DNA of 64,000 nucleotides. It comes from an uncultured virus (IMG/VR IMGVR_UViG_3300037882_001470). Taxonomy: Duplodnaviria; Heunggongvirae; Uroviricota; Caudoviricetes. The stretch is from IMG/VR virus record IMGVR_UViG_3300037882_001470; one strand, given 5' to 3'. Numbering within the stretch: the stretch's first letter is position 1; each line of letters opens with the position of its first letter. This document shows positions 1 through 64,000 of this stretch, one piece after another. A model generated the notes under the pieces. That model was not told where the DNA came from. It ran no database searches and worked only from the letters and a program-made list of their open reading frames with translations. A program made the position numbers and the translations under genes.

Positions 1-1119
1 CGACTGCGTTACTGACTTCGTATCCCCGTTCCACTTTCCGTAGACGACCGCCTCATGATCTGCGCCATCAATTGTTACACGTTCAGTTGTTACTTGAATT
101 CCGGGAGAATGGAGCGCAGTTGCGTCCCCAATCAATGCACGGGCCGCAGTAAATACGTCGTCATTACTGAGCTTCTTCAACACGTCGGCTCCTGGATACA
201 CCAGCCGACACAGTAGAGATGCGATTCTGTGTGTGTGCGCCCCATACATCCTATCGTGTAACTCATCGCGTTTTGAGGTATGCTCTGCACAGATATTTGC
301 GAGCATATTGGAGATAATATCCAACTTACTAGGAAGGTCATTCCCAGTGCGTGTCATCTCGTCGTATAGCGTCACGACGTCCTCTTCTGCGTCTACGTAA
401 GCCGAGTAGTCTTTCTGACGCACCCCGCACTCAGGCAATGTCACCCCAAACATGAGCGCGGCGTTCGACACTTCGTAGAAGCTCACGTGGTCTAGATCAC
501 ATGGAATACCAGAATTTCCGAGGTAGTTCGGCTCCTGAAGTCGCCGAGAATCATGAACGAAGTCGTCATTAAGATCGGTGATGCCGTCTACTTCCGCAAT
601 TGTTCCATCACGCAGGGTATCACCAACCACAACGTCGCGTCCCTTATAGTCTTTGCGTTCGTGGTCTTCGATCTGGATGAGATGTCCGTATTTACTATCT
701 ACGAACTCATCCAACGCGTCAGAGCCATTATCAGCATCTACGACGAACAGGTCAGCCTCAAACCCACCCTGCACGGCAATTAACCACAAGTGCTGGCAGT
801 AATTGTCACCGGGGTTCAGGACGTCTACGCGAACGTTATTGTGTATAATGTAGGTCTTCGCGTATTGCATGTTCGAAACGTCCGTCTCTTTACTAAATTC
901 GAACTCTACGAACTTGTTGAGCGCCCATGCTTCCTCGGGTGTTCGTAATTTGTCGTCGATCTCCAGAGCCCACTTCCATGGAGCCTCGGTCATATATCCT
1001 TCGACTACGTATTTCTTAAAGTCGTCGAAGTCGTCGAACACTTGTTGTAGGCGGTCGCTAAACCCGTCCTTGTTCGGGTAAAGTTTAACTTTCTTGCACT
1101 GTCTTGTATTTTTAATCAT
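1..1119 (-). CDS. Hypothetical protein, >373 aa, runs off the window edge (absent from the ORF track)
   Basis: Manual translation from ATG 1119 (MIKNTRQCKKVKLYPNKDGFSDRLQQVFDDF...) stays open to base 1. Confidence 0.85.
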   Translation of the reverse strand, partial: MIKNTRQCKKVKLYPNKDGFSDRLQQVFDDFDDFKKYVVEGYMTEAPWKWALEIDDKLRTPEEAWALNKFVEFEFSKETDVSNMQYAKTYIIHNNVRVDVLNPGDNYCQHLWLIAVQGGFEADLFVVDADNGSDALDEFVDSKYGHLIQIEDHERKDYKGRDVVVGDTLRDGTIAEVDGITDLNDDFVHDSRRLQEPNYLGNSGIPCDLDHVSFYEVSNAALMFGVTLPECGVRQKDYSAYVDAEEDVVTLYDEMTRTGNDLPSKLDIISNMLANICAEHTSKRDELHDRMYGAHTHRIASLLCRLVYPGADVLKKLSNDDVFTAARALIGDATALHSPGIQVTTERVTIDGADHEAVVYGKWNGDTKSVTQS

Positions 1120-1403
1120 GAGGTATCAGGTAGATTCTATCTCAACGGCTGAATTTAGCAGATCGCGTTTGAGACGTTGTCGTGTTCGTTTTTTGAACGC
1201 ACGTTTTGCGTTACGTATCTTTTCTTTTGCACCGGGACGTGATTCACAGTGCTTCGTTTTATCAGTCGGGGTGTCTTTACCTATACCTAAGTTGACGCGC
1301 CCTGCGTGGCACTGTGTCGACAACTTTTCCGTCAGCCCGCCCACCTGTCGCGCATACGGTTTCATTGGCATATCGTAATGGAATTAGTCTTCATGAGGTA
1401 TCA
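1116..1403. repeat. 13-bp direct repeat TCATGAGGTATCA (1116-1128, 1391-1403) flanking one gene
   Basis: Identical 13-mers at two nearby gene junctions, 275 bp apart. Confidence 0.8.
1126..1365 (-). CDS. Small basic hypothetical protein
   Basis: K/R-rich ORF. Start is 1365 or 1371. Confidence 0.65.
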   Translation of the reverse strand: MKPYARQVGGLTEKLSTQCHAGRVNLGIGKDTPTDKTKHCESRPGAKEKIRNAKRAFKKRTRQRLKRDLLNSAVEIEST

Positions 1404-3306
1404 AGTCTTTACTGTTGTAATACCGTTCTGCCGAAAACACAGCTTTAACCCAAGCTGCGTAGTTGCTTTTCCATCGGCGGTCACTTGCAAATCGTTTTAG
1501 CTCCTTTGGAACATATGCGGTTACGTTCAACACATCGTCCAATGGGAACCATTCCGTGTGCATACCTTTCGGGCTTACAGTTTCATATCGACACCAACGG
1601 CGGCTCCAGCGCTCGTATGATGGTTTTTCCCACTCCACAACGACTCCCGGCACGCCAACTACGTCACGCTTACTTCGACTACGCGATTCGATGAAATCGT
1701 GAGACAATCCGCGGTAACCTTTGTATGTAAATGCGTCTGACTCACGACCAGCGCGCACGCGCCTGACTCGGACATACTCTGGGACGCTCGCATTACCGGG
1801 GCGCTGGCGCAGGTCTTCGCACTGTTTAGTCGTTACGATGTCTCCCGGCTTCAATAGCGCGTTCAGCCGTGCCTGATAATCACTCCACTTTTCGAGGTTG
1901 TTCGTGAGGACGTCTTCGTCGTCCCTTACAATCCGAATGCACCTGTTGAAGTCGTCGTGTGACATCAGGCTTATCGGTTCATGTGGGGCAAATACGTCGC
2001 TGCGGTCCAGCAAGCCTTGAATCAATACCACGATGCGATTGTAATGTCGCATCTGGTCCGCGCAATTTCTCACGTGGATGTCATACGCGTGGTGATCGGG
2101 TGTGACGAATTCATATTCGTAATCCGAGTCCGAGTAGAACATACTCGGACGTCGCCCCGCTGCCTCGTCCTCTGCCTCTCGCGCAATAACCGACGGCTTC
2201 AACTTTTTGCCTCGGATCTTCATCGGAGCGTCGAACTCGTCGCGAAACGGCACAAGCCCTGGAGAGAAATCAATGTCCGAAATGATGCGATATACGTTGT
2301 CCCCGTTTCGTATCAAAATATACGTCTGTGTGTTTCGCATATGCCAGTCGGCTTGCTGAAACGCGACCCACAACGAGCTTGCAGGCCCGTAATCCTTTTT
2401 ATGTCTGCGAATCTGCCACGCTACGACTCCACGCGCCGAGGGTAGAACTCGCGATAACACTTCAGGACGACATACCCACTTATCGAAGTCCTCTACATTT
2501 GCGAAGTCCATACCACCTGCGTCGTAATAGAACATCGTTTCCTCGTCCATATACAACATGGACTGGCGAATTTCGATGGCTTCTTCTCGCGCGGCGGGTT
2601 CACCTTTTCGAATCTGCTTCACGTGTTCTCGGAGTCCAGCGTAAAGCTCGATGGTGAATATTTGTTGGTCGATGCACTGGAGCTCTTTCATCAACGTATC
2701 CATCTTCGCTTTCTCCGGGTGCATGAGCATTTTCGCCTTCACCGAGAACTGCGCGGTCACATTGCATACGGCCCGGCGCATTGCAGGGATGGTGTTCTCC
2801 TTAATTGCCAACAGCCGCGCTTTCTGTAAGTCAGGGTCCGTCACCCGTATTGTAGGTAGCATACTCGACACAACCTGGTCGACGTTGGCGATCTCCGCAC
2901 GAACAGCAACCGCGGCACCATTTGCAGTTGCGGTGTCCCGCAGTTGACGGACGAGATCTGCCATTTCCAGTTTGAGCTGTTCCATTTCTCCCTGGAGAAT
3001 CCTTACACCGTCCGGCTCCCGTTTTAGAGTGGTTCCAATCTCTTCGAAGCCTACAGTGTCGGATCGTGTGCTAGTGCTGGACTGAGACCCGTCACTGTAG
3101 ACGTAAAAGTCGAACCACTCGACTTTTACGCAGTTGGATCGCACCTCTGTAACAACGGCAAGCTCCCACTTTACTTCCCCTTCTGCCCCATCTTCTACAG
3201 GGAGGCGATACCAAAGGTAGTCACCGACCTTGGTTACTTGCTCGTCTTCACGGCTTATGCGCTGTGCGTCGACTAATACTGGACTTTGGTTTTCTGGGTT
3301 ACTCAC
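1384..3306 (-). CDS. Large phage hypothetical protein with coiled-coil segment (640 aa)
   Basis: Long ORF with GTG start overlapping the upstream stop. Contains a heptad-like region and the motif IELYAGL...MLYMDEE...GGMDF. Confidence 0.9.
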   Translation of the reverse strand: MSNPENQSPVLVDAQRISREDEQVTKVGDYLWYRLPVEDGAEGEVKWELAVVTEVRSNCVKVEWFDFYVYSDGSQSSTSTRSDTVGFEEIGTTLKREPDGVRILQGEMEQLKLEMADLVRQLRDTATANGAAVAVRAEIANVDQVVSSMLPTIRVTDPDLQKARLLAIKENTIPAMRRAVCNVTAQFSVKAKMLMHPEKAKMDTLMKELQCIDQQIFTIELYAGLREHVKQIRKGEPAAREEAIEIRQSMLYMDEETMFYYDAGGMDFANVEDFDKWVCRPEVLSRVLPSARGVVAWQIRRHKKDYGPASSLWVAFQQADWHMRNTQTYILIRNGDNVYRIISDIDFSPGLVPFRDEFDAPMKIRGKKLKPSVIAREAEDEAAGRRPSMFYSDSDYEYEFVTPDHHAYDIHVRNCADQMRHYNRIVVLIQGLLDRSDVFAPHEPISLMSHDDFNRCIRIVRDDEDVLTNNLEKWSDYQARLNALLKPGDIVTTKQCEDLRQRPGNASVPEYVRVRRVRAGRESDAFTYKGYRGLSHDFIESRSRSKRDVVGVPGVVVEWEKPSYERWSRRWCRYETVSPKGMHTEWFPLDDVLNVTAYVPKELKRFASDRRWKSNYAAWVKAVFSAERYYNSKDLIPHED

Positions 3307-3905
3307 GTTATTGACGCGCTCTCGACGGAAGGCAACGCTCCCGGCGTGTCGTATGGAGCGGCGCCAGCGTCCTCCAAGATTCGAATAAATTCGGATTCAC
3401 GAATACGTGTTCCGCCTTCCACGATATTTGGCTCTGTAAAATTACCTGGAATAATGGGCACTATGACGTAATACACACCGTCAATGAAATCGAACCGAGC
3501 GTTCCTTACACGGAACCCACCCATCCTGTCACCAGGTCCGTGCATTACTGTGACTGAGTCGGTCCCGGCGTGAATCATTTTAGCGAACACTGCTGAGCCG
3601 GGAATAGTTAGCTCGTCCATTCGCCGCTGAAGCTCTCTACCCGCCTTTGTTTGTGTCTTCGGTATGCTGACCTGCGCCCCTCCGACGTTGCGTCCACGCT
3701 TCCATGTGTCAGGTATAATGTCCCCGGCGAATTCCACACCAACGCATTGATAACCGTTATCGAACGGGCGCAGCGCTAACACCTCCTTTGTAAACTCGTG
3801 TATTCGATCAATCGCTTGTTGGCGCTCAGCTTGAAAGGCTTCGATGACGGTGTAAAGCGGGCTGGCCTTCGTTACTTTGTATATGATCTGTTCTCCAATT
3901 TTCAT
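3303..3905 (-). CDS. Hypothetical protein
   Basis: 200-aa ORF coupled to both neighbours. Confidence 0.85.
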   Translation of the reverse strand: MKIGEQIIYKVTKASPLYTVIEAFQAERQQAIDRIHEFTKEVLALRPFDNGYQCVGVEFAGDIIPDTWKRGRNVGGAQVSIPKTQTKAGRELQRRMDELTIPGSAVFAKMIHAGTDSVTVMHGPGDRMGGFRVRNARFDFIDGVYYVIVPIIPGNFTEPNIVEGGTRIRESEFIRILEDAGAAPYDTPGALPSVESASIT

Positions 3906-4558
3906 TGGGCTACTGGTATGTATTTAACTTCTACGAATCTCGGCTTTCCGTTCGGCATCTTTTGACAGAATCGGGAGATCGGTTGTGTGAATAACGTGGA
4001 CGAGCTGCTTGGCGTCGGGACCTCCGAGTATACCACATTCCACCCATCACTCTCCGTGTTGTAAGCAACTGCAATGCAGTGATAAAACTTACCGGTAGCC
4101 ACATGTTGAAACGTTCTAAGCGGGAATCCCAGAGGCGCGTTCAATGTATCATCCGATTTCGGCAGCAAGAATGTAGGAGTAACCGAGAAGTCTCCCATTG
4201 TCACAGGGCGCCGCTCCGTCACTGCAATGACATACGCATCGTGGTGGTCGTCCTGCCGGCAGTCGGCGCTGCACTTCACGTAGTAATCGTAAGGCGTGTC
4301 CCCCGTGTGGCGAATAACACACTCCGGGTTAAAGGTGGACTCCAAACTCTTATCCAGCGCAGTGCGCTGCATCACGTCGTGCAGTTGTCGAATCTTTCGT
4401 AGTGTTGGCTCCTCCATCGTATCGATATAGGCCCACCGCTCCAGCGGGTTCGCGTCCAGCCGGGTAAGTTCTGGCGTTAGCACCCAAATCATGGCGATTT
4501 TGTCGTGAACGATTATTTTCACGACTTTCCCATTCTTTAATACAGTGATGTCTTTCAT
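3902..4558 (-). CDS. DUF1653-like (SH3-fold) C-terminal domain protein
   Basis: FQHVATGKFYHCIAVAYNTES..NVVY...LFTQPISRF...PRF matches the DUF1653 pattern. Confidence 0.7.
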   Translation of the reverse strand: MKDITVLKNGKVVKIIVHDKIAMIWVLTPELTRLDANPLERWAYIDTMEEPTLRKIRQLHDVMQRTALDKSLESTFNPECVIRHTGDTPYDYYVKCSADCRQDDHHDAYVIAVTERRPVTMGDFSVTPTFLLPKSDDTLNAPLGFPLRTFQHVATGKFYHCIAVAYNTESDGWNVVYSEVPTPSSSSTLFTQPISRFCQKMPNGKPRFVEVKYIPVAQ

Positions 4559-4930
4559 TTAGTTTTCAGTAACTCGATCGATTTGGTTAACACCCGCCTC
4601 GTCAACTACGAGTCGAGGTTTGTAAGGTAGAATATAGCCAGACTCGCCACAAGACTGGCACGGATTCGAGACAGTTCTACCGTCATCGCCTGCATCGCAA
4701 TCTCCGCCTTGCCCGTGGCATTTCGGGCAAGGGAACACCGCCCTTCCAACCTCCTTAACTTTAGCAAGCCACTTTTCACTTTCATGTGGGTCGCCGGTCT
4801 CAAAGCATTCGATGGCGGATTGCATCCACTCATTTAGGAGCTGAACAAGACGGTGAATCGTAGCGGACTCTGAATCATTAGCGTTGGTCTCAGTGATGTC
4901 TTTCATATGGTTTTCAATACCTCTATCGAT
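4543..4930. repeat. 40-bp imperfect direct repeat (4543-4582, 4891-4930; 35/40) flanking gene 4559-4906
   Basis: Base-by-base comparison. The first 16 nt are identical. Confidence 0.9.
4559..4906 (-). CDS. DnaJ-type CxxCxGxG zinc-finger protein
   Basis: CPKCHGQG ... CQSCGESG. Confidence 0.75.
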   Translation of the reverse strand: MKDITETNANDSESATIHRLVQLLNEWMQSAIECFETGDPHESEKWLAKVKEVGRAVFPCPKCHGQGGDCDAGDDGRTVSNPCQSCGESGYILPYKPRLVVDEAGVNQIDRVTEN

Positions 4931-6017
4931 ATGTGGTCAGGGTTCGTGAGGTTCAGATAATCGATTGCGTTACTACGTGTCGCCTGCCAGATCGTGGCGA
5001 CTACTTCATCTTCCACAGAATCGACGGACTCGTGCCACCTACCTGACATTGACGGGATGCGATCCGCGACATAATCGGCGACCTGTGACGCCAGTGTTTT
5101 ACCGACGCCTCTTTCAAATAGATTCTTCTCTATCAGTTCTCGAAATGTCACTTATCCACCTCCAAGGTCAGCTTTCGGTTGAGTGTTTTAGTGCACAGCC
5201 AATACAGCTTTTTGTCGACAGCGTTCCGCACTCCGAGCCGTATCCCGCTACCACAACTACACTGACGCCAGCCACCAGTCGTAACTCCGGCACTGCCGTC
5301 CTTGAACAGAACGGCAGTGCCTTTTGGAATACTCGCAAATGGGATCATTACGGGAGGGCGTCGAGCCCGCGAACCAGCAGCGCTGCTTTGCGTAATACCT
5401 CACGTGTGCGTCGGCGTGCGTTCAAGTTATCCTGACGGTTACTGCTCGACGGGGCGGTGAGGCGTTGGTTGGCGACGCGGTGCATGAGCACTAGACGCTT
5501 GATGTCGTGCTCCATCTGCTTCAAGAAAGCCTCGCGGATGTCTTCTGACTGGTTCGCTACGGTCGCGATTACTCGCGGGCATTCTTCTGCCGACATTGCG
5601 CACATGTCATTCATCCAGTCGCGCATGGTCTGCTCGTCAATTACCTTTTCAGGTGACTCAGTTGATTCTTTGTTCATTGTGTATTTGTGTCCTGGGAGGT
5701 ACATTTACTGTCTCCGTTTGGTGCCGGGAAATGTCCCGCGGCTTCCGTCGTTTCACGTCATCATCAAAACCGCCAGCGTCACATAGCTCGGCGCTTTACC
5801 GTTCGTTGTAATGTAATCAGCGACGATCTGACACTGAGACTCCCAGTCGTGGCGCTGGCATCCCCATTCGAATCCAATGCGAAGCTCATACCATGCGAGC
5901 CGTGTAGCTGCCGTGTAGATCAGCTCTGATTGTTGTGTGGATGTGGAGTCCGCATCCGTCAATAGCCCAATCTTCGCGGCGTTGATACCTGCCTGCATCA
6001 TCCAGGCTTTATCCTGT

Positions 6018-6506
6018 TTATTCATCGAAGTCTGATTGGCCCTGCGGAACTCCGCCGTAGTTTACTAATTCGAATACCTCAATCTCTGCCTCTAACGTCT
6101 TTAGTTGGCCCTCAGTCACCTGAATCGGGTTGTTACCAAAACGGCGCTGCATAGCAATTGGTAACTCACCGAAGGCGACGCGCGCCGTAGGTAGTCCAAA
6201 CCACTCACCCGGAACCGATAACTTTCCAGACATGAAATCAAGTATCGCCGTCATTCGCTGTTTTCCGTCGATCACGGCTATTTCTTCTCCCCAACCAGCC
6301 GCGAACCTATCGTTAACGATCAATGACGGGATTGGGATTCCCCGCAGAATCGACTTTATCAGGTTGCGCTGACGAACCGAGCCCCATACATCCCCACGCT
6401 GATATGGCGGATTGAGCAGTAGATATCGCTCCTCTTGCCAGTATTTTATTACGTCTACGGGGCGCGACGTGTTGGCCAACCGTAGACGCTCTATTGCTTT
6501 AATCAT
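6018..6506 (-). CDS. Stand-alone DUF262 (ParB-like / GmrS N-terminal) protein
   Basis: PPYQRGDVW, LIKSILRGIPIP and VIDGKQRMTAI motifs. Confidence 0.9.
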   Translation of the reverse strand: MIKAIERLRLANTSRPVDVIKYWQEERYLLLNPPYQRGDVWGSVRQRNLIKSILRGIPIPSLIVNDRFAAGWGEEIAVIDGKQRMTAILDFMSGKLSVPGEWFGLPTARVAFGELPIAMQRRFGNNPIQVTEGQLKTLEAEIEVFELVNYGGVPQGQSDFDE

Positions 6507-6739
6507 TCTGGTTCCAGATGTTTCTCTGACTCTAGCACGAAGTCCGCACGTGCGACGCTCATTTCATCACCTGTGGCTTCCCATGTAACACACATCGCAC
6601 CGGGTATGCAGTCGTGCTCAGATTTATCCACGATGGCGACGGCACTCACGTCCATCGATGAGTCGGCGCGAATTCGTTTCAAGTAATGTTTCGAATACAC
6701 AACTCGGTCTCCTTTTTTGAATTCTAGGTTTAAGATCAT
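6503..6739 (-). CDS. Small SH3/KOW-like protein
   Basis: FKKGDRVVY...VTW...KHLEP, similar to the C-terminus of 54255-54767. Confidence 0.65.
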   Translation of the reverse strand: MILNLEFKKGDRVVYSKHYLKRIRADSSMDVSAVAIVDKSEHDCIPGAMCVTWEATGDEMSVARADFVLESEKHLEPE

Positions 6740-7245
6740 GTCTCGTCTACAAAATCAGATGCGACGCGTGCATCCTCTGCGACGCGCTCAGCCTTAACGC
6801 GCTCCCTTTCTGTCGCAATGATAGCGTCTCGCGTTGCTTTAAGATACCTCATACGCTCTTCCCACGTCATGCGATACGCATTAACGGCTGACGAGTCAGG
6901 CGCAAGTGTGTCGAGCAGACGTAGCATACGCCTCGGGAATCTGGCAGCGTTCGCAAACTCCCGAAACATCTCGATCACGCGCGGGTGTTCTAAATCTTTC
7001 AGTAGCATGACGCGCGCCGGTTGAATTGCACTGGGGGACGCGCTCCAGTAAGTGACTCTGGAAGACCTGTATGGCTCGTCCTTTCGCAACCCGAATCCGT
7101 AAATGTCATATCGCCCAGGAACTGCGTATCGATAAATAAACGCAGGTTCGTCCGCGTCTTCTCTTTCACCGATACATAGGAACTCCGTGTCTTCGCCGTC
7201 TTCTGTGACCAGCGTGTTATCGCTGTAGTGATGTTTATCTGCCAT
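6736..7245 (-). CDS. Hypothetical protein
   Basis: 169-aa coupled ORF. Confidence 0.8.
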   Translation of the reverse strand: MADKHHYSDNTLVTEDGEDTEFLCIGEREDADEPAFIYRYAVPGRYDIYGFGLRKDEPYRSSRVTYWSASPSAIQPARVMLLKDLEHPRVIEMFREFANAARFPRRMLRLLDTLAPDSSAVNAYRMTWEERMRYLKATRDAIIATERERVKAERVAEDARVASDFVDET

Positions 7246-7248
7246 ACA

Positions 7249-7521
7249 TCAATCCTTCACGGCGAACTTCAGTTTTGTGAGTTTATCCAGCTTCTTTTCA
7301 GTGGACCTAAGAGCTCGGTCACGCATTTTGTAGAATTGCCACAGAGCCTCGGCTTCAGTTCTGTGCCAGTGTGGTTTATGGTAACACACCATACATACAC
7401 CACGCCGTGTGGATGCTACCATTGTCGGTGAGTCGCATTGTTCGACCTCTTGCTTAAACACCCCTACCGTTAAGGCGTATTGCGTGATGTAGGCGGTGAA
7501 TGTTTCTGGTTTGGGTGTCAT
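7249..7521 (-). CDS. Phage hypothetical protein
   Basis: YITQYALT.GV...WHRTEAEAL motif with a helical C-terminus. Confidence 0.8.
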   Translation of the reverse strand: MTPKPETFTAYITQYALTVGVFKQEVEQCDSPTMVASTRRGVCMVCYHKPHWHRTEAEALWQFYKMRDRALRSTEKKLDKLTKLKFAVKD

Positions 7522-8225
7522 ACGATGATTGGGTCCCCCACCTCAAATGAAGTAACCGGACCTCTTAAGATTGTCTCGTCGTTACGCCAGCCAATTGTTT
7601 TTGCGTGTGCGAGCCATTTCTCAAACGTCTTATCCAGATCGTCATCAGGCACTGCCACTACAATGGTTGTCTGATTTTGGAACTTAAACGTGCAGATTTT
7701 ATAGTGTTTTCTCATTTAGTTTTTATTCAAGTGTTAGGGTTGGAACTTCCGCCGACCATAGTATCGGCGTCCGTTTTTCAGTTTTCGCGAGGCGTAGTGC
7801 ATCCTTTGTCAATTCAACCTCGTTATCTCTGCCGCTGCTCAATATAACGGCACGAAGCCACAGCTTCATTGTGTTATTCTCTTTGCGTAGTTTTTCGATC
7901 TCTTGCGCCGCTACATACGCGCATGAGCCGGCGGATTTTAACTCGTCGACTAATTTATCGTGATTCGATGTTTTGCTCATAATTTGAAAGCCTCGGCTTC
8001 ATATCTGTTCACGTATGGTGGGATTGTCTCATCCGGCTCATGGTATCCGTCCAGATAGCAACCATTAGCGGAAAGCATTCCTTTACCGGCTTTCCGGTCT
8101 TCCTGACCTTGCCTGTAAAGCCTACATCTCTGTTTCGTATATTCGTCCGGTTCATCGAGTAGCTCCCAGTTTTCAGTGCGGTAATACCATTTACCGTCGT
8201 TCTTTTGTATGTCGCTCATATCTAG

Positions 8226-8852
8226 TCAGATCATATCTTCTCGGGCTTCACGCATGTGCATCAGCCACTCGTGGTAACCGAGCTGCGTGTCACCGTTATT
8301 TACTTCGTATTTCCAGTCACTTCGTGGGTATTTGTCGTCATCGATGTCCCATGAAGACACCTCATCGACTTTAACCGGGGGATTCGCTGTAGATGTAGTT
8401 TTACCTCGCTGACGATTAACGACACGCTCCAAGTCATTTCGGGCGTCCCATGTAGCGCCGTCTATACACCCGCTGAAGTGCGTTGTTGCGACAAGTCCAA
8501 AAGCCGCGTCGAGCAGTTCTTCGTGCTGATTGACCCGTTCTATCAACAACATCGTTAGAACACTTCCCGGAAGGCTCTTCATGAACTCGTAGTATCCGGG
8601 CGTTGACTCCTTCCAAGATGACATTGACGCGTGTAGAAACTCGGTCGCAGACGTGCGCTGCGCTCGTTGCTCAAACACCAACCGCATACTTGGGCATACG
8701 ATCGCGTATTTCACCCATTCCCCGATTTCGTAGCTCATAACGTCTTTCGACTGAAAGTCCCATAGGCAGCTTGTCAGCGTTTTAATGGCTGTGTCTGTTG
8801 TCGAGGTCTGGACGTGCTTACCGTCTACCAGAATGTAGTAAGTGACTTCCAT
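8226..8852 (-). CDS. Hypothetical protein with C-terminal YPRSDWKYEV..GDT.LGY.EW module
   Basis: Start re-assigned to ATG 8852, next to the upstream stop. Confidence 0.8.
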   Translation of the reverse strand: MEVTYYILVDGKHVQTSTTDTAIKTLTSCLWDFQSKDVMSYEIGEWVKYAIVCPSMRLVFEQRAQRTSATEFLHASMSSWKESTPGYYEFMKSLPGSVLTMLLIERVNQHEELLDAAFGLVATTHFSGCIDGATWDARNDLERVVNRQRGKTTSTANPPVKVDEVSSWDIDDDKYPRSDWKYEVNNGDTQLGYHEWLMHMREAREDMI

Positions 8853-9118
8853 ATTACGGCTGCAACTCGAACAGCCCGAGACATGTCGCGCCGATAAACG
8901 CCGCATCGACATCGGCCTCCAGAGTCAGGACAATGGCATCTGCCAGTAAAGGCATCGTTTTACCGCGTGCAAACGAGCGGTGGGCGAGCCCGTCAATATA
9001 CCCGTGAAAGCCTGCGTCTTCGCTGCCTTTACACATTACGAGATGCGCCAGCGGTGCGAACGGGCGCGTGCTGTCGAAGCGCATAGTCGCGCGTTTAAAT
9101 AACTCTGCAATACTTAGT

Positions 9119-9751
9119 TCAGACATGTGGTGTGAGTGTTGTGTCGATGATCGTGAAAAGAATGCGTCCGGCTTCTGCGCGTTGCGCTGCTGCTACCGCG
9201 TTTTCGAATACTGGCGCTAAGTCATTGCATACGATATCCCTGAGTAAGCACAGCATGTCCGGTGTATACCGCATAGCCAGTGATGCTTGAATAGATTGCT
9301 CGTGGCATTCCATGCTACAGCCCTTGTTACGATAGATCTGCCCGATGGGGGTGCGTTGTGCATCTCGTAGTTTTACGATGTGTCCGGGAACTGTCGCGGT
9401 GAGGCTATCATATTCGACCACCCTCGACATTTTTAATTCCCGTGGGATCGAAATTGGAAACAGCCCGACGGGGCGGTGCCATTCCAAGTTCTCTGGCGAC
9501 ACCTTATAATGCCTATAGACCGCGGCAGTAAATTGATACCACGCGCGCATCGTCCGTTGGTTATCACCTACACTCCCGGCGTCATAGAATGGCTTTTTCG
9601 TATGGGCGGTATTACGTCGGAACACGGTGGCGTGCATTGGGTCGAATGAAGCGATGCAGAAGTCTCCAATAAACAACTGCACCACAAAGAACGGTGTCGA
9701 CACTTCACATCGCGATATCTGTTTGGTGTTACTCTTTATAACTATATTCAT
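9119..9751 (-). CDS. Hypothetical protein
   Basis: 210-aa ORF. Confidence 0.8.
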   Translation of the reverse strand: MNIVIKSNTKQISRCEVSTPFFVVQLFIGDFCIASFDPMHATVFRRNTAHTKKPFYDAGSVGDNQRTMRAWYQFTAAVYRHYKVSPENLEWHRPVGLFPISIPRELKMSRVVEYDSLTATVPGHIVKLRDAQRTPIGQIYRNKGCSMECHEQSIQASLAMRYTPDMLCLLRDIVCNDLAPVFENAVAAAQRAEAGRILFTIIDTTLTPHV

Positions 9752-9802
9752 ACTTTTGGGTTTAATCAGCGTTTTCAGCGTCCGGGCTCAGTGTAGTGCT
9801 TC

Positions 9803-10255
9803 TCATATCCAGAAGCTTCGCGCACAGCTTCCATCACGACACTGCCACTCGTCTAGCGTAGCCGTGTTTAAGTGGTCGCGAGGCTCCAGTGTATTTGCAG
9901 CCCACTCCGTGCAATGCGATAGGATATCACCTCCACAGAAAGGGCAATGCAGGCTGTGCTGAGGTTGCGGCTCTTCCTTGTAAATCGCATCCGTAGCTTT
10001 CAAAAACTCATGAAAGGACGCGACTAACACATGGTCCTTTCCGGCGTTACTTTTAAGCAACTGAAACATTGTGCGCCAATTATACTCCGACTGACCCGTA
10101 TAGAATGTCGCAATGTCGTCTCCGGTGCATTCGATATTTACGTCTGACCTGATAACCTGAATCGTCTCTATAGGCGACTCGTCCCCGTGTGCCTCGTTTT
10201 CGGCATCCGCTAAGAAGTGAAGCGCCTTAGCACGCTTTGTAATCAGAAATTGCAT
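9803..10255 (-). CDS. Hypothetical protein with C-terminal zinc ribbon
   Basis: CPFCGG ... WQC...C..SFW. Confidence 0.75.
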   Translation of the reverse strand: MQFLITKRAKALHFLADAENEAHGDESPIETIQVIRSDVNIECTGDDIATFYTGQSEYNWRTMFQLLKSNAGKDHVLVASFHEFLKATDAIYKEEPQPQHSLHCPFCGGDILSHCTEWAANTLEPRDHLNTATLDEWQCRDGSCARSFWI

Positions 10256-10716
10256 TGCATTCTAAAACTGCCGGATCGCCATACCACTACGGAGTCCGGA
10301 GGATTGTGATCTGTCTTTATACATACGTCGTATTCACCCATAAATGGGCGTTCGTGCACTGGCCCGTCCAGCCGGCATTCAGGAAACTCTTGTCGCATCC
10401 AGTCCCGCACACGGAGTGTTAAATCCAGCGTCTGCTTAGGTCGTATCTCATGAATCCAGAACTCACCAAGAACCCGCTCCTCGATGAAGAGATAAGCATA
10501 CGGGAACTCGTGCAGACCGAAGTCCGCCGGGTTCTTGGAGCCGTGCACGAACGGGTTTTCGCCCCATGCCTCTTCAGCGTCCGCAAACCCAAGTCGCGCG
10601 GCGAGGTTGTAGGTCTCTGCGTAGCGTTCGAACTCGTCAAACGTCGCATACTGTTTGCGCAATCTCCCAAACCACCCGGTCTCCCCGCTGGGACACTTGT
10701 AAACTCCGTTGTTCAC
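10243..10716 (-). CDS. Hypothetical protein
   Basis: N-terminal module resembles that of 1-1119. Confidence 0.8.
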   Translation of the reverse strand: MNNGVYKCPSGETGWFGRLRKQYATFDEFERYAETYNLAARLGFADAEEAWGENPFVHGSKNPADFGLHEFPYAYLFIEERVLGEFWIHEIRPKQTLDLTLRVRDWMRQEFPECRLDGPVHERPFMGEYDVCIKTDHNPPDSVVVWRSGSFRMQCNF

Positions 10717-11261
10717 GGTTTACCTCCGCGTAAAACATCATCGATAATGAAGTCGAAGATTTTCTTGTTTCCGTTTACGGCTTCGAGAGCCCAATTAGTA
10801 ATGGTAAGCGTATCCGCCGGCATATGGATTGCGTCGTATACAATCTGTGCGAATTTTTTGTCCACACGCAGTAGCGAGGCGCACAGCGCTATAATCATCG
10901 GCTCCGGGTTGCTTGAATCTAGCCAGACAGTGTATGGCATTTCTTGTCCGTTTTTTAAATCATCGCATCTACTACCTAGAGTGTTCTTCAGCGGGCAGCC
11001 GCGGCATTGTCCGTCGTCCTCATGGGCATGGTCGAAGTATTTCTCACAAAGCGCACACGACGTTGTGTCCACTGAGAAGGGTCCCTTGTCAGTATACCAT
11101 AAGCTGTCATCGACTTCATCCTTGTGACACTCGTGTTTCTTCAGATTCGCTTTACGTAGCCCTACCCATTTACGAATCGAGTGACGTAACCTCGCAACAT
11201 CGGATCGTGGTTTTTTCGCAGATACGGGGTAGAACTCGGCTTTCCAAGATTCAAGACTCAT
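10713..11261 (-). CDS. Cys-rich phage hypothetical protein
   Basis: HSIRKW.GL...CALC...C.GCPL motif. Confidence 0.8.
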   Translation of the reverse strand: MSLESWKAEFYPVSAKKPRSDVARLRHSIRKWVGLRKANLKKHECHKDEVDDSLWYTDKGPFSVDTTSCALCEKYFDHAHEDDGQCRGCPLKNTLGSRCDDLKNGQEMPYTVWLDSSNPEPMIIALCASLLRVDKKFAQIVYDAIHMPADTLTITNWALEAVNGNKKIFDFIIDDVLRGGKP

Positions 11262-12111
11262 CTTCTTCGCCCTCCTTATCGGGGATACAGCCTGCGATTA
11301 CGGCATCTTCTCGCTCATACATCTCGACCTGAGTGTATCCAGAGCCTTCGTCGGGGTCGAAGGCGGTAAGCACGCGTGCTATGTCCCCATTCTTTCTCGC
11401 CTTCTCGGCGATCATATTCGCCTTGTCCCATGAGTTGCAGTCTTCATCCTCGTAGCCTGCTAGCCCTTGAATTTCGATGTCCGTATTTGGGCCGGGGTTT
11501 CGGATAATGATAACGCCGAACTCAGGCATGTGTCTCCTTCACTGTTTTACAATTGTTGGTATGGTTCATTTTGTGTCATGTGGTAATCCTGCAATATTAT
11601 TCATCCAGGCGTTAATTGTTTTGAATTCGTAAAAGGTCGCGTCAATGCAGACTCCAGTTTCGTTTGACATCACTGCGTCTATTAATTCTTGTGCAAGTCC
11701 GTCCTCAACGACCTCGCGGAAGAACTCTTCATCGTGTGGGCTTGGTTCAGCCTCGAAGAGATCTGAATACTCATTACCGTAGTTGTCCCACGCGCGATAC
11801 CCATATTTAACTCCTTCGCAATCGGTGAACTTTGTTCTTCGGATATGTAATGTATTACTCAAGTGGCGCTGTAGGTTTTACACACTTCGGACACGTAGTG
11901 TTATTGCTACGTTCTCCGCATTTGTTGCATACGCGTCTTAGCGTCTTATCCGGCAGTTCCGCGGTAAACGTTATTCCGAAAAACTCTTCTCGTTCCATTT
12001 CGGGCACCAGTTTAAGGTCTTTCGACGCAATTTCATATCCCTTTGATTTTAGGAATAGTGACACGGCTTCGGTCACTTCTGATTGTGATACTGTTATTTT
12101 CATTATGTGTG

Positions 12112-12411
12112 TTATTTCTGAGGCTCGCCTGTGGCTTTCGCGATTGCGGCGCTGGCGAGGTCAGCAAACTCCCCGTATCCGAAATGGTTGCCTCCGTGGT
12201 CGTCTGCACATTTCATCGCAAGTTGCAATGCTTCGAGCAGGTCACGATTGATTTCCTCGGCGCGCGTAAGCGCGGCGATGCCGTCTTCGATCATGCTGAG
12301 CGCGTCGTCTATCGGGTCGGGGTGCTCTTCGTCTGCTTTCATGTCTCGCAGAGTGGCCATACCTTCGAGGATGGTGCGGAGTTTTTGCAGTGGTGTGTGC
12401 TGTTTGCTCAT
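12112..12411 (-). CDS. 'HTP...LLEAL...AIAKATG' family protein
   Basis: Start MSKQHTP at 12411 (ATGA overlap); C-terminal AIAKATG. Confidence 0.8.
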   Translation of the reverse strand: MSKQHTPLQKLRTILEGMATLRDMKADEEHPDPIDDALSMIEDGIAALTRAEEINRDLLEALQLAMKCADDHGGNHFGYGEFADLASAAIAKATGEPQK

Positions 12412-12751
12412 TGGGCGGTGACTTTGGTGATGGCTAGTCCTGCGATACGGAAGCAGTCGGCGGCTGTGTCGGTTGATAGTGGCCCGTATTTCATCAGTAA
12501 TGGATTGTCCCACTCGCCGTTTATCCGACATTGGATGGCTGTAAGCGCATCCAGCAAGTCAGGTGCTGAGGCGATGAGTCGGGCGTTACCTAGTGCCTCT
12601 GTGTAATTCCTCCCCGCTCCTGTAAGGGCAATGCCGGTGACACACGGCGAGTCACCTTCGGGTAGGATGTAAGCCTCGTTATCGTGTTCAACGACTCGCC
12701 AAGGCCCCGGTGTATGTTGTGCGCTCATTGGCCGGTGGCTTTGGTGATTGC
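12392..12751. repeat. 43-bp imperfect direct repeat (12392-12434, 12709-12751; 36/43)
   Basis: Base-by-base comparison. Each copy spans a stop/start junction. Confidence 0.9.
12408..12728 (-). CDS. 'HTPGPW...NARLIASAPDLL' family protein
   Basis: Start MSAQHTPGPW at 12728. Confidence 0.85.
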   Translation of the reverse strand: MSAQHTPGPWRVVEHDNEAYILPEGDSPCVTGIALTGAGRNYTEALGNARLIASAPDLLDALTAIQCRINGEWDNPLLMKYGPLSTDTAADCFRIAGLAITKVTAQ

Positions 12752-13108
12752 GGCGCGGATCGCCTGGTCGACGTCTGTCGCATCGTTGTGGAGCGTTCCT
12801 AAGACATCGCCATCGTAACTCCACACTTTATCGAGAATCGGAATAATCGCCTCCAACGCGGCCAGCAGGTCGGGTGCGGCGGCGATGAGTAAGCGAGCGG
12901 ATTCGATGACAGCATTGCGTTTGTCTAACGCGGCTTGCTCTTCCGCGCTATCGGGTTCGTGCTTGCATGATTCGTCGTCGTGGGCGGTGGCTTGGCGTGC
13001 TACTTCTTCGATCTTAAAGACGCCAAGCGGGTCTGAGTTTTCGCGTGGTGTTCTGAATTCAGTGACGTTCCACGTATGCCATGTAGGCCAGTTGATTTGT
13101 GTGCTCAT
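12725..13108 (-). CDS. 'AAPDLLAAL...AITKATG' family protein
   Basis: Same C-terminal module as its neighbours. Confidence 0.85.
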   Translation of the reverse strand: MSTQINWPTWHTWNVTEFRTPRENSDPLGVFKIEEVARQATAHDDESCKHEPDSAEEQAALDKRNAVIESARLLIAAAPDLLAALEAIIPILDKVWSYDGDVLGTLHNDATDVDQAIRAAITKATGQ

Positions 13109-13476
13109 TTGGTTTTACGCTTACGCGGTTGTTTCGACTTCATTTTCTCGTCGGGCGTAGTTCCGCTAAAGAACGGAACAAAGTAGGCCGCGTAATAACC
13201 CAATGCAACTTTGACCTTCTTCTGACGTTTCTGTGCAGCCTTTATCGCATCGTCGACCGACTTCTCTCCACAGCCGTCGCACCCGAATCGACGCATGATG
13301 TAATCCGATAAGAACGCGCATCGTATTGCATGGTCGTCGAGCGCACTTCGTATGTCGTCCATTTCCGCTGGTTTGCACTTATGTCGACGACTAAACGCAA
13401 GCAACGTCGCTGGCCATTCCACTGGAGGTTTATCGAGCAGCTTTGCAATAAAACGATTCTGAGTTTTTCTAGTCAT
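13105..13476 (-). CDS. Hypothetical protein
   Basis: Start re-assigned to MTRKTQ. Confidence 0.75.
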   Translation of the reverse strand: MTRKTQNRFIAKLLDKPPVEWPATLLAFSRRHKCKPAEMDDIRSALDDHAIRCAFLSDYIMRRFGCDGCGEKSVDDAIKAAQKRQKKVKVALGYYAAYFVPFFSGTTPDEKMKSKQPRKRKTK

Positions 13477-13681
13477 TGGTTTGTTTTTGTGGGATACGTG
13501 CAATCCGAGAATATCCCAGTATACAGATCCGCGACGTGCCCAGGATTGACACGGCATTGGAACATAGACGCATATTGATCAGCCGGTCCGTCACATATTC
13601 TACACAGGCATTCTTCACGATCATCCCCGTAGCCTTTTCGTCCTGTGTCGGCTCAAAGACGTCTGTAGTTTCGTTATTCAT
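13473..13681 (-). pseudogene. Frameshifted small zinc-ribbon gene
   Basis: MNNETT...KNA continues in another frame as CRICDGPADQYASMFQCRVNPGH..., ending in an ATGA overlap. Confidence 0.55.
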
Positions 13682-14192
13682 GTGACGTGTCTTCCTGCAA
13701 GAACAACGCAAGTTGGACTGCCAAGTGGTCGACGCTGCTTCTGGCTTTTATTTTTAGCTCAGACGTGAGCACTCGCCCAGAGCGTTTCCGATCGGACCGA
13801 CGCTCCAGCCACACTTCGTTGTCTATGTTCCACATCGTGATACCGGGAGCAATCTCGTGACCTTGATTTCGTTCCGGTATAGGACAGTTCTCGATTTGAA
13901 AGCGGTAGCAGACTGCTAACGCCGTCCTTACCTTATCACTCAGTTCTACGTCTACACTTTGCCCGGTTGCTAAGTCAGTATTGTCCATACTGAACGTGTC
14001 GAATTGTTTTGCGAATCGCTTTACCGCGGCGAAATCCACGGATGGGTCAAGGATGGTGATAGCGAGGAACGTATTTGAGGACCGCTTCTTCACACTGACT
14101 TTTCGGGTGTTGAGTCCGAGGTTTTGCTTCAACAGTGCTCGAAGGATTTCCGGTGTAACCCAGTCACCAGGTTTTCTTGGTAGTTCTGTCAT
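13674..14192 (-). CDS. Hypothetical protein, N-terminus LPD29-like
   Basis: LRALLKQ...KVSVKK....AITI...VKRFAKQF...MD..D resembles large-polyvalent-protein domain 29 (by eye). Confidence 0.45.
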   Translation of the reverse strand: MTELPRKPGDWVTPEILRALLKQNLGLNTRKVSVKKRSSNTFLAITILDPSVDFAAVKRFAKQFDTFSMDNTDLATGQSVDVELSDKVRTALAVCYRFQIENCPIPERNQGHEIAPGITMWNIDNEVWLERRSDRKRSGRVLTSELKIKARSSVDHLAVQLALFLQEDTSHE

Positions 14193-14377
14193 GGTATATT
14201 ACATGCCGGGCCAATTCGTGGAAGAAGGGTGGTCCGGCTTTTGGTTTTACGTCCCAGGTATAGGCGCCTGTCTGTTCGTAAGTTCATCCCGGTAGTCGGT
14301 GAATACTAGGTCGAACGTCGTGGTCAAGGCGGCGATGGCTTTTTGAGCCAATTGTTTAGTATCGTAATCAGTAGTGA

Positions 14378-14644
14378 TCATAATGTGTGTCCTGTAGCCG
14401 CGACTACCGCCGCTTCTCGCGTTTTATGGAATCGAAGCTTAGCTTTGTCGATACGCGCAGTGTCCCGCCATTCGCGACGCGTGAGTGCAATGGTTTGACC
14501 ACCTTCCGGTGTGATCTGGCAGTAGCATCTTACCCAACGAAAGCCGGGACCTGGTTTTCCTGAATGCACGTTTCGCCCGGTGCCTCGTTCAACACTAAAA
14601 CCCGGTTCGAACAGGTGGTAGACGAGTGTTTTCTTCTTCGGCAT
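14378..14644 (-). CDS. Hypothetical protein
   Basis: Start re-assigned to MPKKKT. Confidence 0.7.
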   Translation of the reverse strand: MPKKKTLVYHLFEPGFSVERGTGRNVHSGKPGPGFRWVRCYCQITPEGGQTIALTRREWRDTARIDKAKLRFHKTREAAVVAATGHTL

Positions 14645-14649
14645 GTTGG

Positions 14650-15363
14650 TCAACTGTCCTTGGGAAGGATTACCTTCAATGCAATGCTTTCGACTAGGGC
14701 CTCGATTGCCTGTTCCAATGTACATACCTTGTAATTGCCTTGGTCGTCACACCTGGTTCTGAATTCAATTGAACCTCCGTCTAAAATATGAGCGTTCACT
14801 GAAAATCCGTAATTGCCCGATCCGTTCCAGAACTGAATACCACTTTCGTCGTCTTCACGAGCCAGGTGCTTGCTTAGCGGAACTATATCGTGCGAATGCC
14901 ACCGGTAATGCTTCGACGGTAAGTCCTTTGCGTCATTCCAGATCTTCATCAGCGGTTCAAATGCCTGCCTTAGTCGGTCTCGGTTGGCAAGTTGCTTTGC
15001 CTTCTTTTCGGCATGTAAGGCTTGAGACACTGCCTTCTGTGCTTTTATCAACTCCAGCGTGTGGTTTACCGCGGGTGGCTTTGGAGGTAATATCGTCGAC
15101 AAACGTTCAAGCTCCGTGATGTTAATCTTAACGTCCTGCTTAGCCACTGTCGGGTGTCCAGCCGGGACAAGTGTTACGCGCACGGGACGGTCTCCGTCCT
15201 TTCTACACTGCTTCCAGTCACGTCCGGTGTGCGACACGTGGTCTATGATGAGCTGCGCTCGCGTGTAGCCGGTTCCGACATAGAACCATCCGTTTCTGCT
15301 CGACCACATTGCCCACAGTTTCGTTGGGTTCGGTGCAGGGGGAATTCTTTTGAATTTTTTCAT
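14650..15363 (-). CDS. Hypothetical protein
   Basis: Start re-assigned to MKKFKR. The track's longer start lies inside the tRNA. Confidence 0.8.
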   Translation of the reverse strand: MKKFKRIPPAPNPTKLWAMWSSRNGWFYVGTGYTRAQLIIDHVSHTGRDWKQCRKDGDRPVRVTLVPAGHPTVAKQDVKINITELERLSTILPPKPPAVNHTLELIKAQKAVSQALHAEKKAKQLANRDRLRQAFEPLMKIWNDAKDLPSKHYRWHSHDIVPLSKHLAREDDESGIQFWNGSGNYGFSVNAHILDGGSIEFRTRCDDQGNYKVCTLEQAIEALVESIALKVILPKDS

Positions 15364-15377
15364 TTGATTGTAATGGG

Positions 15378-15450
15378 TTGGCTCGGCGGGACTCGAACCC
15401 GCAACCAATGGATTATGAGTCCACTGCTCTCACCGTTGAGCTACAAGCCA
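15378..15450 (-). tRNA. tRNA with CAT anticodon, most like tRNA-Ile2 (Met not excluded)
   Basis: TGGCTTG TA GCTC AACGGTGA GAGC A GTGGA CTCATAA TCCAT TGGTT GCGGG TTCGAGT CCCGC CGAGCCA A forms a full cloverleaf. Confidence 0.95.
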
Positions 15451-15643
15451 GTCGTATTATCCCGTAGCTGACGAATGTCAGCCGATTGAGAATACAGAGC
15501 TGGCTCGCCGAGCCCTCGTCCTAAAGCCCGGCGAGCCGTTCTCATGTTTCACTACATCGAACTTTCTCAGGGTTCGATGGCGCATGTCGTGTCCATGCTT
15601 TGCATCGCAACCAGCGATGCTCGAATTAACCGTGGGGCGTAAT
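15451..15643 (-). ncRNA. Putative structured ncRNA or tRNA leader (5 hairpins)
   Basis: Stems of 7, 5, 8, 15 (three G-U on the minus strand) and 6-7 bp packed into about 190 nt with no convincing ORF. Confidence 0.55.
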
Positions 15644-16750
15644 CTACTCCGGGGACGCATCCAGTGTCAAACCGTATCCTTTCTCTTTCTCCGCGCATGT
15701 TTTGCAGACATCTTCTTTATGTCCTGCCTCCGTGACGTTCAACTCGTCCTGCGGGAACAGGTCGAAGCAAAGCTGGCACATTACGCGCCCATCAGGACAT
15801 ATTGGTCCGAGATGACGCTCCCCGCAGCAGAGTCTTACGGGGACCCAGTCGTCATTTGGGTCCATAATTGACGAATGCGTGTGTTATTTCTATGGCGCAA
15901 ATCTTCGCCGGTATTTGTGTGTTTGCACCGTTGTTCCAGCGAGCTACGACTTTGCCCCAATCGTCTTTCGTAGGGTCGTAGGTGTTTACCAGGACGTCAA
16001 GAGCCGTATCCAGCGCCTTAAAATCCACTACCGTCATGTATGAATCCATGTGACACGTCGTGCCCCTGAGCCCGTTCTTAAACACCTCGTTATGTTGCAG
16101 GAATTGCTCGATGCAATCAGTGCTCGCGTCCAAGTCGTCCGGAAACATTTCCGATTTATCGGGCGGTAGTGTTTCTGTGTCGTAACCCCATGGTGTCCAC
16201 CCGAATTTCGTCCACGCCGGAACATACGCCTCTTTAACCGGATTCGACATCTGAGATAAGTCCTCTGACATTCACCAATGTAGTGTAAGCCGGTTTCAAC
16301 GCGATTGCGACCCCAAAGGTGATCGTCTTTTCAGCAAAAACCGATGTATTGAAAAGCACCTTTCCGTCTGCGTCCGATACGCGCACATGGGCTTCCTTAT
16401 TTTCCCCGTCGAATTTAACCGCTACCGCATCCGACGTTGGATAGTGCTCTGAGAACACAACGGCATAACGCTCCGGGCGTCGGATGAACCCAAGCAGGTC
16501 TTTGTATAGGGTCATCATACGCGTTTAGTAGCTTCATCGAAGTGGAGATTAATTGCCCACATCCCACAATGCCCGTTGGACGCCCACGTCACACCCGGCC
16601 ACATCATCTTTATGAAGTCCCGCAAACCCGCCCTCTCCATATTCCAAAACCCATGTGGTACGGGTATATTGCACCTCTCGTTACCGTTGATGTGTAACAA
16701 GAGATTTTCGCCGCCCGCTTTGGGGACGTGCGGTTGATCAGTTTCTGGGC

Positions 16751-17011
16751 TCATACGAGTTCGGTTGGTCTCACCGCAAACTGCTCACACCACGTATGCC
16801 CTTTGAAGCGTTCCTCCCACGCAGCTTTGCAAGCTTCGTAGTCATCCCAGTGCAGTTGCTCAGCGTCTGAGTGCGGGCATCGCGGCTCGTCCTTTAGAAT
16901 CTCGTTTAGCCGTTTCGCTTCGTCTTCCGCAGTGCGCTCGTTAAGATACGCCCTTACAATCGAATCCTTCTCATACGAAGTTACCCCAACCAATAGATAG
17001 ACCTCACTCAT
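16751..17011 (-). CDS. Hypothetical protein
   Basis: Start re-assigned to MSEVYLLVG. Confidence 0.75.
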   Translation of the reverse strand: MSEVYLLVGVTSYEKDSIVRAYLNERTAEDEAKRLNEILKDEPRCPHSDAEQLHWDDYEACKAAWEERFKGHTWCEQFAVRPTELV

Positions 17012-17177
17012 CGTCGGGCACCTCCAATGGTCCATAATAACAGCAAAGCGCGAAACACGCCATAGCCACGATCGCAATAACCCCGAGTCCTCCGCCAATA
17101 ATCGGACACCCTTTATGGATCGCGTAACCCGAAGCCGTCGCAAAAACGACGAATGCTAAAAATAGTAAATTTTTCAT
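17004..17177 (-). CDS. 57-aa two-helix membrane protein (not in track)
   Basis: MKNLLFLAFVVFATASG...IGGGLGVIAIVAMACFAL; overlaps both neighbours. Confidence 0.7.
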   Translation of the reverse strand: MKNLLFLAFVVFATASGYAIHKGCPIIGGGLGVIAIVAMACFALCCYYGPLEVPDDE

Positions 17178-17775
17178 TCTGTGAATCTGTTACCCTCGTA
17201 TGTGAGGATTCTTTCAATCTCCCGTTTATTCATGGGACGATACCCGTGCGCGTCTTTGTTGAGCGCGTCGCACAGCGCTTTATCACTTTCGAACACTTGC
17301 GTCCAACCATCGTTAAGCGATACCTTCGTCAGTTTCTTCGGTCCAGGTTCGGTTGATATGTAACCGATCTTGTAAGACACTGAAAGCGCAAAGCTGATGT
17401 CCGTCGACCCGCGTGGTGACGAATTCCGTATGATGAGCTGCCCACCTCCCTTAAAATCAGAAGGTTCGAATTTGATTGTTGTTTTCATGAATTATTAAAG
17501 GTTTTCGAGTCGTGCGACCTCGACGTCCATGGCGTTACGGAGCGCTGCCATTATCGAGTTCCTCGTTTCGAATTCAGACGTTACGTGAATCGACTCGCAT
17601 GCAGTCATTTGCACAGCCGCCGCGTTTTCTAACAGGTTCAATGCGTGTTTCAATTCGACGCGGGCGGCGATAAAGTCTCCATTGTTTAGATGTAACTGTG
17701 ATTTGTTAATCGACGCAGCAGCGTGCGCGGCTTCTTCGCCGGCACGCTCGATAGTAACTTCGGTAAATAGTGTTT

Positions 17776-18099
17776 TCATTGGTTAAAACTCGTCGATGCG
17801 ACGGCGCAGAGCCGGGCGAGAATCCAACCTTGGTCGTTTGGTTCGAATCGCGCCATTACGATGTGATCGTCCCCAAGAAGGTGTGGGTCGAGCGGCCCAC
17901 CTACCCACGGGTGTCTTAGCAACAATAGCTTCTGCCCGCTAAACGTTGTACATCCTTCGTAATGAACCAACAGTATGGTTTTACCTTCGAGTTGCTCTGC
18001 GTGCAATACGGTGTGATTCGCAGGGTCTGGATTTGGCGGTAGTGGAGGCTGGTTAGTCCCTCGCCCGGTTTCAGAAAACTTGAACAGACTTATTCCCAT
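17776..18099 (-). CDS. Phage hypothetical protein
   Basis: NPDP...VHYEGCTTFSG.K...LDPH...ARFEP..GW motif. Confidence 0.8.
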   Translation of the reverse strand: MGISLFKFSETGRGTNQPPLPPNPDPANHTVLHAEQLEGKTILLVHYEGCTTFSGQKLLLLRHPWVGGPLDPHLLGDDHIVMARFEPNDQGWILARLCAVASTSFNQ

Positions 18100-18527
18100 A
18101 ATAATTTCGCACCGTAATACATCATCGTCAGATGAATAGTGTTGTCGGCTATCGCGTAAACGAGTACAGTAAACCCGCCACGCAGTGCGTGGTAATTAGC
18201 TCTATCGTATCCGTCCGGTATGTTATTTCTACCGTTATACATGAAGTCCTTTAATGTTCGGCTATCTATTAACGCGAGCCAACGATCTGCGAGCCCCCAG
18301 CGGTCAACCGGGAAGTGTGTGAGAAATACGAGTAAAGGCCACTGCCAGTTTTGTATACTCGGTAGCGTAGTTGCCGTTACTACGATGGTGTAAATAAGAC
18401 AGTGGACGAAACACACCCACGTATCGCCGCTTTTCTTATACGCCATCCACTTGTTTTGAAACAAGTAGTCCCCCATAAGATGCCCGAGGACTAACGTCGC
18501 GAAGAAATCATTGTTATTTATTCCCAT
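18090..18527 (-). CDS. DUF3307 membrane protein
   Basis: GHLMGDYLFQ, H..IY, THF.VD and ADNTIH motifs. Confidence 0.85.
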   Translation of the reverse strand: MGINNNDFFATLVLGHLMGDYLFQNKWMAYKKSGDTWVCFVHCLIYTIVVTATTLPSIQNWQWPLLVFLTHFPVDRWGLADRWLALIDSRTLKDFMYNGRNNIPDGYDRANYHALRGGFTVLVYAIADNTIHLTMMYYGAKLLWE

Positions 18528-18528
18528 A
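18090..18528. repeat. 11-bp direct repeat TTATTCCCATA (18090-18100, 18518-18528)
   Basis: Both junctions read TATGGGAATAA on the coding strand (upstream ...WE*, downstream MGI...). Confidence 0.8.
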
Positions 18529-18958
18529 TTCTGAATGTGAAACTGAAGCCGCCCATTTCGAAGGCGATGTATGGGTAATCTTCTACCCCGTGTGTATCGC
18601 CTTCAACACAGTATGACACGTCGAAACCCATACTAGATTTGAGGACGTTGAGTGCGCTAAGACAGTTTTCGAATTTCAATTGCGCCGGATGTAAATGCGG
18701 GATGATCGCCGCCTCCGCGTCTTCTTTTGTGAGGTAATATCCGGCTAAGTCGAAGTCACTCGTGTGAATTCCTCTGCATCCCGATCTAAAGCGGACCTCC
18801 CCTTCGTAAAAGTATGGGAAGTGGTAAATAACGTCGATTCCTGTCTCTCGTCGATCGAAAGTCACCTTCGGATACTTCTCCAATAACGCAGCCGCGATTT
18901 CCTCTCTACGGTCCCGGAAGCGTTGGTTCCGTTGTTCATTTGTTTCTTTTACGTGCAT
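18518..18958 (-). CDS. Hypothetical protein
   Basis: 146-aa coupled ORF. Confidence 0.8.
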   Translation of the reverse strand: MHVKETNEQRNQRFRDRREEIAAALLEKYPKVTFDRRETGIDVIYHFPYFYEGEVRFRSGCRGIHTSDFDLAGYYLTKEDAEAAIIPHLHPAQLKFENCLSALNVLKSSMGFDVSYCVEGDTHGVEDYPYIAFEMGGFSFTFRIWE

Positions 18959-19365
18959 TGTAGGCTTTCAATTTTGGTCAATAACTTCATGAGTAGCTCG
19001 TCCGCATTATCCGCCGCCGTCGCTCGACCCATGTCCACACCTTCTGAGTATTCAGGGACATGACACAGGTGCGGTTTGGCTGGACGTGATAACTCTTGCA
19101 ACCCTTCCAGCGTCATCTTCATTCCTTCCAGCAATTCCGGGCAGAGTGTTCTGGCGTTCGCAATGAATCTAGCATCGCGCGGGGTGCCTTTATATAAGTT
19201 ACCGCCGACACCGGCGGTGAAAAGCTCGTCACGTCCCGCCCAGATAAAGGTTCTCCGTTCTACGCATGACATACCCCAATTACCAGGTGTTGCCGCATTG
19301 CAGATCGCAAGTTGAGTTTCAATCCATGTCAGTGCTGCGGCTACTCGTTCAGGTGTTGTTGTCAT
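18949..19365 (-). CDS. 'AATPG.W...DARFIA.AR' phage family protein
   Basis: Motifs NAATPGNW and DARFIANAR. Confidence 0.75.
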   Translation of the reverse strand: MTTTPERVAAALTWIETQLAICNAATPGNWGMSCVERRTFIWAGRDELFTAGVGGNLYKGTPRDARFIANARTLCPELLEGMKMTLEGLQELSRPAKPHLCHVPEYSEGVDMGRATAADNADELLMKLLTKIESLQCT

Positions 19366-19381
19366 TGTAGGTTTTCAATTT
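18956..19381. repeat. 19-bp direct repeat (18956-18974, 19363-19381; 18/19)
   Basis: CATTGTAGG(C/T)TTTCAATTT at successive junctions. Confidence 0.85.
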
Positions 19382-20735
19382 CAGCCAGAACTTTCTTCGC
19401 ATCTTGTTGCACAGAATACAGCATGGCGGCGTCCGGCATCGCTACCGTGTTGCTCATTAGTGCGAATTTCTCCAAAGCGATCTTACACAGATTGAATTTA
19501 CGCTCTACGGCACGTAATTTTCCTATGTGTCTGTCGACGGCACTCCTCGCCGATAAGTGGTGGATATATTTCCAGTTGCCATCATCTTCCTTATCTCTAG
19601 TAAATGGGCGATTTTCAATATCGGCGGTGAACCGCTTGAATATACTCTTTCGAACCTCGTCCGTTAGTGGTGTGTCTTCGTTCATTCCTCGGCTTCCTTG
19701 CGGTCTAGTAGCGCATCTCTGCCGAGAGTTGCGTGCAGCTTCGCTAACGCCGGGAAGTCTGTTCTTACGTCGGTAAAGTGATACGGAATCGCGCCATCAC
19801 ACTTCCCGGATGTGTCGCGCGTGCGAACTTGAATCAGATTACACTCGGTCTGTACCCAGTCGACGATCGCCTTGTCTGCTTTCAACGCCTCAACCTGCGC
19901 CTGCCATGTCGTGATTGCGAATTTCAGATCGTTGACTTCGGCTAACGCCGCATCACGTTGTTCCATTATCTCTTTCTCGGAAAGCAATAATTCGGGTATA
20001 TCACAATCGTCTTCGTGGTGCAGGAGACTCCCACACTTTTGACATGCTCTTTCATTATAGTCACTCATACTGTTTGTTTTGGTGAATCTTCATTACTCAC
20101 TGGTCTATGCTTTGCGTTGATTACGGCTTCTCGCATGGTTGTCCCGAATGCGATAGTTTCCCATAGATTTTCTCCAGGTTTTCCGACATGTTTATCTACG
20201 CTCCAACATGGAGGAACGCCTACCTCGGGGTCCCCGGGATCGTAGGATGGGACGCAATTACGGTGGGCTTCTAGCCAGTCCAAGATCGCTTTGTCTTCTT
20301 CCATACGTCGAGCTTCGACCTCGTCCACATCCTGCACCTCATATCGCTTAGCCCTTGCCACGATGCCTCGCAATGCTGCAACAGTTGGTTCATGGGTAAC
20401 ATATCCAAGCGTCTCGACAATTGCGTCTATGATGTTTTGCGCCGTCATATCAATCCTTTCAGTGTCGCAAGGGCCTCGGCATCGCCACTAGCAGTTGTTT
20501 TAGTTCTTCGTCAGTCTTCATTGTGTTTAGTTTTTGAAAATCCTAATTATGTCTTCGGCATCCTCTTCGGATTCAATCGTCCTGCCGTAGCATGCTTCTC
20601 TACCGCCGCCGATCTTGATTACCCACCTCCCGAACTGCTTCACAGCTTTTGCGTCTTTGAAGCATTCGGAGCATTTAGTGTTGATCTCTACGGCCCATGC
20701 GCGGGCCTTCGTTGCTGTAAATTTAACATGCTTGC

Positions 20736-21422
20736 TCACATTGAAGCCCGGTCAAATGGTTTCAGTAGACAATCCGAGATACCATCCACCTTCAGCGCCG
20801 CTACCGCTTTAACTGCGTATATCAGCCGACGGTCCTCGTCGGATGTCACTACATTCTGCGTAAACCATTGCCTGTTCTGAATAAACGCGAACACAGCGCA
20901 CGGGTTTATTGCCTCGTCAAACGGTAGTGTCGGGCGAAATAACCTGTTGCACGCCTCATAAACCTGAGAGAACAGCGTAGCATCGTGGTCGTTCTGTTCC
21001 TTGAATAGCCCGAGCCCAAGGTCCACATACCCCATGAACGAGCGGTACAGGAAATTGATTGTGGACTCGTTTATACCGTCGTAGTTGAATTCGTCCTCAC
21101 ACTTACACATCGCGAGTGCATACGGTAGAAACCTCGAATAGTAGGCCATGAACCTTACGTGCTTTCGGTCGACCTTCTCCTCTACAATAATCCACTTACC
21201 GCCAGGAGCGACACGAGCGCAAAACCTGGCCGTGAGGATAGTAACGCCGAGACATTTAAGCGCACTGTTGGCCTGCTTGTGCGTCGCATGTAGGTTATGC
21301 GCGTTACGCATATTCCAAATCTCGGATGGAATGACATTACCTTTCTCCGCTCGTTCCATAACATATTTGACTCCATCTTCCAAACACGCGAATGTCTGTT
21401 TTACCTTTTCTTTATCTGCCAT
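20736..21422 (-). CDS. Hypothetical protein
   Basis: 228-aa ORF. Confidence 0.8.
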   Translation of the reverse strand: MADKEKVKQTFACLEDGVKYVMERAEKGNVIPSEIWNMRNAHNLHATHKQANSALKCLGVTILTARFCARVAPGGKWIIVEEKVDRKHVRFMAYYSRFLPYALAMCKCEDEFNYDGINESTINFLYRSFMGYVDLGLGLFKEQNDHDATLFSQVYEACNRLFRPTLPFDEAINPCAVFAFIQNRQWFTQNVVTSDEDRRLIYAVKAVAALKVDGISDCLLKPFDRASM

Positions 21423-22344
21423 GATTCTTTTTCTCTTCTAATAGCGGGACATCTTCGTCCGGACATCTCCAGATATAAGCTTTCCCGTCCACCATTATCT
21501 TACGCGGTTGCAGGGCTTTCGCTTTAGTTTCGAGAACATCAACGGTATGTCGAAGGTTTTCTATATCCCTTACTAGTTCGTTGATCACTGCCTTATACTT
21601 GACCACGGAATTGTCTGGAAACAGTTCGTCCGCTGCGACCAGCAATTTATAAAGCGACGACTTATTGTTCGCATTGAACTTGAACACATCGATTACGTGT
21701 TCTTCAGGTGATTTTGGAATGTGTGCCATTACTGTGTGTTATTGTCGCGACGCGCAGGGCCTCTTTCTTTCACGCATCGCATTTGTATGGCTTTTGGGTC
21801 CCCGATTGCGACAATACAGTCAAATACCTCCGGTTCCGGCACGTAACCCGGCGATACCCGCATGACGACGTCGCCTTCAGCAATTGCACCGGGGTGCCAG
21901 TAGTCTATGTCGAATTGCCGAGTAACGAACCGAGAGTCACTGCACCAATCCCAGTGTCTGAGGTGCCTTGCGCGGAAATACGTCATCCGCTTACTTCGCA
22001 TCCATCTCATTTCAAAGAACGAGAACAACCCTCCGCGACACCATATCTCTGCGTGGGTTTCGTCATTCAATCCATTAAACGGGAACCGATACAAATACCG
22101 GTTGTGTTGGAAGTAATAGTAGTGACGGTCCATCCCTTTGCTCATAAACAGTCTAGCGCCGCTCGATTAGAAACGTGCGTTGCTAAAATTCCTGCGCCTA
22201 TAAGCGCTACCGTCTCGAAGGCGAGATAATCACTCGGCGTCGGAGATTTTAGGTTGTCTTCAACGAACTTTTTCGCAGCGGCTTTGATCTCCGCGTTTAT
22301 GTCAACGTCGTCGATGTCCTTTGATGGTTCACTCATATTGGTAT

Positions 22345-22387
22345 AAAGAAAACGACGACGGTGTCGATTAATTCAACACCGTCGTCG
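22345..22387 (-). terminator. Rho-independent terminator
   Basis: 15-bp stem CGACGACGGTGTTGA/TCGACACCGTCGTCG followed by TTTTCTTT, just after the 618-aa gene. Confidence 0.85.
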
Positions 22388-22412
22388 GTATGTAACGCGT
22401 TTCAGACCTTCG

Positions 22413-24269
22413 TTAGTAAAGTTTCTCCGCCCTAATGTATGTTCCAGGCGCTGTCACCTGCAGCGCGCCTGCACTAGGTACTACTGCCACGCCCGCAAAT
22501 ATGGTTATAGAGTCAGTGGAGTTCAGCGTAGAGTAATTCACTTCTGGAATCGACACTATAGCGAAGTTCCCTGTAACTGTGGTAACGACACCTGTGGTCA
22601 CAATCACCGAACTGTCTATCACATCCGCTGCGGTGTTGTTCGTCCGCCGTAGCTTTACGGTGACTGCCTGATTAGCTGCAAACGTCGCACCGCTGTAGTT
22701 CAACACCACTTGCCCCTTTAGTTTGTAGGTGCCCGGCGCCGGAATCACGACTACTGGGTCAGTTGTCCCGAGGTCTACGGCGGTGGAAATCGCTGTCACT
22801 GCGTAGGCGGTTCCAGCACCATACGTGGATACGGTAGTAATCTGTCCTCGGTGAATTCCCTGCTCGTATCGGTAAAACTCCTGTGGCTCGCCTGTGATGA
22901 CGAGCATATCGCTGTCTGGATGTAGTGCTAGCCCCTCTGGCTGCGTTGCCGGGGTAGATAGCGTCTCGATGAGTGCGCCAGCCAAGCTTATCCGGACAGT
23001 TACGTCTGACTCGTCGCTGAGCAGCAGGATCGTATCACTCTTCGCATCGTAGGTGGCATCACTTATATCCGTGAGCGTCCCGGAGAACAACGGAGTAATC
23101 ACGCAGAGCTGACTTTCCGCTCCAAATGCCAATGTAGTCGAGTTGGCAGTTATGCTCCTCTGGAATATTTTCGCGTTGATCGCGCCGGGAGTGTTGTCCG
23201 ACGCTGTAGTGCGCTTCTCGATGGTGTAGTAAATACTACCGCGTCTGGAGTCGTAAGCAAGAGACTCCAGACCGAGGTTGTTAATCGTGCCTCCGGAGTA
23301 AGCCGTCGTTGTCGTCACGTTGTCCGGGTCAGTTCCGTTAACGGCTGTTCTGTCCAAAGTAGTGGCGGTAGGTGTTAGCAGGCACAATGTAATCTGATTC
23401 TCATTAGCCGCTGTTGTGTGGTCCTCCTCGCCAACTGCAATGACATCATACACTTGCCCCGCTGCGCTCTTAAACGACGTAATGTATTCGATGGATTCCG
23501 TGTCGATGAAGTTGGAATTGGTGATCGTCCGTAGAATGACACCGTCCAGCGTCGACTCGTATATCGTGCCCGCTGCTCCCGACACGTTCCTTACCAAGAA
23601 CACTGTATTGGTGCGTGGATTGTAGGTCACGCCACTGATGCCGGTCGATACCCCCGCAATAGACGTGATGGATTTTGTTAACGCAAGGCTTTGCAGGTTT
23701 CGGTTGGACGAGCTCGTCCCTTCAAAGTCTCTGCCGAGAATAGCTTCGCTTACCACACCAGCTCCGTCGGCTTTCAGCAGCCCGGATACTGTTCCCGCCC
23801 CGCCTTTGGTCTGTGAGATAACGCCCGCCGACCACGTGCCGGCTGCGACGGTCCCGACCGTTGTAATATTGGAAGTGCCGACCCACGTGGACAGCGCCAC
23901 GTTCTCGACCGCGCTGAGTCCCAAGGTCAGTTTAGCCGCGGAGGCATCGACATCGTCAATCAGGGTGCGCCCGAACGCACTCAACGGGGTAACGCTACCT
24001 GTCGTCAGACCGGTCCAATAAAAGACAGAGTCGGCTGTCGGAATTGAGTTCGCAATCGCTGTGAGCTGTGGGTCGAGATTGATGGCCAAGTTGCCGAGCG
24101 TCATCTTTCTGGTACGCATGGTGCCCGTAACGTCGATCTCCAGAGCGAGGATATCGGTGGATGCCGCGGATGTCGTCGCCGGGAGGTCTTTAATTTGAAC
24201 ATTGGCTGCGACTGCGCCGAAGTGCAGGACGGTGAGTGTAATAATCGAGAGTAGCGTGCGAAGTTTCAT
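22413..24269 (-). CDS. Secreted or virion fibre-like protein with SdiA-regulated (YjiK-like) beta-propeller
   Basis: Signal peptide; Thr/Ala/Gly-rich fibre-like N-terminus (SAFGRTLIDD..A..A..TLG); SGVTYNP, GLESLAYD, DISD..YD...LLLSDES, QPEGLA and GEP motifs. Confidence 0.8.
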   Translation of the reverse strand: MKLRTLLSIITLTVLHFGAVAANVQIKDLPATTSAASTDILALEIDVTGTMRTRKMTLGNLAINLDPQLTAIANSIPTADSVFYWTGLTTGSVTPLSAFGRTLIDDVDASAAKLTLGLSAVENVALSTWVGTSNITTVGTVAAGTWSAGVISQTKGGAGTVSGLLKADGAGVVSEAILGRDFEGTSSSNRNLQSLALTKSITSIAGVSTGISGVTYNPRTNTVFLVRNVSGAAGTIYESTLDGVILRTITNSNFIDTESIEYITSFKSAAGQVYDVIAVGEEDHTTAANENQITLCLLTPTATTLDRTAVNGTDPDNVTTTTAYSGGTINNLGLESLAYDSRRGSIYYTIEKRTTASDNTPGAINAKIFQRSITANSTTLAFGAESQLCVITPLFSGTLTDISDATYDAKSDTILLLSDESDVTVRISLAGALIETLSTPATQPEGLALHPDSDMLVITGEPQEFYRYEQGIHRGQITTVSTYGAGTAYAVTAISTAVDLGTTDPVVVIPAPGTYKLKGQVVLNYSGATFAANQAVTVKLRRTNNTAADVIDSSVIVTTGVVTTVTGNFAIVSIPEVNYSTLNSTDSITIFAGVAVVPSAGALQVTAPGTYIRAEKLY

Positions 24270-24285
24270 AGATTTTGAGTTTTCA

Positions 24286-24322
24286 TAGCGGGAGGTATGT
24301 TATTACGACATACCTCCCGCTA
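24286..24322. promoter_or_regulatory. Perfect 15-bp inverted repeat upstream of the 618-aa gene
   Basis: TAGCGGGAGGTATGT-N7-ACATACCTCCCGCTA, with no U-tract on either strand. Confidence 0.7.
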
Positions 24323-25538
24323 CAATTACAAACCGTTACGTCGTGTGAGGTGTCGTCGCGTCCTTAAACTTGAATCCAACAAGCCTGTATCGACGTTTAA
24401 CATATTGCACCAAGCCTACAGCAATATATTCCACACACAGAGTATCGGAGACACTTGTGTAAGTGACTATAAATTCATCCACCGTCTCCGTGATTACTAC
24501 GTTCGCGCCATTGCCGACGAATTCGATATCCCCGTTAGGATCGGGTCTGTAAGATATTGACTCGATCTCTGCAGCGGTTTCTTCCGGTAATATTACGTCC
24601 GTCCACTGCAAATTAGTGATGTCTTCCGATTGCAGGTCTGCGCGTTTCACCAGAATGCGCAATTCGCCGTGCGCTATTATCGCTTCAGTAAACCGGGAAG
24701 CTTCCAAACGCCGCTTTGCTTCTCGTAGCTTATCGGCGATGTTAGCGCCGAGCCCATCTGTGATTAGTATCATTTGATTGGTAGCGGGAGTAGTGGAATC
24801 AGCGACTCGGGCCCCTGTTCTTCACGCGGTTCCGGCAGCGCGACAATTGCCTGACGTGCTGCGTGCAGCTTCATTCTATTGTAGGCATCCGCGTTCCCAC
24901 GCCAATACCCCCAGGCAGTCCCAATTGCAGCCGACGCTATACATGCTGTCGCGCACACTAGAAATAACATCCAGTTCGAAGTTTTCATTTCTTCACCTCT
25001 GGTGGCTTCCCGTTACTTCGATTAGCCCAGTGCACGCGGTCGCTACCTACGCGCATTGCGACACCCGCGGCGCTCAGTTTCTTTCCAGACTCCTTCATCT
25101 TTTTTACAATCTCGATACCTTCCGGAGTCGTAGTGCCCACCAAGAAGTCGCGGGTCTTACAGTGCTGACACCTGTAAGGAAGTGCCTTTTTATCTCGCTC
25201 CAGACACGTCGGGCAAATACACGAGATATAGCGGTGTTTACGCGGTGTCGATAGGTTTGTGTCGGACAGTTGTTCTGTATTGTTACTCATCGTTTAAAGT
25301 ATTACTGAGTCTAGGAGGACGATGTTCGGATTACGCGGTTTTGGTGCAGCATATTTAGCGCCCTTTCTGTTTCGAAACTCTTCTTCGTAAGCCCACGAGC
25401 ACTCGTATGGAAGCATCGGCGCGTCCAGACCTTTGGCTGCGCGTGCTTTCCGATATTTCTCGAGGCACACTCGTGCGACCTTTTGTATCTGCTCCAACTC
25501 CGCCTGGTCCGCAGCGTCGAGTCGGAGATAGTCAGGCA

Positions 25539-25766
25539 TTAAGGACATCGGCTACCATCACTCCATACGTCATGTTCCGTTTCCCATGGCAGCAGTGGTC
25601 GATGGACGACGAAATCACCGTCGACCTGTATGATACGGCGTCCGACGAATTGATTGTCTACCACACGCCCGTCCCAGCGTCTTTCGTATTTATACGTGCG
25701 TAGCGTCTTGGTCGCACACCCGGATAACAATACGGTCGCGCAGATTAAGATATTAAACAGTCGCAT
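25539..25766 (-). CDS. Lipoprotein
   Basis: MRLFNILICATVLLSGC with lipobox LSGC. Confidence 0.75.
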   Translation of the reverse strand: MRLFNILICATVLLSGCATKTLRTYKYERRWDGRVVDNQFVGRRIIQVDGDFVVHRPLLPWETEHDVWSDGSRCP

Positions 25767-26631
25767 GTGTAATTGAGGACACAAACTCTTGCATCTTTTT
25801 AAGCGTCGCTGGGTCAATACGCCATGCTTCCACGTGTTCGAGAAGGCAAAGGCCATTACCGGTATGCGCCATGAATGTCCGGGAGTAGTATGAGGCTGCG
25901 AAACGTCCTAGACACGTCGCCCCGTGTTTTATCGCGTCCGCTTTAGGTCCAACATATAGATAATCGGTAGGACGTCTGCTGTCGTATATTTCGACAAGCG
26001 GACCGAAGCTACGAAACCTCGGGCCTTTATGAATTAGACACATCTCGGTACCATACCGATCGTTCTCCATCACAACTCGAACTCGAAACGTAATACCATT
26101 TGCTGCGGTGAAATCCGCAATGTTTGAATTGTTCATCTTTATTCTTCTGACTCTGCGGCTTTAACTTCCGCTTCTAGTAAGTCGTATGCTCCTCCTGTGA
26201 TGTTTCGTATGAACTCGTATCTCAGAAGGTTTTTAGCCGCGGCTAAAAGGCGTGGGGCTGCTTTCTCAAGACGTAGTTTGTCGCGATACGCCTTAAACGC
26301 CGGGTCGGACTTCTTTAACTGCTCCAGCACCGCTTGTTTGACCAGTTCGTCGGCGTCGGGTGTGCTCATTTAATCTGCAAGGCACGCTTCTGTGCCTTTT
26401 TCTTTTTCTTCGCCTTGGTGCGTTTACCAATGGCTTTAGAAGTAGCGTCCCACTGCTCGCGGGTCCCGTGCGCGAATACCGGTTTGCCGGCGTGCCAGCC
26501 ACCGCCGAATGCACGATCGCGGATACTGCCGGTGACGGTCTCGTGATCGAGCTTGTCGTTCTTTGCCCTCCGCACATACACGGTCTTTGGCGCGGGCGAC
26601 TTCGTAAATAGTTTGGATGGAGTTGTTCTGC

Positions 26632-26751
26632 TCATGGTTGATATCCGTCAGGCAATTCAGTTGCGTATGAGGCTCCTTGAATTGAATAGTGGTAGTTTTT
26701 AAATTGCGCATGTAGCGCCTTAGCCTGCGCTACCGCTTTATCGTAGTCCAT
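26632..26751 (-). CDS. 39-aa mini-protein (not in track)
   Basis: MDYDKAVAQAKALHAQF..., ends in an ATGA overlap. Confidence 0.5.
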   Translation of the reverse strand: MDYDKAVAQAKALHAQFKNYHYSIQGASYATELPDGYQP

Positions 26752-26872
26752 TCACACCGTGTTCAGTGTGAATGCGGTTGTTGATTTAGATGACTTGGAT
26801 CGCCTGTAAATACCCCACACGCGATGTTGCGGTTGAACTGCGACCCGAGTTGCGCGAGTGCGTCTTTCTTTT

Positions 26873-27142
26873 TCATATTTCGATATCGTGTATGTTCGCC
26901 AGCGCTACTACTCTGCGCTGCCATGTGTCTCGTTTAAGCGTGATCATGTCATAATTTTGAAGCATACCGAGCTTGAGCTCGTCCTCCGCCACAGCGCATA
27001 GATGAAGTAACTCGGTATGTAAGACCGGTCTCACATCCAGATCACTCTCGCCGTTCCAGAACAGATTACGTGTGTCCCAGTGAATTGTTGATGGCAGGAT
27101 CTTTGCCAGTGCAGCCATCAGTTGTTGGTCTGTGTATGTCAT
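26873..27142 (-). CDS. Phage ABA-sandwich-like family member
   Basis: TDQQL..ALA...ELLHLC..AE..L...TWQRR..AL. Confidence 0.55.
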   Translation of the reverse strand: MTYTDQQLMAALAKILPSTIHWDTRNLFWNGESDLDVRPVLHTELLHLCAVAEDELKLGMLQNYDMITLKRDTWQRRVVALANIHDIEI

Positions 27143-27741
27143 TTGTTGTGTATCTTACCCATTAACGCATCAATGCGCTTACCGCCGTGGCGCATCTGTC
27201 GTTCGCTGAACGTCTGAACCCATTCACGCCCATTGTAGCTCATAAAGTCCACAGGTCGTGCTTTGCGCGCCACACACCTTACAAAATAGAGCGTGTCTTG
27301 GTTCCACCCACGCTCTGTATGTTTAATATCTTGCTGTGATGTCGCGTTCACGGCACTGCTGACCATACAACCGGCGACCCTTAAAGCCTCCAGACACTCG
27401 GTTTTAGTATTAAATGGAAGGATTTCGTAATCGGCGCCCTCAATATGGTGCCCAGTATCGGAGTTCCATACCGAGTCTAGGATGATGAACTCGCCATATG
27501 GGCCGGCATTTATCACCTCGTAATCGAAACAATAGAAATCATCTCCACTACCTATGGCGAAATTAAGGTGACCATACGGACTGGTAATATTTGCCAGCAC
27601 CGTTCCGGGCTTTGACCAATTCGGGGTTACTCCGCCGTCGCGTCGACTAATCGGATTCAACAGGTGCCCATAGCTGTCTCTCGGGTATTTCGTAATGGGG
27701 CAGATGTCATACACTTCACTAGTTCCTAGATCGTCGCCCAT
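27139..27741 (-). CDS. Hypothetical protein
   Basis: 200-aa ORF. Confidence 0.8.
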   Translation of the reverse strand: MGDDLGTSEVYDICPITKYPRDSYGHLLNPISRRDGGVTPNWSKPGTVLANITSPYGHLNFAIGSGDDFYCFDYEVINAGPYGEFIILDSVWNSDTGHHIEGADYEILPFNTKTECLEALRVAGCMVSSAVNATSQQDIKHTERGWNQDTLYFVRCVARKARPVDFMSYNGREWVQTFSERQMRHGGKRIDALMGKIHNK

Positions 27742-29584
27742 ATTATTTGCTGTATGTCTTTCTCAGTAGTCGTTCGAACGCGCGGGTCTTGTATAAGTCT
27801 GGAGACTCACAATTCCCGGAAGGCCACGCACGCTTCAGAAACTTTACATACTCTTCGTCAGCAATTTGTCGTTTTACAGGACGCGTAGTGCGGATCGTCA
27901 GGCAATACACGCGCGCCATATGTCCCGGCAGAACTGGATGTGGCGCAATCCAATCACCCGTAGTCTCCGACAAGAACGGTAGGAACCCGTCTCCTCCATC
28001 TTCGAAATGTACATGTAAGTCGTCAGCGCCTTCCGTCCACGCGAAGGATATTGGCACATGAACTACGTGCCCATCGGCACGTCCAGTATGCTTATGAAAC
28101 TTCTCATTTTGCTTTTCGCTCGCCGCCGGTGACCTGAAATATAGTCCTAGATACATCATTGTTTTGATCCCTCCCGAATGAACACTTTGCGTGCGGGTTC
28201 TAGTAATACAGCTCGTCTTACTTCCCCAAAGCATCCGCAGGTAACTCCTGCCTCGTGGCATACCGCCCATATGTCGCCTGCGGCAGCCCCGGCGAAGCAT
28301 GGTGAATAGAAGGTGACTCCATCGTTCAATGTCACGCCTCCATTTCCGACACTTTCAATTCTGCGAATGGTCCAACCAAGACTTTTGTCCGATTGCGCCC
28401 AACATATACCGCCGGGTCCGATGTCAGACGGTGTCATTTGCGGTTCTGTTCCGTCGGCGCTCATTCTTCCGTTTCAATCAGCGTAGGACAAGACGTGAAG
28501 ATGGGAGGTGAATTAAGCTCATACATGTCTTTGATCCGATCTCGCAACTCTTCAATCGCCATACTATCCAATGGGCGATCCAGAATTAAGGTTGCGTCAC
28601 CCAAAATGTCCTTACCGAACGTCGTGTATTTGAACGTGCAAAAGTAGAAATATTCCTTCATTTTATTCACATTGAGCTGCCGCTTCTTTCAACAATCGCT
28701 CCCCCGTCTTGCAAAGCGCGAACGGGTGATTGCGGCATCTCTCACACCGCCCCAAATGCGTATCGAAGACCTCGTGCTCGTCCGCGCCCGGGGTATCGGG
28801 TTGTGGTTCTTGCGGATTACCATCTATGTGCGTGACGCTGAGCATCCCTGTCATCGCGAGTAATTTCGAGAATGTCACTGGTTCTTTCATGCTAATACGA
28901 CCCGAAGGTGTGGATGCTCTACAGAGGGTAATAGGGACACAACACTTTTACCGGAAAACGTAAGACATGGGCTGCCGTCCATATCCAGAATTGAGAAGCG
29001 CGGTCCGTTCGTGTGTTCCTCCATGTGTAATACGCCTTTGATCCATATCTGCACTCTCTCGCTTTCGGTGTGATTATACCATGCTTCGTTTACTACTCTT
29101 ACGACCTCACCGGCATGTTTGGCGAGGCTTTGTTCTATTTGGTCTGTGGACATTCTGTGAGTTTATCCCGAGCTTCAGTCAAAAGTGTGATGAGCTCGTC
29201 TATGTGGGTCGCCGGGATCTGGATGAAAGCGTTTGCTACATTTCCTTTACCTGTCACCGGCGCAATTGACACGTATGCAAAATCCCCACCGCCTAGCATA
29301 TCAAACGACATAACCTCGGCCCCTGAACATTTTACAGTTCCATTGCGGGTCATCGCCGTCACCGTTACTGGCCATTTGACTGTCGGCCATTGTGGTAGTG
29401 TTCTATCGATCATTGTTCAACTTCTTCCAACTCATTCTTGAGCGCTGCAACTTCCGTCTGCGGTATCACCGGCGGACCGCCCAAGTAGACTATATTTACA
29501 TGTGTCGTGGGTAACGAGTTCGACGCCGCTGCAATAAAGCATAGCCGTCCTTTGTGTTTATATTTTCTGAGTGCTGTCATGAAA

Positions 29585-30334
29585 TTACTCCGGCGAGTTT
29601 ATACCCCGACTGATCCGTGCATTAACGATGTCCCACCATATATACCCGTATTCTATTTCGTCGGATGCAGCCTTTATCTCAGTGCATCCGGACTTTTCCA
29701 ACATGTAGTGGTAATCACGCAGATAGGCCTCCAATGCGGAGGTCTCCGAGGTTGCTCCCTCTCGAATGCCTGGCGACAGACTACGAAGAATCCACTTCCA
29801 ATCCATCTGCTTTGCAATCTGGTCGACCATGTATTCACGTTCGCGTCTCAATTCCTCGACGATTAAATCATCTTTCTTCGTAAACACTTGGACGTTTCGC
29901 CCGTTAACCGGCCAACGCACCCAGGCGGACGTATCCACCTTCGGAGTCATTACACACCAATACACTATTCGTCCGTTCGCAGGCCACCGCCATCTGAATC
30001 TGGAGGCTCCAGCTTCGGTCATATTGGACTTGCTGGGTTCCAGTGTGTCATCAGGATCTCTTACAAATGCATCAAACGCGGATAGCGAGAACGTGTCCAA
30101 GAACTTCTGAAGATCCACGTCAGATATTTCGGAGTACACGCTGGAGATAGCCGCAACATCAGTTACGTCGACGAGCCATTCGGTTACCTCCGGGCGATTC
30201 GGAAACAGCTTAGACGTTAAATGCCGCTCCGGGTCTCGTTTGACGTGTCGCATGTGGGTTGCATCCGCGTCAGGATGCCTTGGCCGAAGGATTGATGGCG
30301 TCGTCCTCGGCTTACACGGTTCAAAGAACGTCAT
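29585..30334 (-). CDS. Hypothetical protein
   Basis: About 250-aa ORF. Confidence 0.8.
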   Translation of the reverse strand: MTFFEPCKPRTTPSILRPRHPDADATHMRHVKRDPERHLTSKLFPNRPEVTEWLVDVTDVAAISSVYSEISDVDLQKFLDTFSLSAFDAFVRDPDDTLEPSKSNMTEAGASRFRWRWPANGRIVYWCVMTPKVDTSAWVRWPVNGRNVQVFTKKDDLIVEELRREREYMVDQIAKQMDWKWILRSLSPGIREGATSETSALEAYLRDYHYMLEKSGCTEIKAASDEIEYGYIWWDIVNARISRGINSPE

Positions 30335-31050
30335 AGACCTCCCATTCTCCACGTAATAAATCTACCGGAACTACACGTTGTCCATCGAACGTCCGAAGCC
30401 CTTCATTCTTTATATCCATATCACGCTGAAACAAATGAGCGTAGTAAGGTGACTTCGGGAACAACGTGAGCGTGACCTCGAAGTAAGTAGACGCGTCGCG
30501 CGTGCGCCTGAACCGATACGTCCCGAGGACTGTGGGGGTTTCAGCGACCCACTTACGCGTCACCCCATAACCACTCGTAGCCAGAAACTCCTCATCCTTG
30601 AACATCTCGATAAAGGAATCCATTACCGGCTTGGAAACTTCGTCCCCGATATACGGTAGTTTCAACTCATCATGGTCGACCATGCTATCGTAATATTCCA
30701 AATCAGACGGCGCACACTTGATTGTGATGTCCCCGCATACGATATCGGTTAATTCAGAGTCGAGATTGCGTTGGTCCTCGTAAGCGTCCTCCCGTTCGAG
30801 AATCGGCTGAGCGGCTTTTGTGATGTAATGTCTCATCATTGTTTTGGTTTCTGACTCTCTGTTTCGCGTAAACGAAGGAGGGTAGTCATCTCGACAATCA
30901 CCTCCGATTGCCTATCGATGGTATCTAGGTGTCCTTTTGCCTTTTTTATCCACGCCTCAATAGTAACCAAATTGGGAGTTGAATGTTTCAGTTCTACCCC
31001 GATTTTATAGAGGCATACAGAAACACTACTTGTCTGATTCTGAATCGTAT

Positions 31051-31926
31051 TCATATGTTTGCTGCGTCATATCGTTTGACGCAATCGCTTATAAGCCTTC
31101 GATGTTCTGCATTTGATAATTGCCCTGTGATCTTTACCGACGAAGCGCGACGAACATTTAGACCCGCGCGATGCAACCTGTCCGGGTCGCCTGGATTAAG
31201 ATCAGGCACCGCTATCCCTATAGTATCGTTGCGCGTATCCGCGGCGCGTAGCAACAGCGACATGTTGTAAACCTTGTCCTCGTCCAAATGATGGAAGCTT
31301 TCGCTGATACCAGTTGAGACGATGAAGTCCGACACGCCTAGAGCAACGTAATCGAGGACGTTATCGCAGGTCACCCCGCTCGCGATTGCAACCCGGCCCT
31401 CTGGCCCTGCGTATTCGCAAATCTTCCGTATCTTGTCCAAGTCCGGAGCGCTCCCAGTCGCAGGACCCGATGTAGTGATGGACGTCGTGTATTGTGCAGC
31501 TACCTCCACGGCGCGCTTCAGGTCTGCCGGCTGCGGTTGATACTTGAACGCCACGCTGCCGAACAGCTCTACGTTGTCTGGAACCGAAGCTCGGACCACA
31601 GGAGGCTCTTCGTAGTCGCCGTAGCACCCAATGTCGTCGCACCATATGGCCTGCGCGCGTGGAAACGCTGCATACATGTCACGCGCTGACACGTCGAGTG
31701 CGTTAACACCGACTGTCACATTCGGGTGCGGGTTGTCCATTATACCGTCGAGGTGCTGTTTTAGAATTGCAGCATTGCAACTGACAATGTCGTGGGAGAT
31801 CAGGAATACGCCCGCGGCCCCGTTGCTAATGGCCTTCAGATATTCCTCATATGTCCCGTCGTAGTCGCGACCTTTAACATGGATCGCCGGGAGGAGTCTC
31901 AATTGGTGTTTCGGTATTTTAATCAT
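31051..31926 (-). CDS. BtpA/SgcQ-family TIM-barrel protein
   Basis: VGVN.L, FGSVAFKYQ, TSGPATGSAP, IASGVT..NV and FIVSTGI motifs. Confidence 0.8.
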   Translation of the reverse strand: MIKIPKHQLRLLPAIHVKGRDYDGTYEEYLKAISNGAAGVFLISHDIVSCNAAILKQHLDGIMDNPHPNVTVGVNALDVSARDMYAAFPRAQAIWCDDIGCYGDYEEPPVVRASVPDNVELFGSVAFKYQPQPADLKRAVEVAAQYTTSITTSGPATGSAPDLDKIRKICEYAGPEGRVAIASGVTCDNVLDYVALGVSDFIVSTGISESFHHLDEDKVYNMSLLLRAADTRNDTIGIAVPDLNPGDPDRLHRAGLNVRRASSVKITGQLSNAEHRRLISDCVKRYDAANI

Positions 31927-31933
31927 CTTGTGT

Positions 31934-32266
31934 TTAGTCTGTTTTTAATCGCTTTTCGTTACGCTCTACCCAGTCGCCTACAGTGGTAACGCGAAAGTGC
32001 CCAGGGTGACCGCTGTAGTCCCCGCGTATATGCATCACTGTGAGCTTGTAAGAATCCCCGGTGTTACAATACGTCGCCACAATATCGCACCAGTAGCCGT
32101 TTTGCCATTCACCACGGATTGCTTCGGTGCCGCAAGTGCCGAGGAGCTTGTCGATACGTTCCAGACGCTTCTTTGGATTGACGTTTACCGTGCGACTTAG
32201 CGCCAGCCTACAAGCTTTGAGCGGGTCGGTCCGGTATAGGTCCTCGATGCTTATCCACTCACTCAT
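31934..32266 (-). CDS. Phage hypothetical protein
   Basis: ID.LLGT.G.EAI...Y.NTGDSY..T...VGD.VE motif. Confidence 0.8.
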   Translation of the reverse strand: MSEWISIEDLYRTDPLKACRLALSRTVNVNPKKRLERIDKLLGTCGTEAIRGEWQNGYWCDIVATYCNTGDSYKLTVMHIRGDYSGHPGHFRVTTVGDWVERNEKRLKTD

Positions 32267-33150
32267 CTTTAATCTTCTCAAATGTTGCGGCCCACTGCTC
32301 TGCGGTGAACTCACTGCCGTGTGCCGACAGAAGTCCCATGTTGTCGCGCAGTTCCTGTTGTAAATGCGCGATATGGTAATCTGCGAAATGTCGCACGACT
32401 TTCATAATGTCTTCGTGGTGCAGATACTTACCGGCGACAGATATACGCGGCACATAGAACGGACGTTTAATCGGCTGTAGGGGTGCCGCGGGTTTGGCTT
32501 CTTCGATCATGTAGTTTCACCTGCGACTGTTTCTTTCACGTCGAAGTATTTTCTGGCTCTGATACTGAACCCTAAATATTGCCCAATCGTAATGTGGTGG
32601 AATAACCCACGTTCCGGCGACTTCTTGTAACCTTCGACGCCCCCATACTTCGCTACTGACTTGTCCGGATTGCGAGGGGGATACAAGGGGCTACCCACTC
32701 CCTCTACATGCCCCATATATCGACTGTTTCGGACACAGCCGCCGTAAGTCGGATGCGTCCTCCCTGCAAAGATTCAACCGTCTCAGTAACATGTGACGGG
32801 TGCATTCCGGGTTGTAGTCTTGACGCTCCGCTCATCATGGTTTACGCACCGCTACAACTGCGTAGTCAGTCATTACGGAAGCGTGTGGTTCGAAATACTC
32901 CATGACCTCTACCAAACTCTCCCTCCAGAATATTCCAGTCTTTCCACCGTCATTGGATACCGTAAATATAAACCCGGGGATTATGCCATTGGTGACTGTC
33001 TGCTCTAGTCTCGCAATCGCCGGAGCCCTTTCTTTTAGATCCGAGCGTTCAGTCAGCGCACGTTTGAGGTTACGCTGGTTATCATGTGCAAGTCGCCATT
33101 TTCGGGTCTCTAGCTTGGAAAGTCGTAGTTGCTCTTTTAATTGTTCAATC

Positions 33151-33717
33151 TCACTTGCCATGTTGTTTTTGGGTTTCTAGGAATTCGTCGTTACGCATCC
33201 ATGCCCGGTGTTCCATTGAATATACACACCGCTGCGACTCAATCAGTGGGATAGAGTGCGTTGCTATAACCAACTGATTTCGGTTCTTCAACGCGGTTTT
33301 GATAACGTCGAGCAACGCATACTGACTCCGAACGGACAATCCACTTTCTGGCTCGTCCCACAGTATCATAGACCGCTTAAAAGCCTCCATCGCCTTTGCC
33401 ATCTTCAGCATTGCCTGCCCGTGGCTACACCACCGCAGTTGAAGCGTAGCCATAGCAGGTAACGGTGTGTCGTCGAGGCTGGCCGCAATTCTCGGGTTGT
33501 TCTTTTCAGTGTCGAAGTAACGTGTCTCCACGGGAGTCGGGCAGTCGGAGGTTAAATGCTTACCTCCTGTGTGGAGCTCGTACAGTAGTGTCGACTTGCC
33601 ACATCCTTGGTCTCCTACCAGCAACGTTACCGGTTTGAACCCTATGGACTCTCCTTTATTGAAGCACCGGTGGTTCTCGTTCCAGAGAATTGATCTCAGG
33701 TATATTGCGTGCGTCAC
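33151..33717 (-). CDS. Stand-alone ABC-type ATPase (AAA_21/COG3910-like)
   Basis: Walker A GDQGCGKST, SHGQ signature, Walker B WDEPE, H-loop IATHS. Confidence 0.9.
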   Translation of the reverse strand: MTHAIYLRSILWNENHRCFNKGESIGFKPVTLLVGDQGCGKSTLLYELHTGGKHLTSDCPTPVETRYFDTEKNNPRIAASLDDTPLPAMATLQLRWCSHGQAMLKMAKAMEAFKRSMILWDEPESGLSVRSQYALLDVIKTALKNRNQLVIATHSIPLIESQRCVYSMEHRAWMRNDEFLETQKQHGK

Positions 33718-34257
33718 GTCTTTGGTGGATTGTCGCCAAATCCGTCCAGCGGTGCAAACGTGTTCGCCAAGTCCGTTGTCAGTTCTTCCGTCTCCTTGTC
33801 ATACTCCTCGCGGATAACGCTCGCCATGACCCGCCAAGCTGCGGACTTCCGTGTCACCTCATAAGCACTCGCGTAAGCCCCGATGGAATCCAGCGCTTTT
33901 GTGACCGATACCTCCGTCTTACTTACGTGTTGGTTCTGCAACGTGATGCGACATTTCTTATGAAACACCGAGTCACAGACTACACAGATCTCAGTCCACC
34001 CGCGGTCAATGGGGTTCTGTAGTTTAATCGAGAACGGCGTGACCTCCGCGAAATCCCCAAGCCGCTTCTGCCCATTCGCCCTCACCGAACTTACCTCCAG
34101 TAGTTTCATCATACTCCACACCCGCATTACTGGAGCAAATTTCTCCAGCATTAGCGCCTCCTTCTCCTCCCTGTACATTCGGTAAGTTGTCCACCATAGA
34201 ACCGCAAGCAGCGTTGGTAACGTAGCAAACGCTGCCACCTTAAATTCTGCGCTCATA

Positions 34258-34629
34258 CTACGTCAGGAAGTTGAATACGCACACCAGCCAGATGAACACG
34301 AGATGCCATGCTTGATCCACGAACAGCGGACCCGCAGGCCACCTGTCCGGGGGTGTCTGGCGATAGAACATCATCCACTTGCGGTGAAGCTCGTAACGGT
34401 CCTGAAGCCAATGCTGGATGAGGATTAATGCTGTAGGTGCAGCACCAATCCCGGCAATGGCTGCGATAGGTGTCACGAACATGGTGTAAATTCCTACATG
34501 CGCACTGCAAGTATACGAACACTTGTTCTTATCTTGGTGCGAGTCGTTTTGAAACAGGAAATCTCCTGCGAGGTGCGCTATAAGGATCATGACGAACGCG
34601 GAGTTCGCCTCAATAAGTTGTTGAGTCAT
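34258..34629 (-). CDS. DUF3307 membrane protein (second copy)
   Basis: AHLAGDFLFQ, HV.IY, QHWLQD and DQAWH motifs. Confidence 0.85.
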   Translation of the reverse strand: MTQQLIEANSAFVMILIAHLAGDFLFQNDSHQDKNKCSYTCSAHVGIYTMFVTPIAAIAGIGAAPTALILIQHWLQDRYELHRKWMMFYRQTPPDRWPAGPLFVDQAWHLVFIWLVCVFNFLT

Positions 34630-34990
34630 TATGTAATAATCTTTCCACCAGCCTTCGTAATCGCGGCTTTAACCGCGTCAAGCTTGTCGTTTGGACACTC
34701 CACAGCGAGCATCGTAGTCGTTTGCATCTTACGCCATTTACGTATCGTGGCTTCGAAGTTTCTAGGCTCTTGGTAACCTTCCCCCTGCCATGTCACCTGT
34801 GCGTCGAAGTCTGTGGTGTTTATGACGTCGCCGGGCTTCTTGGCGATGTAGCCACCTTCGATGTCTTGCACATGTTTGCCTAAAACTCCCAATCACCTTC
34901 CAAATACCAATCACCGCGCTCTCCCACTCCGGTTACCTTGCCCCAGTCCGCAGACAGGAACTTGGCCAGTTCGTCAGTTGTTATTTTCAT
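34629..34990 (-). pseudogene. Frameshifted hypothetical gene
   Basis: MKITTDELAKF...DWEF* continues in the -1 frame near 34885 to ...KWRKMQTTT...KAGGKIIT. Confidence 0.6.
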
Positions 34991-35685
34991 TGTTCTATTT
35001 TGCTTTTACAATACGTTCGACCATATCGAAGTGCTGACTGTCCATTTCTGTCTGAACCGGGTCGAGTGCGTGTCCAAATAGCATCAGCCCTTCGTTGAAT
35101 TTACGAGATGCCCGCGCGAACGCTTTATACGTCGCGTAAATGTGGCGGTTTTCGATTACGTTTCGCAATGCCCGTTGGAGGTCTTCTGCCGTATACACGA
35201 TCGGAGGCATAAACGCTTCTTTCAGCTCCGCGCGCTCCCCTCTCATGTTCCAACTCCACGTATCCATACTAATCATTTCGTTTCGCGGACGTTGCCAGAA
35301 TCAACACGCCGAGAGCGAATATAATGCATGATATACCGTCCGTTATTACTTCCGCGTCGGTCTTCGGTAGCATATTGTTTTCGAAATGCGAGGTCGCGAT
35401 TCGTGTATAAATTACCGACAATAGGACGACGAAGCATCCGAGTAGTTTAGTTATCATTTGTTTACGATTTTGGAGTCCATCCAAGTTCTTTTGCGACCGC
35501 ATCAGCGACTTTTATTGCCGCTTCCTGCGTTGTAGGCGCTGTTGCACTACGGTGTATCCCGGCGGACCTTATTCCCAAGGTGCAGTAACATCCAGGTCCG
35601 AGTGGGTTTACGCTAAACTGCGCATCCATATCACCTTCGTTCGGGTAGCGTTCTGTCAGCCATCGAATAGATTCACATGCGTCTG

Positions 35686-36345
35686 TCATAGTTCAAGGTG
35701 AGCAAGCATCTCACACGCCGGACCTTTGTAAAAACGAATAGACTGCAAAAAGCTCTGGCGCTTTACTTCATGGCACGTGGTTGTTGAGTGCGTCGTAAAG
35801 GTATCGGGCGTGCTTAGCAGCCCTGCGTAATACAATAGGGTGTTGACCACCTGGTCCCTGATCGTAAGCCCCGAAGCCGTCCCACCGTACTGGAGATCGA
35901 ACCTACCGGAGTAGTGCTTCTGCTGTTTCTTTTTGTTCTCCCATGTGACTTTGAAATCACACTTATGGTAACTGCCGTCTATTGGCGCACTTTTACCCCA
36001 TCTCACAAGCTCCGCGTGGGCTTGAAATAGCGGGGCTATGTCCTGCAGTGAGTCTGATTCAAAGTCCGGGTTGTTCCAACGCTTGAAGACTACCGACTTA
36101 TGTCCGCCCTCTACGCGTGTCAATTCGACCTGTTTCTGTAGAATCGGACGCTCCGGCATAAGCACGCGAAACTCCATATCCGGGCCTTGTTCGCTAGACT
36201 TGTATAATGCGATGTCCAGTCCGTTGAACGGTTGCACACTCACAATCTTGCCCTGCGCCGGCTTTCGACACAGTCGGTCGCGGCTTACGTGGTGTCGCAT
36301 ATGGTCAAACACGACGTCGGCGTCGTTTACAACACTGGTTGTCAT
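35686..36345 (-). CDS. Hypothetical protein with LPD25-like motif
   Basis: GSYHKCDFKVTW....YSGRFDL (by eye). Confidence 0.5.
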   Translation of the reverse strand: MTTSVVNDADVVFDHMRHHVSRDRLCRKPAQGKIVSVQPFNGLDIALYKSSEQGPDMEFRVLMPERPILQKQVELTRVEGGHKSVVFKRWNNPDFESDSLQDIAPLFQAHAELVRWGKSAPIDGSYHKCDFKVTWENKKKQQKHYSGRFDLQYGGTASGLTIRDQVVNTLLYYAGLLSTPDTFTTHSTTTCHEVKRQSFLQSIRFYKGPACEMLAHLEL

Positions 36346-37739
36346 TTGTCAGATTTTTCACTCCAGAACCGAGTATGCGCAATACGCACGCATCGGTCCT
36401 GAAATTGAGCTCCGGAGTCTTTTGACCCTTCGGCTACCGTTGTATCCCACATATCTGGGTAATCGCTCAGAATACGTTTTGCAATCTTCAGCCTTCCGTT
36501 AGCATCCAGTGCCGGCATCTCAATGATTCGGTCAAGACGCCCTGGTCTGGATGACATACCGTCATGGCTCGCTACGCCCATGGCCGGGTCAATCGACTCT
36601 GGGTGGTTGGTGGTTATTCCCAGAAGAACACCATTCACTGACCCTGCCCCGTCCAATGTGTTCAATACGGCGTCGAATGTCAACCCACCGCCCTCTCGAC
36701 CTAGGACGTTCTCGCGACCCTTGAATACGCCGTCGAAGTCCTCAAACACGATCATACAGGGAGCGTTTGACGCGGCGCGTTGCCACATCTCTCCAAACTC
36801 CACGTTCGACATCATCGCGAGATCGAACACATACATCGGCATGTCCAGCATCTCGGCTATGGCTTTCAACAACGTCGTCTTACCGAGTCCTGGTTTGCTC
36901 CATAGCAATACGGATAACCTCCACGGGATGTCGCGTTCCAGAAACCACTTCTCCGATGTATACCACCTCCTACATTCCTCGACAAATTCGAGAACAGTTG
37001 GCGACAGTGCCATCAGATTGATACGCCCTTTAGTATTTGCGAACCCGAGGTCATCCGAAGTATCATGAAACATCCGAACCGCTGTCATCTTTATCCGTTC
37101 GTCAATTGGTGGTAGTTCTGCGGGCGTTGTAGGTTGCGCTGGTGCTCCTCGAGAATACCCGTAAATATCATTAGCGGTTTCCGCCGCTGTCTTCCGCATA
37201 TACATTTGACCAGTGAATGTAGTCACTGAAAATCTGCCTACGCGATGACTGTTAGACGAATCACGGAGTTTGGATTGAGCGCGATTCCATTCTACGGCTT
37301 TTGCCAGTATAACATCAATGTCCACAGTTCCGCGTATAAACTCCAGATGCCCGGAATCTCCGGTGGAGCTCGTAGCATTACTTGAGAGACTATTATTTCC
37401 GCCTACCGTATCTGAACCGAATAACAGTGGCCATCTTTTGATAAAGAACAAGTATCTGTATCGTGGCAGGACTTCTTGCATCGTAAACTCCAAACGTTCT
37501 GTGGACTTTAGCCTACTGTATTTACCGTCAATCGTCCGACGCGCCGACAAACATACACGCCTATGGTGGTGGTGCATCAAATACAGAAACGTCACCCATC
37601 TCACCGTGCTGTCGGCCACAGCCACCCGAACAATCACCAGCCCTCGTAAATACTCCCATACGCTTACTACCTGCCTCCAGCACGTTGCTACTACCGCAGC
37701 AACGCCTCCCAATGCCAACCAGTTATAGTTTTGTAACAT
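36342..37739 (-). CDS. Membrane-anchored AAA+ ATPase, BCS1-like
   Basis: N-terminal hydrophobic helix; IPWR...LL.SKPGLGKT, FEDFD, LN.LDG, TTNHPE.IDPA and RPGRLD motifs. Confidence 0.9.
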   Translation of the reverse strand: MLQNYNWLALGGVAAVVATCWRQVVSVWEYLRGLVIVRVAVADSTVRWVTFLYLMHHHHRRVCLSARRTIDGKYSRLKSTERLEFTMQEVLPRYRYLFFIKRWPLLFGSDTVGGNNSLSSNATSSTGDSGHLEFIRGTVDIDVILAKAVEWNRAQSKLRDSSNSHRVGRFSVTTFTGQMYMRKTAAETANDIYGYSRGAPAQPTTPAELPPIDERIKMTAVRMFHDTSDDLGFANTKGRINLMALSPTVLEFVEECRRWYTSEKWFLERDIPWRLSVLLWSKPGLGKTTLLKAIAEMLDMPMYVFDLAMMSNVEFGEMWQRAASNAPCMIVFEDFDGVFKGRENVLGREGGGLTFDAVLNTLDGAGSVNGVLLGITTNHPESIDPAMGVASHDGMSSRPGRLDRIIEMPALDANGRLKIAKRILSDYPDMWDTTVAEGSKDSGAQFQDRCVRIAHTRFWSEKSDK

Positions 37740-38419
37740 CTACTCCTTTCTTAATCTCGTCCTGCGTCCATACTACGCAGTGATCTCCGGGCTCGATGAA
37801 GCCTGGTTTCACGTCCCCATCTTTTTCCCGACGTAGTAGACGGGTTTGCGATGACAACATACACACATCATTCAGCCCGAAGTTTTTAGTGCCCAAAAAC
37901 CTGCAGAACTTACCGCAGGTGAAGTCTTTCGCACATGTAGGTAACCCTTCCTCGGTGACGTATGCCTTTACGTCGATCTGTTTATCTACCTCGACAACGG
38001 TGTTCATATGAACTGCGCGTAATCGTTCGGTTCTACCAGACGAGTAACCGCATGTCGCGGGAACACGTATACCCCGTTGACCTTATCGATGTAACAACCT
38101 CCGACGTCTGGGTCGACGTGCCAATGGGCCTTGTGTGCGACGTTGTATTGCCATTTCGCTTTAGGCTTGTGGTCTTGAACCAATACTGCGTATGGCGTAA
38201 CGATCACCCGCGCATTGAAGCACGCCTGACTACCTCCGTAGATAATCGACTGAACCGTCCATGAGTCGAGTCCCGGCAACCCGTCCGGCTTTCGCGGTTC
38301 CTCCAACAAATCAACGAGTCTATACAGCGCGTCATGTTCTGCGTCGTTCGAACTACCGTCTAGCGCCTCGCGCCCAGTCTGGATGGCACGCTTTAAGTCC
38401 GTCGTAAGCTCGATTGTGT

Positions 38420-38569
38420 TCACGGCAGCGAGAGCGGCAGCCCAGAGGCTTTAATCGATAGCGTTGGTGACGCCGTAACATTCACCGTCTTTGCCGTAAT
38501 CGTCGTGTGGCTGACGCAAGACGTCAGCGCGAGTAGCGGGAGGAGTAGGGTCAATTTGTAATTTTTCAT
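38420..38569 (-). CDS. 49-aa lipoprotein (not in track)
   Basis: MKNYKLTLLLPLLALTSC lipobox; overlaps both neighbours. Confidence 0.75.
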   Translation of the reverse strand: MKNYKLTLLLPLLALTSCVSHTTITAKTVNVTASPTLSIKASGLPLSLP

Positions 38570-39928
38570 ACTGGTTGTGTTCGCTCAATGGGTGCCTCTG
38601 GAAACCTTTCTTCAATCGTCGTAGTAATTTCCAGCAAGTCTTGTTCGACATTCTTCAATCCTATAAACACCTTACCGGCGACCTCCAATGCCTCCGGCCA
38701 ATGGGTGTTCAACTCGGCAATGCTCCTACGTGCCGAGTTAAGTGTTTCGAGTGCATTCGCAATAAACGCCGGGCGACTTTCGAGCTCCTGCACCATCCAT
38801 GACTTGTAGCGCTGTTCTGACTTCCGGCAGTGATCCCGCATACCCGTCGGAAGTTTACGTGTATTGAACCCGACACCACCATTGGTCCCGTCTTCATGAA
38901 TAGTGTGTTCACAGTCATCGCATAGAGACGCTCCGCACACGAATTGTCCGGTCTCATCACAGTCATGCGTTGCCGGCGCTCCACATGAACCACACAGCTT
39001 TTGATGGTCCGCGCAGCATCCGTTAATTGTCGCGGGCAGTTCGCATTTACCAATCCATGCACGATCCCACTTACACGTAGGGGTGTTGCTTAACAGAGTA
39101 TTGTCTCGGGACATATTACTTGTGCTCCTTTGGGAAGTATCGCTCATTGAAGTGCGAGCCTTTCATCGCTTTGGTCAGCTTCTTATACGTCTTTCGCGCT
39201 ATGGCTGGCGTTTTAGAAAACGCGGAAGGATTGGGGCACCCCTCCATGTGATCGATAGACGTAGCAATCGCTTCACGTATCCACCACAAGTCCGCTTTCG
39301 CGATATCAATCTTCATCCACGGAAGAAGGCGCCGGCAGGCATTCACCGCCCTCAGCACACGGAGGTTCCACGCACCACGTGCCGTAGATCGTGTCCATGT
39401 CGTCGAGGTCGAGGAGTTCCGTAACCCCATCCCGGCCCGTAAGCGCTTGCATGTCGTCGCCGGGAAATTCTTTGGCGTGCGTCTGCATCCATGCGAGTGC
39501 CTCTTCAGCGCTCATGTAAGGCTGGTGCTCCGCCGTAGGGTCTTGCTTAATTACTTCTGGGTGGCGAAGCACCCCGTCTTGCAGCTTTCCGATATGCACG
39601 ATAAACCCGCGGACTATTCCGTTTGGGCCTGTGGTATCTGTGTTTTTATTCGTGTTCATAATTGATTGTTCCTCTCTATTGCTTGTTACCAATACTCAAT
39701 GCGGGCAATTAGCCAAGCATTTAATTGGGATTGATGACATTTATTTGTCATCCAATTCGTTGAGACGCTGGATGATGTCTTGAATTTCCTCCCAGCGCTT
39801 TCGTCGTGGGCCGTTCGTCGCGCGCTTATCTAAAATGCTCTCTTCCCTATACGATAGAGAATCGAGTGAGGCGATCACAGCGGAAAGCGAGTCGCCGGAA
39901 AACTCAGGTTCTCCGAATGGTTTGAGCT

Positions 39929-40495
39929 TCATTCGACTTTCGTCAGCTCGACTAGATAGAAGACACCGTAATTTTGCTCGAACTCTGGACTATCGAACTC
40001 TACGAGCGCAAGCTCTGGGTTGTCTGCGTATGGGTATTCTGACACACGTCCGGGCGCGCCCTTTGAACAAATGCCAGACTGGTCCGTCTCACTTATTACT
40101 GCGTCTCCTTCCTTTATATCGTGGACGTTCTTGGGTGGGTAACTGACTGCACAACGTTCACTACCTTCTATGTGATCAGTGCTATTGCAATCATCACATA
40201 CCCGTGTCGCATCCGATGTGGCGCCTTCCAGCACCCTCGTCGCCTTTGCGATTGCCTCGTATCCAATACCGCCTTCATTGAATTCTGGTGCATCGTCCGA
40301 GAATACTCCGCTGTGATGCGCTGCCAGCTCCTTCAGGGCGAGGCGGGCCTCCTGCAGTGCCGTGACCAATGCGTCGTGGTTGTTCCAACGAATAACAAAC
40401 TCATTGGCGTTTACCTCACTTTCCAGCTTACAGAGAAACCCGCAAACATCGTGAATTTACCAAAAACCAGTCTCGTCGTTCGGGATAACCTTCAT
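39929..40495 (-). pseudogene. Gene interrupted by an in-frame TAA (40457-40459)
   Basis: MKVIPNDETGFW*IHDVCGFLC...NHDALVTAL... in one frame from a coupled ATG. Confidence 0.7.
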
Positions 40496-40826
40496 TGTAT
40501 TCCTTCCGGATTGTTGGCTTCGTCCAGTAGCTGTTCGAGCAACGTGATAACCGGAGGTTGTAGGTTCGGGTCGGAATCGACAAAGACGCCTTGTGAAAGG
40601 CGTAATTCCCGCAGCGCCGTCTCCATCCCAGCTACCAGCTTCGGAAGAATGTTCACGGCGTGGGTGATTAGCGCGGCGTCTGACTGCTCATAAGTATAGC
40701 ATACCTCTCGTTGTGGTTGTTGGGCTTTCGCGCCAGCATGTTGCGCTTTCACAGTAACACGGTGTGTCCCGGTATACACTGCATCCCATGGCAGTGGTGC
40801 ACATCTCGTGAATAGTTCTTTTAGAT

Positions 40827-41174
40827 TCATGATAGTGGTAAAACGTCCATCATTGCAACGGACGTGTCTTTCAAGGCGTGCGTCGTGTCCGATAGGAACT
40901 GCGCAACGCCGTCGTTCACAAACGTGTGGCATACGTAATCGCTGTCAGTAGCCTCATCATACCCTTGTGTCTTCACACTCGGATGTAGTGTCGGCTTCTC
41001 AGTGTCTCCGTTCCACGTCCAACACCCAGTGCCTTCTCGTGTGCCTTTTAGGATGAATGGCAGCACCTTAATGCCGCTTGGGCCGGGGAACATGATCGCG
41101 ACGTGCGTGGCTTGATCAGTGTTACACTCTACGTATCCTTCGCCTTTTACCAGCTTGCAGGGACGGGCTTTCAT
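40827..41174 (-). CDS. DUF6527 family protein
   Basis: WTWNGD..KPTL.PSV...CHTFV.DG...FLSD.TH. Confidence 0.8.
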   Translation of the reverse strand: MKARPCKLVKGEGYVECNTDQATHVAIMFPGPSGIKVLPFILKGTREGTGCWTWNGDTEKPTLHPSVKTQGYDEATDSDYVCHTFVNDGVAQFLSDTTHALKDTSVAMMDVLPLS

Positions 41175-41316
41175 TTCGACGGTTTCTTCGGGAGTTCCGT
41201 GATAACACACGCTCTGTGCTTACCGCATACCTCGCATTTACCGCGGTATCCTCTAAACACGATTGGGTCTCCGCCGAGGCAGGTTACACAAACCCGACCA
41301 TGCGTTGGCTTGCCGC

Positions 41317-41850
41317 TCATAGAATCGACGGGACAAGAGCGTAGTAGCGCTGAAGAAACGATTCCCGAGCGTTCTCTGGAGCCCATGGCTCGATGATAGT
41401 GACATTCGGCTCCACGCCGCGCAGGCAATACCACTCTTCGTCAGGTCCGTTTAACAGGTCCCGTCGCTCTGTAGCCAACATCACCATGTCCGCGTGCTTT
41501 ACGCAATCTGGTAGCTTTTCGTCCAACCCGAATTGATTCAGCACAACTTTCGTAACACGACGTTCGATATCCTTGTAGTCCGGGAGCAGGGCTTTCAGTG
41601 GACGTGGGATGTCCCCGATGAATGCCTCTGGGGCGTCGTGCATCAACGCCGCAAATGCGAACTCTTCAGGGACAATATAGCTCGCCAGAACAGAGTGCTG
41701 TGCGACGGAGTAGAACGTCTTACAGTGACCGCCGAAACGGCAGATGTTTGCGAGCGCGTGTGCGATGTCGTAGATCGTAAACTTGGAGTTTTGTGGTTCG
41801 ATAAAGTCGAAATACGTTCCTCCGGCAATTAAGATACTTGGATGTTCCAT
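41317..41850 (-). CDS. HD-domain phosphohydrolase (YfdR/YfbR-like 5'-deoxynucleotidase)
   Basis: DIAHAL..ICRF.GH...YSVAQHS...LMHDAPEAFIGDIP.P.K...VK.AD. Confidence 0.92.
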   Translation of the reverse strand: MEHPSILIAGGTYFDFIEPQNSKFTIYDIAHALANICRFGGHCKTFYSVAQHSVLASYIVPEEFAFAALMHDAPEAFIGDIPRPLKALLPDYKDIERRVTKVVLNQFGLDEKLPDCVKHADMVMLATERRDLLNGPDEEWYCLRGVEPNVTIIEPWAPENARESFLQRYYALVPSIL

Positions 41851-42210
41851 TGTGTTATTTGTCTCCTCTTTCATCGCTGATACGAAGTAACGCGCGACGC
41901 TTTGCTGCGAGGATACGTCGTTTCATTTTGAGTCCCATACGAGGTGACGGCTCAATAGTTTCAGGGTCTATTTCGCGTGAGATCTTATCGGACATCTTCC
42001 GTGCCTGCCCTTGAGCGTTCAGGTAGTAGAAACTGCCTCTACCACATTTAGGACAAGTCGCAGTTTGTCCGCAAGTCCAACCAGGGTTGTCGCCCCATAC
42101 GTATTCACTGGTTGTCAGAACATACCCGCACTTGGACTTCGAGCACTGTACAAGTTCTACCAACTCCTTCGGGGGTTCAGTATTTTCTTTAGTTTCCATA
42201 CTATCGCCAA

Positions 42211-42582
42211 TCATTGCACTAAACCTTTCGCTAAAAGAAACGCGATAAGTTGGTCCAGAGGTTCGGAGTCCATTACCGCGTATACCGCGGTTGCGTGTAA
42301 GGAGTATACCTCGAACGTATACCCCAGCTGGGACGCCAAATGGCATAAGAATGCGCGTCTTTCGTCCGGTGTCAGTAACTTGCGGGCCTCCGACATTGCG
42401 TCACGAGACGTGTCGTATTTCGGGATCGGGAGTTGGTAATGATGATGGTCACTTGGCCTGTCTGGGCGAAGTCCGATCACGCCATCAACTATCGTCCACC
42501 CGGCCACCACCGCGCACATGATACGCATCTGCGTTGGGTCTTTACGTAATTCGCTAATACTTGGTAGTTCGAGTTCAATCAT
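42211..42582 (-). CDS. Phage ABA-sandwich-like family member
   Basis: A.VAGW...PKYDTSRDAM.EA...L. Confidence 0.6.
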   Translation of the reverse strand: MIELELPSISELRKDPTQMRIMCAVVAGWTIVDGVIGLRPDRPSDHHHYQLPIPKYDTSRDAMSEARKLLTPDERRAFLCHLASQLGYTFEVYSLHATAVYAVMDSEPLDQLIAFLLAKGLVQ

Positions 42583-43199
42583 TTGATAAATAGTTGTTTC
42601 AGCGTGCGTTTCAGCGCCGCTTTTGACCGGGGTATTACCTCCACCGTGTCTCCACATTCAATTCGCCATGATGTAATGTCCGTATGAATACCCCAGATGT
42701 TTCCCGCAGGTCCCGCTAACGAACGTTGCAGACTGATTAGTAATCTCCCCGGAAAATTCGGACACGACAATACTGGTTTGATCATTTCCATTTCGCGAGA
42801 GAATCGCTTCATCGTTTCCGGGTAGAATGTCGGGAACCCGTCACCGCTGTAGCAGCCTTCTGCATTGCGCCATAACGCGTGGGCTCCTTTACGGTCGGGG
42901 GTAATACACTGCGGATGCGAACCCGCGTTTTTCCGTACCCAGTAGATACCGATCTGTTCCCAGTCATCAGGCTTACCGTCGAACGAGTTATGAAGCATGC
43001 TGCTCGGGCGGTATCCGCGTCTGCGCGCCCATGCATTTTCTTCCGCGGTTGGTAACACCGGCTGTTCCAGCAGCTTCACGAATTCGTTGAAGACCGGCGT
43101 CGGCTTCGTAACATCCTTCAACGTCACCGGCTTAAATAGTTGAGACTTCGGATACGTGCTTCGCTCCAAAGTTAATTGTGTTCCTTGATTGTAGCTCAT
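42579..43199 (-). CDS. Hypothetical protein
   Basis: 206-aa ORF. Confidence 0.8.
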   Translation of the reverse strand: MSYNQGTQLTLERSTYPKSQLFKPVTLKDVTKPTPVFNEFVKLLEQPVLPTAEENAWARRRGYRPSSMLHNSFDGKPDDWEQIGIYWVRKNAGSHPQCITPDRKGAHALWRNAEGCYSGDGFPTFYPETMKRFSREMEMIKPVLSCPNFPGRLLISLQRSLAGPAGNIWGIHTDITSWRIECGDTVEVIPRSKAALKRTLKQLFIK

Positions 43200-43296
43200 C
43201 GAAATAATGGTAGCTGCATACCGACTTTATGTAATAGCACTGCGGCGATCGTTATCAACACGCCCCATACGACTATGGCGAGTAGTGTGGTAATCT

Positions 43297-44013
43297 TCAT
43301 TCGTTTGGGACGGATAGTGCGCAGTTAGCCGTTTTGGACCACTCACTTTTCGCGCCGATGATCATGCACCCGCGAGGGTTTAGTCCACCGACATCAGTTT
43401 GGTCCGGTTTTACTTCATGCCAGTATTCGCCAACAAACCGGACGATGCCGGAGCGACCCTTATACACTCCGCCGATGATTAAAACGCCGTCACCGACGGC
43501 TAACAAGGGCGCGGCAGCTAACGCGCCTGTCGCGTTCTCCGTGCTTGGCACGTCGTTCGTGGCGCGTTGCTGCGCTGCGCAGTTCGCACACATTATTGAA
43601 ACGCATCCCGGTATGGCTTGCGCCGTCGACTTCTCAACGCCTCGCCATTTCGTATTTATACGAAAGCCTGCTTTATCGTAAGCATGCCAGAGCTGGTGTA
43701 TACATGATCCCCTTGATTTTAACATGTCTGTAATATGTTTTGGGTGTCCACACTTTAAGCACTTGTCTTCACCGTTCTGTCCGTATGGTTTAACCGTCGG
43801 AGTCGGCATCTCTTCGTCCTTGTTTTCTGGTTCTACCGCAGGTTCGACATCCGGGTCTGTAGGAAGTTTGAGCCGCCTCGTTGGGTGTAGCTCGGCGTTC
43901 AATTGCTCGATCGTTATCCGCGCGGCAATCAACTCCCGTTGAACTTCATCGTAGCATTCCGCCAGCGCTTCAACACTCTTTATCGCCTGTTCTTTCGCGT
44001 CTCGGAACGTCAT
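43297..44013 (-). CDS. Chimeric protein: coiled-coil, Cys motifs and cassette-derived KOW/SH3-like domain
   Basis: CLKC and CANC motifs; the KOW-like VGDGVLIIGGVYKGRSGIV lies within the 258-bp cassette. Confidence 0.8.
   Translation of the reverse strand: MTFRDAKEQAIKSVEALAECYDEVQRELIAARITIEQLNAELHPTRRLKLPTDPDVEPAVEPENKDEEMPTPTVKPYGQNGEDKCLKCGHPKHITDMLKSRGSCIHQLWHAYDKAGFRINTKWRGVEKSTAQAIPGCVSIMCANCAAQQRATNDVPSTENATGALAAAPLLAVGDGVLIIGGVYKGRSGIVRFVGEYWHEVKPDQTDVGGLNPRGCMIIGAKSEWSKTANCALSVPNE
43325..43582 (+). mobile_element. Integron-type gene cassette (258 bp), coding antisense to its attC
   Basis: Begins G|TTAGCC (43324-43330), the exact complement of its attC R'' GGCTAAC, and ends at G|TT (43582). 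Confidence 0.75.
43498..43588 (+). other. attC-like recombination site
   Basis: R'' GGCTAAC - 6 nt - L'' GCG(G)CAGC (T) AACGCGCC - 33-nt loop - GGCGCGTT L' GCTGCGC - 6 nt - R' GTTCGCA, with two extrahelical bases. Confidence 0.8.
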
Positions 44014-45310
44014 GTGGTTTCCGTTACATCATTATCTTCCTGCCTCTTCATCGGCGTTGGGTATGATATTAGTAATTTAAGACGTGTTCCAAGCTTCTGT
44101 ATCTCATGCGTCAATTCTGGGTCTGCGCACTCCATCAAAGACCATTGCATGATTTCTTTGATAGTTTTACTGGAGGCGTCCTTAAAGTGACACATCATAA
44201 TAGTCCGTTCATCTATCGTATGATCATACGTACCGCGAACCCCAATGCCAGTATCACCGCAGCGCATCCGAGCAACACCCCTAGCAGAGTGTTTCCGAAC
44301 ATCATGGTGCAATCTTCCAAGACACCCTCTACTTCCACTCCAGACTCCGGCGTATACTCTTTCTCAATTAACTCCATCGTTCGCTCGAAATACCGCGTCA
44401 GATCGCTTTCATACATACGTTTCACAATCTCTCGTAGTTCGTCGCACTCATCCGCGGTGAATACCTTTTCTCGTGTTACGAAATGAATAATGTCTGCCGG
44501 GTCACCCTCTAGGTGATAAGCCAGCCCGGCTTCGAACATCGCGTCAGCCCATTGCCCACCGTTCTCGTATGTGGGGATTCTCGATTTACCCGCGTTTGGC
44601 GTTACGGGTATTACCTTAGTTGTTGTGTCTTTGTTCATTTGTTCTGTTACATTGTGTTCCGAAGTGTCGACCACTGAATCTCGCGTTTAAGATACGCGAG
44701 AATCGCATACGACAACGTAGGCGTAGGTGTTTCGAAGATGCTGGAGAGCATCACGAACTCGTGCACTTCCTCATCCGGGATGTTCCGTCTGGAGAACATG
44801 TCGCGCGCGGTCGCCGGCTGCCTCCCTAGTAGGCTCGTGATGACCGTCGCCATTTTGTATTCTGGTTTACTCATTCTGTGTCGGGATACACTTTTCGAAT
44901 CTCGAACCCCCGTAAAACTTCAGGTATTGCTCAGGAGTTGAATACTTCACGGCTTCTTGAACTAAACTGTATGGCACGTCCGCTTCGATGTAACGGCCTG
45001 CTTGGATGCCCGTAGGAACTCCCATTTCGCGTTCTATTTCCCATCCTGTGCCATTGCGTTCTGACGAATAGCATCCGTAGAAGTTTACGTGGGTTTTACA
45101 TGGGCTACCGAACGCGACGACACGTTTACCGTTCGTGTAGAACCCGTATTCTCCATCTTTGGAGATGTAGACGTCATAACCGTAAGACAATAACGCCTTC
45201 GCGATTTTCTGGATGAGTTCCTTTTTCATGAGTAGGACCTACACAACATACAGACGGTGAATACGACTACTGCGGCGACGATGACGTCCCATATGAATTG
45301 TGGCATACCG

Positions 45311-46735
45311 TTATTGCTCATCACTGTTACCGAACATTGCGTTCAGGTTGGTAACTGCGTCCTCGACCGTCATGTCGAGTTGCCTTACATAATTCCCGTT
45401 ATACAGCTTCAACGTCAGGACGACCATAAGGTCCCCCTGCCCGCCGAGGGTATCGATTGCTTTCGAGATATTGATCAAGCAATCCATCGTCGCCGTAAAC
45501 CCGTGCATAGTCTCCATCTCAGATACCCATGCGTTTTCTTCCCGTGCTACTTCTAAAGTAGCCGCGTTGTCGGATCGGAACATGAACCCGGATGTCTCCA
45601 CCAGCCATGATGTTTCGAATCTATTGCGCATTACCGCGTCTGCTACGCATTTTACATGCCGCTCAAAATCGACATTAAAATCTTTAAACAATACGTGATC
45701 ATCCGGCGCCACTGAATTTATTGAATCTTCCAAATTGAGAATACAGTCTTGTCGGGCAGTGAGGCATACTCTTACCCGCCACATACCTTTTTCGTAAGTT
45801 ACCAGGAACGTCTTGCCGCGGTATACGGTTCTTACCCCGTATGTAGTTTTGTAGTCAACGTTCGGAACCACGCGTCTACCAAAAGCGTCTGCCGGAATTG
45901 AGATACGAGTCGCCTTCAGACCATGATTCTTATCCAACAGACGACACATCGCAATATCATACATTTCAGATGTCCACTGGTAGTTCTCCATAAGGGCGAT
46001 GACCCTATCTGCGACCTTGGGTGGCACCGGTGCAGCATTCCTCGCCCAATCAATCTCTTCTTGCGGCCAGTCCTCTACAATCTCGTCACCAGCCGGTGTA
46101 CCGTCGGACCGATTTACACATGCGAATAGTTTCCCTTGACGCTTTACCCATAAGAACGAGACGCACATCACATCGTCCTCAACTTGAACTGCGTATTCCG
46201 TTCCTATTTTATCGAGTGCCGCTGTAAATCGCGTAGAGCTATGTCGATTGATTGCGGCTTCAAGTTCCGTTAAATACCGCGGAGCTTCTTCCGGCTTTGG
46301 TGTAGCTTCCATTACCACGGCACCGTTACGCACCTTCCCTTTTAACACAGCAACCTCGGCACCTTGGAAGTCTCCGGGCATATCGATCAGGTTGTTGGCG
46401 AACCATTGTATCGTGTCAGCATCTGGTCCGAGATATGGAGACGTACGAAATACCGTGTAAGTATCTGCGAGGTCATCGTAGTTGCCCCGTGTCCTTCTCG
46501 GTAGATGGTAATGACTCACCCCTGCCGTGTCATACGTTACCTCGATCTCACCGCTGTGAATTACCGAGTCGCCCATCAAGATATGCGGAGGGGCACACGT
46601 CCGCATTAGCGCTACCCGTTGGTGTGTCTGCGTTACGAGATCGCATACGAAGCACACGTGGTGTTTCCTGGTGTTCGCTACTTCTCCGTCTTGGGCGATG
46701 TTGTGGAGGGATACTAATAGTCTTGGTTTAGTCAT
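45311..46735 (-). CDS. Large hypothetical protein (~474 aa)
   Basis: Start re-assigned to MTKPRLL (ATGA overlap). Confidence 0.85.
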   Translation of the reverse strand: MTKPRLLVSLHNIAQDGEVANTRKHHVCFVCDLVTQTHQRVALMRTCAPPHILMGDSVIHSGEIEVTYDTAGVSHYHLPRRTRGNYDDLADTYTVFRTSPYLGPDADTIQWFANNLIDMPGDFQGAEVAVLKGKVRNGAVVMEATPKPEEAPRYLTELEAAINRHSSTRFTAALDKIGTEYAVQVEDDVMCVSFLWVKRQGKLFACVNRSDGTPAGDEIVEDWPQEEIDWARNAAPVPPKVADRVIALMENYQWTSEMYDIAMCRLLDKNHGLKATRISIPADAFGRRVVPNVDYKTTYGVRTVYRGKTFLVTYEKGMWRVRVCLTARQDCILNLEDSINSVAPDDHVLFKDFNVDFERHVKCVADAVMRNRFETSWLVETSGFMFRSDNAATLEVAREENAWVSEMETMHGFTATMDCLINISKAIDTLGGQGDLMVVLTLKLYNGNYVRQLDMTVEDAVTNLNAMFGNSDEQ

Positions 46736-47152
46736 ACTCTTTGTAATGTTGTTTCTTCGTATACTTGTGGGGGTCCGGCGTATTGCCACGTCCATACTAC
46801 CCGCATGTCTTTGCCTCCGCCACGATGTGTTATAATCTCCAGCTTCTCGAATCCGGGTGTTACGTGCTTAATTCGAACCACCTGAATCAGATCTTTCAGC
46901 GATTGAAACACAAATTCGTGACGCTCTACCTGAACTCCTTCTCTTCGCGGATAAGGTTCAAGTCGTGCAACCAGTCAGGGGCTTCGTTGATTCATGTGTA
47001 ATGGCTGTCCACTCCCCGTGGGCGTCTGCTCCCAAGGTTGATGGAGGCGTTCCACACAGCAAGTCTGGCCCGGCGTTATCGGAATACGTGTAGATCTTAG
47101 TCCACCCGGCGACGAGCGTCGCCACTTCTTCATTGGTTACCGTGAGTTTCAT
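46732..47152 (-). pseudogene. Broken or chimeric gene: ABA-like N-terminus plus an unrelated C-terminal fragment
   Basis: VATLVAGW..., then PDWLHDLN in a second frame, then a third-frame fragment ending in an ATGA overlap. Confidence 0.55.
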
Positions 47153-47289
47153 ACTTTACACCGCCCCAAACAAATCGGGCAATCAACGGTTTCCGGTCCG
47201 TAGTAATAACTGCTCTTCGCGTTTTTCAGAATAATTTTACCTTTGCCGTTACAGCGGCTACACCTCTTTTTTAGATGCTTCTTGCTCAT
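47149..47289 (-). CDS. 46-aa CxxCxGxG zinc-finger mini-protein (not in track)
   Basis: CSRCNGKG...CPICLG; overlaps its neighbours. Confidence 0.75.
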   Translation of the reverse strand: MSKKHLKKRCSRCNGKGKIILKNAKSSYYYGPETVDCPICLGRCKV

Positions 47290-48764
47290 ACTTCCGCGTC
47301 AACGGGGCGCCGGACAAATATGACGCTCTTTTTATCTGGGCGGTCTTTGCCCATGCAAGGTCGCGCTTCTCCGCACGCGAAAGTCAGTCTTACGTATTCG
47401 AACGCACACCGTTAAACACGCCGTAGTGCCTTTCGAATCTTAATAGCAGTGTCCGCGGTTCTGACGCGCACCCAGCCCTTGTGACCATACACGTAGAAGT
47501 AAACGAAGGTCGCAGGCCATGGTATCGTCGGGTGAGAGTCTACGTCTGCCAGCGGTCCGTGTATTGCGCCGAGCACCGGAGCTGAAAATGCCATTGTGGT
47601 GTTTAGTTTGGACATATTGGTTAATCCAGAATGAACTCTTTTACGTCCGGGTTTTCTTTCACCATACAGGCGAACGCCTCAACGAAGTAGAACGTAGCGT
47701 TCGTGCCTTTAGGGGCAAACGGGTGCGCCGACAGTTGTCTCATCAAGTTGTGGACGAACATGTAACGTCCTATCGCCATCGTGTCTTCTGCTTGATATTT
47801 CCGTATATGGTCGCGGGCTGTTTGCAGCAGCGCCTCTGCGAATGTCGTGGATGTTTTGGGCATTACTAATTACCAAACCTCGGAGTCTCGGTAACTTGCT
47901 TCGATACTGCCGTGGTGTGTTCGACTCTCCCGCAGTTACTGCACACGCGCTTCCAGCGTTTCGTAACTTTCTCTGGAACATACAGCGGAAGTCGACGGTC
48001 GATGCCCATTGTCCCTTCAGGGTCTCCTGGGGAGATGTATCCGGGACTGTTGATGTGGTCCGAGAAAGTCTCGCCCCACACGTGCGCGCAATTTCGTTCC
48101 ACATCCACAAGGGACTCTTGTTTCTCTTTAAGCTCATGTTCGAGCTTGGCAATTGCTTCTCTAAGGGCATTTGCGTTCATAATTGGTTTCTATTTATTTG
48201 ATACAAATACCCGGTGTTGCCCTGCGACTTCTTGCGTACCGTAAGACAACTCGCGCAATTCTCCAATCTCAACTAGTCGGTCCACGCAGCACATCTTCAT
48301 CCAGTCGCTTGCACCGCTCACGCAACGTATTACTTCTAGCATGCGTATCGCCCCAGATTCCTTCAGCAATCTTTGCGCCGTATCGCGGACTTTCAAAAAC
48401 ACTACTTGTCCGTCTTCCGTAAACAGTTGTGACTTTCCGTCTTTGTAATTATACATTTTGGTTTGTCGGGAACTTACCTGTCATGGTGACTCTCGTGTGG
48501 GCAGTCCGGGTCGTGGACCCACTGCCCGATTACTGGCGAGATGTAACGATGACCGTTGCGGTCTATACCTTCTTTACTCACGACCGCCACGCGCCAGAAG
48601 AATAGCACTGCCACCAGCATGATGACAACCACGTGCCAAAGGTAAGTGTCTTTCCAGAACGGAGTCTCTGGAGGTTCGGGCTTTTCGGTATTTCGATTTT
48701 TCATCAGTCTTGATGTGGCGTTTACGACGCCATCTCGTTCATTGTCTTGATTCATTGTCTATTT

Positions 48765-48938
48765 CTATTCCACGGCTATCTCGGTAGCCGTATTGCGCTT
48801 ATTAGAAACCCGCAACACTTTCGAAAACCACTGCGGGTATCTGCCAGTATACGGTAACACTTCAAGTATGATGGCATTTGTATTAAACCATACAGGGTAT
48901 TTATCACCCTTCTTGTAAACTGGCTTACGTTTTCTCAT
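48765..48938 (-). CDS. 57-aa hypothetical protein (not in track)
   Basis: MRKRKPVYKKGD...EVLPYTGRYPQWF; coupled start. Confidence 0.7.
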   Translation of the reverse strand: MRKRKPVYKKGDKYPVWFNTNAIILEVLPYTGRYPQWFSKVLRVSNKRNTATEIAVE

Positions 48939-51235
48939 CGGTATTCATCCATCTCGCGGATCGATTGCATCGTCGCTTTGCTTATTGTAGGTGCACTGTG
49001 ACTGCTCATCGTCGTGATTCGATAGTGTTTCGCACGACGATCTCCAAAGGCAATCTGCCGCCGGATTCTTTCGTAATCATATGGAGCGAGATCGTATAAC
49101 CAGCCAAGCTGCGCATCCTGTCCGTCTACATCGTTGATGTAAAACTGTTCAACGCCCCCGTATCGTCCGAACTCTATACGCCAGGCGATGTCGGGCGCGT
49201 CGCGGCGAATCTTGTCCAGTGTGACGCGAACCTCACGACTACGTGCATCCGTCATTGCAGGTATGTGACGCCCACGAATATTTGGAAAGACCGCATTACC
49301 AGCGCTCTCGCTCCACGGTATTCCAAGAAGATCCCGTCGAAATAAATCGGCGCTCTGCTTCTCTAAGAACTTTTGAAACGGGCTTTTACCATCAGGTCTC
49401 GGTTTATCACAATTATAGGCGTTAAACCACGTATGCTGTTTCGGTGTTCTTGGCTTCGGTATGTTTGCGATTACTTTTCTCACGAGTCGGAGTCTCTGAC
49501 ATCGCGCTGCTCCACGCGAGTAATAATATCTACCAACCCGTGTATCGCGTTCACTACCTCTCCTGCTTCTACGGCGGCGAGAATTGCTCGTAGTCGTCCG
49601 GGTACGTTACACCCCGCAAGGTGATTGATCGTGTCCTCCGCCTCCGAAGTCACATACGGAGTTACACGAAATAGTGAAGCATCCACCTGGATGGCTACGG
49701 TTTTTAAATCATCCACATGATCGCGAATCGCACGCTCAGCTTCAGCCTCTGACCTGAATCGAATTTCTACGCCATTGTCGGTCCACTTGACATCCTCCCA
49801 TACCTTACCGTCGAACCGTTCTACAATAAACGTGACCATTCTACGTGTCGCCCTCCGTGTTAATTCTCTTCAGCTTAATGAGCATCTCCGGAGTGACCCG
49901 TCGCGCTTCTAGTAACATCCCAAACGTCCATCGCCAAATAAACACGGGGATACACCGAATACCACCGATGACTAAAACTACCAATGCGAAGATACCGTTC
50001 AATAATTCGTAACCCAGTTCGCACGCGGCATCCTTTACGTCCCGCAAGTGCCTTTTTACGAACTTACGTGTCCAACGATGCTTCGCGATCTCGACCACCG
50101 CATCGATGTAATGTGGTAGTCTCATACGATGCTCAGCCAGTGTAACACCGCTATCACCAGAGCTATACCATAGGACCAGGCCACGCACTTTACTGCACGT
50201 GTCCCTTCTTCGCTTCTTTCGAGAACGATAATACTGATGAGCCCGACTACGAGCCACGACGTGAACGGGGCTTTCGATTGAAACGCTTTTGCCGCGGAGT
50301 AATAGATAAACCCTGCGATCGGGGACATTACTAAATACGCGAGCAATACTGGTATTACTTTTTTAACTGTCTTGTTCATGATGATTTATACTTCTGAAAT
50401 GAGCACACCCACGATAGCACCAAGTTCTGATTTGTTTATCGGTATGGCGATATCGTATTTACGAGAGAACGTCCCGTTTTTTCTTTCGAGAACATAACAA
50501 TCGGCACAGTATCCGTTGAATGTCCTCGTGGGTGTTACATACTTATCGTGCGGGTCGTCGGTTTTGTAGATTACCCCTTTAACGAAGTCCGTGTTTGCGT
50601 CTACCAACTCCTCTGCGGTCAACGTCTCTGAGATACGACTCAGGTCTTTAGACCAGTTTTTATTCATATGTCGATACCCATAAATGTTAGCGGGTCCACT
50701 TTACCGTGACGCTTGAAGAAACGGACGGCTTCGATACGCGCTTTAAATCCCGGGAGTTGTCTTGAGAAATCGAGATACTCTTTTACCAGCGTTTCTATAC
50801 GCTCCGCTCTCACTGAATCTGCGTAATTTAGTAGTGCTCGTGTTGTCGCGAATACGCGCCAGTCTACGTCAGTGTAGCGCGCCATTCTATTAGTGAACTC
50901 GGCGATTATTTCCAGCCAAGATGCTTCGATATGATCTGGAAGGTTTTGGATAGCCGACTCTATCCTTCCGACATCGTATCGTGTTATTGGAATCTCACGA
51001 TTGTTGTCGTGAAACATCCCCCAGGCGGTGGACATTTGCAACTTCAACTCCTTTATCTGTCCGTAGCCGTTCTTATATAGTAACCCATCTTCACCCCAAT
51101 ACACGTCGCAATCGCAGAACACATGCTTCATTATCACGTGGTCCGCGCAACGGAATAGCCCTGGGTATTGTGCGATCTTGGTGGTGATGTATAACAACGC
51201 GGGTGTCGATTCCCATTCGTTCTTGATCTCACCGC

Positions 51236-51718
51236 TCATAATTGAATTGGAGGCAGCATACACGCCTCAACGCACGTCTTAATCAGTGCCTTCATCCGAT
51301 GTGACGCAATTGCGTAAGTGCACGCATCCCGATACGCCTCATTTGTGAGGCAATCGCCGTTGTTGGCGTCAAACAGCGCAGCGTCTTCTTGTAGGTGTTT
51401 GTGGTATAGGTCATCCAGTCGGCCTTGCACAATGCGCGATTCTGCATCCCTCATTGCATCCAGACTATCGTTGAAACGTAGGGCATATTTTTCGGTCTCT
51501 TGTATTTGACCGGTCACCCTGACATATCTTCTCTGCTTTTGACCGTCTATTTGACGCCACGTCCACTCCCACCCACTCAGACTCATTATCAAAGCCTTCT
51601 CATACGCCCTATTATCGGCGTCCTTAAACTCAATCAGCCTTACAAGATATTTGATCTCCTGTTCTGCCAGTGGACGTTTCAGCGCCTCGTCGAGCTGGTT
51701 TACTTCTGGTATTGTCAT
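51236..51718 (-). CDS. Phage ABA-sandwich-like family member
   Basis: LSGW...FNDSLDAMRDAE. Confidence 0.55.
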   Translation of the reverse strand: MTIPEVNQLDEALKRPLAEQEIKYLVRLIEFKDADNRAYEKALIMSLSGWEWTWRQIDGQKQRRYVRVTGQIQETEKYALRFNDSLDAMRDAESRIVQGRLDDLYHKHLQEDAALFDANNGDCLTNEAYRDACTYAIASHRMKALIKTCVEACMLPPIQL

Positions 51719-52321
51719 GTCGCCTGCGCGTCTTTCAGCGCTTTCAATTCACGTTCTAACTCGAGTCGTTTTATTTCAGACTTTCGGTAGTTTGTAGCGT
51801 GAGCGTTACGGGAGTCGATACAAGCGCGTAGTTCTCTAGCCAGAGTCTCGACGGTCACGCTCAGCTTATTGCAGCGCTCCGCGACCTCCCTCACCTTCTT
51901 TATCGGAGATTCGTCCTCTCGGCACCCGATAGCGTCACATAGTCCGATCAACACCTCTTTTTTGAATTCATCCATCAGGGCAAGCCGGGTCATAAGATCC
52001 TTGTATGGCTTCGCCGAAGATGGCGTATAGCAGTCCTCGGCACCACACAGAATCGCCCACTTGTCCCTGTCTACCAACGCCGCGTTACGTTCTTTTGTAA
52101 GCAGCTCTATTTGGGCTTTGAGTCTCTTGATTTCATCACTTTCTGACGGAGTGATAAGAACCGCACTATGCCCCAGCGCGTCAATGTCGCATCTAGGTAT
52201 GTTGGTGACGTGCCCATAGAATGTGAGTGGTAGAATACCAGACGGCACTCCCAGTTGTAGCACTTCTGCGTTTACACCGTTACGGATCGACCACACGGGA
52301 TGCATGATTGGTTCTGAATTA

Positions 52322-53269
52322 TTACTCATCTTTCTTACAACAGTCGCGATTCGGGAAAATCTTACTCCCATCATCGTAATGATTACCGCACCTCGGATTG
52401 TTCATCGCGTCTAGCAATGCCAGTCGAACGGTGTCCCCGTAGCCGGTAATGTTTTTACCCACCGACGCACACCACGTCCTTGTAGCGTCATCGCCCGAGA
52501 TCTTAATACTGGCAGTTGACCCGTCTTGAAAATGCCCGACCTCTCGCGTCAGCCAGTTTAAGATGTCGGTGTCTGCATTCCGGTGTGGTGATGTTTCGGT
52601 AGCGACTTCTTTAGACGATGTCAGGTTACGCAACTCCGCGCGCAGCTTATCCAGCTCTTTCATAGCTTCGTCGCGCTCTTTGGTGCGTTGCTGTAGCACT
52701 GTGAGCCAGTTGTCCCTAGACTTTACGGTGTCTTGCCACCACTTACGATAGTCGTCCCTTTGTTGTAACAATGATTGCCCCGTATCGTCTTCTTTAACCA
52801 CATGAACTGACAACTTCCAGTTCTCGACTACTGCGTCGGTCTCGCCTGTTACCATCCCTTGAGCGCAAGCGGAGCGTGCAATATCGGACAGTAGGGTCTT
52901 CATGCTTTCAGCAGACTCTCCGTTTAATTGGTAATATACGTCCATTATAAGCCGCAGGTGCAAACCAGGAACCTCCGGCTTCTCATCCATCGCAGTTAAT
53001 GGCACATCGAAGTAACCGGGAGCTGTAGCGTCGGTCTTTCGCAACACGTCTTCTGCGACGTCGAATGGTGTGTGGAAGTCATCACGCTTCAATGGGAACA
53101 TCACGTATAAGAAGTCCTTCAACGTAGCCCGAACTAATTCTAGTTCTCGTTCAATTTTCGCGGCGCGCTCTACGGAAACTACCTCATTGTTCGAGGTCAT
53201 ATCGGGTACAAACTTCAAACTGTCGACCCGAGTTGTCGGGTATTCTTCTACTGGTTTTGCTGGTAACAT
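52322..53269 (-). CDS. Modular coiled-coil hypothetical protein
   Basis: 315 aa, C-terminal DT.ILNWL...R.AL..AM module. Confidence 0.8.
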   Translation of the reverse strand: MLPAKPVEEYPTTRVDSLKFVPDMTSNNEVVSVERAAKIERELELVRATLKDFLYVMFPLKRDDFHTPFDVAEDVLRKTDATAPGYFDVPLTAMDEKPEVPGLHLRLIMDVYYQLNGESAESMKTLLSDIARSACAQGMVTGETDAVVENWKLSVHVVKEDDTGQSLLQQRDDYRKWWQDTVKSRDNWLTVLQQRTKERDEAMKELDKLRAELRNLTSSKEVATETSPHRNADTDILNWLTREVGHFQDGSTASIKISGDDATRTWCASVGKNITGYGDTVRLALLDAMNNPRCGNHYDDGSKIFPNRDCCKKDE

Positions 53270-53524
53270 TTTATTTTGCTGTGTCTACTATTCTGTGCGA
53301 TTTATTGAGCGTATCATGAAATCGCCAAATGAAGCCACCATTGGCCGTCTCGCATCCGGCAGGAACCGGAGATCTTCCGAAATAATCTTTATTCGTTAGC
53401 GTGCAGTTCGGGTCGCATGTGTAAGCAATATTTCCGATTACTCCTACTATTTCACCCGCTGGCACCCAATTATACAAACGGTCTAAATGCTCGATTTTGT
53501 CTCCGATTTGTGGTGGCCTTGTTA

Positions 53525-54055
53525 TCATCCGTCCTTGCTTATTGCGTCGATTGCCTTACGCAAGCTGGTCTCAGGCTCGGACAGGTCTTTACCTCCTGCG
53601 TGTAGCCATACGTCACCGTCTTCACATCTAATCTCGATACCGTCCGTAAACGAGTCGAGGAGGTCTACTCGTTCTTTGTCCGCTTTGAGTTCGATGTAGG
53701 GCTCTGCCTCCTCCATACATACGCAGGCATGTCTACCTTCTATACGGTTCTCTTTCCAGCCGTCTCCATTACACTCATCGCATACGCGCGCAGCCAGCTC
53801 ATCGTTAGCCGCTTTCAGACGAGCAATCTCCGCGCTCTGGTCTTTGTGTTTTTCACGATACTTCTCAAAGGCGACGATCACATCATTCTTCTCACTGACG
53901 AGCGCGTAATACTGCTCATTTTTTCGAGCAATCGTTGACCGAGCGTCATCGCGTTGTCTTTGAATATGCCGGGCGAGTTCCAGCGCTTCGTAGTAACCCG
54001 TTCCGAGCCCTCTCGGTGTCGCGGCGAACTTGTCGACATCTGAAAGCTCGCTCAT
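53525..54055 (-). CDS. Coiled-coil and CxxCxG zinc-finger protein
   Basis: CDECNGDG...C.C; DKERVD.L...LRKAIDA. Confidence 0.75.
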   Translation of the reverse strand: MSELSDVDKFAATPRGLGTGYYEALELARHIQRQRDDARSTIARKNEQYYALVSEKNDVIVAFEKYREKHKDQSAEIARLKAANDELAARVCDECNGDGWKENRIEGRHACVCMEEAEPYIELKADKERVDLLDSFTDGIEIRCEDGDVWLHAGGKDLSEPETSLRKAIDAISKDG

Positions 54056-54254
54056 ACTTTGAGTCCTATAACGCTAGCCAAGGCTTCTAGCTTTTGCTGC
54101 CACGTTGCGTCTACCGCCTCGAACACGTGTCCACAGATGTGCTCTAGCATTATTACGTATTGGTTGTAACGTGAATTGTCCAAACGCACCGGGGACTTCA
54201 ACGTCTGAACCGCCACCATGCACAGCCAATGGAGCTCCATTAAATCATTTACGT

Positions 54255-54767
54255 TCATCGAGGTTCCAGATGCTTCAAGGATGCATGAATTACGTTGGCT
54301 TTACGAACCATGCGCGTAAATGCTTCATCGCCCCATTTTACAATTACGAACCCGTAAAGGTTGTCGTTAGGATTTATAAACACGCGATCTATTGTGCCTG
54401 TAAGTTCTGCGGAAGCCGCAGAGTAGTCGTTGATGTTACTAAGAAACCGCGCAGAATAACAGACCTTGTCGCCTACTTGGAATTCTCCGTTTACGAGTTT
54501 ACGTGGAGGTTCGGGAGGTAGGACCACTGTTGAAGCAGACTCCCATACGAACAACCCTTCTAGGACAGCCCAGCCTGGGTCGCCTTCTACGAATACCAGC
54601 TTCGGCTCATACCCTTGGAGTTCTGCCTGTGCGAGTGCTGTCGCCTCGTAAGCACCTTCAGCTTTTTGAGGCTCTGTGCATTCAATTTTAACGAAGTAGA
54701 AGTCCGACTCCCCATTAGAATTGCGTGCCGCTACGACGCATTTTACGATTACGTGTTGAGTGTCCAT
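54255..54767 (-). CDS. Two-domain hypothetical protein with SH3-like C-terminus
   Basis: FQVGDKVCY...VKW...KHLEP. Confidence 0.75.
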   Translation of the reverse strand: MDTQHVIVKCVVAARNSNGESDFYFVKIECTEPQKAEGAYEATALAQAELQGYEPKLVFVEGDPGWAVLEGLFVWESASTVVLPPEPPRKLVNGEFQVGDKVCYSARFLSNINDYSAASAELTGTIDRVFINPNDNLYGFVIVKWGDEAFTRMVRKANVIHASLKHLEPR

Positions 54768-54775
54768 CGATATCG

Positions 54776-55066
54776 TTAGTCTAGGCGTATAGTTCCGCCT
54801 TTAAGCCACCCCGAAGTAACGGTGCCGGTGACAGCCTCTCCGCTGGGGCTTGTAGCCGAGAAGCCTGTCGAGAATACATCTTCCTCTGACTTTGCGAATG
54901 GTCTCCAACCAGTGATCTCGATGTTTTTGTAGCCCTGCTGTTGCAGGATGCGTGTTGTGTCGTTCGGGCGTGTGCAGGCCGATGGCATCCACCAGATCAG
55001 TCCGCAAATTGCGAAGAAGATAGCGAGGTAGGTCGCAATATTTCCAAGTAGTTTCAGTGTTTTCAT
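54776..55066 (-). CDS. Membrane-anchored or lipoprotein phage protein
   Basis: Hydrophobic N-terminus, SAC, L..QGY..IEITG...STGF.A...G..V.G.V..G..KG.TIR. Confidence 0.75.
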   Translation of the reverse strand: MKTLKLLGNIATYLAIFFAICGLIWWMPSACTRPNDTTRILQQQGYKNIEITGWRPFAKSEEDVFSTGFSATSPSGEAVTGTVTSGWLKGGTIRLD

Positions 55067-55425
55067 AAAGTTGTGTCCGAGGGATAAATACGTAGTTTAT
55101 TCTTCACCATTAGAAAAGCGCGAAGAAGCGTTTCGTCGGAAGCCGTCATCAAATCAAACGTGTCACACCGGGAGGAGTCGCACACGATGTTGTCGATGGT
55201 GCGTACGAAGTAAACGAGCACACGTTGTTCTTCTACATCCAAAAGCTTCAGCAGTCGCAGGACGTCCTTATGGTTGTCGTGATACCGTGGGACACCTTGA
55301 TGTTCCAGGTGCCCCGGCGGGATTCCGCATGGGATTCCTTCTATCGCGTGAGGTTCGGTCCAACCTTCGCACTCCGCCGCCATCAGTCGGAGCTCAGCTA
55401 TTGTAACCTCTGAGTTATTTCTCAT
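55063..55425 (-). CDS. Phage ABA-sandwich-like family member
   Basis: AECEGW...VPRY...LMTAS...RAFL.VK. Confidence 0.6.
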   Translation of the reverse strand: MRNNSEVTIAELRLMAAECEGWTEPHAIEGIPCGIPPGHLEHQGVPRYHDNHKDVLRLLKLLDVEEQRVLVYFVRTIDNIVCDSSRCDTFDLMTASDETLLRAFLMVKNKLRIYPSDTTL

Positions 55426-58400
55426 GATTCTTTGCGGTCTGCGTCGTCCAACAGCTTCGCAAATTGCAGCAGCTCCCCCTCGGCTCTCGCTAGGTTGTTC
55501 TTCGCTTTAGTCAGTTCCTGCACGAGGTCGCGGAAGCTGTTTACCTTTCGAGCAGACTTCCACAACTTTCCTTTGTAATACATTCCGATATAACGCCACT
55601 CCTCCAGCGTTCCGAGGTGCTTACCGGCTGCGCAGGCTTCGGTCAGCTCTATTACGCGCGCCGACGTTACCTTTAAAGTTGCAGGTTGCTTCTTTGTCAT
55701 GATTTTATTGTTGCTATAACTCTTCCGGACCGGGCTTGTGATTAAATACTGCCTCAGCGATTAAGTTACGGAACACGATCTCCAGATGTCGTGGAGTATC
55801 TGAGCCAGTTTCGACGGTCATACCTTTAAGTATTTTTGGGTATTTGCTTTCCCCAACGCGTTGCAACGTAACTTCGTGTTGACCAATAGTAATAATTGGC
55901 GATGTGTCGTCGTGGGTGAACTTTACTTTACCAACGACATGCGGCCACTCTTTTCGTGCGACGTAGGCGATGTTCAAAAGCGGTTGCCAGAATTGGAAAG
56001 TCTCGGACCACCGGGCCTGTTTCTCTGCCATTGCATCTTCAAGCTTTTTAACTTGGGCCTTTATCAAAGCAATACTACGTTCTGCAAGTTCCTTGGCGTT
56101 GAGCGCCTGTAGCTCGCTTACATGATATACTGCGTAGCTTCCATCCGAGTCGTGAGTGACGTGAAACACGAAGCCTCCTACCTCGGACTCTACAGCCCCA
56201 ACAACGCCTTCTACACGATTTTCCTGATATGGTATCGCCGATATATTAATTGTCGGTATTAAACGTGCGTCGCAGAGTCCTACCGTCCTTACAATTGTTC
56301 CTGATTTTATTTCCATGATTTACTATTCTGTTGTTTTCGTGACCAACTCCGGTATCAGCCCGGAGAAGTCCGCGCGCTTGATCGAGTTGACCAAGAAGTC
56401 GATGTGAAACGTTGATAGCACTTTTTGAGCTTCCTCCATACTGCCCACTGGTTTTGAAAACACCACGGCGTTCCCGATGCGTGCTTCTGCCCTCGGCGAT
56501 TGGGGAACGTTTTCAACGTAATGGTAAGTCGGTATCAAAGATAGCTCCGGTTCTGGACTTTCGACTACAGCCGGGGTCACGGCTTCGAGCATCAGTTTCA
56601 GTCGAATACGAAGTCGTGTCAGTGCATCGGACTTTGCCTCATCCGCGGTTTTCGCCGTATGCAATACGCCGCCTACAACACCAAGCTGTGGGCAACTCAT
56701 CACCCACTTACCTGGACGGTCTTTGTCCCAACACGTGACGACAACTTTTACCCATTGGTCTTCCAGTAACCACGTCACTCCATTTAGCTCTCGCCAGTTT
56801 GTTTTCATTTATTGTCTATTTGGAAACTCTCTCATCGCGATCTCCAGCGCCTCCCAGAAATTCGGATGATGATACGAACGAGATCCAGTCCCGTTCATTG
56901 GGTTCATACTTATAAACCATTCGCGTGGGTATACTGAGCACCCATTCTCGACGGAGATCGGTTTCTGCTTTAACATCCATGCGATAAGTTCGTCCTGCCG
57001 TTGTTTTGTCGGGGTGGTGGTCCCCCCGTTGCTATCTATGTTCATGCTTATTTGTCCTACAATTGTTTTGCGCCTTCTGCAGCTTTTTTCAGGAACAGTG
57101 CGTAATTCCTGAAACTCGCGAGGCCTATCTGTGGTATTCTTTCGGTGGGATGGCTATGTGCATACCATTTAACCACCCCGTCTTCACGTAAACACTCCGC
57201 GCTAAATCCTTCAGCAGTCGCTTCAAATATAACCCTGCGAGGGTTAATCCATCGTGTTGTAATTTTCATTCTGATTTACACAACTCTCATACTGTCTAGT
57301 CGGGTTTACACAAGTGATCCACGAACCCGGCCAACACGAACCGAATGCTCGTAATCGCGTCGTCGCCTTTTTCGCGTGACACTTTCAACAGCGCTAGTGC
57401 GTCCATCATTACAGCGTCGGACGCAAGGAGCTCCTTCATGTGTTCTAGCATCGGCGTGCGCATTGCCGCCTCCAATTGCTCCGCGGCGTTGGCTTGCCAC
57501 ACGATGATACACGCACCTTCTGCCTGGTGAGCACTTTGGATAGCTCCAGTGGTCATCACCGCTTCTACGATTGAGTCTCCGAATGATTTCATACCTTGTG
57601 ATTCTTTTTGTTAATCTTTAATATACGCCCGTTGCCCGTATACCTCGCGTAATGCTTCGCAAACTTTGCAGCCTCGTGAGACATTGCGCATAGTTCGAGC
57701 ATTGCAAAGTCACTCGCATCCAACGCAAGTTTGTTACCGTCAACTGGAAGTGTATCAATCGACCTTCGAATACTTTCAAACACTTCCGCGGCTACTTCGT
57801 ATGGCCCAACATCGATGATATAGTGGGGCTCATTCGTCTTGCGCCCCTTTTCTCTAGCGGCGCAGTAATCAGCATGCGTTCCCCCATCTTTACCGTTTGT
57901 CCAATTACGCCCACATGAATGGCATTCAAACTTCGGCCTGTCACAATCCAGCGGCACGCGCTCCATTCGTATGTCGTGTGACTTACATCTATCACACCGC
58001 GGCGTTGACTCCGTAGTCACAGCAGGTTTAATCGGCATGGCTAGCTTCCGCGACGACCGTTGGTATATCCGTTGTCCACGTTCCGTTGTTTACGTCGGGC
58101 ATAGAATCACGTGTGCTGTCTGATCTCCGGCGCGTTTAAACCGCCGTGCCGTCTTCTCCGCCTCGCTGGCGGGCATTGCGTCTGTAAACCTTCCTCCTTT
58201 GTAGGAGACCGCACATTGTGCGTCTTTGCGATGCGTTGGCATCGATACTTCAATTTTCATGATTCTGTTGTTCTCTTTTACTTATCGCTTCTAATACTTC
58301 CTTGTGGCGCCGATCTGCTGCGTGTTCTGTTAAGACGAATAGAATCAGTATAGCCAGCATTATACCCATGAATATGACGAGCATATTCGACGTGACCTTG

Positions 58401-58656
58401 TTGTATTGTTCTTCCGTCATATTACCCGACTTTCAGTTTACGTCTCGGAGTCAAAAGAAACCCTTTACCGTCTTTCGGTAGAGTAGCTCCAAGTCTCACA
58501 CCGTCCGGGTCAAATGTTCGAACCCACAGCGCGCGTGCATTAGGTGCTCCTACGTGTTTGATTTCAGTGGTCACCCGCCAATTCCCCGGCGACGTCTCCA
58601 CCAGCTTCGGCTTCTCGTCTGATTTGAATGTTATTTCAAGTGTCGTTCTCATTTTA

Positions 58657-59160
58657 CTACGCGTTTACCTGCGCCAACAGCTCTTCGGCCTGCGTTATAG
58701 CGCCTTGTATGGCCTCGCTACGTCCATTAAACGTTTCCGCAACTATCACCAAGTTACGAAGAATTCGCAACAGATTCGGAATGTCGACTTCCGGGTCGTT
58801 CAACTCCGAGCACGCATTCACACATGATTTGATTCGAGGGATCACTTCTTTATCGAGTGGGACTGACTTGTTTATATCGCTACCGCCTGCGTAGTTGATT
58901 ACAATCGATAGCTCCCGGACTTGGTCATTTAATCCGGACGCAACCAATGTTCGATTATAATTCCCGTGAGTTGTCAGCCTCATCTTCGTCGGAGGTGTGA
59001 CTGGCTCCTCGCACGGCCCGAATCGCCCACGGGCCTGCGCAATTGTTTCTTCCTTGTCGAACGAACCATACTGCCAATCAACCAATATACTACCATCTGG
59101 GTGCGTGATCTTATACACCCATTGAAAATTACCGTCCTGTTTTAGAATGAGTTTGTTCAT
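58657..59160 (-). CDS. Hypothetical protein
   Basis: RI..CVNAC module; coupled start. Confidence 0.75.
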   Translation of the reverse strand: MNKLILKQDGNFQWVYKITHPDGSILVDWQYGSFDKEETIAQARGRFGPCEEPVTPPTKMRLTTHGNYNRTLVASGLNDQVRELSIVINYAGGSDINKSVPLDKEVIPRIKSCVNACSELNDPEVDIPNLLRILRNLVIVAETFNGRSEAIQGAITQAEELLAQVNA

Positions 59161-59553
59161 TGCGCTAGACTCGGCCATGTTTTAAGTAGCCGTGCACGTA
59201 TCTCGTCGACAGTTCCCAGAGTGTTGCCAGTCTCCGTGTAGGGGCCCTCCCCGCACCGGTGAACGACTAATGCCCCATCGAACTTAGAGAGCCACTCATA
59301 CTGCGCTTTGTCCCAATCGCGTTGTGTCATCCAGTCCTGACACGTCAATGTCCGCCCGTCTGGCACTGCGGTGTATCGCCCGTATTGTGAGTTCCATCCG
59401 CAGAAGTCGTGCGCGATAAATTTTGTGTCTGTCGTTTCAGAGTTTTCCATATTGGTTACCAGAACCCGATCCACCGGCGTTCCCATCCGCATCCCATGCC
59501 TTTCATGACATGCACTAATTCGTATCTGTTTTTAGGGGTGTAAATAGTTGGTC

Positions 59554-60078
59554 TCATTGTTTCTCTTGTAGTCTTTTCGCGCAGGCCATGGCTTCATCTT
59601 TTGTGTATTGAAAGCCGTAACATCCGCACAAGCTTTCCAGGACTTCACCGCTGTCGTCCTCGATTGAATACTCCCATACGTCTCCAGAGACGTATTGATT
59701 CCATATCGCAATCTCGGACTTTGCGCGATCACGAGCCTCGGTCTCCTTATAATCCTTCTTACAGACGAACACAAACCCGAGCCGGGAGACATCCCATTGC
59801 CGATCTGGGAAGTTCCCTTCTCCGGCGAGTGCCAGAACTACACCGCCGTGGATGTATGCCTCCAGTGGAAATACCCAATGTGTCTTCTTGTAGCGCTTTA
59901 TCAGTTCTCCTGCGTCTTCGGGACAGCGCTTTTGTCCAGGCTCTGTGACGTAAAAGTCGCTGTGATTAGCGACAATGAACACATCCTTATTCCCCCATTG
60001 TCTCGGGGACTCTGCGTTCTCGTCCTGTTCGATCTTTACGGTGAAAGGGCCTACTTTGAATTCTTTCTCTTCACTCAT
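59554..60078 (-). CDS. Phage hypothetical protein
   Basis: SPR.W...PL.AY.HGGV.L...WD....GF...Y..GDVW...SLCG.YG motif. Confidence 0.8.
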   Translation of the reverse strand: MSEEKEFKVGPFTVKIEQDENAESPRQWGNKDVFIVANHSDFYVTEPGQKRCPEDAGELIKRYKKTHWVFPLEAYIHGGVVLALAGEGNFPDRQWDVSRLGFVFVCKKDYKETEARDRAKSEIAIWNQYVSGDVWEYSIEDDSGEVLESLCGCYGFQYTKDEAMACAKRLQEKQ

Positions 60079-60612
60079 TGCTTCCAGCCTCCGAGCCTCA
60101 ACACGATACCTTCGAGAATCGTCGTCCACTGCCTTTCTGATTTCATCGGACGTTCGGCCAGTTCTTTTAGGACTGCATCGGATTCTACCCCATTGTATCC
60201 CAACACTGTGTTCTGCGCTAGAAAGCACGCCATCTGATACGACACACATTGTAAGTAGTCTTCTCGTTCTACTTCTCCTATAGGCCACGCCTCCTCATCG
60301 TCGATATGCTCTTGTGCGTAGTGGCAGGCTTTAGCCATAAAGCTTAAAAGGTTCATGGTTTCGATGGCATAAAATGCACGCTCTCGAAGTGCCCCACAAT
60401 AACTCCGTCCAATTCAACCGTAGTTCCATCTGGCAACCTTCCAACCTCTTCGTTGCAGTTGCGCAGTGAATAGAGACACCTGTTCAAGTCCTCGCCCGGT
60501 CCGTCCGGTATTGCGGCGTCGTCAATACCAACCCGCTCACATAGAAGTGTCTTAGCTTCAGCGTCCCAGTTCTCGACTGGTGCGTAGATTAATCCGCCCT
60601 CTCTAATCAGTT

Positions 60613-61137
60613 TCAAAGCCATGACTTTGGTGTTATTGCAATACGCACGTGCTCTGGAAACTTCGCAATACGTGCTTCGTTAATCGCGGCGTAATCGTAA
60701 CCTTCAATCTGTGTATCCTCCCAAGTCAATAGCCACAAGAACGGTCTTACTTTCCATTGCTCCAGAATCGTTCCTGATTCCCGAAGCGCGTCTAAGAAAC
60801 GTTGTAGGCCCTGCCTCACATCTTTGCGAACATCATACACAAGCCCGATGTCGGTGTCTTTACAACCGAAGCTACACTCCGGCAAGATCTCGTATGACCT
60901 CGCGTCGTCGGATCGTTTCTGATAATTTAGATACACAGACGTTTTGTCTATCTTCTTACCGTTGTAGCTGTATGTAAACAGCAGCACTCCCTGCCGCCAT
61001 AGAACCCACAGCTTGTCTTTCGTGGAGGCAATGACTTCTTCAAGAATAAGCTCGAACCCCAATTCCAACAATACGTCCAGATACTCATCTATTGACTGTG
61101 TGCTCGCGTCAATGTCGCGATGTTGTTCAGAACTCAT
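60613..61137 (-). CDS. Hypothetical protein
   Basis: 174-aa ORF. Confidence 0.8.
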   Translation of the reverse strand: MSSEQHRDIDASTQSIDEYLDVLLELGFELILEEVIASTKDKLWVLWRQGVLLFTYSYNGKKIDKTSVYLNYQKRSDDARSYEILPECSFGCKDTDIGLVYDVRKDVRQGLQRFLDALRESGTILEQWKVRPFLWLLTWEDTQIEGYDYAAINEARIAKFPEHVRIAITPKSWL

Positions 61138-61966
61138 GTTTTGTCCTTTCTAAAATATACCCACTAGCGTTGCATCTTCCGCAATTTATTCCACCCGGAA
61201 GGACTCTACGTGCGTTGCACTTGGGGCAAGGCTTCTTCTCCTCTATAATCAAGACGCGCTTGCCGGACTCCACAGAGAACACCGGGTAAGGTGCTTCGTC
61301 GTTGTCAAAGAAATCGTGCCCGAGGCAGAAGACCTTCGGAAACCCTGCATTCTCTGCGGCGCGCTCGTATAGAACGTTGCCCGCGCGTAGGCGCGGCTCC
61401 AGCACTGGGTTCCATTCGAAGTGGTTGTTCAGGTTGCCGGCGCCGGGCACGCATGGAGAGCAGAATTGCGCATACGTGTAATATGGAGATTTAATTACGA
61501 ACACATCTGTTCGCAGGCAATCTTGAAGGATGTAGCCGTCCTCCTCCCATCGCCATTCGTTCTCACCCCCGTGGTCGTAACGATCGTTGAACGCCTGCTC
61601 TACGATTTCCCACAGAGCGTCGGAATCCTCTTCGCTCGGCTTTCCTTTTTTGACAACGCCGCGCCATACCTCTAGCAAGTCCTCGAAGTGCGCCTTTAAC
61701 GCGCGCTCTCCAAAGTTCTGTCGGATGTGTAATTCGCGCACTACCCGATCCTTATTCGCTGCGAACGTTGCAATCAGTGAGAGCTTCGCTTCCTTGACTG
61801 CTGCCTCGTAACTGAGGTCCTTCGCGTTGGCGTGAATCTCTGACATGACGTCGGGCTGAATCGTATTCTGGCTGATCACCCCGTAACGTATGTCCTTTTC
61901 AATATCCCGATTAACGGTGCTTCCGGGATGGCTGTAATCTATACCGACGTATTGTGGTTCACTCAT
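61127..61966 (-). CDS. Phage hypothetical protein with C-terminal zinc finger
   Basis: IRYGVI, KSPYYT...CSPCVPGAG.L and CPKC...CGRC..SG motifs. Confidence 0.8.
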   Translation of the reverse strand: MSEPQYVGIDYSHPGSTVNRDIEKDIRYGVISQNTIQPDVMSEIHANAKDLSYEAAVKEAKLSLIATFAANKDRVVRELHIRQNFGERALKAHFEDLLEVWRGVVKKGKPSEEDSDALWEIVEQAFNDRYDHGGENEWRWEEDGYILQDCLRTDVFVIKSPYYTYAQFCSPCVPGAGNLNNHFEWNPVLEPRLRAGNVLYERAAENAGFPKVFCLGHDFFDNDEAPYPVFSVESGKRVLIIEEKKPCPKCNARRVLPGGINCGRCNASGYILERTKHEF

Positions 61967-62661
61967 TGTGTAGATTTTTCGTGGGTCACAAGATCGCCCG
62001 CGGCTATCCCGTTTATCATCTCCAGACGCTGGGAGGCCCATAGGCAGTATCTGGCCATAGCGGCTTGCTCGTCACCGGTCCATGTCCATTCGTGTGGGCT
62101 ACAAGTTACCCACATCGCTGACTCCACTACCTTCTGTCTAGCCTCTATGGGCATATTGACTTGCGTGAATCCATGCCCCAACTTCACTAGTTGCGATGGA
62201 TCATTTTCTTTAGCTGCCACTTCCCGCGATGGCTCCGCTCTTTGTGAGGCGAGATCCATCAAGTCCTCCATCATCGATAGTCCCTTCGCACACAGGTAGG
62301 CGTCCAGATGCATTTCAACCGTAGCATCCATTACTAAAAAACATTCCTGCGCGGTTTCCGGGGCGTATGCTGCTTTAAGCGTAATCTGTAACAGAAACCG
62401 CGCATACGATTCTTTCTCGGAATCAGTCAGTCGTTCTCGCGCCGACGCCATCGCGTCGAGTGACTCGTTATACGCCGGGACAAATCCGTGAATACCTTTG
62501 GAGTTTTGAAGAACTGGATTTTTCTTGAAAGGCCAGTCGCCCAGCTTTCGCCAGCCCATCATCCCAGTGACGTGATTCGTAAGGTCCGTCCATCCATCCG
62601 CTCTCGCACATAGGGTCATCTTTTCTTCGGGCTTTAATTCGGTTAGTGTTTTAACTCTCAT
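61963..62661 (-). CDS. ABA-sandwich-like domain fusion protein
   Basis: A.ADGW...VPAYNESLDAM..A...L...VMDAT....DAYL.AKG. Confidence 0.65.
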   Translation of the reverse strand: MRVKTLTELKPEEKMTLCARADGWTDLTNHVTGMMGWRKLGDWPFKKNPVLQNSKGIHGFVPAYNESLDAMASARERLTDSEKESYARFLLQITLKAAYAPETAQECFLVMDATVEMHLDAYLCAKGLSMMEDLMDLASQRAEPSREVAAKENDPSQLVKLGHGFTQVNMPIEARQKVVESAMWVTCSPHEWTWTGDEQAAMARYCLWASQRLEMINGIAAGDLVTHEKSTQ

Positions 62662-63140
62662 GATGTCTTTGCTTTACTGGCGTCATCGGCAAACATCCGA
62701 TTTGCAGCGTTCAACGCCGATGTGTCGGATTTGTAGTGGTAAGATTTACCAATCAATAACGGCATGTGGGTAGCGTTAAAGACCTGCCAACTTCTCGTCA
62801 GTCTATTCCATCTTACCCATGTTCGGTGTTCGGCGTTATACCAGAAGTATGGCTTACCTCCGGTTGTTGTGGTTGGACATTTCAACCAACCGTCCAGATT
62901 GGGTTTACTCATCGCTCCTCCAGATAACACCGCCGCGCGCTTTCAAGCGCCTCCTCGAACGTTGACTCACGCGTAGCTTGCTCCCGATCTGCCAAGTGCA
63001 TTAGGTCGCACAGCATATCTTGCAGGTCCGCGCCGTCCGGGCGTTCTGTGCCGATATATGCGTTTAATGCTCTCTGTGCACGATCCGCCCTGTCGCCGTT
63101 GGTCGTCCCACTAAAGCCTGCGTCTCTACGCGGACGGAAC

Positions 63141-63677
63141 TTAAACTTTTGGTTGCCGGTCATAAGATTGCCATAGCTCAACAAGTCCGCATGTGCATTC
63201 CTCATGCGCCGAGCAGTCCTCTTTATGTCGTGAGTATTTTCGCAGTTCCTCTATGTGCGTCACGCTGTGCAATGCTGCGCCTACAAGCGCACAGGCCTCG
63301 GCAAAGTCGCCACATACTTTCTCGGCGTAGGAACGCATCACCGCTTCGAATTCCGGCGGTGAATACGTTGCCAGGAACTTCAATGTCGCGAGCTCCATTT
63401 TGGTGTTTTGACATAGCGCCTTTCGAACCACATGAACTTGCGCCTCTGCGTCACTATTAAATATGTCGGATTCCTCAATAGCTTGAAGTTCAAATGGTCG
63501 ATACCCATACGGCTCGCCGTTTACGATCTGTTCAGTAACCGATTTGTCGTCTGGGTCACGACCTGTGCTGAATATCTCCCAGCCATCACGTATTGCGTCT
63601 GTATTGAATTGCGTGTGCCACTCAGCGATTGCTTCTTCTGGTGTTCTCACTTTTTGTTTACGTTTAGCGGGGTTCAT
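63141..63677 (-). CDS. Hypothetical protein
   Basis: 178-aa ORF. Confidence 0.8.
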   Translation of the reverse strand: MNPAKRKQKVRTPEEAIAEWHTQFNTDAIRDGWEIFSTGRDPDDKSVTEQIVNGEPYGYRPFELQAIEESDIFNSDAEAQVHVVRKALCQNTKMELATLKFLATYSPPEFEAVMRSYAEKVCGDFAEACALVGAALHSVTHIEELRKYSRHKEDCSAHEECTCGLVELWQSYDRQPKV

Positions 63678-64000
63678 TCAGTAACCTCCACGCAGCTATC
63701 CGTGACTTCCGTATATCTCTCCTGAACGTCCGGGCCTGTCACGGAAACGTCGAACTCTTCATGTGCTTTCTCGCACGCTTCTTTATCGTTCTCTGCTGAC
63801 ACCCGCACCGTCTTCGTGACCGTTGCGGTAATTGTTACATCGAATGTTCTCATTGTTGTATTTTTGGTTTCACCCATTTGTAATTCACGTCGACACGCAA
63901 TGTAAGCCACTTCGTGAATACGTGTTTTCTCGGCACCGCAGTGCCGGCGTTTAACTCGACGATCTCGCCTTTCTTATAAGCTTTACAGTCTTGCATTATT

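Follow-up and report, generated by a model that had tools for sequence, protein, structure and literature searches.

Duplicated gene junctions in the small-gene array of a large freshwater phage look like heterogeneous scars of mosaic evolution

The window analysed here is a stretch of 64 kb from the 131.8-kb contig of a large freshwater phage. It contains six pairs of direct repeats, five of them associated with gene junctions and one lying within a gene. All six had been claimed in the original prediction, and all are present in the sequence:

1116-1128 and 1391-1403, minus strand: 13-nt pair (13/13 identical) flanking g165
4543-4582 and 4891-4930, minus strand: 40-nt pair (35/40) flanking g161
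12392-12434 and 12709-12751, minus strand: 43-nt pair (36/43) in the g138-g140 trio
18090-18100 and 18518-18528, minus strand: 11-nt pair (11/11) flanking g121
18956-18974 and 19363-19381, minus strand: 19-nt pair (18/19) flanking g119
43318-43326 and 43576-43584, plus strand: 9-nt pair (9/9), 258 nt apart and in frame, belonging to an attC-like cassette in g055

The longest exact runs in the five junction pairs are 13, 16, 10, 11, and 9 nt, respectively. When the six repeat families were compared with one another (15 pairs), the best scores were 1-7, with a single value of 10; there is no consensus among them, and one common system is therefore unsupported. The 20 largest families of direct repeats within 3 kb have two copies each. 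A 10-mer common to the g161 and g119 repeats was discarded as a candidate for a general site, since the 8-nt core within it is present three times in the coding strand and absent at the other repeats. Most of the repeats do cover a gene junction, as had been claimed, but the upstream 13-mer lies off the start of g165 and the 18/19 repeat, which stops at the ATG, includes only the upstream side of its junction.

The clearest anatomy is that of g161:

4891-4930, minus strand: upstream 40-nt copy, covering the end of g160 and the first 16 nt of g161
4559-4906, minus strand: g161, 115 aa, with a core 68% identical to the homologue P0002
4543-4582, minus strand: downstream 40-nt copy, covering the tail of g161 (in a reading frame that differs from that of g160) and the start of g162

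The opening codons of g161 are those of g162, and P0002 has neither of the two borrowed ends. Three of the five differences between the copies are silent in the frame of g160 and one in that of g161, a bias that fits two alleles of the g160 tail. Together, these comparisons give good support to g161 being a putative insertion with a 40-nt duplicated junction. A hairpin scan detected no decayed attC at the start of g161.

Two further loci lie close to each other:

19363-19381, minus strand: upstream 19-nt copy, from the end of g118 to the ATG of g119
18949-19365, minus strand: g119, 138 aa, phrog_722, with an 89% relative (P0009)
18956-18974, minus strand: downstream 19-nt copy, from the end of g119 to the ATG of g120
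18518-18528, minus strand: upstream 11-nt copy, derived, giving a non-family end to g120 and a non-family start to g121
18090-18527, minus strand: g121, a DUF3307 protein of 145 aa
18090-18100, minus strand: downstream 11-nt copy, the native overlap of g121 and g122

P0009 opens with the N-terminus of g120; at the protein level, this suggests the same anatomy in a relative of g119. The start MGI of g121 is found in none of its 33 homologues and the end WE of g120 in none of ten, while all six homologues of g122 start with MG. DUF3307 and g122 genes adjoin in three of six loci, and their overlap is kept in phage L008. These observations support g121 as the probable old partner of g122, with an extra, derived copy of their overlap placed upstream.

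The remaining junction repeats are of other kinds:

1391-1403, minus strand: upstream 13-nt copy, inside the final codons of g164 (640 aa, 1384-3306)
1126-1365, minus strand: g165, a basic protein of 79 aa, between the 13-nt copies
1116-1128, minus strand: downstream 13-nt copy, covering the stop of g165 and the ATG of g166
12112-13108, minus strand: g138, g139, and g140, three tandem paralogues of phrog_1273

The upstream 13-mer lies 26 nt before the start of g165 and contains the ATG of a 10-codon ORF (1362-1394), the stop of which overlaps that start. No relative of g165 was found, and it has no match among isolated phages. In the trio, where g138, g139, and g140 match phrog_1273 with E-values of 1.6e-8, 1.2e-14, and 4.2e-5, the 36/43 repeat and further repeats (25/29, 23/26) are the common heads and tails of the three genes. 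Hence, g139 is a paralogue within a tandem trio, and only at g138-g140 do adjacent genes of one family account for the repeat.

The sixth repeat is of yet another nature:

43318-43588, plus strand: attC-like cassette, inside g055 (43297-44013, minus strand)

The cassette spans 86 codons, in frame. Its GTT core lies at 43324-43330 and is exactly complementary (7/7) to 43498-43504, and a hairpin occupies 43498-43588. This last segment has complementary R boxes and paired L arms as in an attC site, but its folding energy is unremarkable (z -1.33; 21 of 200 shuffles were as good). The consensus of attC cores is GTTRRRY, from which the last core of this site, ending in GTTCGCA, deviates. No other convincing attC-like hairpin was found in the 64 kb, and the five junction repeats have no attC features. 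We infer that an integron integrase, of the host or of a phage, would have placed this cassette and with it the 9-mer.

Adjacent junctions are indeed more alike than the background given by shuffled ones, as the original prediction had required. When junctions were anchored at the start codon, the best three of all 13,530 junction pairs were all adjacent, and three pairs reached a score of at least 13 where 0.11 were expected (p=0.0003, 20,000 shuffles of gene order). Without anchoring, the five named pairs rank first to fifth among the 164 adjacent pairs; five reach at least 11 (0.78 expected, p about 0.001) and four at least 13 (0.11 expected). Next-but-one junctions gave no pair with a score of at least 11, so that the excess is confined to single genes and there is none for two-gene units. 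The signal is carried by the three long pairs: once g138, g139, g119, and g161 are dropped, two pairs remain against 0.76 expected (p=0.18), and the 11/11 and 13/13 pairs are therefore not significant on their own.

The same excess is found elsewhere. Among nine other phage stretches, a non-random set chosen for having a gene in common with the window, 13 of 364 adjacent pairs score at least 13 versus 1.8 expected, and the window does not differ from them (p=0.4-0.6). By our own reading, nine of these 13 matches are paralogue arrays or promoter-like repeats; the remaining four of 364, compared with three of 164 in the window, are small numbers that show no difference (p=0.68). The set excludes L011, presumed to be a duplicate of L010 from equal match statistics of the unaligned stretches, L001 and L003, which are parts of L002, and L004-L006, which are too short; L002 was set apart for its consensus repeat, an array of 20-23 copies. 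L009 and L012 have longer tandem paralogue arrays and are too diverged from each other for a comparison of empty sites. The frequency of duplicated junctions in the window thus looks like that of other phages, which disfavours a dedicated gene-capture machinery. It had also been claimed that collapsing a repeat pair leaves an intact, coupled junction. This holds in all five cases, where both neighbours stay whole and overlap by -8, -4, -4, -10, and -10, but the outcome is nearly automatic and has little weight as evidence: start-to-start deletions of genes without any repeat leave an intact junction in 114 of 145 cases.

No recombinase had been recognised in the window, and family scans agree, since no such family, integron integrases included, was found among 150 proteins (Pfam) and 30 (PHROGs). 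The Pfam scan covered 150 of the 166 genes (g166, among the 16 omitted, was scanned with PHROGs only) and plus-strand ORFs were excluded. An annealase or integrase may be encoded elsewhere on the 131.8-kb contig. Relatives are scarce: searches with an exact 26-nt pattern and with g162, g164, g147, g161, and g119 found no close relative with DNA context, a set of 1.84 billion representatives contains g162 as a singleton, L001-L005 have no gene in common with the window beyond their g120 homologues, and no single-copy empty site was found. Ten freshwater runs contain part of 10500-20400. Comparison of four freshwater runs with 600-20500 revealed no excision or circle joint at the five repeats among the matches listed; this absence is weak evidence because the runs are low-depth contigs, from which rare variants are dropped and where the attC region is uncovered. 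Two joints among the matches listed, at 11643-11813 and 14718-14792, lie off the repeats; neither has shared letters, and both could stem from other organisms.

We read the five junction repeats as genuine scars of mosaic exchange, of a type already described, and the same anatomy, with empty sites, is published. In the mycobacteriophages described in the consulted part of Pope et al. 2011 (PMC3029335), gene 68 of Island3 relative to Brujita and genes 43-46 of LRRHood relative to Cali are an extra gene or block between direct repeats of 60 bp and 29 bp. These repeats are gene ends, of which the relative without the gene has one copy; the direction of change was left undecided, and general recombination was proposed for the junctions. 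The window likewise has extra genes between direct repeats of gene ends, but whereas the empty site is in hand for those mycobacteriophages, none was found for the window phage, and its repeats are shorter (11-43 nt), lie across stop/start overlaps, and supply the middle gene with codons for its N-terminus. Other known systems fit less well. In the PeSLs of T4-type phages, as presented in the part of Arbiol et al. 2010 used here (PMC2839356), nearby repeats recombine in hyperplastic regions of small genes, which are inserted, deleted, and circularised. A single promoter-terminator consensus recurs many times between genes in the case of PeSLs, whereas the window, judged by repeat copy number, has unrelated two-copy pairs in coding overlaps. 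Unequal crossing-over in tandem paralogue arrays resembles the g138-g140 trio and leaves g161, g165, and g121, with their unrelated neighbours, unexplained. Integrase-type attP x attB integration needs one conserved core, and none runs through the six repeat families.

With a probability of roughly 70%, we regard the repeats as scars of several kinds, left by the ordinary mosaic evolution of phages in a tightly coupled small-gene array and filtered by selection. It is unlikely that they stem from single-gene circles that an annealase recurrently inserts and excises in Campbell fashion, a route that would need no dedicated att site: given a stop/start overlap, a circle cut from a relative would carry the first bases of the old neighbour and re-enter at that neighbour's start. 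The restriction of the excess to single genes agrees with such circles, the integration of which also predicts the borrowed N-termini in three cases (g161, P0009, and g121). Natural micro-homology is available as well, since the DUF3307 family often has a W near its tail (9 of 33), and in L008 this tail overlaps the start of g122. The part of the T4-type study cited above shows that PeSLs form mini-circles between neighbouring repeats, and Rad52-like phage annealases, with their relaxed recombination, are a plausible class of enzyme for crossovers at short, diverged homology. However, the exact homology, at 9-16 nt, falls short of the 23-27 bp given for efficient Red-beta exchange in the sections of De Paepe et al. 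2014 (PMC3945230) considered here, and no annealase gene was found in the window. Furthermore, the four low-depth contig sets gave no joint at the repeats among the matches listed, none of eight other DUF3307 loci is repeat-flanked (best scores 5-8), and the g120-g122 junction expected of an empty g121 site is absent from six distant g122 loci. A Campbell-type circle yields the same product as two linear crossovers in succession, and the two are indistinguishable here. The original prediction of circles entering by Campbell crossover at junctions is partly supported, in that g161 and g121 carry the terminal codons of their neighbours, as duplicated-junction insertion predicts, but neither circles nor excision joints nor empty sites were observed. 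Single-gene circles are a possible route in the window phage.

That a dedicated integron-like system grows and shuffles the whole array with its own recombinase is extremely improbable. It would be favoured by the attC-like site in g055, whose core boxes are exactly complementary, by the ends of the g161 homologue, which may resemble translated attC halves, and by half of the contig lying outside the window. Yet the repeats have no common site, a single convincing hairpin was found, only five of 164 junction pairs are affected, and arrays built on one site look different, as L002 does. The idea of a reusable system is unsupported in view of this lack of a common site, the g138-g140 trio, the native junction of g121, the short exact homology, and the equal rate in the controls. 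Relative to the integron cassettes, attC sites, and CALINs of phages, the last of which need at least two attC sites within 3 kb in the cited part of Qi et al. 2023 (PMC9892861), g055 has a similar GTT-core hairpin and complementary box bounding 258 nt; but its site is single, antisense, and intragenic, accompanied by a 9-nt remnant, and no integrase was found among the scanned genes of the window. It is also very unlikely that the 11/11 and 13/13 pairs are mere chance matches of A-rich overlapping starts, leaving only the three long pairs in need of a history. The expected numbers given above and the p-value of the short pairs would allow it, as would the -4 overlap at 75 of 165 junctions with their A-rich leaders. 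Nevertheless, the 11-mer falls just where g120 and g121 both have non-family ends and where the overlap is -10 (4 of 165 junctions), and the 13-mer brings the 10-codon ORF that re-couples g165.

Under the reading as mosaic scars, a gene would be acquired, and its target junction doubled, through rare joins at short homology or illegitimate ones, through tandem duplication, and through unequal crossing-over between relatives that infect the same cell. The incoming gene would start with the leader and first codons of the next gene and end on a copy of the tail of the previous one. The survivors would be only those products in which both neighbours are whole and coupled. The repeat copies then diverge, a step visible in the present sequences, which would make them poor substrates for re-excision.

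It is rather unlikely, though of wider consequence, that homologies of 10-40 nt built from overlaps form an att-free route of accretion across phages, in which single-gene circles or fragments re-enter at the start of their partner. If so, a newcomer would take the partner's leader and first codons and be expressed and coupled immediately, and att-free accretion would be visible as the several-fold excess of duplicated adjacent junctions in the window and the nine controls. In the literature we found single examples and no count of duplicated adjacent junctions across phages. The junction statistic is simple and applicable to any phage; as read here, the repeats point to no new machinery. The five loci provide an example set of how accessory arrays gain genes with translational coupling unbroken. 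Should circles prove to enter at stop/start overlaps, a mechanism that can be tested would be available for an old question, namely why the mosaic boundaries of phages coincide with the ends of genes.

The repeats on which the original prediction rested are confirmed: five genes of the window, g161 (35/40 nt), g139 (36/43), g121 (11/11), g119 (18/19) and g165 (13/13), lie between repeated junctions, a 9-mer (9/9) is repeated at an attC-like cassette, and all six repeats stand where they were predicted. Similarity between adjacent junctions exceeds the background of shuffled gene order, anchored or not. When the 13,530 junction pairs are anchored at start codons, the three highest scores go to adjacent junctions, and a score of 13 is reached by 3 adjacent pairs versus 0.11 under shuffled order (p=0.0003). 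Without anchoring, the five named pairs lead the ranking of the 164 adjacent pairs; five score at least 11 versus 0.78 (p=0.001), and no pair of next-but-one junctions scores that high. This excess depends on the long pairs, since without g138, g139, g119 and g161 the count is 2 versus 0.76 (p=0.18). That the short pairs are matches by chance is, in our judgement, improbable. Reducing a pair to one copy, which removes the gene in between, leaves both neighbours whole and overlapping in all five cases, as the original prediction states. It carries no evidence of mechanism, because 114 of 145 repeat-free deletions from one start to the next, and 9,821 of 12,089 joins of any two starts, do likewise.

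These junctions belong to a dense array. All of the 166 small genes that our gene caller finds are encoded on the minus strand, and 146 of 165 junctions overlap or almost abut; a -4 overlap occurs at 75/165 junctions and a 10-nt overlap at only 4/165, three of them consecutive at the starts of g120, g121 and g122 (18090-18958). The window comes from a metagenomic contig of 131,819 bp, parts of the window are present in ten freshwater runs, and from the gene layout, PHROG matches and distant phage homologues we infer phage DNA. The leaders of all gene starts are A-rich (A up to 47% at -5 and -3) and G-poor close to the start, with little Shine-Dalgarno signal. Gene g110 (618 aa, 22413-24269), with an SdiA-regulated-family domain, is moron-like: two inverted-repeat hairpins near 24300 and 22380 flank it and no other gene. 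Two strain variants were each seen in two runs, a 73-nt stretch swapped for 70 different letters (14718-14792) and an allele about 92% identical around g146/g147 (9539-10022).

Other features of the array
15376-15450: the one tRNA-Met(CAT) gene, within the array
34258-34629: g079, second DUF3307 gene, dispersed paralogue
61963-62661, 55063-55425, 42211-42582: dispersed paralogues g006/g058/g025
54255-54767, 6503-6739: dispersed paralogues g027/g155
6018-6506, 41317-41850, 36342-37739, 33151-33717: accessory genes (GmrSD N-terminal domain, YfbR-like nucleotidase, two ATPases)

The case that best fits insertion with duplication of a junction is g161. Its opening codons are those of g162, and at its end a copy of g160's tail is translated in a different frame; the one homologue found (P0002, 68%; one relative among three candidates) shares the core and differs at both ends. 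The 35/40 copies differ at five positions, three silent in g160's frame and one in g161's; small as these numbers are, they are compatible with the copies being g160-tail alleles of related lineages. The ends of P0002 resemble what we take to be translated halves of attC sites, and g161 may therefore derive from a cassette. The 18/19 repeat around g119 ends at an ATG in the window, and P0009, an 89% relative of g119, begins MNVKET where g120 begins MHVKET, ET being part of the g120 family start; at the protein level, the P0009 strain thus appears to bear g120's head on g119, as a two-sided duplication predicts. The 36/43 repeat is the common head and tail of tandem paralogues: g138, g139 and g140 each match phrog_1273, a widespread family (30 phage records), and g138 and g139, which align at 45%, have further repeats in common. 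The upstream 13/13 copy sits within the last codons of g164 and starts a 10-codon ORF overlapping the start of g165, for which a search for relatives gave none.

At g121, the two copies of the repeat seem to differ in age. The downstream copy is the native, old g121/g122 junction, since 6/6 g122 homologues start MG, another contig (L008) has the same 10-nt overlap, similar in sequence, between a DUF3307 gene and a g122 homologue, and the two families adjoin in 3/6 loci. The upstream copy is derived, since 0/33 DUF3307 homologues of g121 start MGI and 0/10 g120 homologues end WE. The old junction argues against a later arrival of g121 at a g120|g122 site; this empty site does not occur among six g122 loci, and none of eight other DUF3307 loci has flanking repeats. 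A g121 circle may have re-entered at g122's start and linear routes are also possible, but recurrent traffic of circles through stop/start overlaps is, in our judgement, unlikely. Excision or circle joints at the five repeats, another prediction, were absent from four runs, a weak negative given low-depth contigs; the copy at 18090-18100 is spanned in its filled form by contigs of two runs.

A dedicated system behind the integron-like route that the original prediction proposed is very improbable. No consensus emerges from the 15 pairwise comparisons of the six repeat families, and their longest exact runs (9-16 nt) are shorter than the homologies quoted for Red-beta (23-27 bp) and RecA (31-34 bp) in PMC3945230. 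No recombinase family was found among 150/166 genes in Pfam or 30 genes in PHROGs, the window being part of a contig. The 9-mer is best read as a terminus common to a pair of related attC sites, of which one is truncated, and therefore as the product of an integrase rather than of a micro-homology crossover.

Elements of the attC-like cassette in g055
43324-43330, plus: GTT core
43498-43504, plus: exact complement of the core, bounding a segment with it
ending at 43588, plus: hairpin after the bounded segment

The cassette is antisense to g055, and removing 258 nt keeps the frame (238 to 152 aa). Its attC-like fold is not exceptional (z -1.33); phage attC sites are already published (PMC9892861).

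Nor is the excess peculiar to this phage. The same gene caller and score were applied to nine control stretches, selected because they share g164 or g121: 49 kb of Mesorhizobium phage Cp1R7A-A1 and eight viral contigs of 20 kb. Among their 364 adjacent pairs, 18, 13 and 6 reach scores of 11, 13 and 16 (5.2, 1.8 and 0.9 expected); the window has 4, 3 and 3 of 163, no different in rate (p=0.37-0.60). The control excess is uneven, four of the nine stretches lacking matches at 13 or above and a fifth reaching 12 at most. By our reading, the 13 control matches at score 13 comprise six paralogue arrays, three promoter-like repeats and four junction duplications like the window's, and for these alone the rates are again alike (4/364 versus 3/164, p=0.68). 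Two contigs, L009 (6655-9044) and L012 (2569-7782), carry roughly 7 and roughly 14 paralogues in tandem; these proteins of 70-130 aa end in a C-x-EW-x-K-x-V-like motif, and their genes overlap the following one by 8 nt. In L008 (4570-4900) an 898-nt gene has its initial ~35 nt duplicated ~250 nt upstream, and a 65-aa gene lies between the copies; in Cp1R7A-A1 (19397-19770) 15 nt around the start codon are common to three successive junctions. An unrelated phage with a g120 homologue, L002, has a repeat-built array of 20-23 copies of one consensus: in 1-10330 (also in L001, L003 and L004) small genes each follow a copy of this 18-nt sequence, about half of the copies being preceded by a G+C hairpin and T run. 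It looks like a PeSL-type promoter-terminator array; one gene is duplicated (76%; 6474-6773, 9795-10094), and a 13-nt unit recurs about eight times near 11806-11946.

Duplicated junctions of this kind are already known from other phages. According to Pope et al. 2011 (PMC3029335), Island3 gene 68 lies between 60-bp shared gene ends and LRRHood genes 43-46 between 29-bp repeats, Brujita and Cali having one copy each, and both cases were put down to general recombination; mini-circles between PeSL repeats have been demonstrated (Arbiol et al. 2010, PMC2839356). Our literature search, with most subscription papers outside its reach, found no published count of adjacent-junction duplications across phages. 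The accretion interpretation is partly supported: the adjacent-junction excess and borrowed termini favour it, and the unrelated repeats and control-like rate oppose one dedicated system. Gain as the direction, the enzyme and any circular intermediate are what we infer. Most likely (probability about 0.7), genes would be added to such arrays by rare joins at short homologies, by duplications and by unequal crossovers, the products being retained where the neighbours remain whole.

Follow-up and report, generated by a model that had tools for sequence, protein, structure and literature searches.

The 64-kb window, the whole stretch of phage DNA analyzed here, belongs to a 131,819-bp contig, and its list of open reading frames (ORFs) contains a chimeric gene of 238 amino acids (aa) on the minus strand at positions 43297 to 44013. 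Residues 1 to 144 and 231 to 238 represent the recipient phage gene, and residues 145 to 230 are derived from an integron-type cassette. Along the protein, residues 1 to 144 of the recipient are followed by a 25-residue linker encoded by an attC site, then by a small domain, and finally by the last 8 residues of the recipient. The recipient N terminus is coiled-coil-like and carries CxxC motifs. Its original C-terminal tail, CALSVPNE plus the stop codon (43297 to 43323, minus strand), stays in frame behind the insert; this tail was recognized from the translation and from a contig of a related phage that runs from 43576 to 43317 and onward.

In the database length range searched, the 238-aa protein retrieved only itself and P0002, and the resemblance to P0002 is limited to residues 1 to 91. 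The protein gave no Pfam match at an E value of ≤1e-4 and no PHROG match, and the gene matched none of 50,697 phage records by megablast or tblastn. Scanning viral_contigs with the protein, the hairpin, a back-translated linker pattern, a two-arm hairpin pattern, and an alignment of the domain yielded nothing real; L001 was rejected as a relative, the sole word in common (EYWHEVKP) being a chance match. The JGI metagenome scan with the linker pattern was likewise empty, and two JGI metagenome matches to the domain alignment (L002 and L003) were discarded, as only the generic motif GGVYKGRSG is in common.

The inserted unit occupies positions 43325 to 43582, with its top strand on the plus strand of the window. 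Its limits, placed by the joint in the related contig, run from the TT that follows the left-junction G|TT to the G of the right-junction G|TT. A repeat search uncovered two copies of the 9-bp direct repeat TGCGCAGTT, 258 bp apart: the left copy (43318 to 43326) contains the left G|TT (43324|43325), and the right copy (43576 to 43584) contains the 3′ spacer of the attC site together with the G|TT of its R′ box (43582|43583). This repeat leaves the position of the true joint free to vary between 43317/43576 and 43326/43585. A 9-bp inverted repeat, GTTAGCCGT/ACGGCTAAC, is located at 43324 to 43332/43496 to 43504. No second copy of the 258-bp unit is present in the window. Short repeats as such are common in this DNA: the window holds 321 exact 9-mer pairs spaced 100 to 1,000 nucleotides (nt) apart, and repeats of 8 to 10 nt in the 500-bp region are at background (7 direct and 7 inverted families).

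Read on the minus strand, the 258 bp give 86 codons without a stop, and the AAC at the crossover specifies Asn in the cassette and in the target alike. Since the antisense frame is open over all 86 codons and AAC encodes Asn on either side, the phage protein reads through the unit. In this frame, the attC site is translated as the 25-residue linker (C145 to P169, ...AAQQRATNDVPSTENATGALAAAP; 43507 to 43581, minus strand), and the cassette body, bounded by GTTAGCCGT/ACGGCTAAC, encodes the KOW-like domain (residues 170 to 230, LLAVG...KTAN; 43324 to 43506, minus strand). No promoterless ORF in sense orientation that ends near or in the attC site was found in the unit. The one long open frame that it contains runs antisense and has neither start nor stop inside the unit, and the cassette is therefore atypical, being "backward" and open-ended. 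A first-pass annotation, made by a model from the DNA letters, had already claimed a stop-less antisense unit of 258 bp and 86 codons, an attC translated as an in-frame linker, and a sequence shared between the target and the attC; the translation, the peptide comparison, and the 9-bp repeat agree with it on each point, and all of its sequence statements checked out.

That annotation had also proposed a search for the empty allele, and one was found. In record 16 of run X3 (348 bp, depth 4.1), 43317 is followed directly by 43576, and exactly 258 bp are missing; 9 letters fit both sides of the joint, and the shorter side covers 101 letters. The 258-bp unit is a discrete insertion, present or absent as a whole and bounded by G|TT, where the homology of its relatives ends as well (see below). 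The X3 contig derives from a phage of about 90% identity in a different freshwater metagenome. In this relative, 42992 to 43106 is replaced, the sequence diverges at 43741, and 559 extra letters are present at 44202 to 44216. The empty allele is represented by this one contig of depth 4.1 from one run, in which the gene copy is otherwise rearranged, and this thin basis was counted against the cassette explanation.

The attC site is 91 nt long (43498 to 43588, plus strand). It opens with the R″ box GGCTAAC (43498 to 43504) and a 6-nt spacer (43505 to 43510), continues with the L″ arm (43511 to 43527), a 33-nt loop (43528 to 43560), the L′ arm (43561 to 43575), and a second 6-nt spacer (43576 to 43581), and closes with the R′ box (43582 to 43588), which reads GTTCGCA as integrated and GTTAGCC in the circle. 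The inner stem carries two bulges on the R″-L″ arm, G43514 and T43519 (A43521 if the family register is used). Restoring the circle junction by script lets the outer boxes R″ and R′ pair at 7 of 7 positions versus 5 of 7 in the integrated form, in line with the earlier remark that the start of the cassette is complementary to R″. Each box is off consensus at one position. The R″ consensus is RYYYAAC. For R′, the consensus quoted by Qi et al. (PMC9892861) is GTTRRRY. Both variant boxes also occur beside integron integrase genes (intI), R′ GTTAGCC in array L035 and R″ GGCTAAC in L022. The hairpin energy is unexceptional against shuffled sequences (z = −1.28 and −0.46), and Rfam returned two sub-threshold chance matches only over 43000 to 44100. 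Repeats and fold alone do not beat chance, because the energy is ordinary and 9-mer pairs are common.

Further evidence came from bacterial genomes. The two-arm hairpin pattern had one match in 185,579 species genomes, on a contig of a Verrucomicrobiaceae metagenome-assembled genome (MAG) (G001 C213). Positions 43502 to 43576 are 95% identical over 75 nt to the attC on this contig (BLAST E value of 1.3e-27 in that genome), and the homology stops at 43576. An ORF scoring 370 bits on the integron integrase model TIGR02249 (cutoff of 265) is found about 0.5 kb away from the C213 copy, which sits and is oriented as the attC of the first cassette beside intI. It is through this copy, not in the window itself, that the site is seen next to an integrase gene. 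When the 20 kb around the site was compared with the G001 MAG, the attC was the sole stretch in common. Integrases above the TIGR02249 cutoff are encoded by 47 of the 151 Verrucomicrobiaceae genomes. Partial hairpin matches of 24 to 41 nt were also found in G090, G099, and G151, the one in G090 being about 317 kb from the intI of that genome.

The annotation had further proposed an attC-model check of the locus, for which we built a covariance model, R1, trained on 29 distinct intI-side attCs from 11 genomes with the hairpin copies left out. On both strands of the 64-kb window, the best R1 match is 43499 to 43587 (plus strand, full length), at 19.1 bits and an E value of 0.014, the E values of this self-built model being rough; the runners-up have E values of 2.4 and 3.4. 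Aligned to R1, the site has its bulges at the two model positions used by the 29 family attCs and shows one T-T mismatch. As controls, the genomic copy, on which the model was not trained, scored 38.7 bits (E value of 2e-7), and 42 of 42 array matches were on the strand expected from intI. Chance is beaten because the attC is 95% identical to an intI-side site, ranks first with the covariance model, and belongs to a 258-bp unit with an empty allele. These data indicated that 43498 to 43588 on the plus strand is a genuine integron attC, as judged by near-identity to an intI-side attC and by an independent covariance model, and the complete attC architecture described in the first-pass annotation was borne out by the folds, this identity, and the R1 match. 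The plus-strand match, read with the 42 control attCs on their expected strand, also supports an antisense placement of the unit relative to attC polarity.

R1 recognized no second attC in the 64-kb window; a weaker attC-like hairpin at 42978 to 43092, picked up by a crude finder, was rejected, having no support from the model. The R1 score of 19.1 bits is modest and was counted against the cassette explanation. None of the 127 ORFs of the window, which covers 64 kb of the 131,819-bp contig, matched the tyrosine recombinase family PF00589, in keeping with the earlier remark that no intI was seen there. The integrase missing from the window was likewise counted against the cassette explanation.

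The closest relatives of the domain are stand-alone ORFs of 85 to 88 aa, namely, P0010 (88 aa, 80% identity) and P0003 (85 aa, 69 to 77% identity), and further relatives are P0004 (55 aa) and P0008 (145 aa). For P0003 and P0010, the homology spans LLA to TAN: these two and the window protein are 69 to 80% identical up to ...KTAN and unrelated past the Asn codon, the antisense of G|TT. At both the N and the C terminus, P0003 and P0010 look like family attCs translated in antisense (VGCSVLLA versus VRCSALLD and NADLSDR versus NAPKLSDR). The linker peptide recurs with other flanks in an unrelated 112-aa ORF, P0011, which has N-D-x-AQQR in common with the antisense genomic attC (frame L004 602-811) and differs from it upstream of that Asn. 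The breakpoints, both at the Asn of P0003, P0010, and the window protein and at the Asn of P0011 and L004, fall where an IntI crossover predicts. A transposon-like target-site duplication was rejected, because it demands two coincidences of the target's GTT, which would have to supply the domain with its conserved Asn codon and also to give a GTT at family spacing after the right arm. In P0008, a related domain stands straight behind a CxxC...CxxC motif, so that some phage proteins may possess such a domain natively, next to a zinc-ribbon-like motif.

The first-pass annotation had named the domain KOW/SH3-like. The Pfam KOW family PF00467 matched four of five members of the domain family, with a best E value of 0.006 and all matches below the cutoffs, and the whole 238-aa protein gave sub-threshold KOW matches at E values of 0.13 (PF23291) and 0.66. 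No match reached threshold, and AlphaFold run on the 5-sequence domain alignment produced an unusable model (pLDDT of 37.8); the best ESM Atlas scores, 0.86 to 0.89, are leads only. The sub-threshold matches weakly suggest that the domain, of about 60 residues, is KOW-like, and it may adopt a KOW or SH3 fold. The domain was found neither in the G001 MAG nor in the 151 Verrucomicrobiaceae genomes, which we counted against the cassette explanation. A crude open-frame test classified 30 cassettes in Verrucomicrobiaceae arrays as 19 forward, 1 backward, and 10 ambiguous, and the single backward cassette among 30 was also counted against it.

We consider it likely that the 258 bp represent one integron cassette, whose circle was integrated by a host integrase at a GTT of the phage gene. 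Positions 43325 to 43582 would then be a cassette of the attC family of Verrucomicrobiaceae integrons, consisting of the 91-nt attC and a short body. A host integron integrase would excise this cassette as a circle, and the circle would integrate, in an attC × secondary-site (attG) reaction presumably catalyzed by IntI, at the GTT that lies eight codons ahead of the stop codon of the phage gene. The recipient is a large T5-like freshwater phage, and the event presumably took place while it was infecting an integron-bearing host. The 9 bp common to the circle and the target may have guided or stabilized strand exchange. The resulting fusion could have a function.

These 9 bp also stand out against the GWT-only consensus of the attG paper and were counted against the IntI explanation. 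Sharing six extra bases by chance has a probability of about 1 in 4096 by arithmetic, which favors a homology-assisted join; given the circle/target identity, either IntI or microhomology may have made it. We accordingly weighed the alternative, raised in the first-pass annotation as microhomology-driven integration, that the DNA is a cassette joined without IntI. In this case, the circle, or part of an array, would have entered the phage genome via the 9-bp identity TGCGCAGTT, by an annealing reaction of the phage or the host or by illegitimate recombination, as in phage mosaicism. Besides the flanking direct repeat, with its six bases beyond the GWT consensus, the highly mosaic character of the region among relatives (changes in X3 at 42992 to 43106, 43741, and 44202 to 44216) fits such a join, and Qi et al. 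(PMC9892861) suggest that attCs may enter phages when GTTRRRY-like motifs serve as off-target sites of homologous or illegitimate recombination. However, breakpoints lie on G|TT/AAC triplets in three independent contexts, the circle form gives back perfect R″/R′ pairing, a circle in itself implies excision by IntI, and none of the 127 window ORFs was recognized as a member of a recombinase family at an E value of ≤1e-4. We regard a join without IntI as rather unlikely.

A second alternative takes the domain and the hairpin as ancestral, the X3 allele having lost them later when slippage between the 9-bp repeats deleted the unit in frame; in that event, the hairpin family may have passed from phages to bacterial integrons and not the other way round. 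Such a loss between short direct repeats would yield exactly the observed joint, 9-mer pairs at such spacing are common (321, as given above), P0008 has a similar protein layout with a related domain behind CxxC...CxxC, and 151 bacterial genomes were searched without meeting the domain. Nevertheless, the deletion would have to end at limits of foreign DNA that are set independently (TAN and 43576), no other relative of the gene has the domain, and the hairpin is one of a large family of attCs located beside intI in at least 11 genomes, all of which make this history improbable. Finally, an ordinary GC-rich coding hairpin with fortuitous short repeats in a native C-terminal domain, which would suit the nonsignificant fold energy (z of −1.28 and −0.46), the lack of Rfam matches, and the background level of 8- to 10-nt repeats, is hardly credible in view of the 95% identity to an intI-side attC, the top rank with an independent attC model, the precise 258-bp empty allele, and the linker peptide in an unrelated ORF, and chance resemblance was rejected.

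Returning to integration of a cassette by IntI, we tentatively entertain a broader possibility, which we think has a limited chance of being correct. Start-less and stop-less backward cassettes could be portable modules that the integrase grafts reversibly and in frame at GTT/Asn codons, in phage-infected, integron-bearing cells, into phage and perhaps host genes, with the attC hairpin serving as a flexible linker; P0003 and P0010, which start in one attC and stop in the next, and P0011 would be other states of such modules. A general "domain shuffling" system might thus be at work, as opposed to a single insertion that is tolerated. In any case, the locus offers a natural instance of a cassette inside a phage gene that is read through, with occupied and empty alleles in environmental populations, in which a recombination site has been turned into a peptide linker and an existing protein has gained a domain. 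If it is more than a one-off, integron recombination would be a path to the shuffling of protein domains and would let bacterial cassette pools and phage genomes exchange DNA directly. The locus is a testable substrate as well: both the 258-bp unit and its empty site are defined, and the integrase encoded in a Verrucomicrobiaceae genome is a candidate for the cognate enzyme. The pairing with this integrase points to the likely host group of the phage.

Integrons are devices that move whole genes, and if the portable-module reading is true, their recombination shuffles domains as well. In outcome, the cassette resembles the Rickettsia palindromic elements, which are hairpin-forming mobile sequences that lie in frame inside genes and are translated as peptide inserts; these elements have no integron integrase, attC architecture, or extra domain, and the likeness is not one of family. 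The sedentary chromosomal integrons of Verrucomicrobiaceae share its attC family, having the attC boxes G[C/G]C[T/G]AAC and GTT[A/C]G[G/C]C, a common left arm, GCAGC[T/G]AAC, bulges at the matching two positions, and one copy that is 95% identical. In contrast to the present unit, their cassettes are mostly forward (by the crude test), and none has a KOW-like body.

Cassette insertion outside integrons and cassettes in phages are recent findings. According to Loot et al. (bioRxiv 10.1101/2022.09.11.507474), IntI inserts cassettes at genomic 5′-GWT-3′ sites (attG), isolated cassettes (SALINs) exist, and attG inserts can be excised again. Within the 64 kb, the present case shares this pattern: it is a lone cassette with one attC, with no integrase or further att site nearby, at a GTT inside a coding sequence. 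It differs from what is described there in that the recipient is a phage genome, in that the insert is read antisense in frame and adds a domain, neither disrupting the gene nor delivering one of its own, and in that 9 bp rather than 3 are common to target and cassette. Virulent phages, too, carry attC sites that are recombined by IntI1 (Qi, Rajabal, Ghaly, Tetu, and Gillings 2023, PMC9892861), and that paper likewise concerns genuine integron sites in phages and discusses GTTRRRY-like boundary motifs. It describes intergenic clusters of at least two attCs (CALINs) or whole integrons, whereas here a single attC lies within an ORF and is translated; in-frame read-through was not found in its section 3.4. 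A limited search of titles and abstracts, a thin basis for absence, found no literature on in-frame or fusion outcomes of cassette insertion. Taken together, the locus is a variant of isolated attC cassettes, attG insertion, and phage-borne attCs, all of which are already known.

The first-pass annotation had described an integron-type attC cassette, and its account of the sequence was accurate: the coordinates, the 258-bp length, and the fold were all reproduced. A 9-bp direct repeat, TGCGCAGTT, lies at 43318-43326 and 43576-43584, spaced by exactly 258 bp, the 9-mers GTTAGCCGT (43324-43332) and ACGGCTAAC (43496-43504) form perfect inverted repeats, and 43498-43588 folds into a long imperfect hairpin. 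The ends of the cassette (43325-43582, + strand) fall on G/TT triplets, and its circle form restores the pairing of the outer boxes at 7/7 positions. Taken alone, neither repeats nor fold stand out: the fold gave z-scores of -1.28 and -0.46, the 500-bp region contains, among repeats of at least 8 nt, 7 direct families and 7 inverted ones, and 321 exact 9-mer pairs are spaced 100-1000 nt apart across the window. Thus, comparative evidence was required to judge their meaning.

Parts of the stretch turn up in seven runs of freshwater metagenomes, which come from five studies; four of these runs were compared with the window. In runs X1 and X2 the allele is that of the window (identity of at least 99%). 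In run X3, which contains a relative of ~90% identity, record 16 (348 bp, depth 4.1) joins 43317 directly to 43576, skipping 258 letters; it differs from the window by 11 letters over 43217-43317 and by 7 over 43576-43698. Nine letters at the joint fit either side, and the shorter side measures 101 letters. We reasoned, rather than computed, that the 9-bp repeat is too short for a false join, since assembly needs overlaps of ~30 bases, a word size suggested by the 30-base overlaps of neighbouring records. Thus, the ~90%-identical phage has the empty allele, and it carries the very sequence (...CANCALSVPNE) that the earlier annotation had predicted for it. These data showed that the cassette is a discrete unit, present or absent as a whole, with the empty allele seen in one contig of one run. 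The deduced empty site (43316-43330 joined to 43585-43590) reads GTGCG-CAGTT-CGCAC, by eye a small palindrome with GTT in the loop.

The gene of the X3 relative is otherwise rearranged, record 18 (the contig encoding the database protein P0002) diverging at 43741 and record 16 beyond 43698, where it enters sequence with a tRNA T-arm-like GGTTCGAATCC. Judged from these contigs, the gene is mosaic at a second point, 43698-43741, unrelated to the cassette. P0002 (139 aa) shares residues 1-91 of the chimeric protein at 99% identity and continues from 43741 with 48 unrelated residues, which are encoded nowhere in the window. The same relative has 116 other letters in place of 113 nt at 42992-43106, within the neighbouring gene (42579-43199); from 44202 to 44216 it gains a further 559 letters.

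Short contigs in X1, X2, and X3 share the hairpin stretch only (~43502-43577), their flanks differing on both sides. A two-arm hairpin pattern returned nothing among viral contigs and a single place in 185,579 species genomes, JANMLS010000252.1 (locus L004) of a Verrucomicrobiaceae MAG, G001. This copy matches window 43502-43576 at 95% identity, has the outer boxes GCCGAAC and GTTAGGC, and carries GTT at the same 5-nt distance past the right arm as in the window. The hairpin is the sole stretch common to G001 and the 20 kb around the site. About 0.5 kb from the G001 hairpin lies a divergent 339-aa ORF matching the integron integrase model TIGR02249 with 370 bits (cut-off, 265), as well as PF00589 and PF13495. 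A 60-aa forward ORF lies between integrase and hairpin and a lipoprotein-like forward ORF past the hairpin, as expected of the first two cassettes of an array. An intI over the cut-off was found in 47 of the 151 Verrucomicrobiaceae genomes, and the family looks unusually rich in integrons. G001 itself has three integron integrase genes (contigs C26, C134, and C213), and a second family genome, G017, has five integrase matches (contigs C5 and C7), four of them on one contig.

A covariance model of this attC family, R1, was then built. Array-side DNA of intI was taken from G001, G090, and 11 further integrons of 10 further genomes, and a crude finder (NNNNAAC...GTTNNNN, boxes complementary at 6/7 positions or more, one dominant hairpin) yielded 29 distinct sites in 11 genomes, after boxes other than the xxCTAAC, xxCGAAC, xxCCAAC, and xxAGAAC types and one duplicate had been dropped. 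The 29 sites (alignment A4; loci L030, L032, L035-L041, L043, and L045) align to a clear family consensus. They were modelled with a hand-written 17-pair structure, both copies of the studied hairpin being left out. Searched on both strands with filters off, the window gave 43499-43587 (+) as its best match, at full length with 19.1 bits and an E-value of 0.014, followed by matches at 2.4, 3.4, 5.9, and 8.5, all of these E-values being rough. The untrained G001 copy, our positive control, scored 38.7 bits (E = 2e-7); the model found one more untrained attC in that genome and gave, over 44 kb, just 3 matches at E ≤ 1. When aligned to R1, the window hairpin has its two bulged bases at the family's two bulge positions and shows one T-T mismatch, which a base in the X2 hairpin variant would remove. 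On sequence and model criteria, the site passes as an attC. Thus, the claim of an attC at this locus stood, given 95% identity to an attC near intI and first rank in the window with the self-built model. A weak attC-like hairpin at 42978-43092 from the crude finder gained no support from R1.

The first-pass annotation had also placed the cassette antisense to the phage gene. All 42 control matches, from 12 array loci, fall on the strand that the location of intI predicts, and the window match is on +; therefore, + is the top strand of the cassette, the phage gene reads it backwards, and the proposed orientation is confirmed. Translated in frame, the cassette supplies residues 145-230 of the phage protein, after which the original 8-residue tail resumes. 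Frame compatibility together with a length divisible by three has, by arithmetic, a joint chance of ~1/9, so that read-through alone is no proof of selection. Among the family attCs, which are GC rich, 16/29 are stop free in the antisense frame in which the crossover AAC encodes Asn, and in 15/29 this frame is continuous with that of the R'' end. Bacterial cassettes of the same attC family are mostly forward (19 forward, 1 backward, and 10 ambiguous of 30 in a crude longest-open-frame test).

The C-terminal 97 residues were searched with phmmer against 1.84 billion representatives, giving 8 proteins at E ≤ 0.001. The real relatives were the protein itself, P0003 (85 aa, 69% identity), P0004 (55 aa), and P0008 (145 aa); in the remaining four, the matches were to short stretches of long, multi-hit proteins, and the one inspected, P0006, is a repeat protein. 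When shorter proteins were searched, P0010 (88 aa, 80%) and P0011 (112 aa) were also recovered. The homology between P0003, P0010, and the window protein extends from LLAVG to KTAN, and beyond the Asn the three are unrelated; LLA corresponds to the R'' box read antisense, and the Asn codon to the left G/TT read in the same way. The heads and tails of P0003 and P0010, both stand-alone ORFs, resemble antisense translations of family attCs: the P0003 head VGCSVLLA compares with VRCSALLD, its tail NDSDQATASE with NEKSSATAEG, and the P0010 tail NADLSDR with NAPKLSDR. Each of these ORFs is therefore likely to begin within its own attC and to end within the adjacent one. P0011 contains the linker peptide AQQRATNDVPSTEDATGALADAHLF of the window protein within quite different flanks. 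Its junction N-D-T-AQQ matches the antisense N-D-I-AQQ of the G001 copy, and the sequences differ upstream of the Asn, which places the breakpoint again at the crossover triplet. The domain, labelled KOW/SH3-like in the earlier annotation, appears weakly KOW-like: PF00467 matches 4 of the 5 family members (best E = 0.006) and PF23290 matches 3 (best E = 6.4e-4), but all lie under the cut-offs. The domain was found neither in G001 nor in the 151 Verrucomicrobiaceae genomes.

The chimeric gene (43297-44013, -) encodes 238 aa in the ORF listing. Its product matched no Pfam family at E ≤ 1e-4, the KOW matches being subthreshold, and no PHROG family, and the gene had no match among phage records at the DNA or protein level. 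It is nearly an orphan; a search of 5.8 billion proteins in the 130-417-aa range returned only itself and P0002. The genes of the window are small and lie in one block on a single strand: it has 127 nonoverlapping minus-strand ORFs of at least 70 aa, 10 of which have a Pfam match at E ≤ 1e-4 and none a tyrosine recombinase match at that threshold. It contains one tRNA-Met (15376-15450) and a 640-aa ORF whose relatives, among the phage records searched, occur only in four large phages. The clearest phage marker is a T5-type deoxyribonucleoside 5'-monophosphate phosphatase (41317-41874, -; phrog_318, E = 4e-78; Pfam YfbR-like). A GmrSD N-terminal domain in a short ORF and two DUF3307 paralogues were also seen (ORFs 6018-6506, 18090-18527, and 34258-34629). 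This setting, judged on 64 kb or about half of a contig recorded as 131,819 bp, is consistent with the early or accessory part of a large virulent phage genome.

How the cassette entered the phage may be envisaged as follows: a host IntI would excise it, and it would integrate into an infecting phage genome. The 9-bp identity between cassette and target is the weak point of this account, since GTT is the sole part expected from the published consensus. The six extra bases belong to the attC 3' spacer, which in the family alignment shows the lowest conservation within the 3' half and varies between all the hairpin copies examined. The 9-bp identity either steered a single crossover independent of integrase or favoured, conceivably by pairing, the chosen GTT among an estimated ~4,000 such triplets on both strands of the 132-kb genome. 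In either account a circle would be the simplest donor, and this implies excision by IntI.

A preprint (bioRxiv 10.1101/2022.09.11.507474) reports that IntI inserts cassette circles at 5'-GWT-3' genome sites, where they can be both expressed and excised, and that genomes frequently contain isolated cassettes; functional attCs carried by phages are described in another report (PMC9892861). Like an integron gene cassette, the unit studied here is discrete, but it lacks the usual single sense ORF. The locus fits a SALIN/attG insertion, the recipient here being a phage. In the literature searched, no in-frame read-through of a cassette was found in which the attC becomes a linker and the body an added domain.
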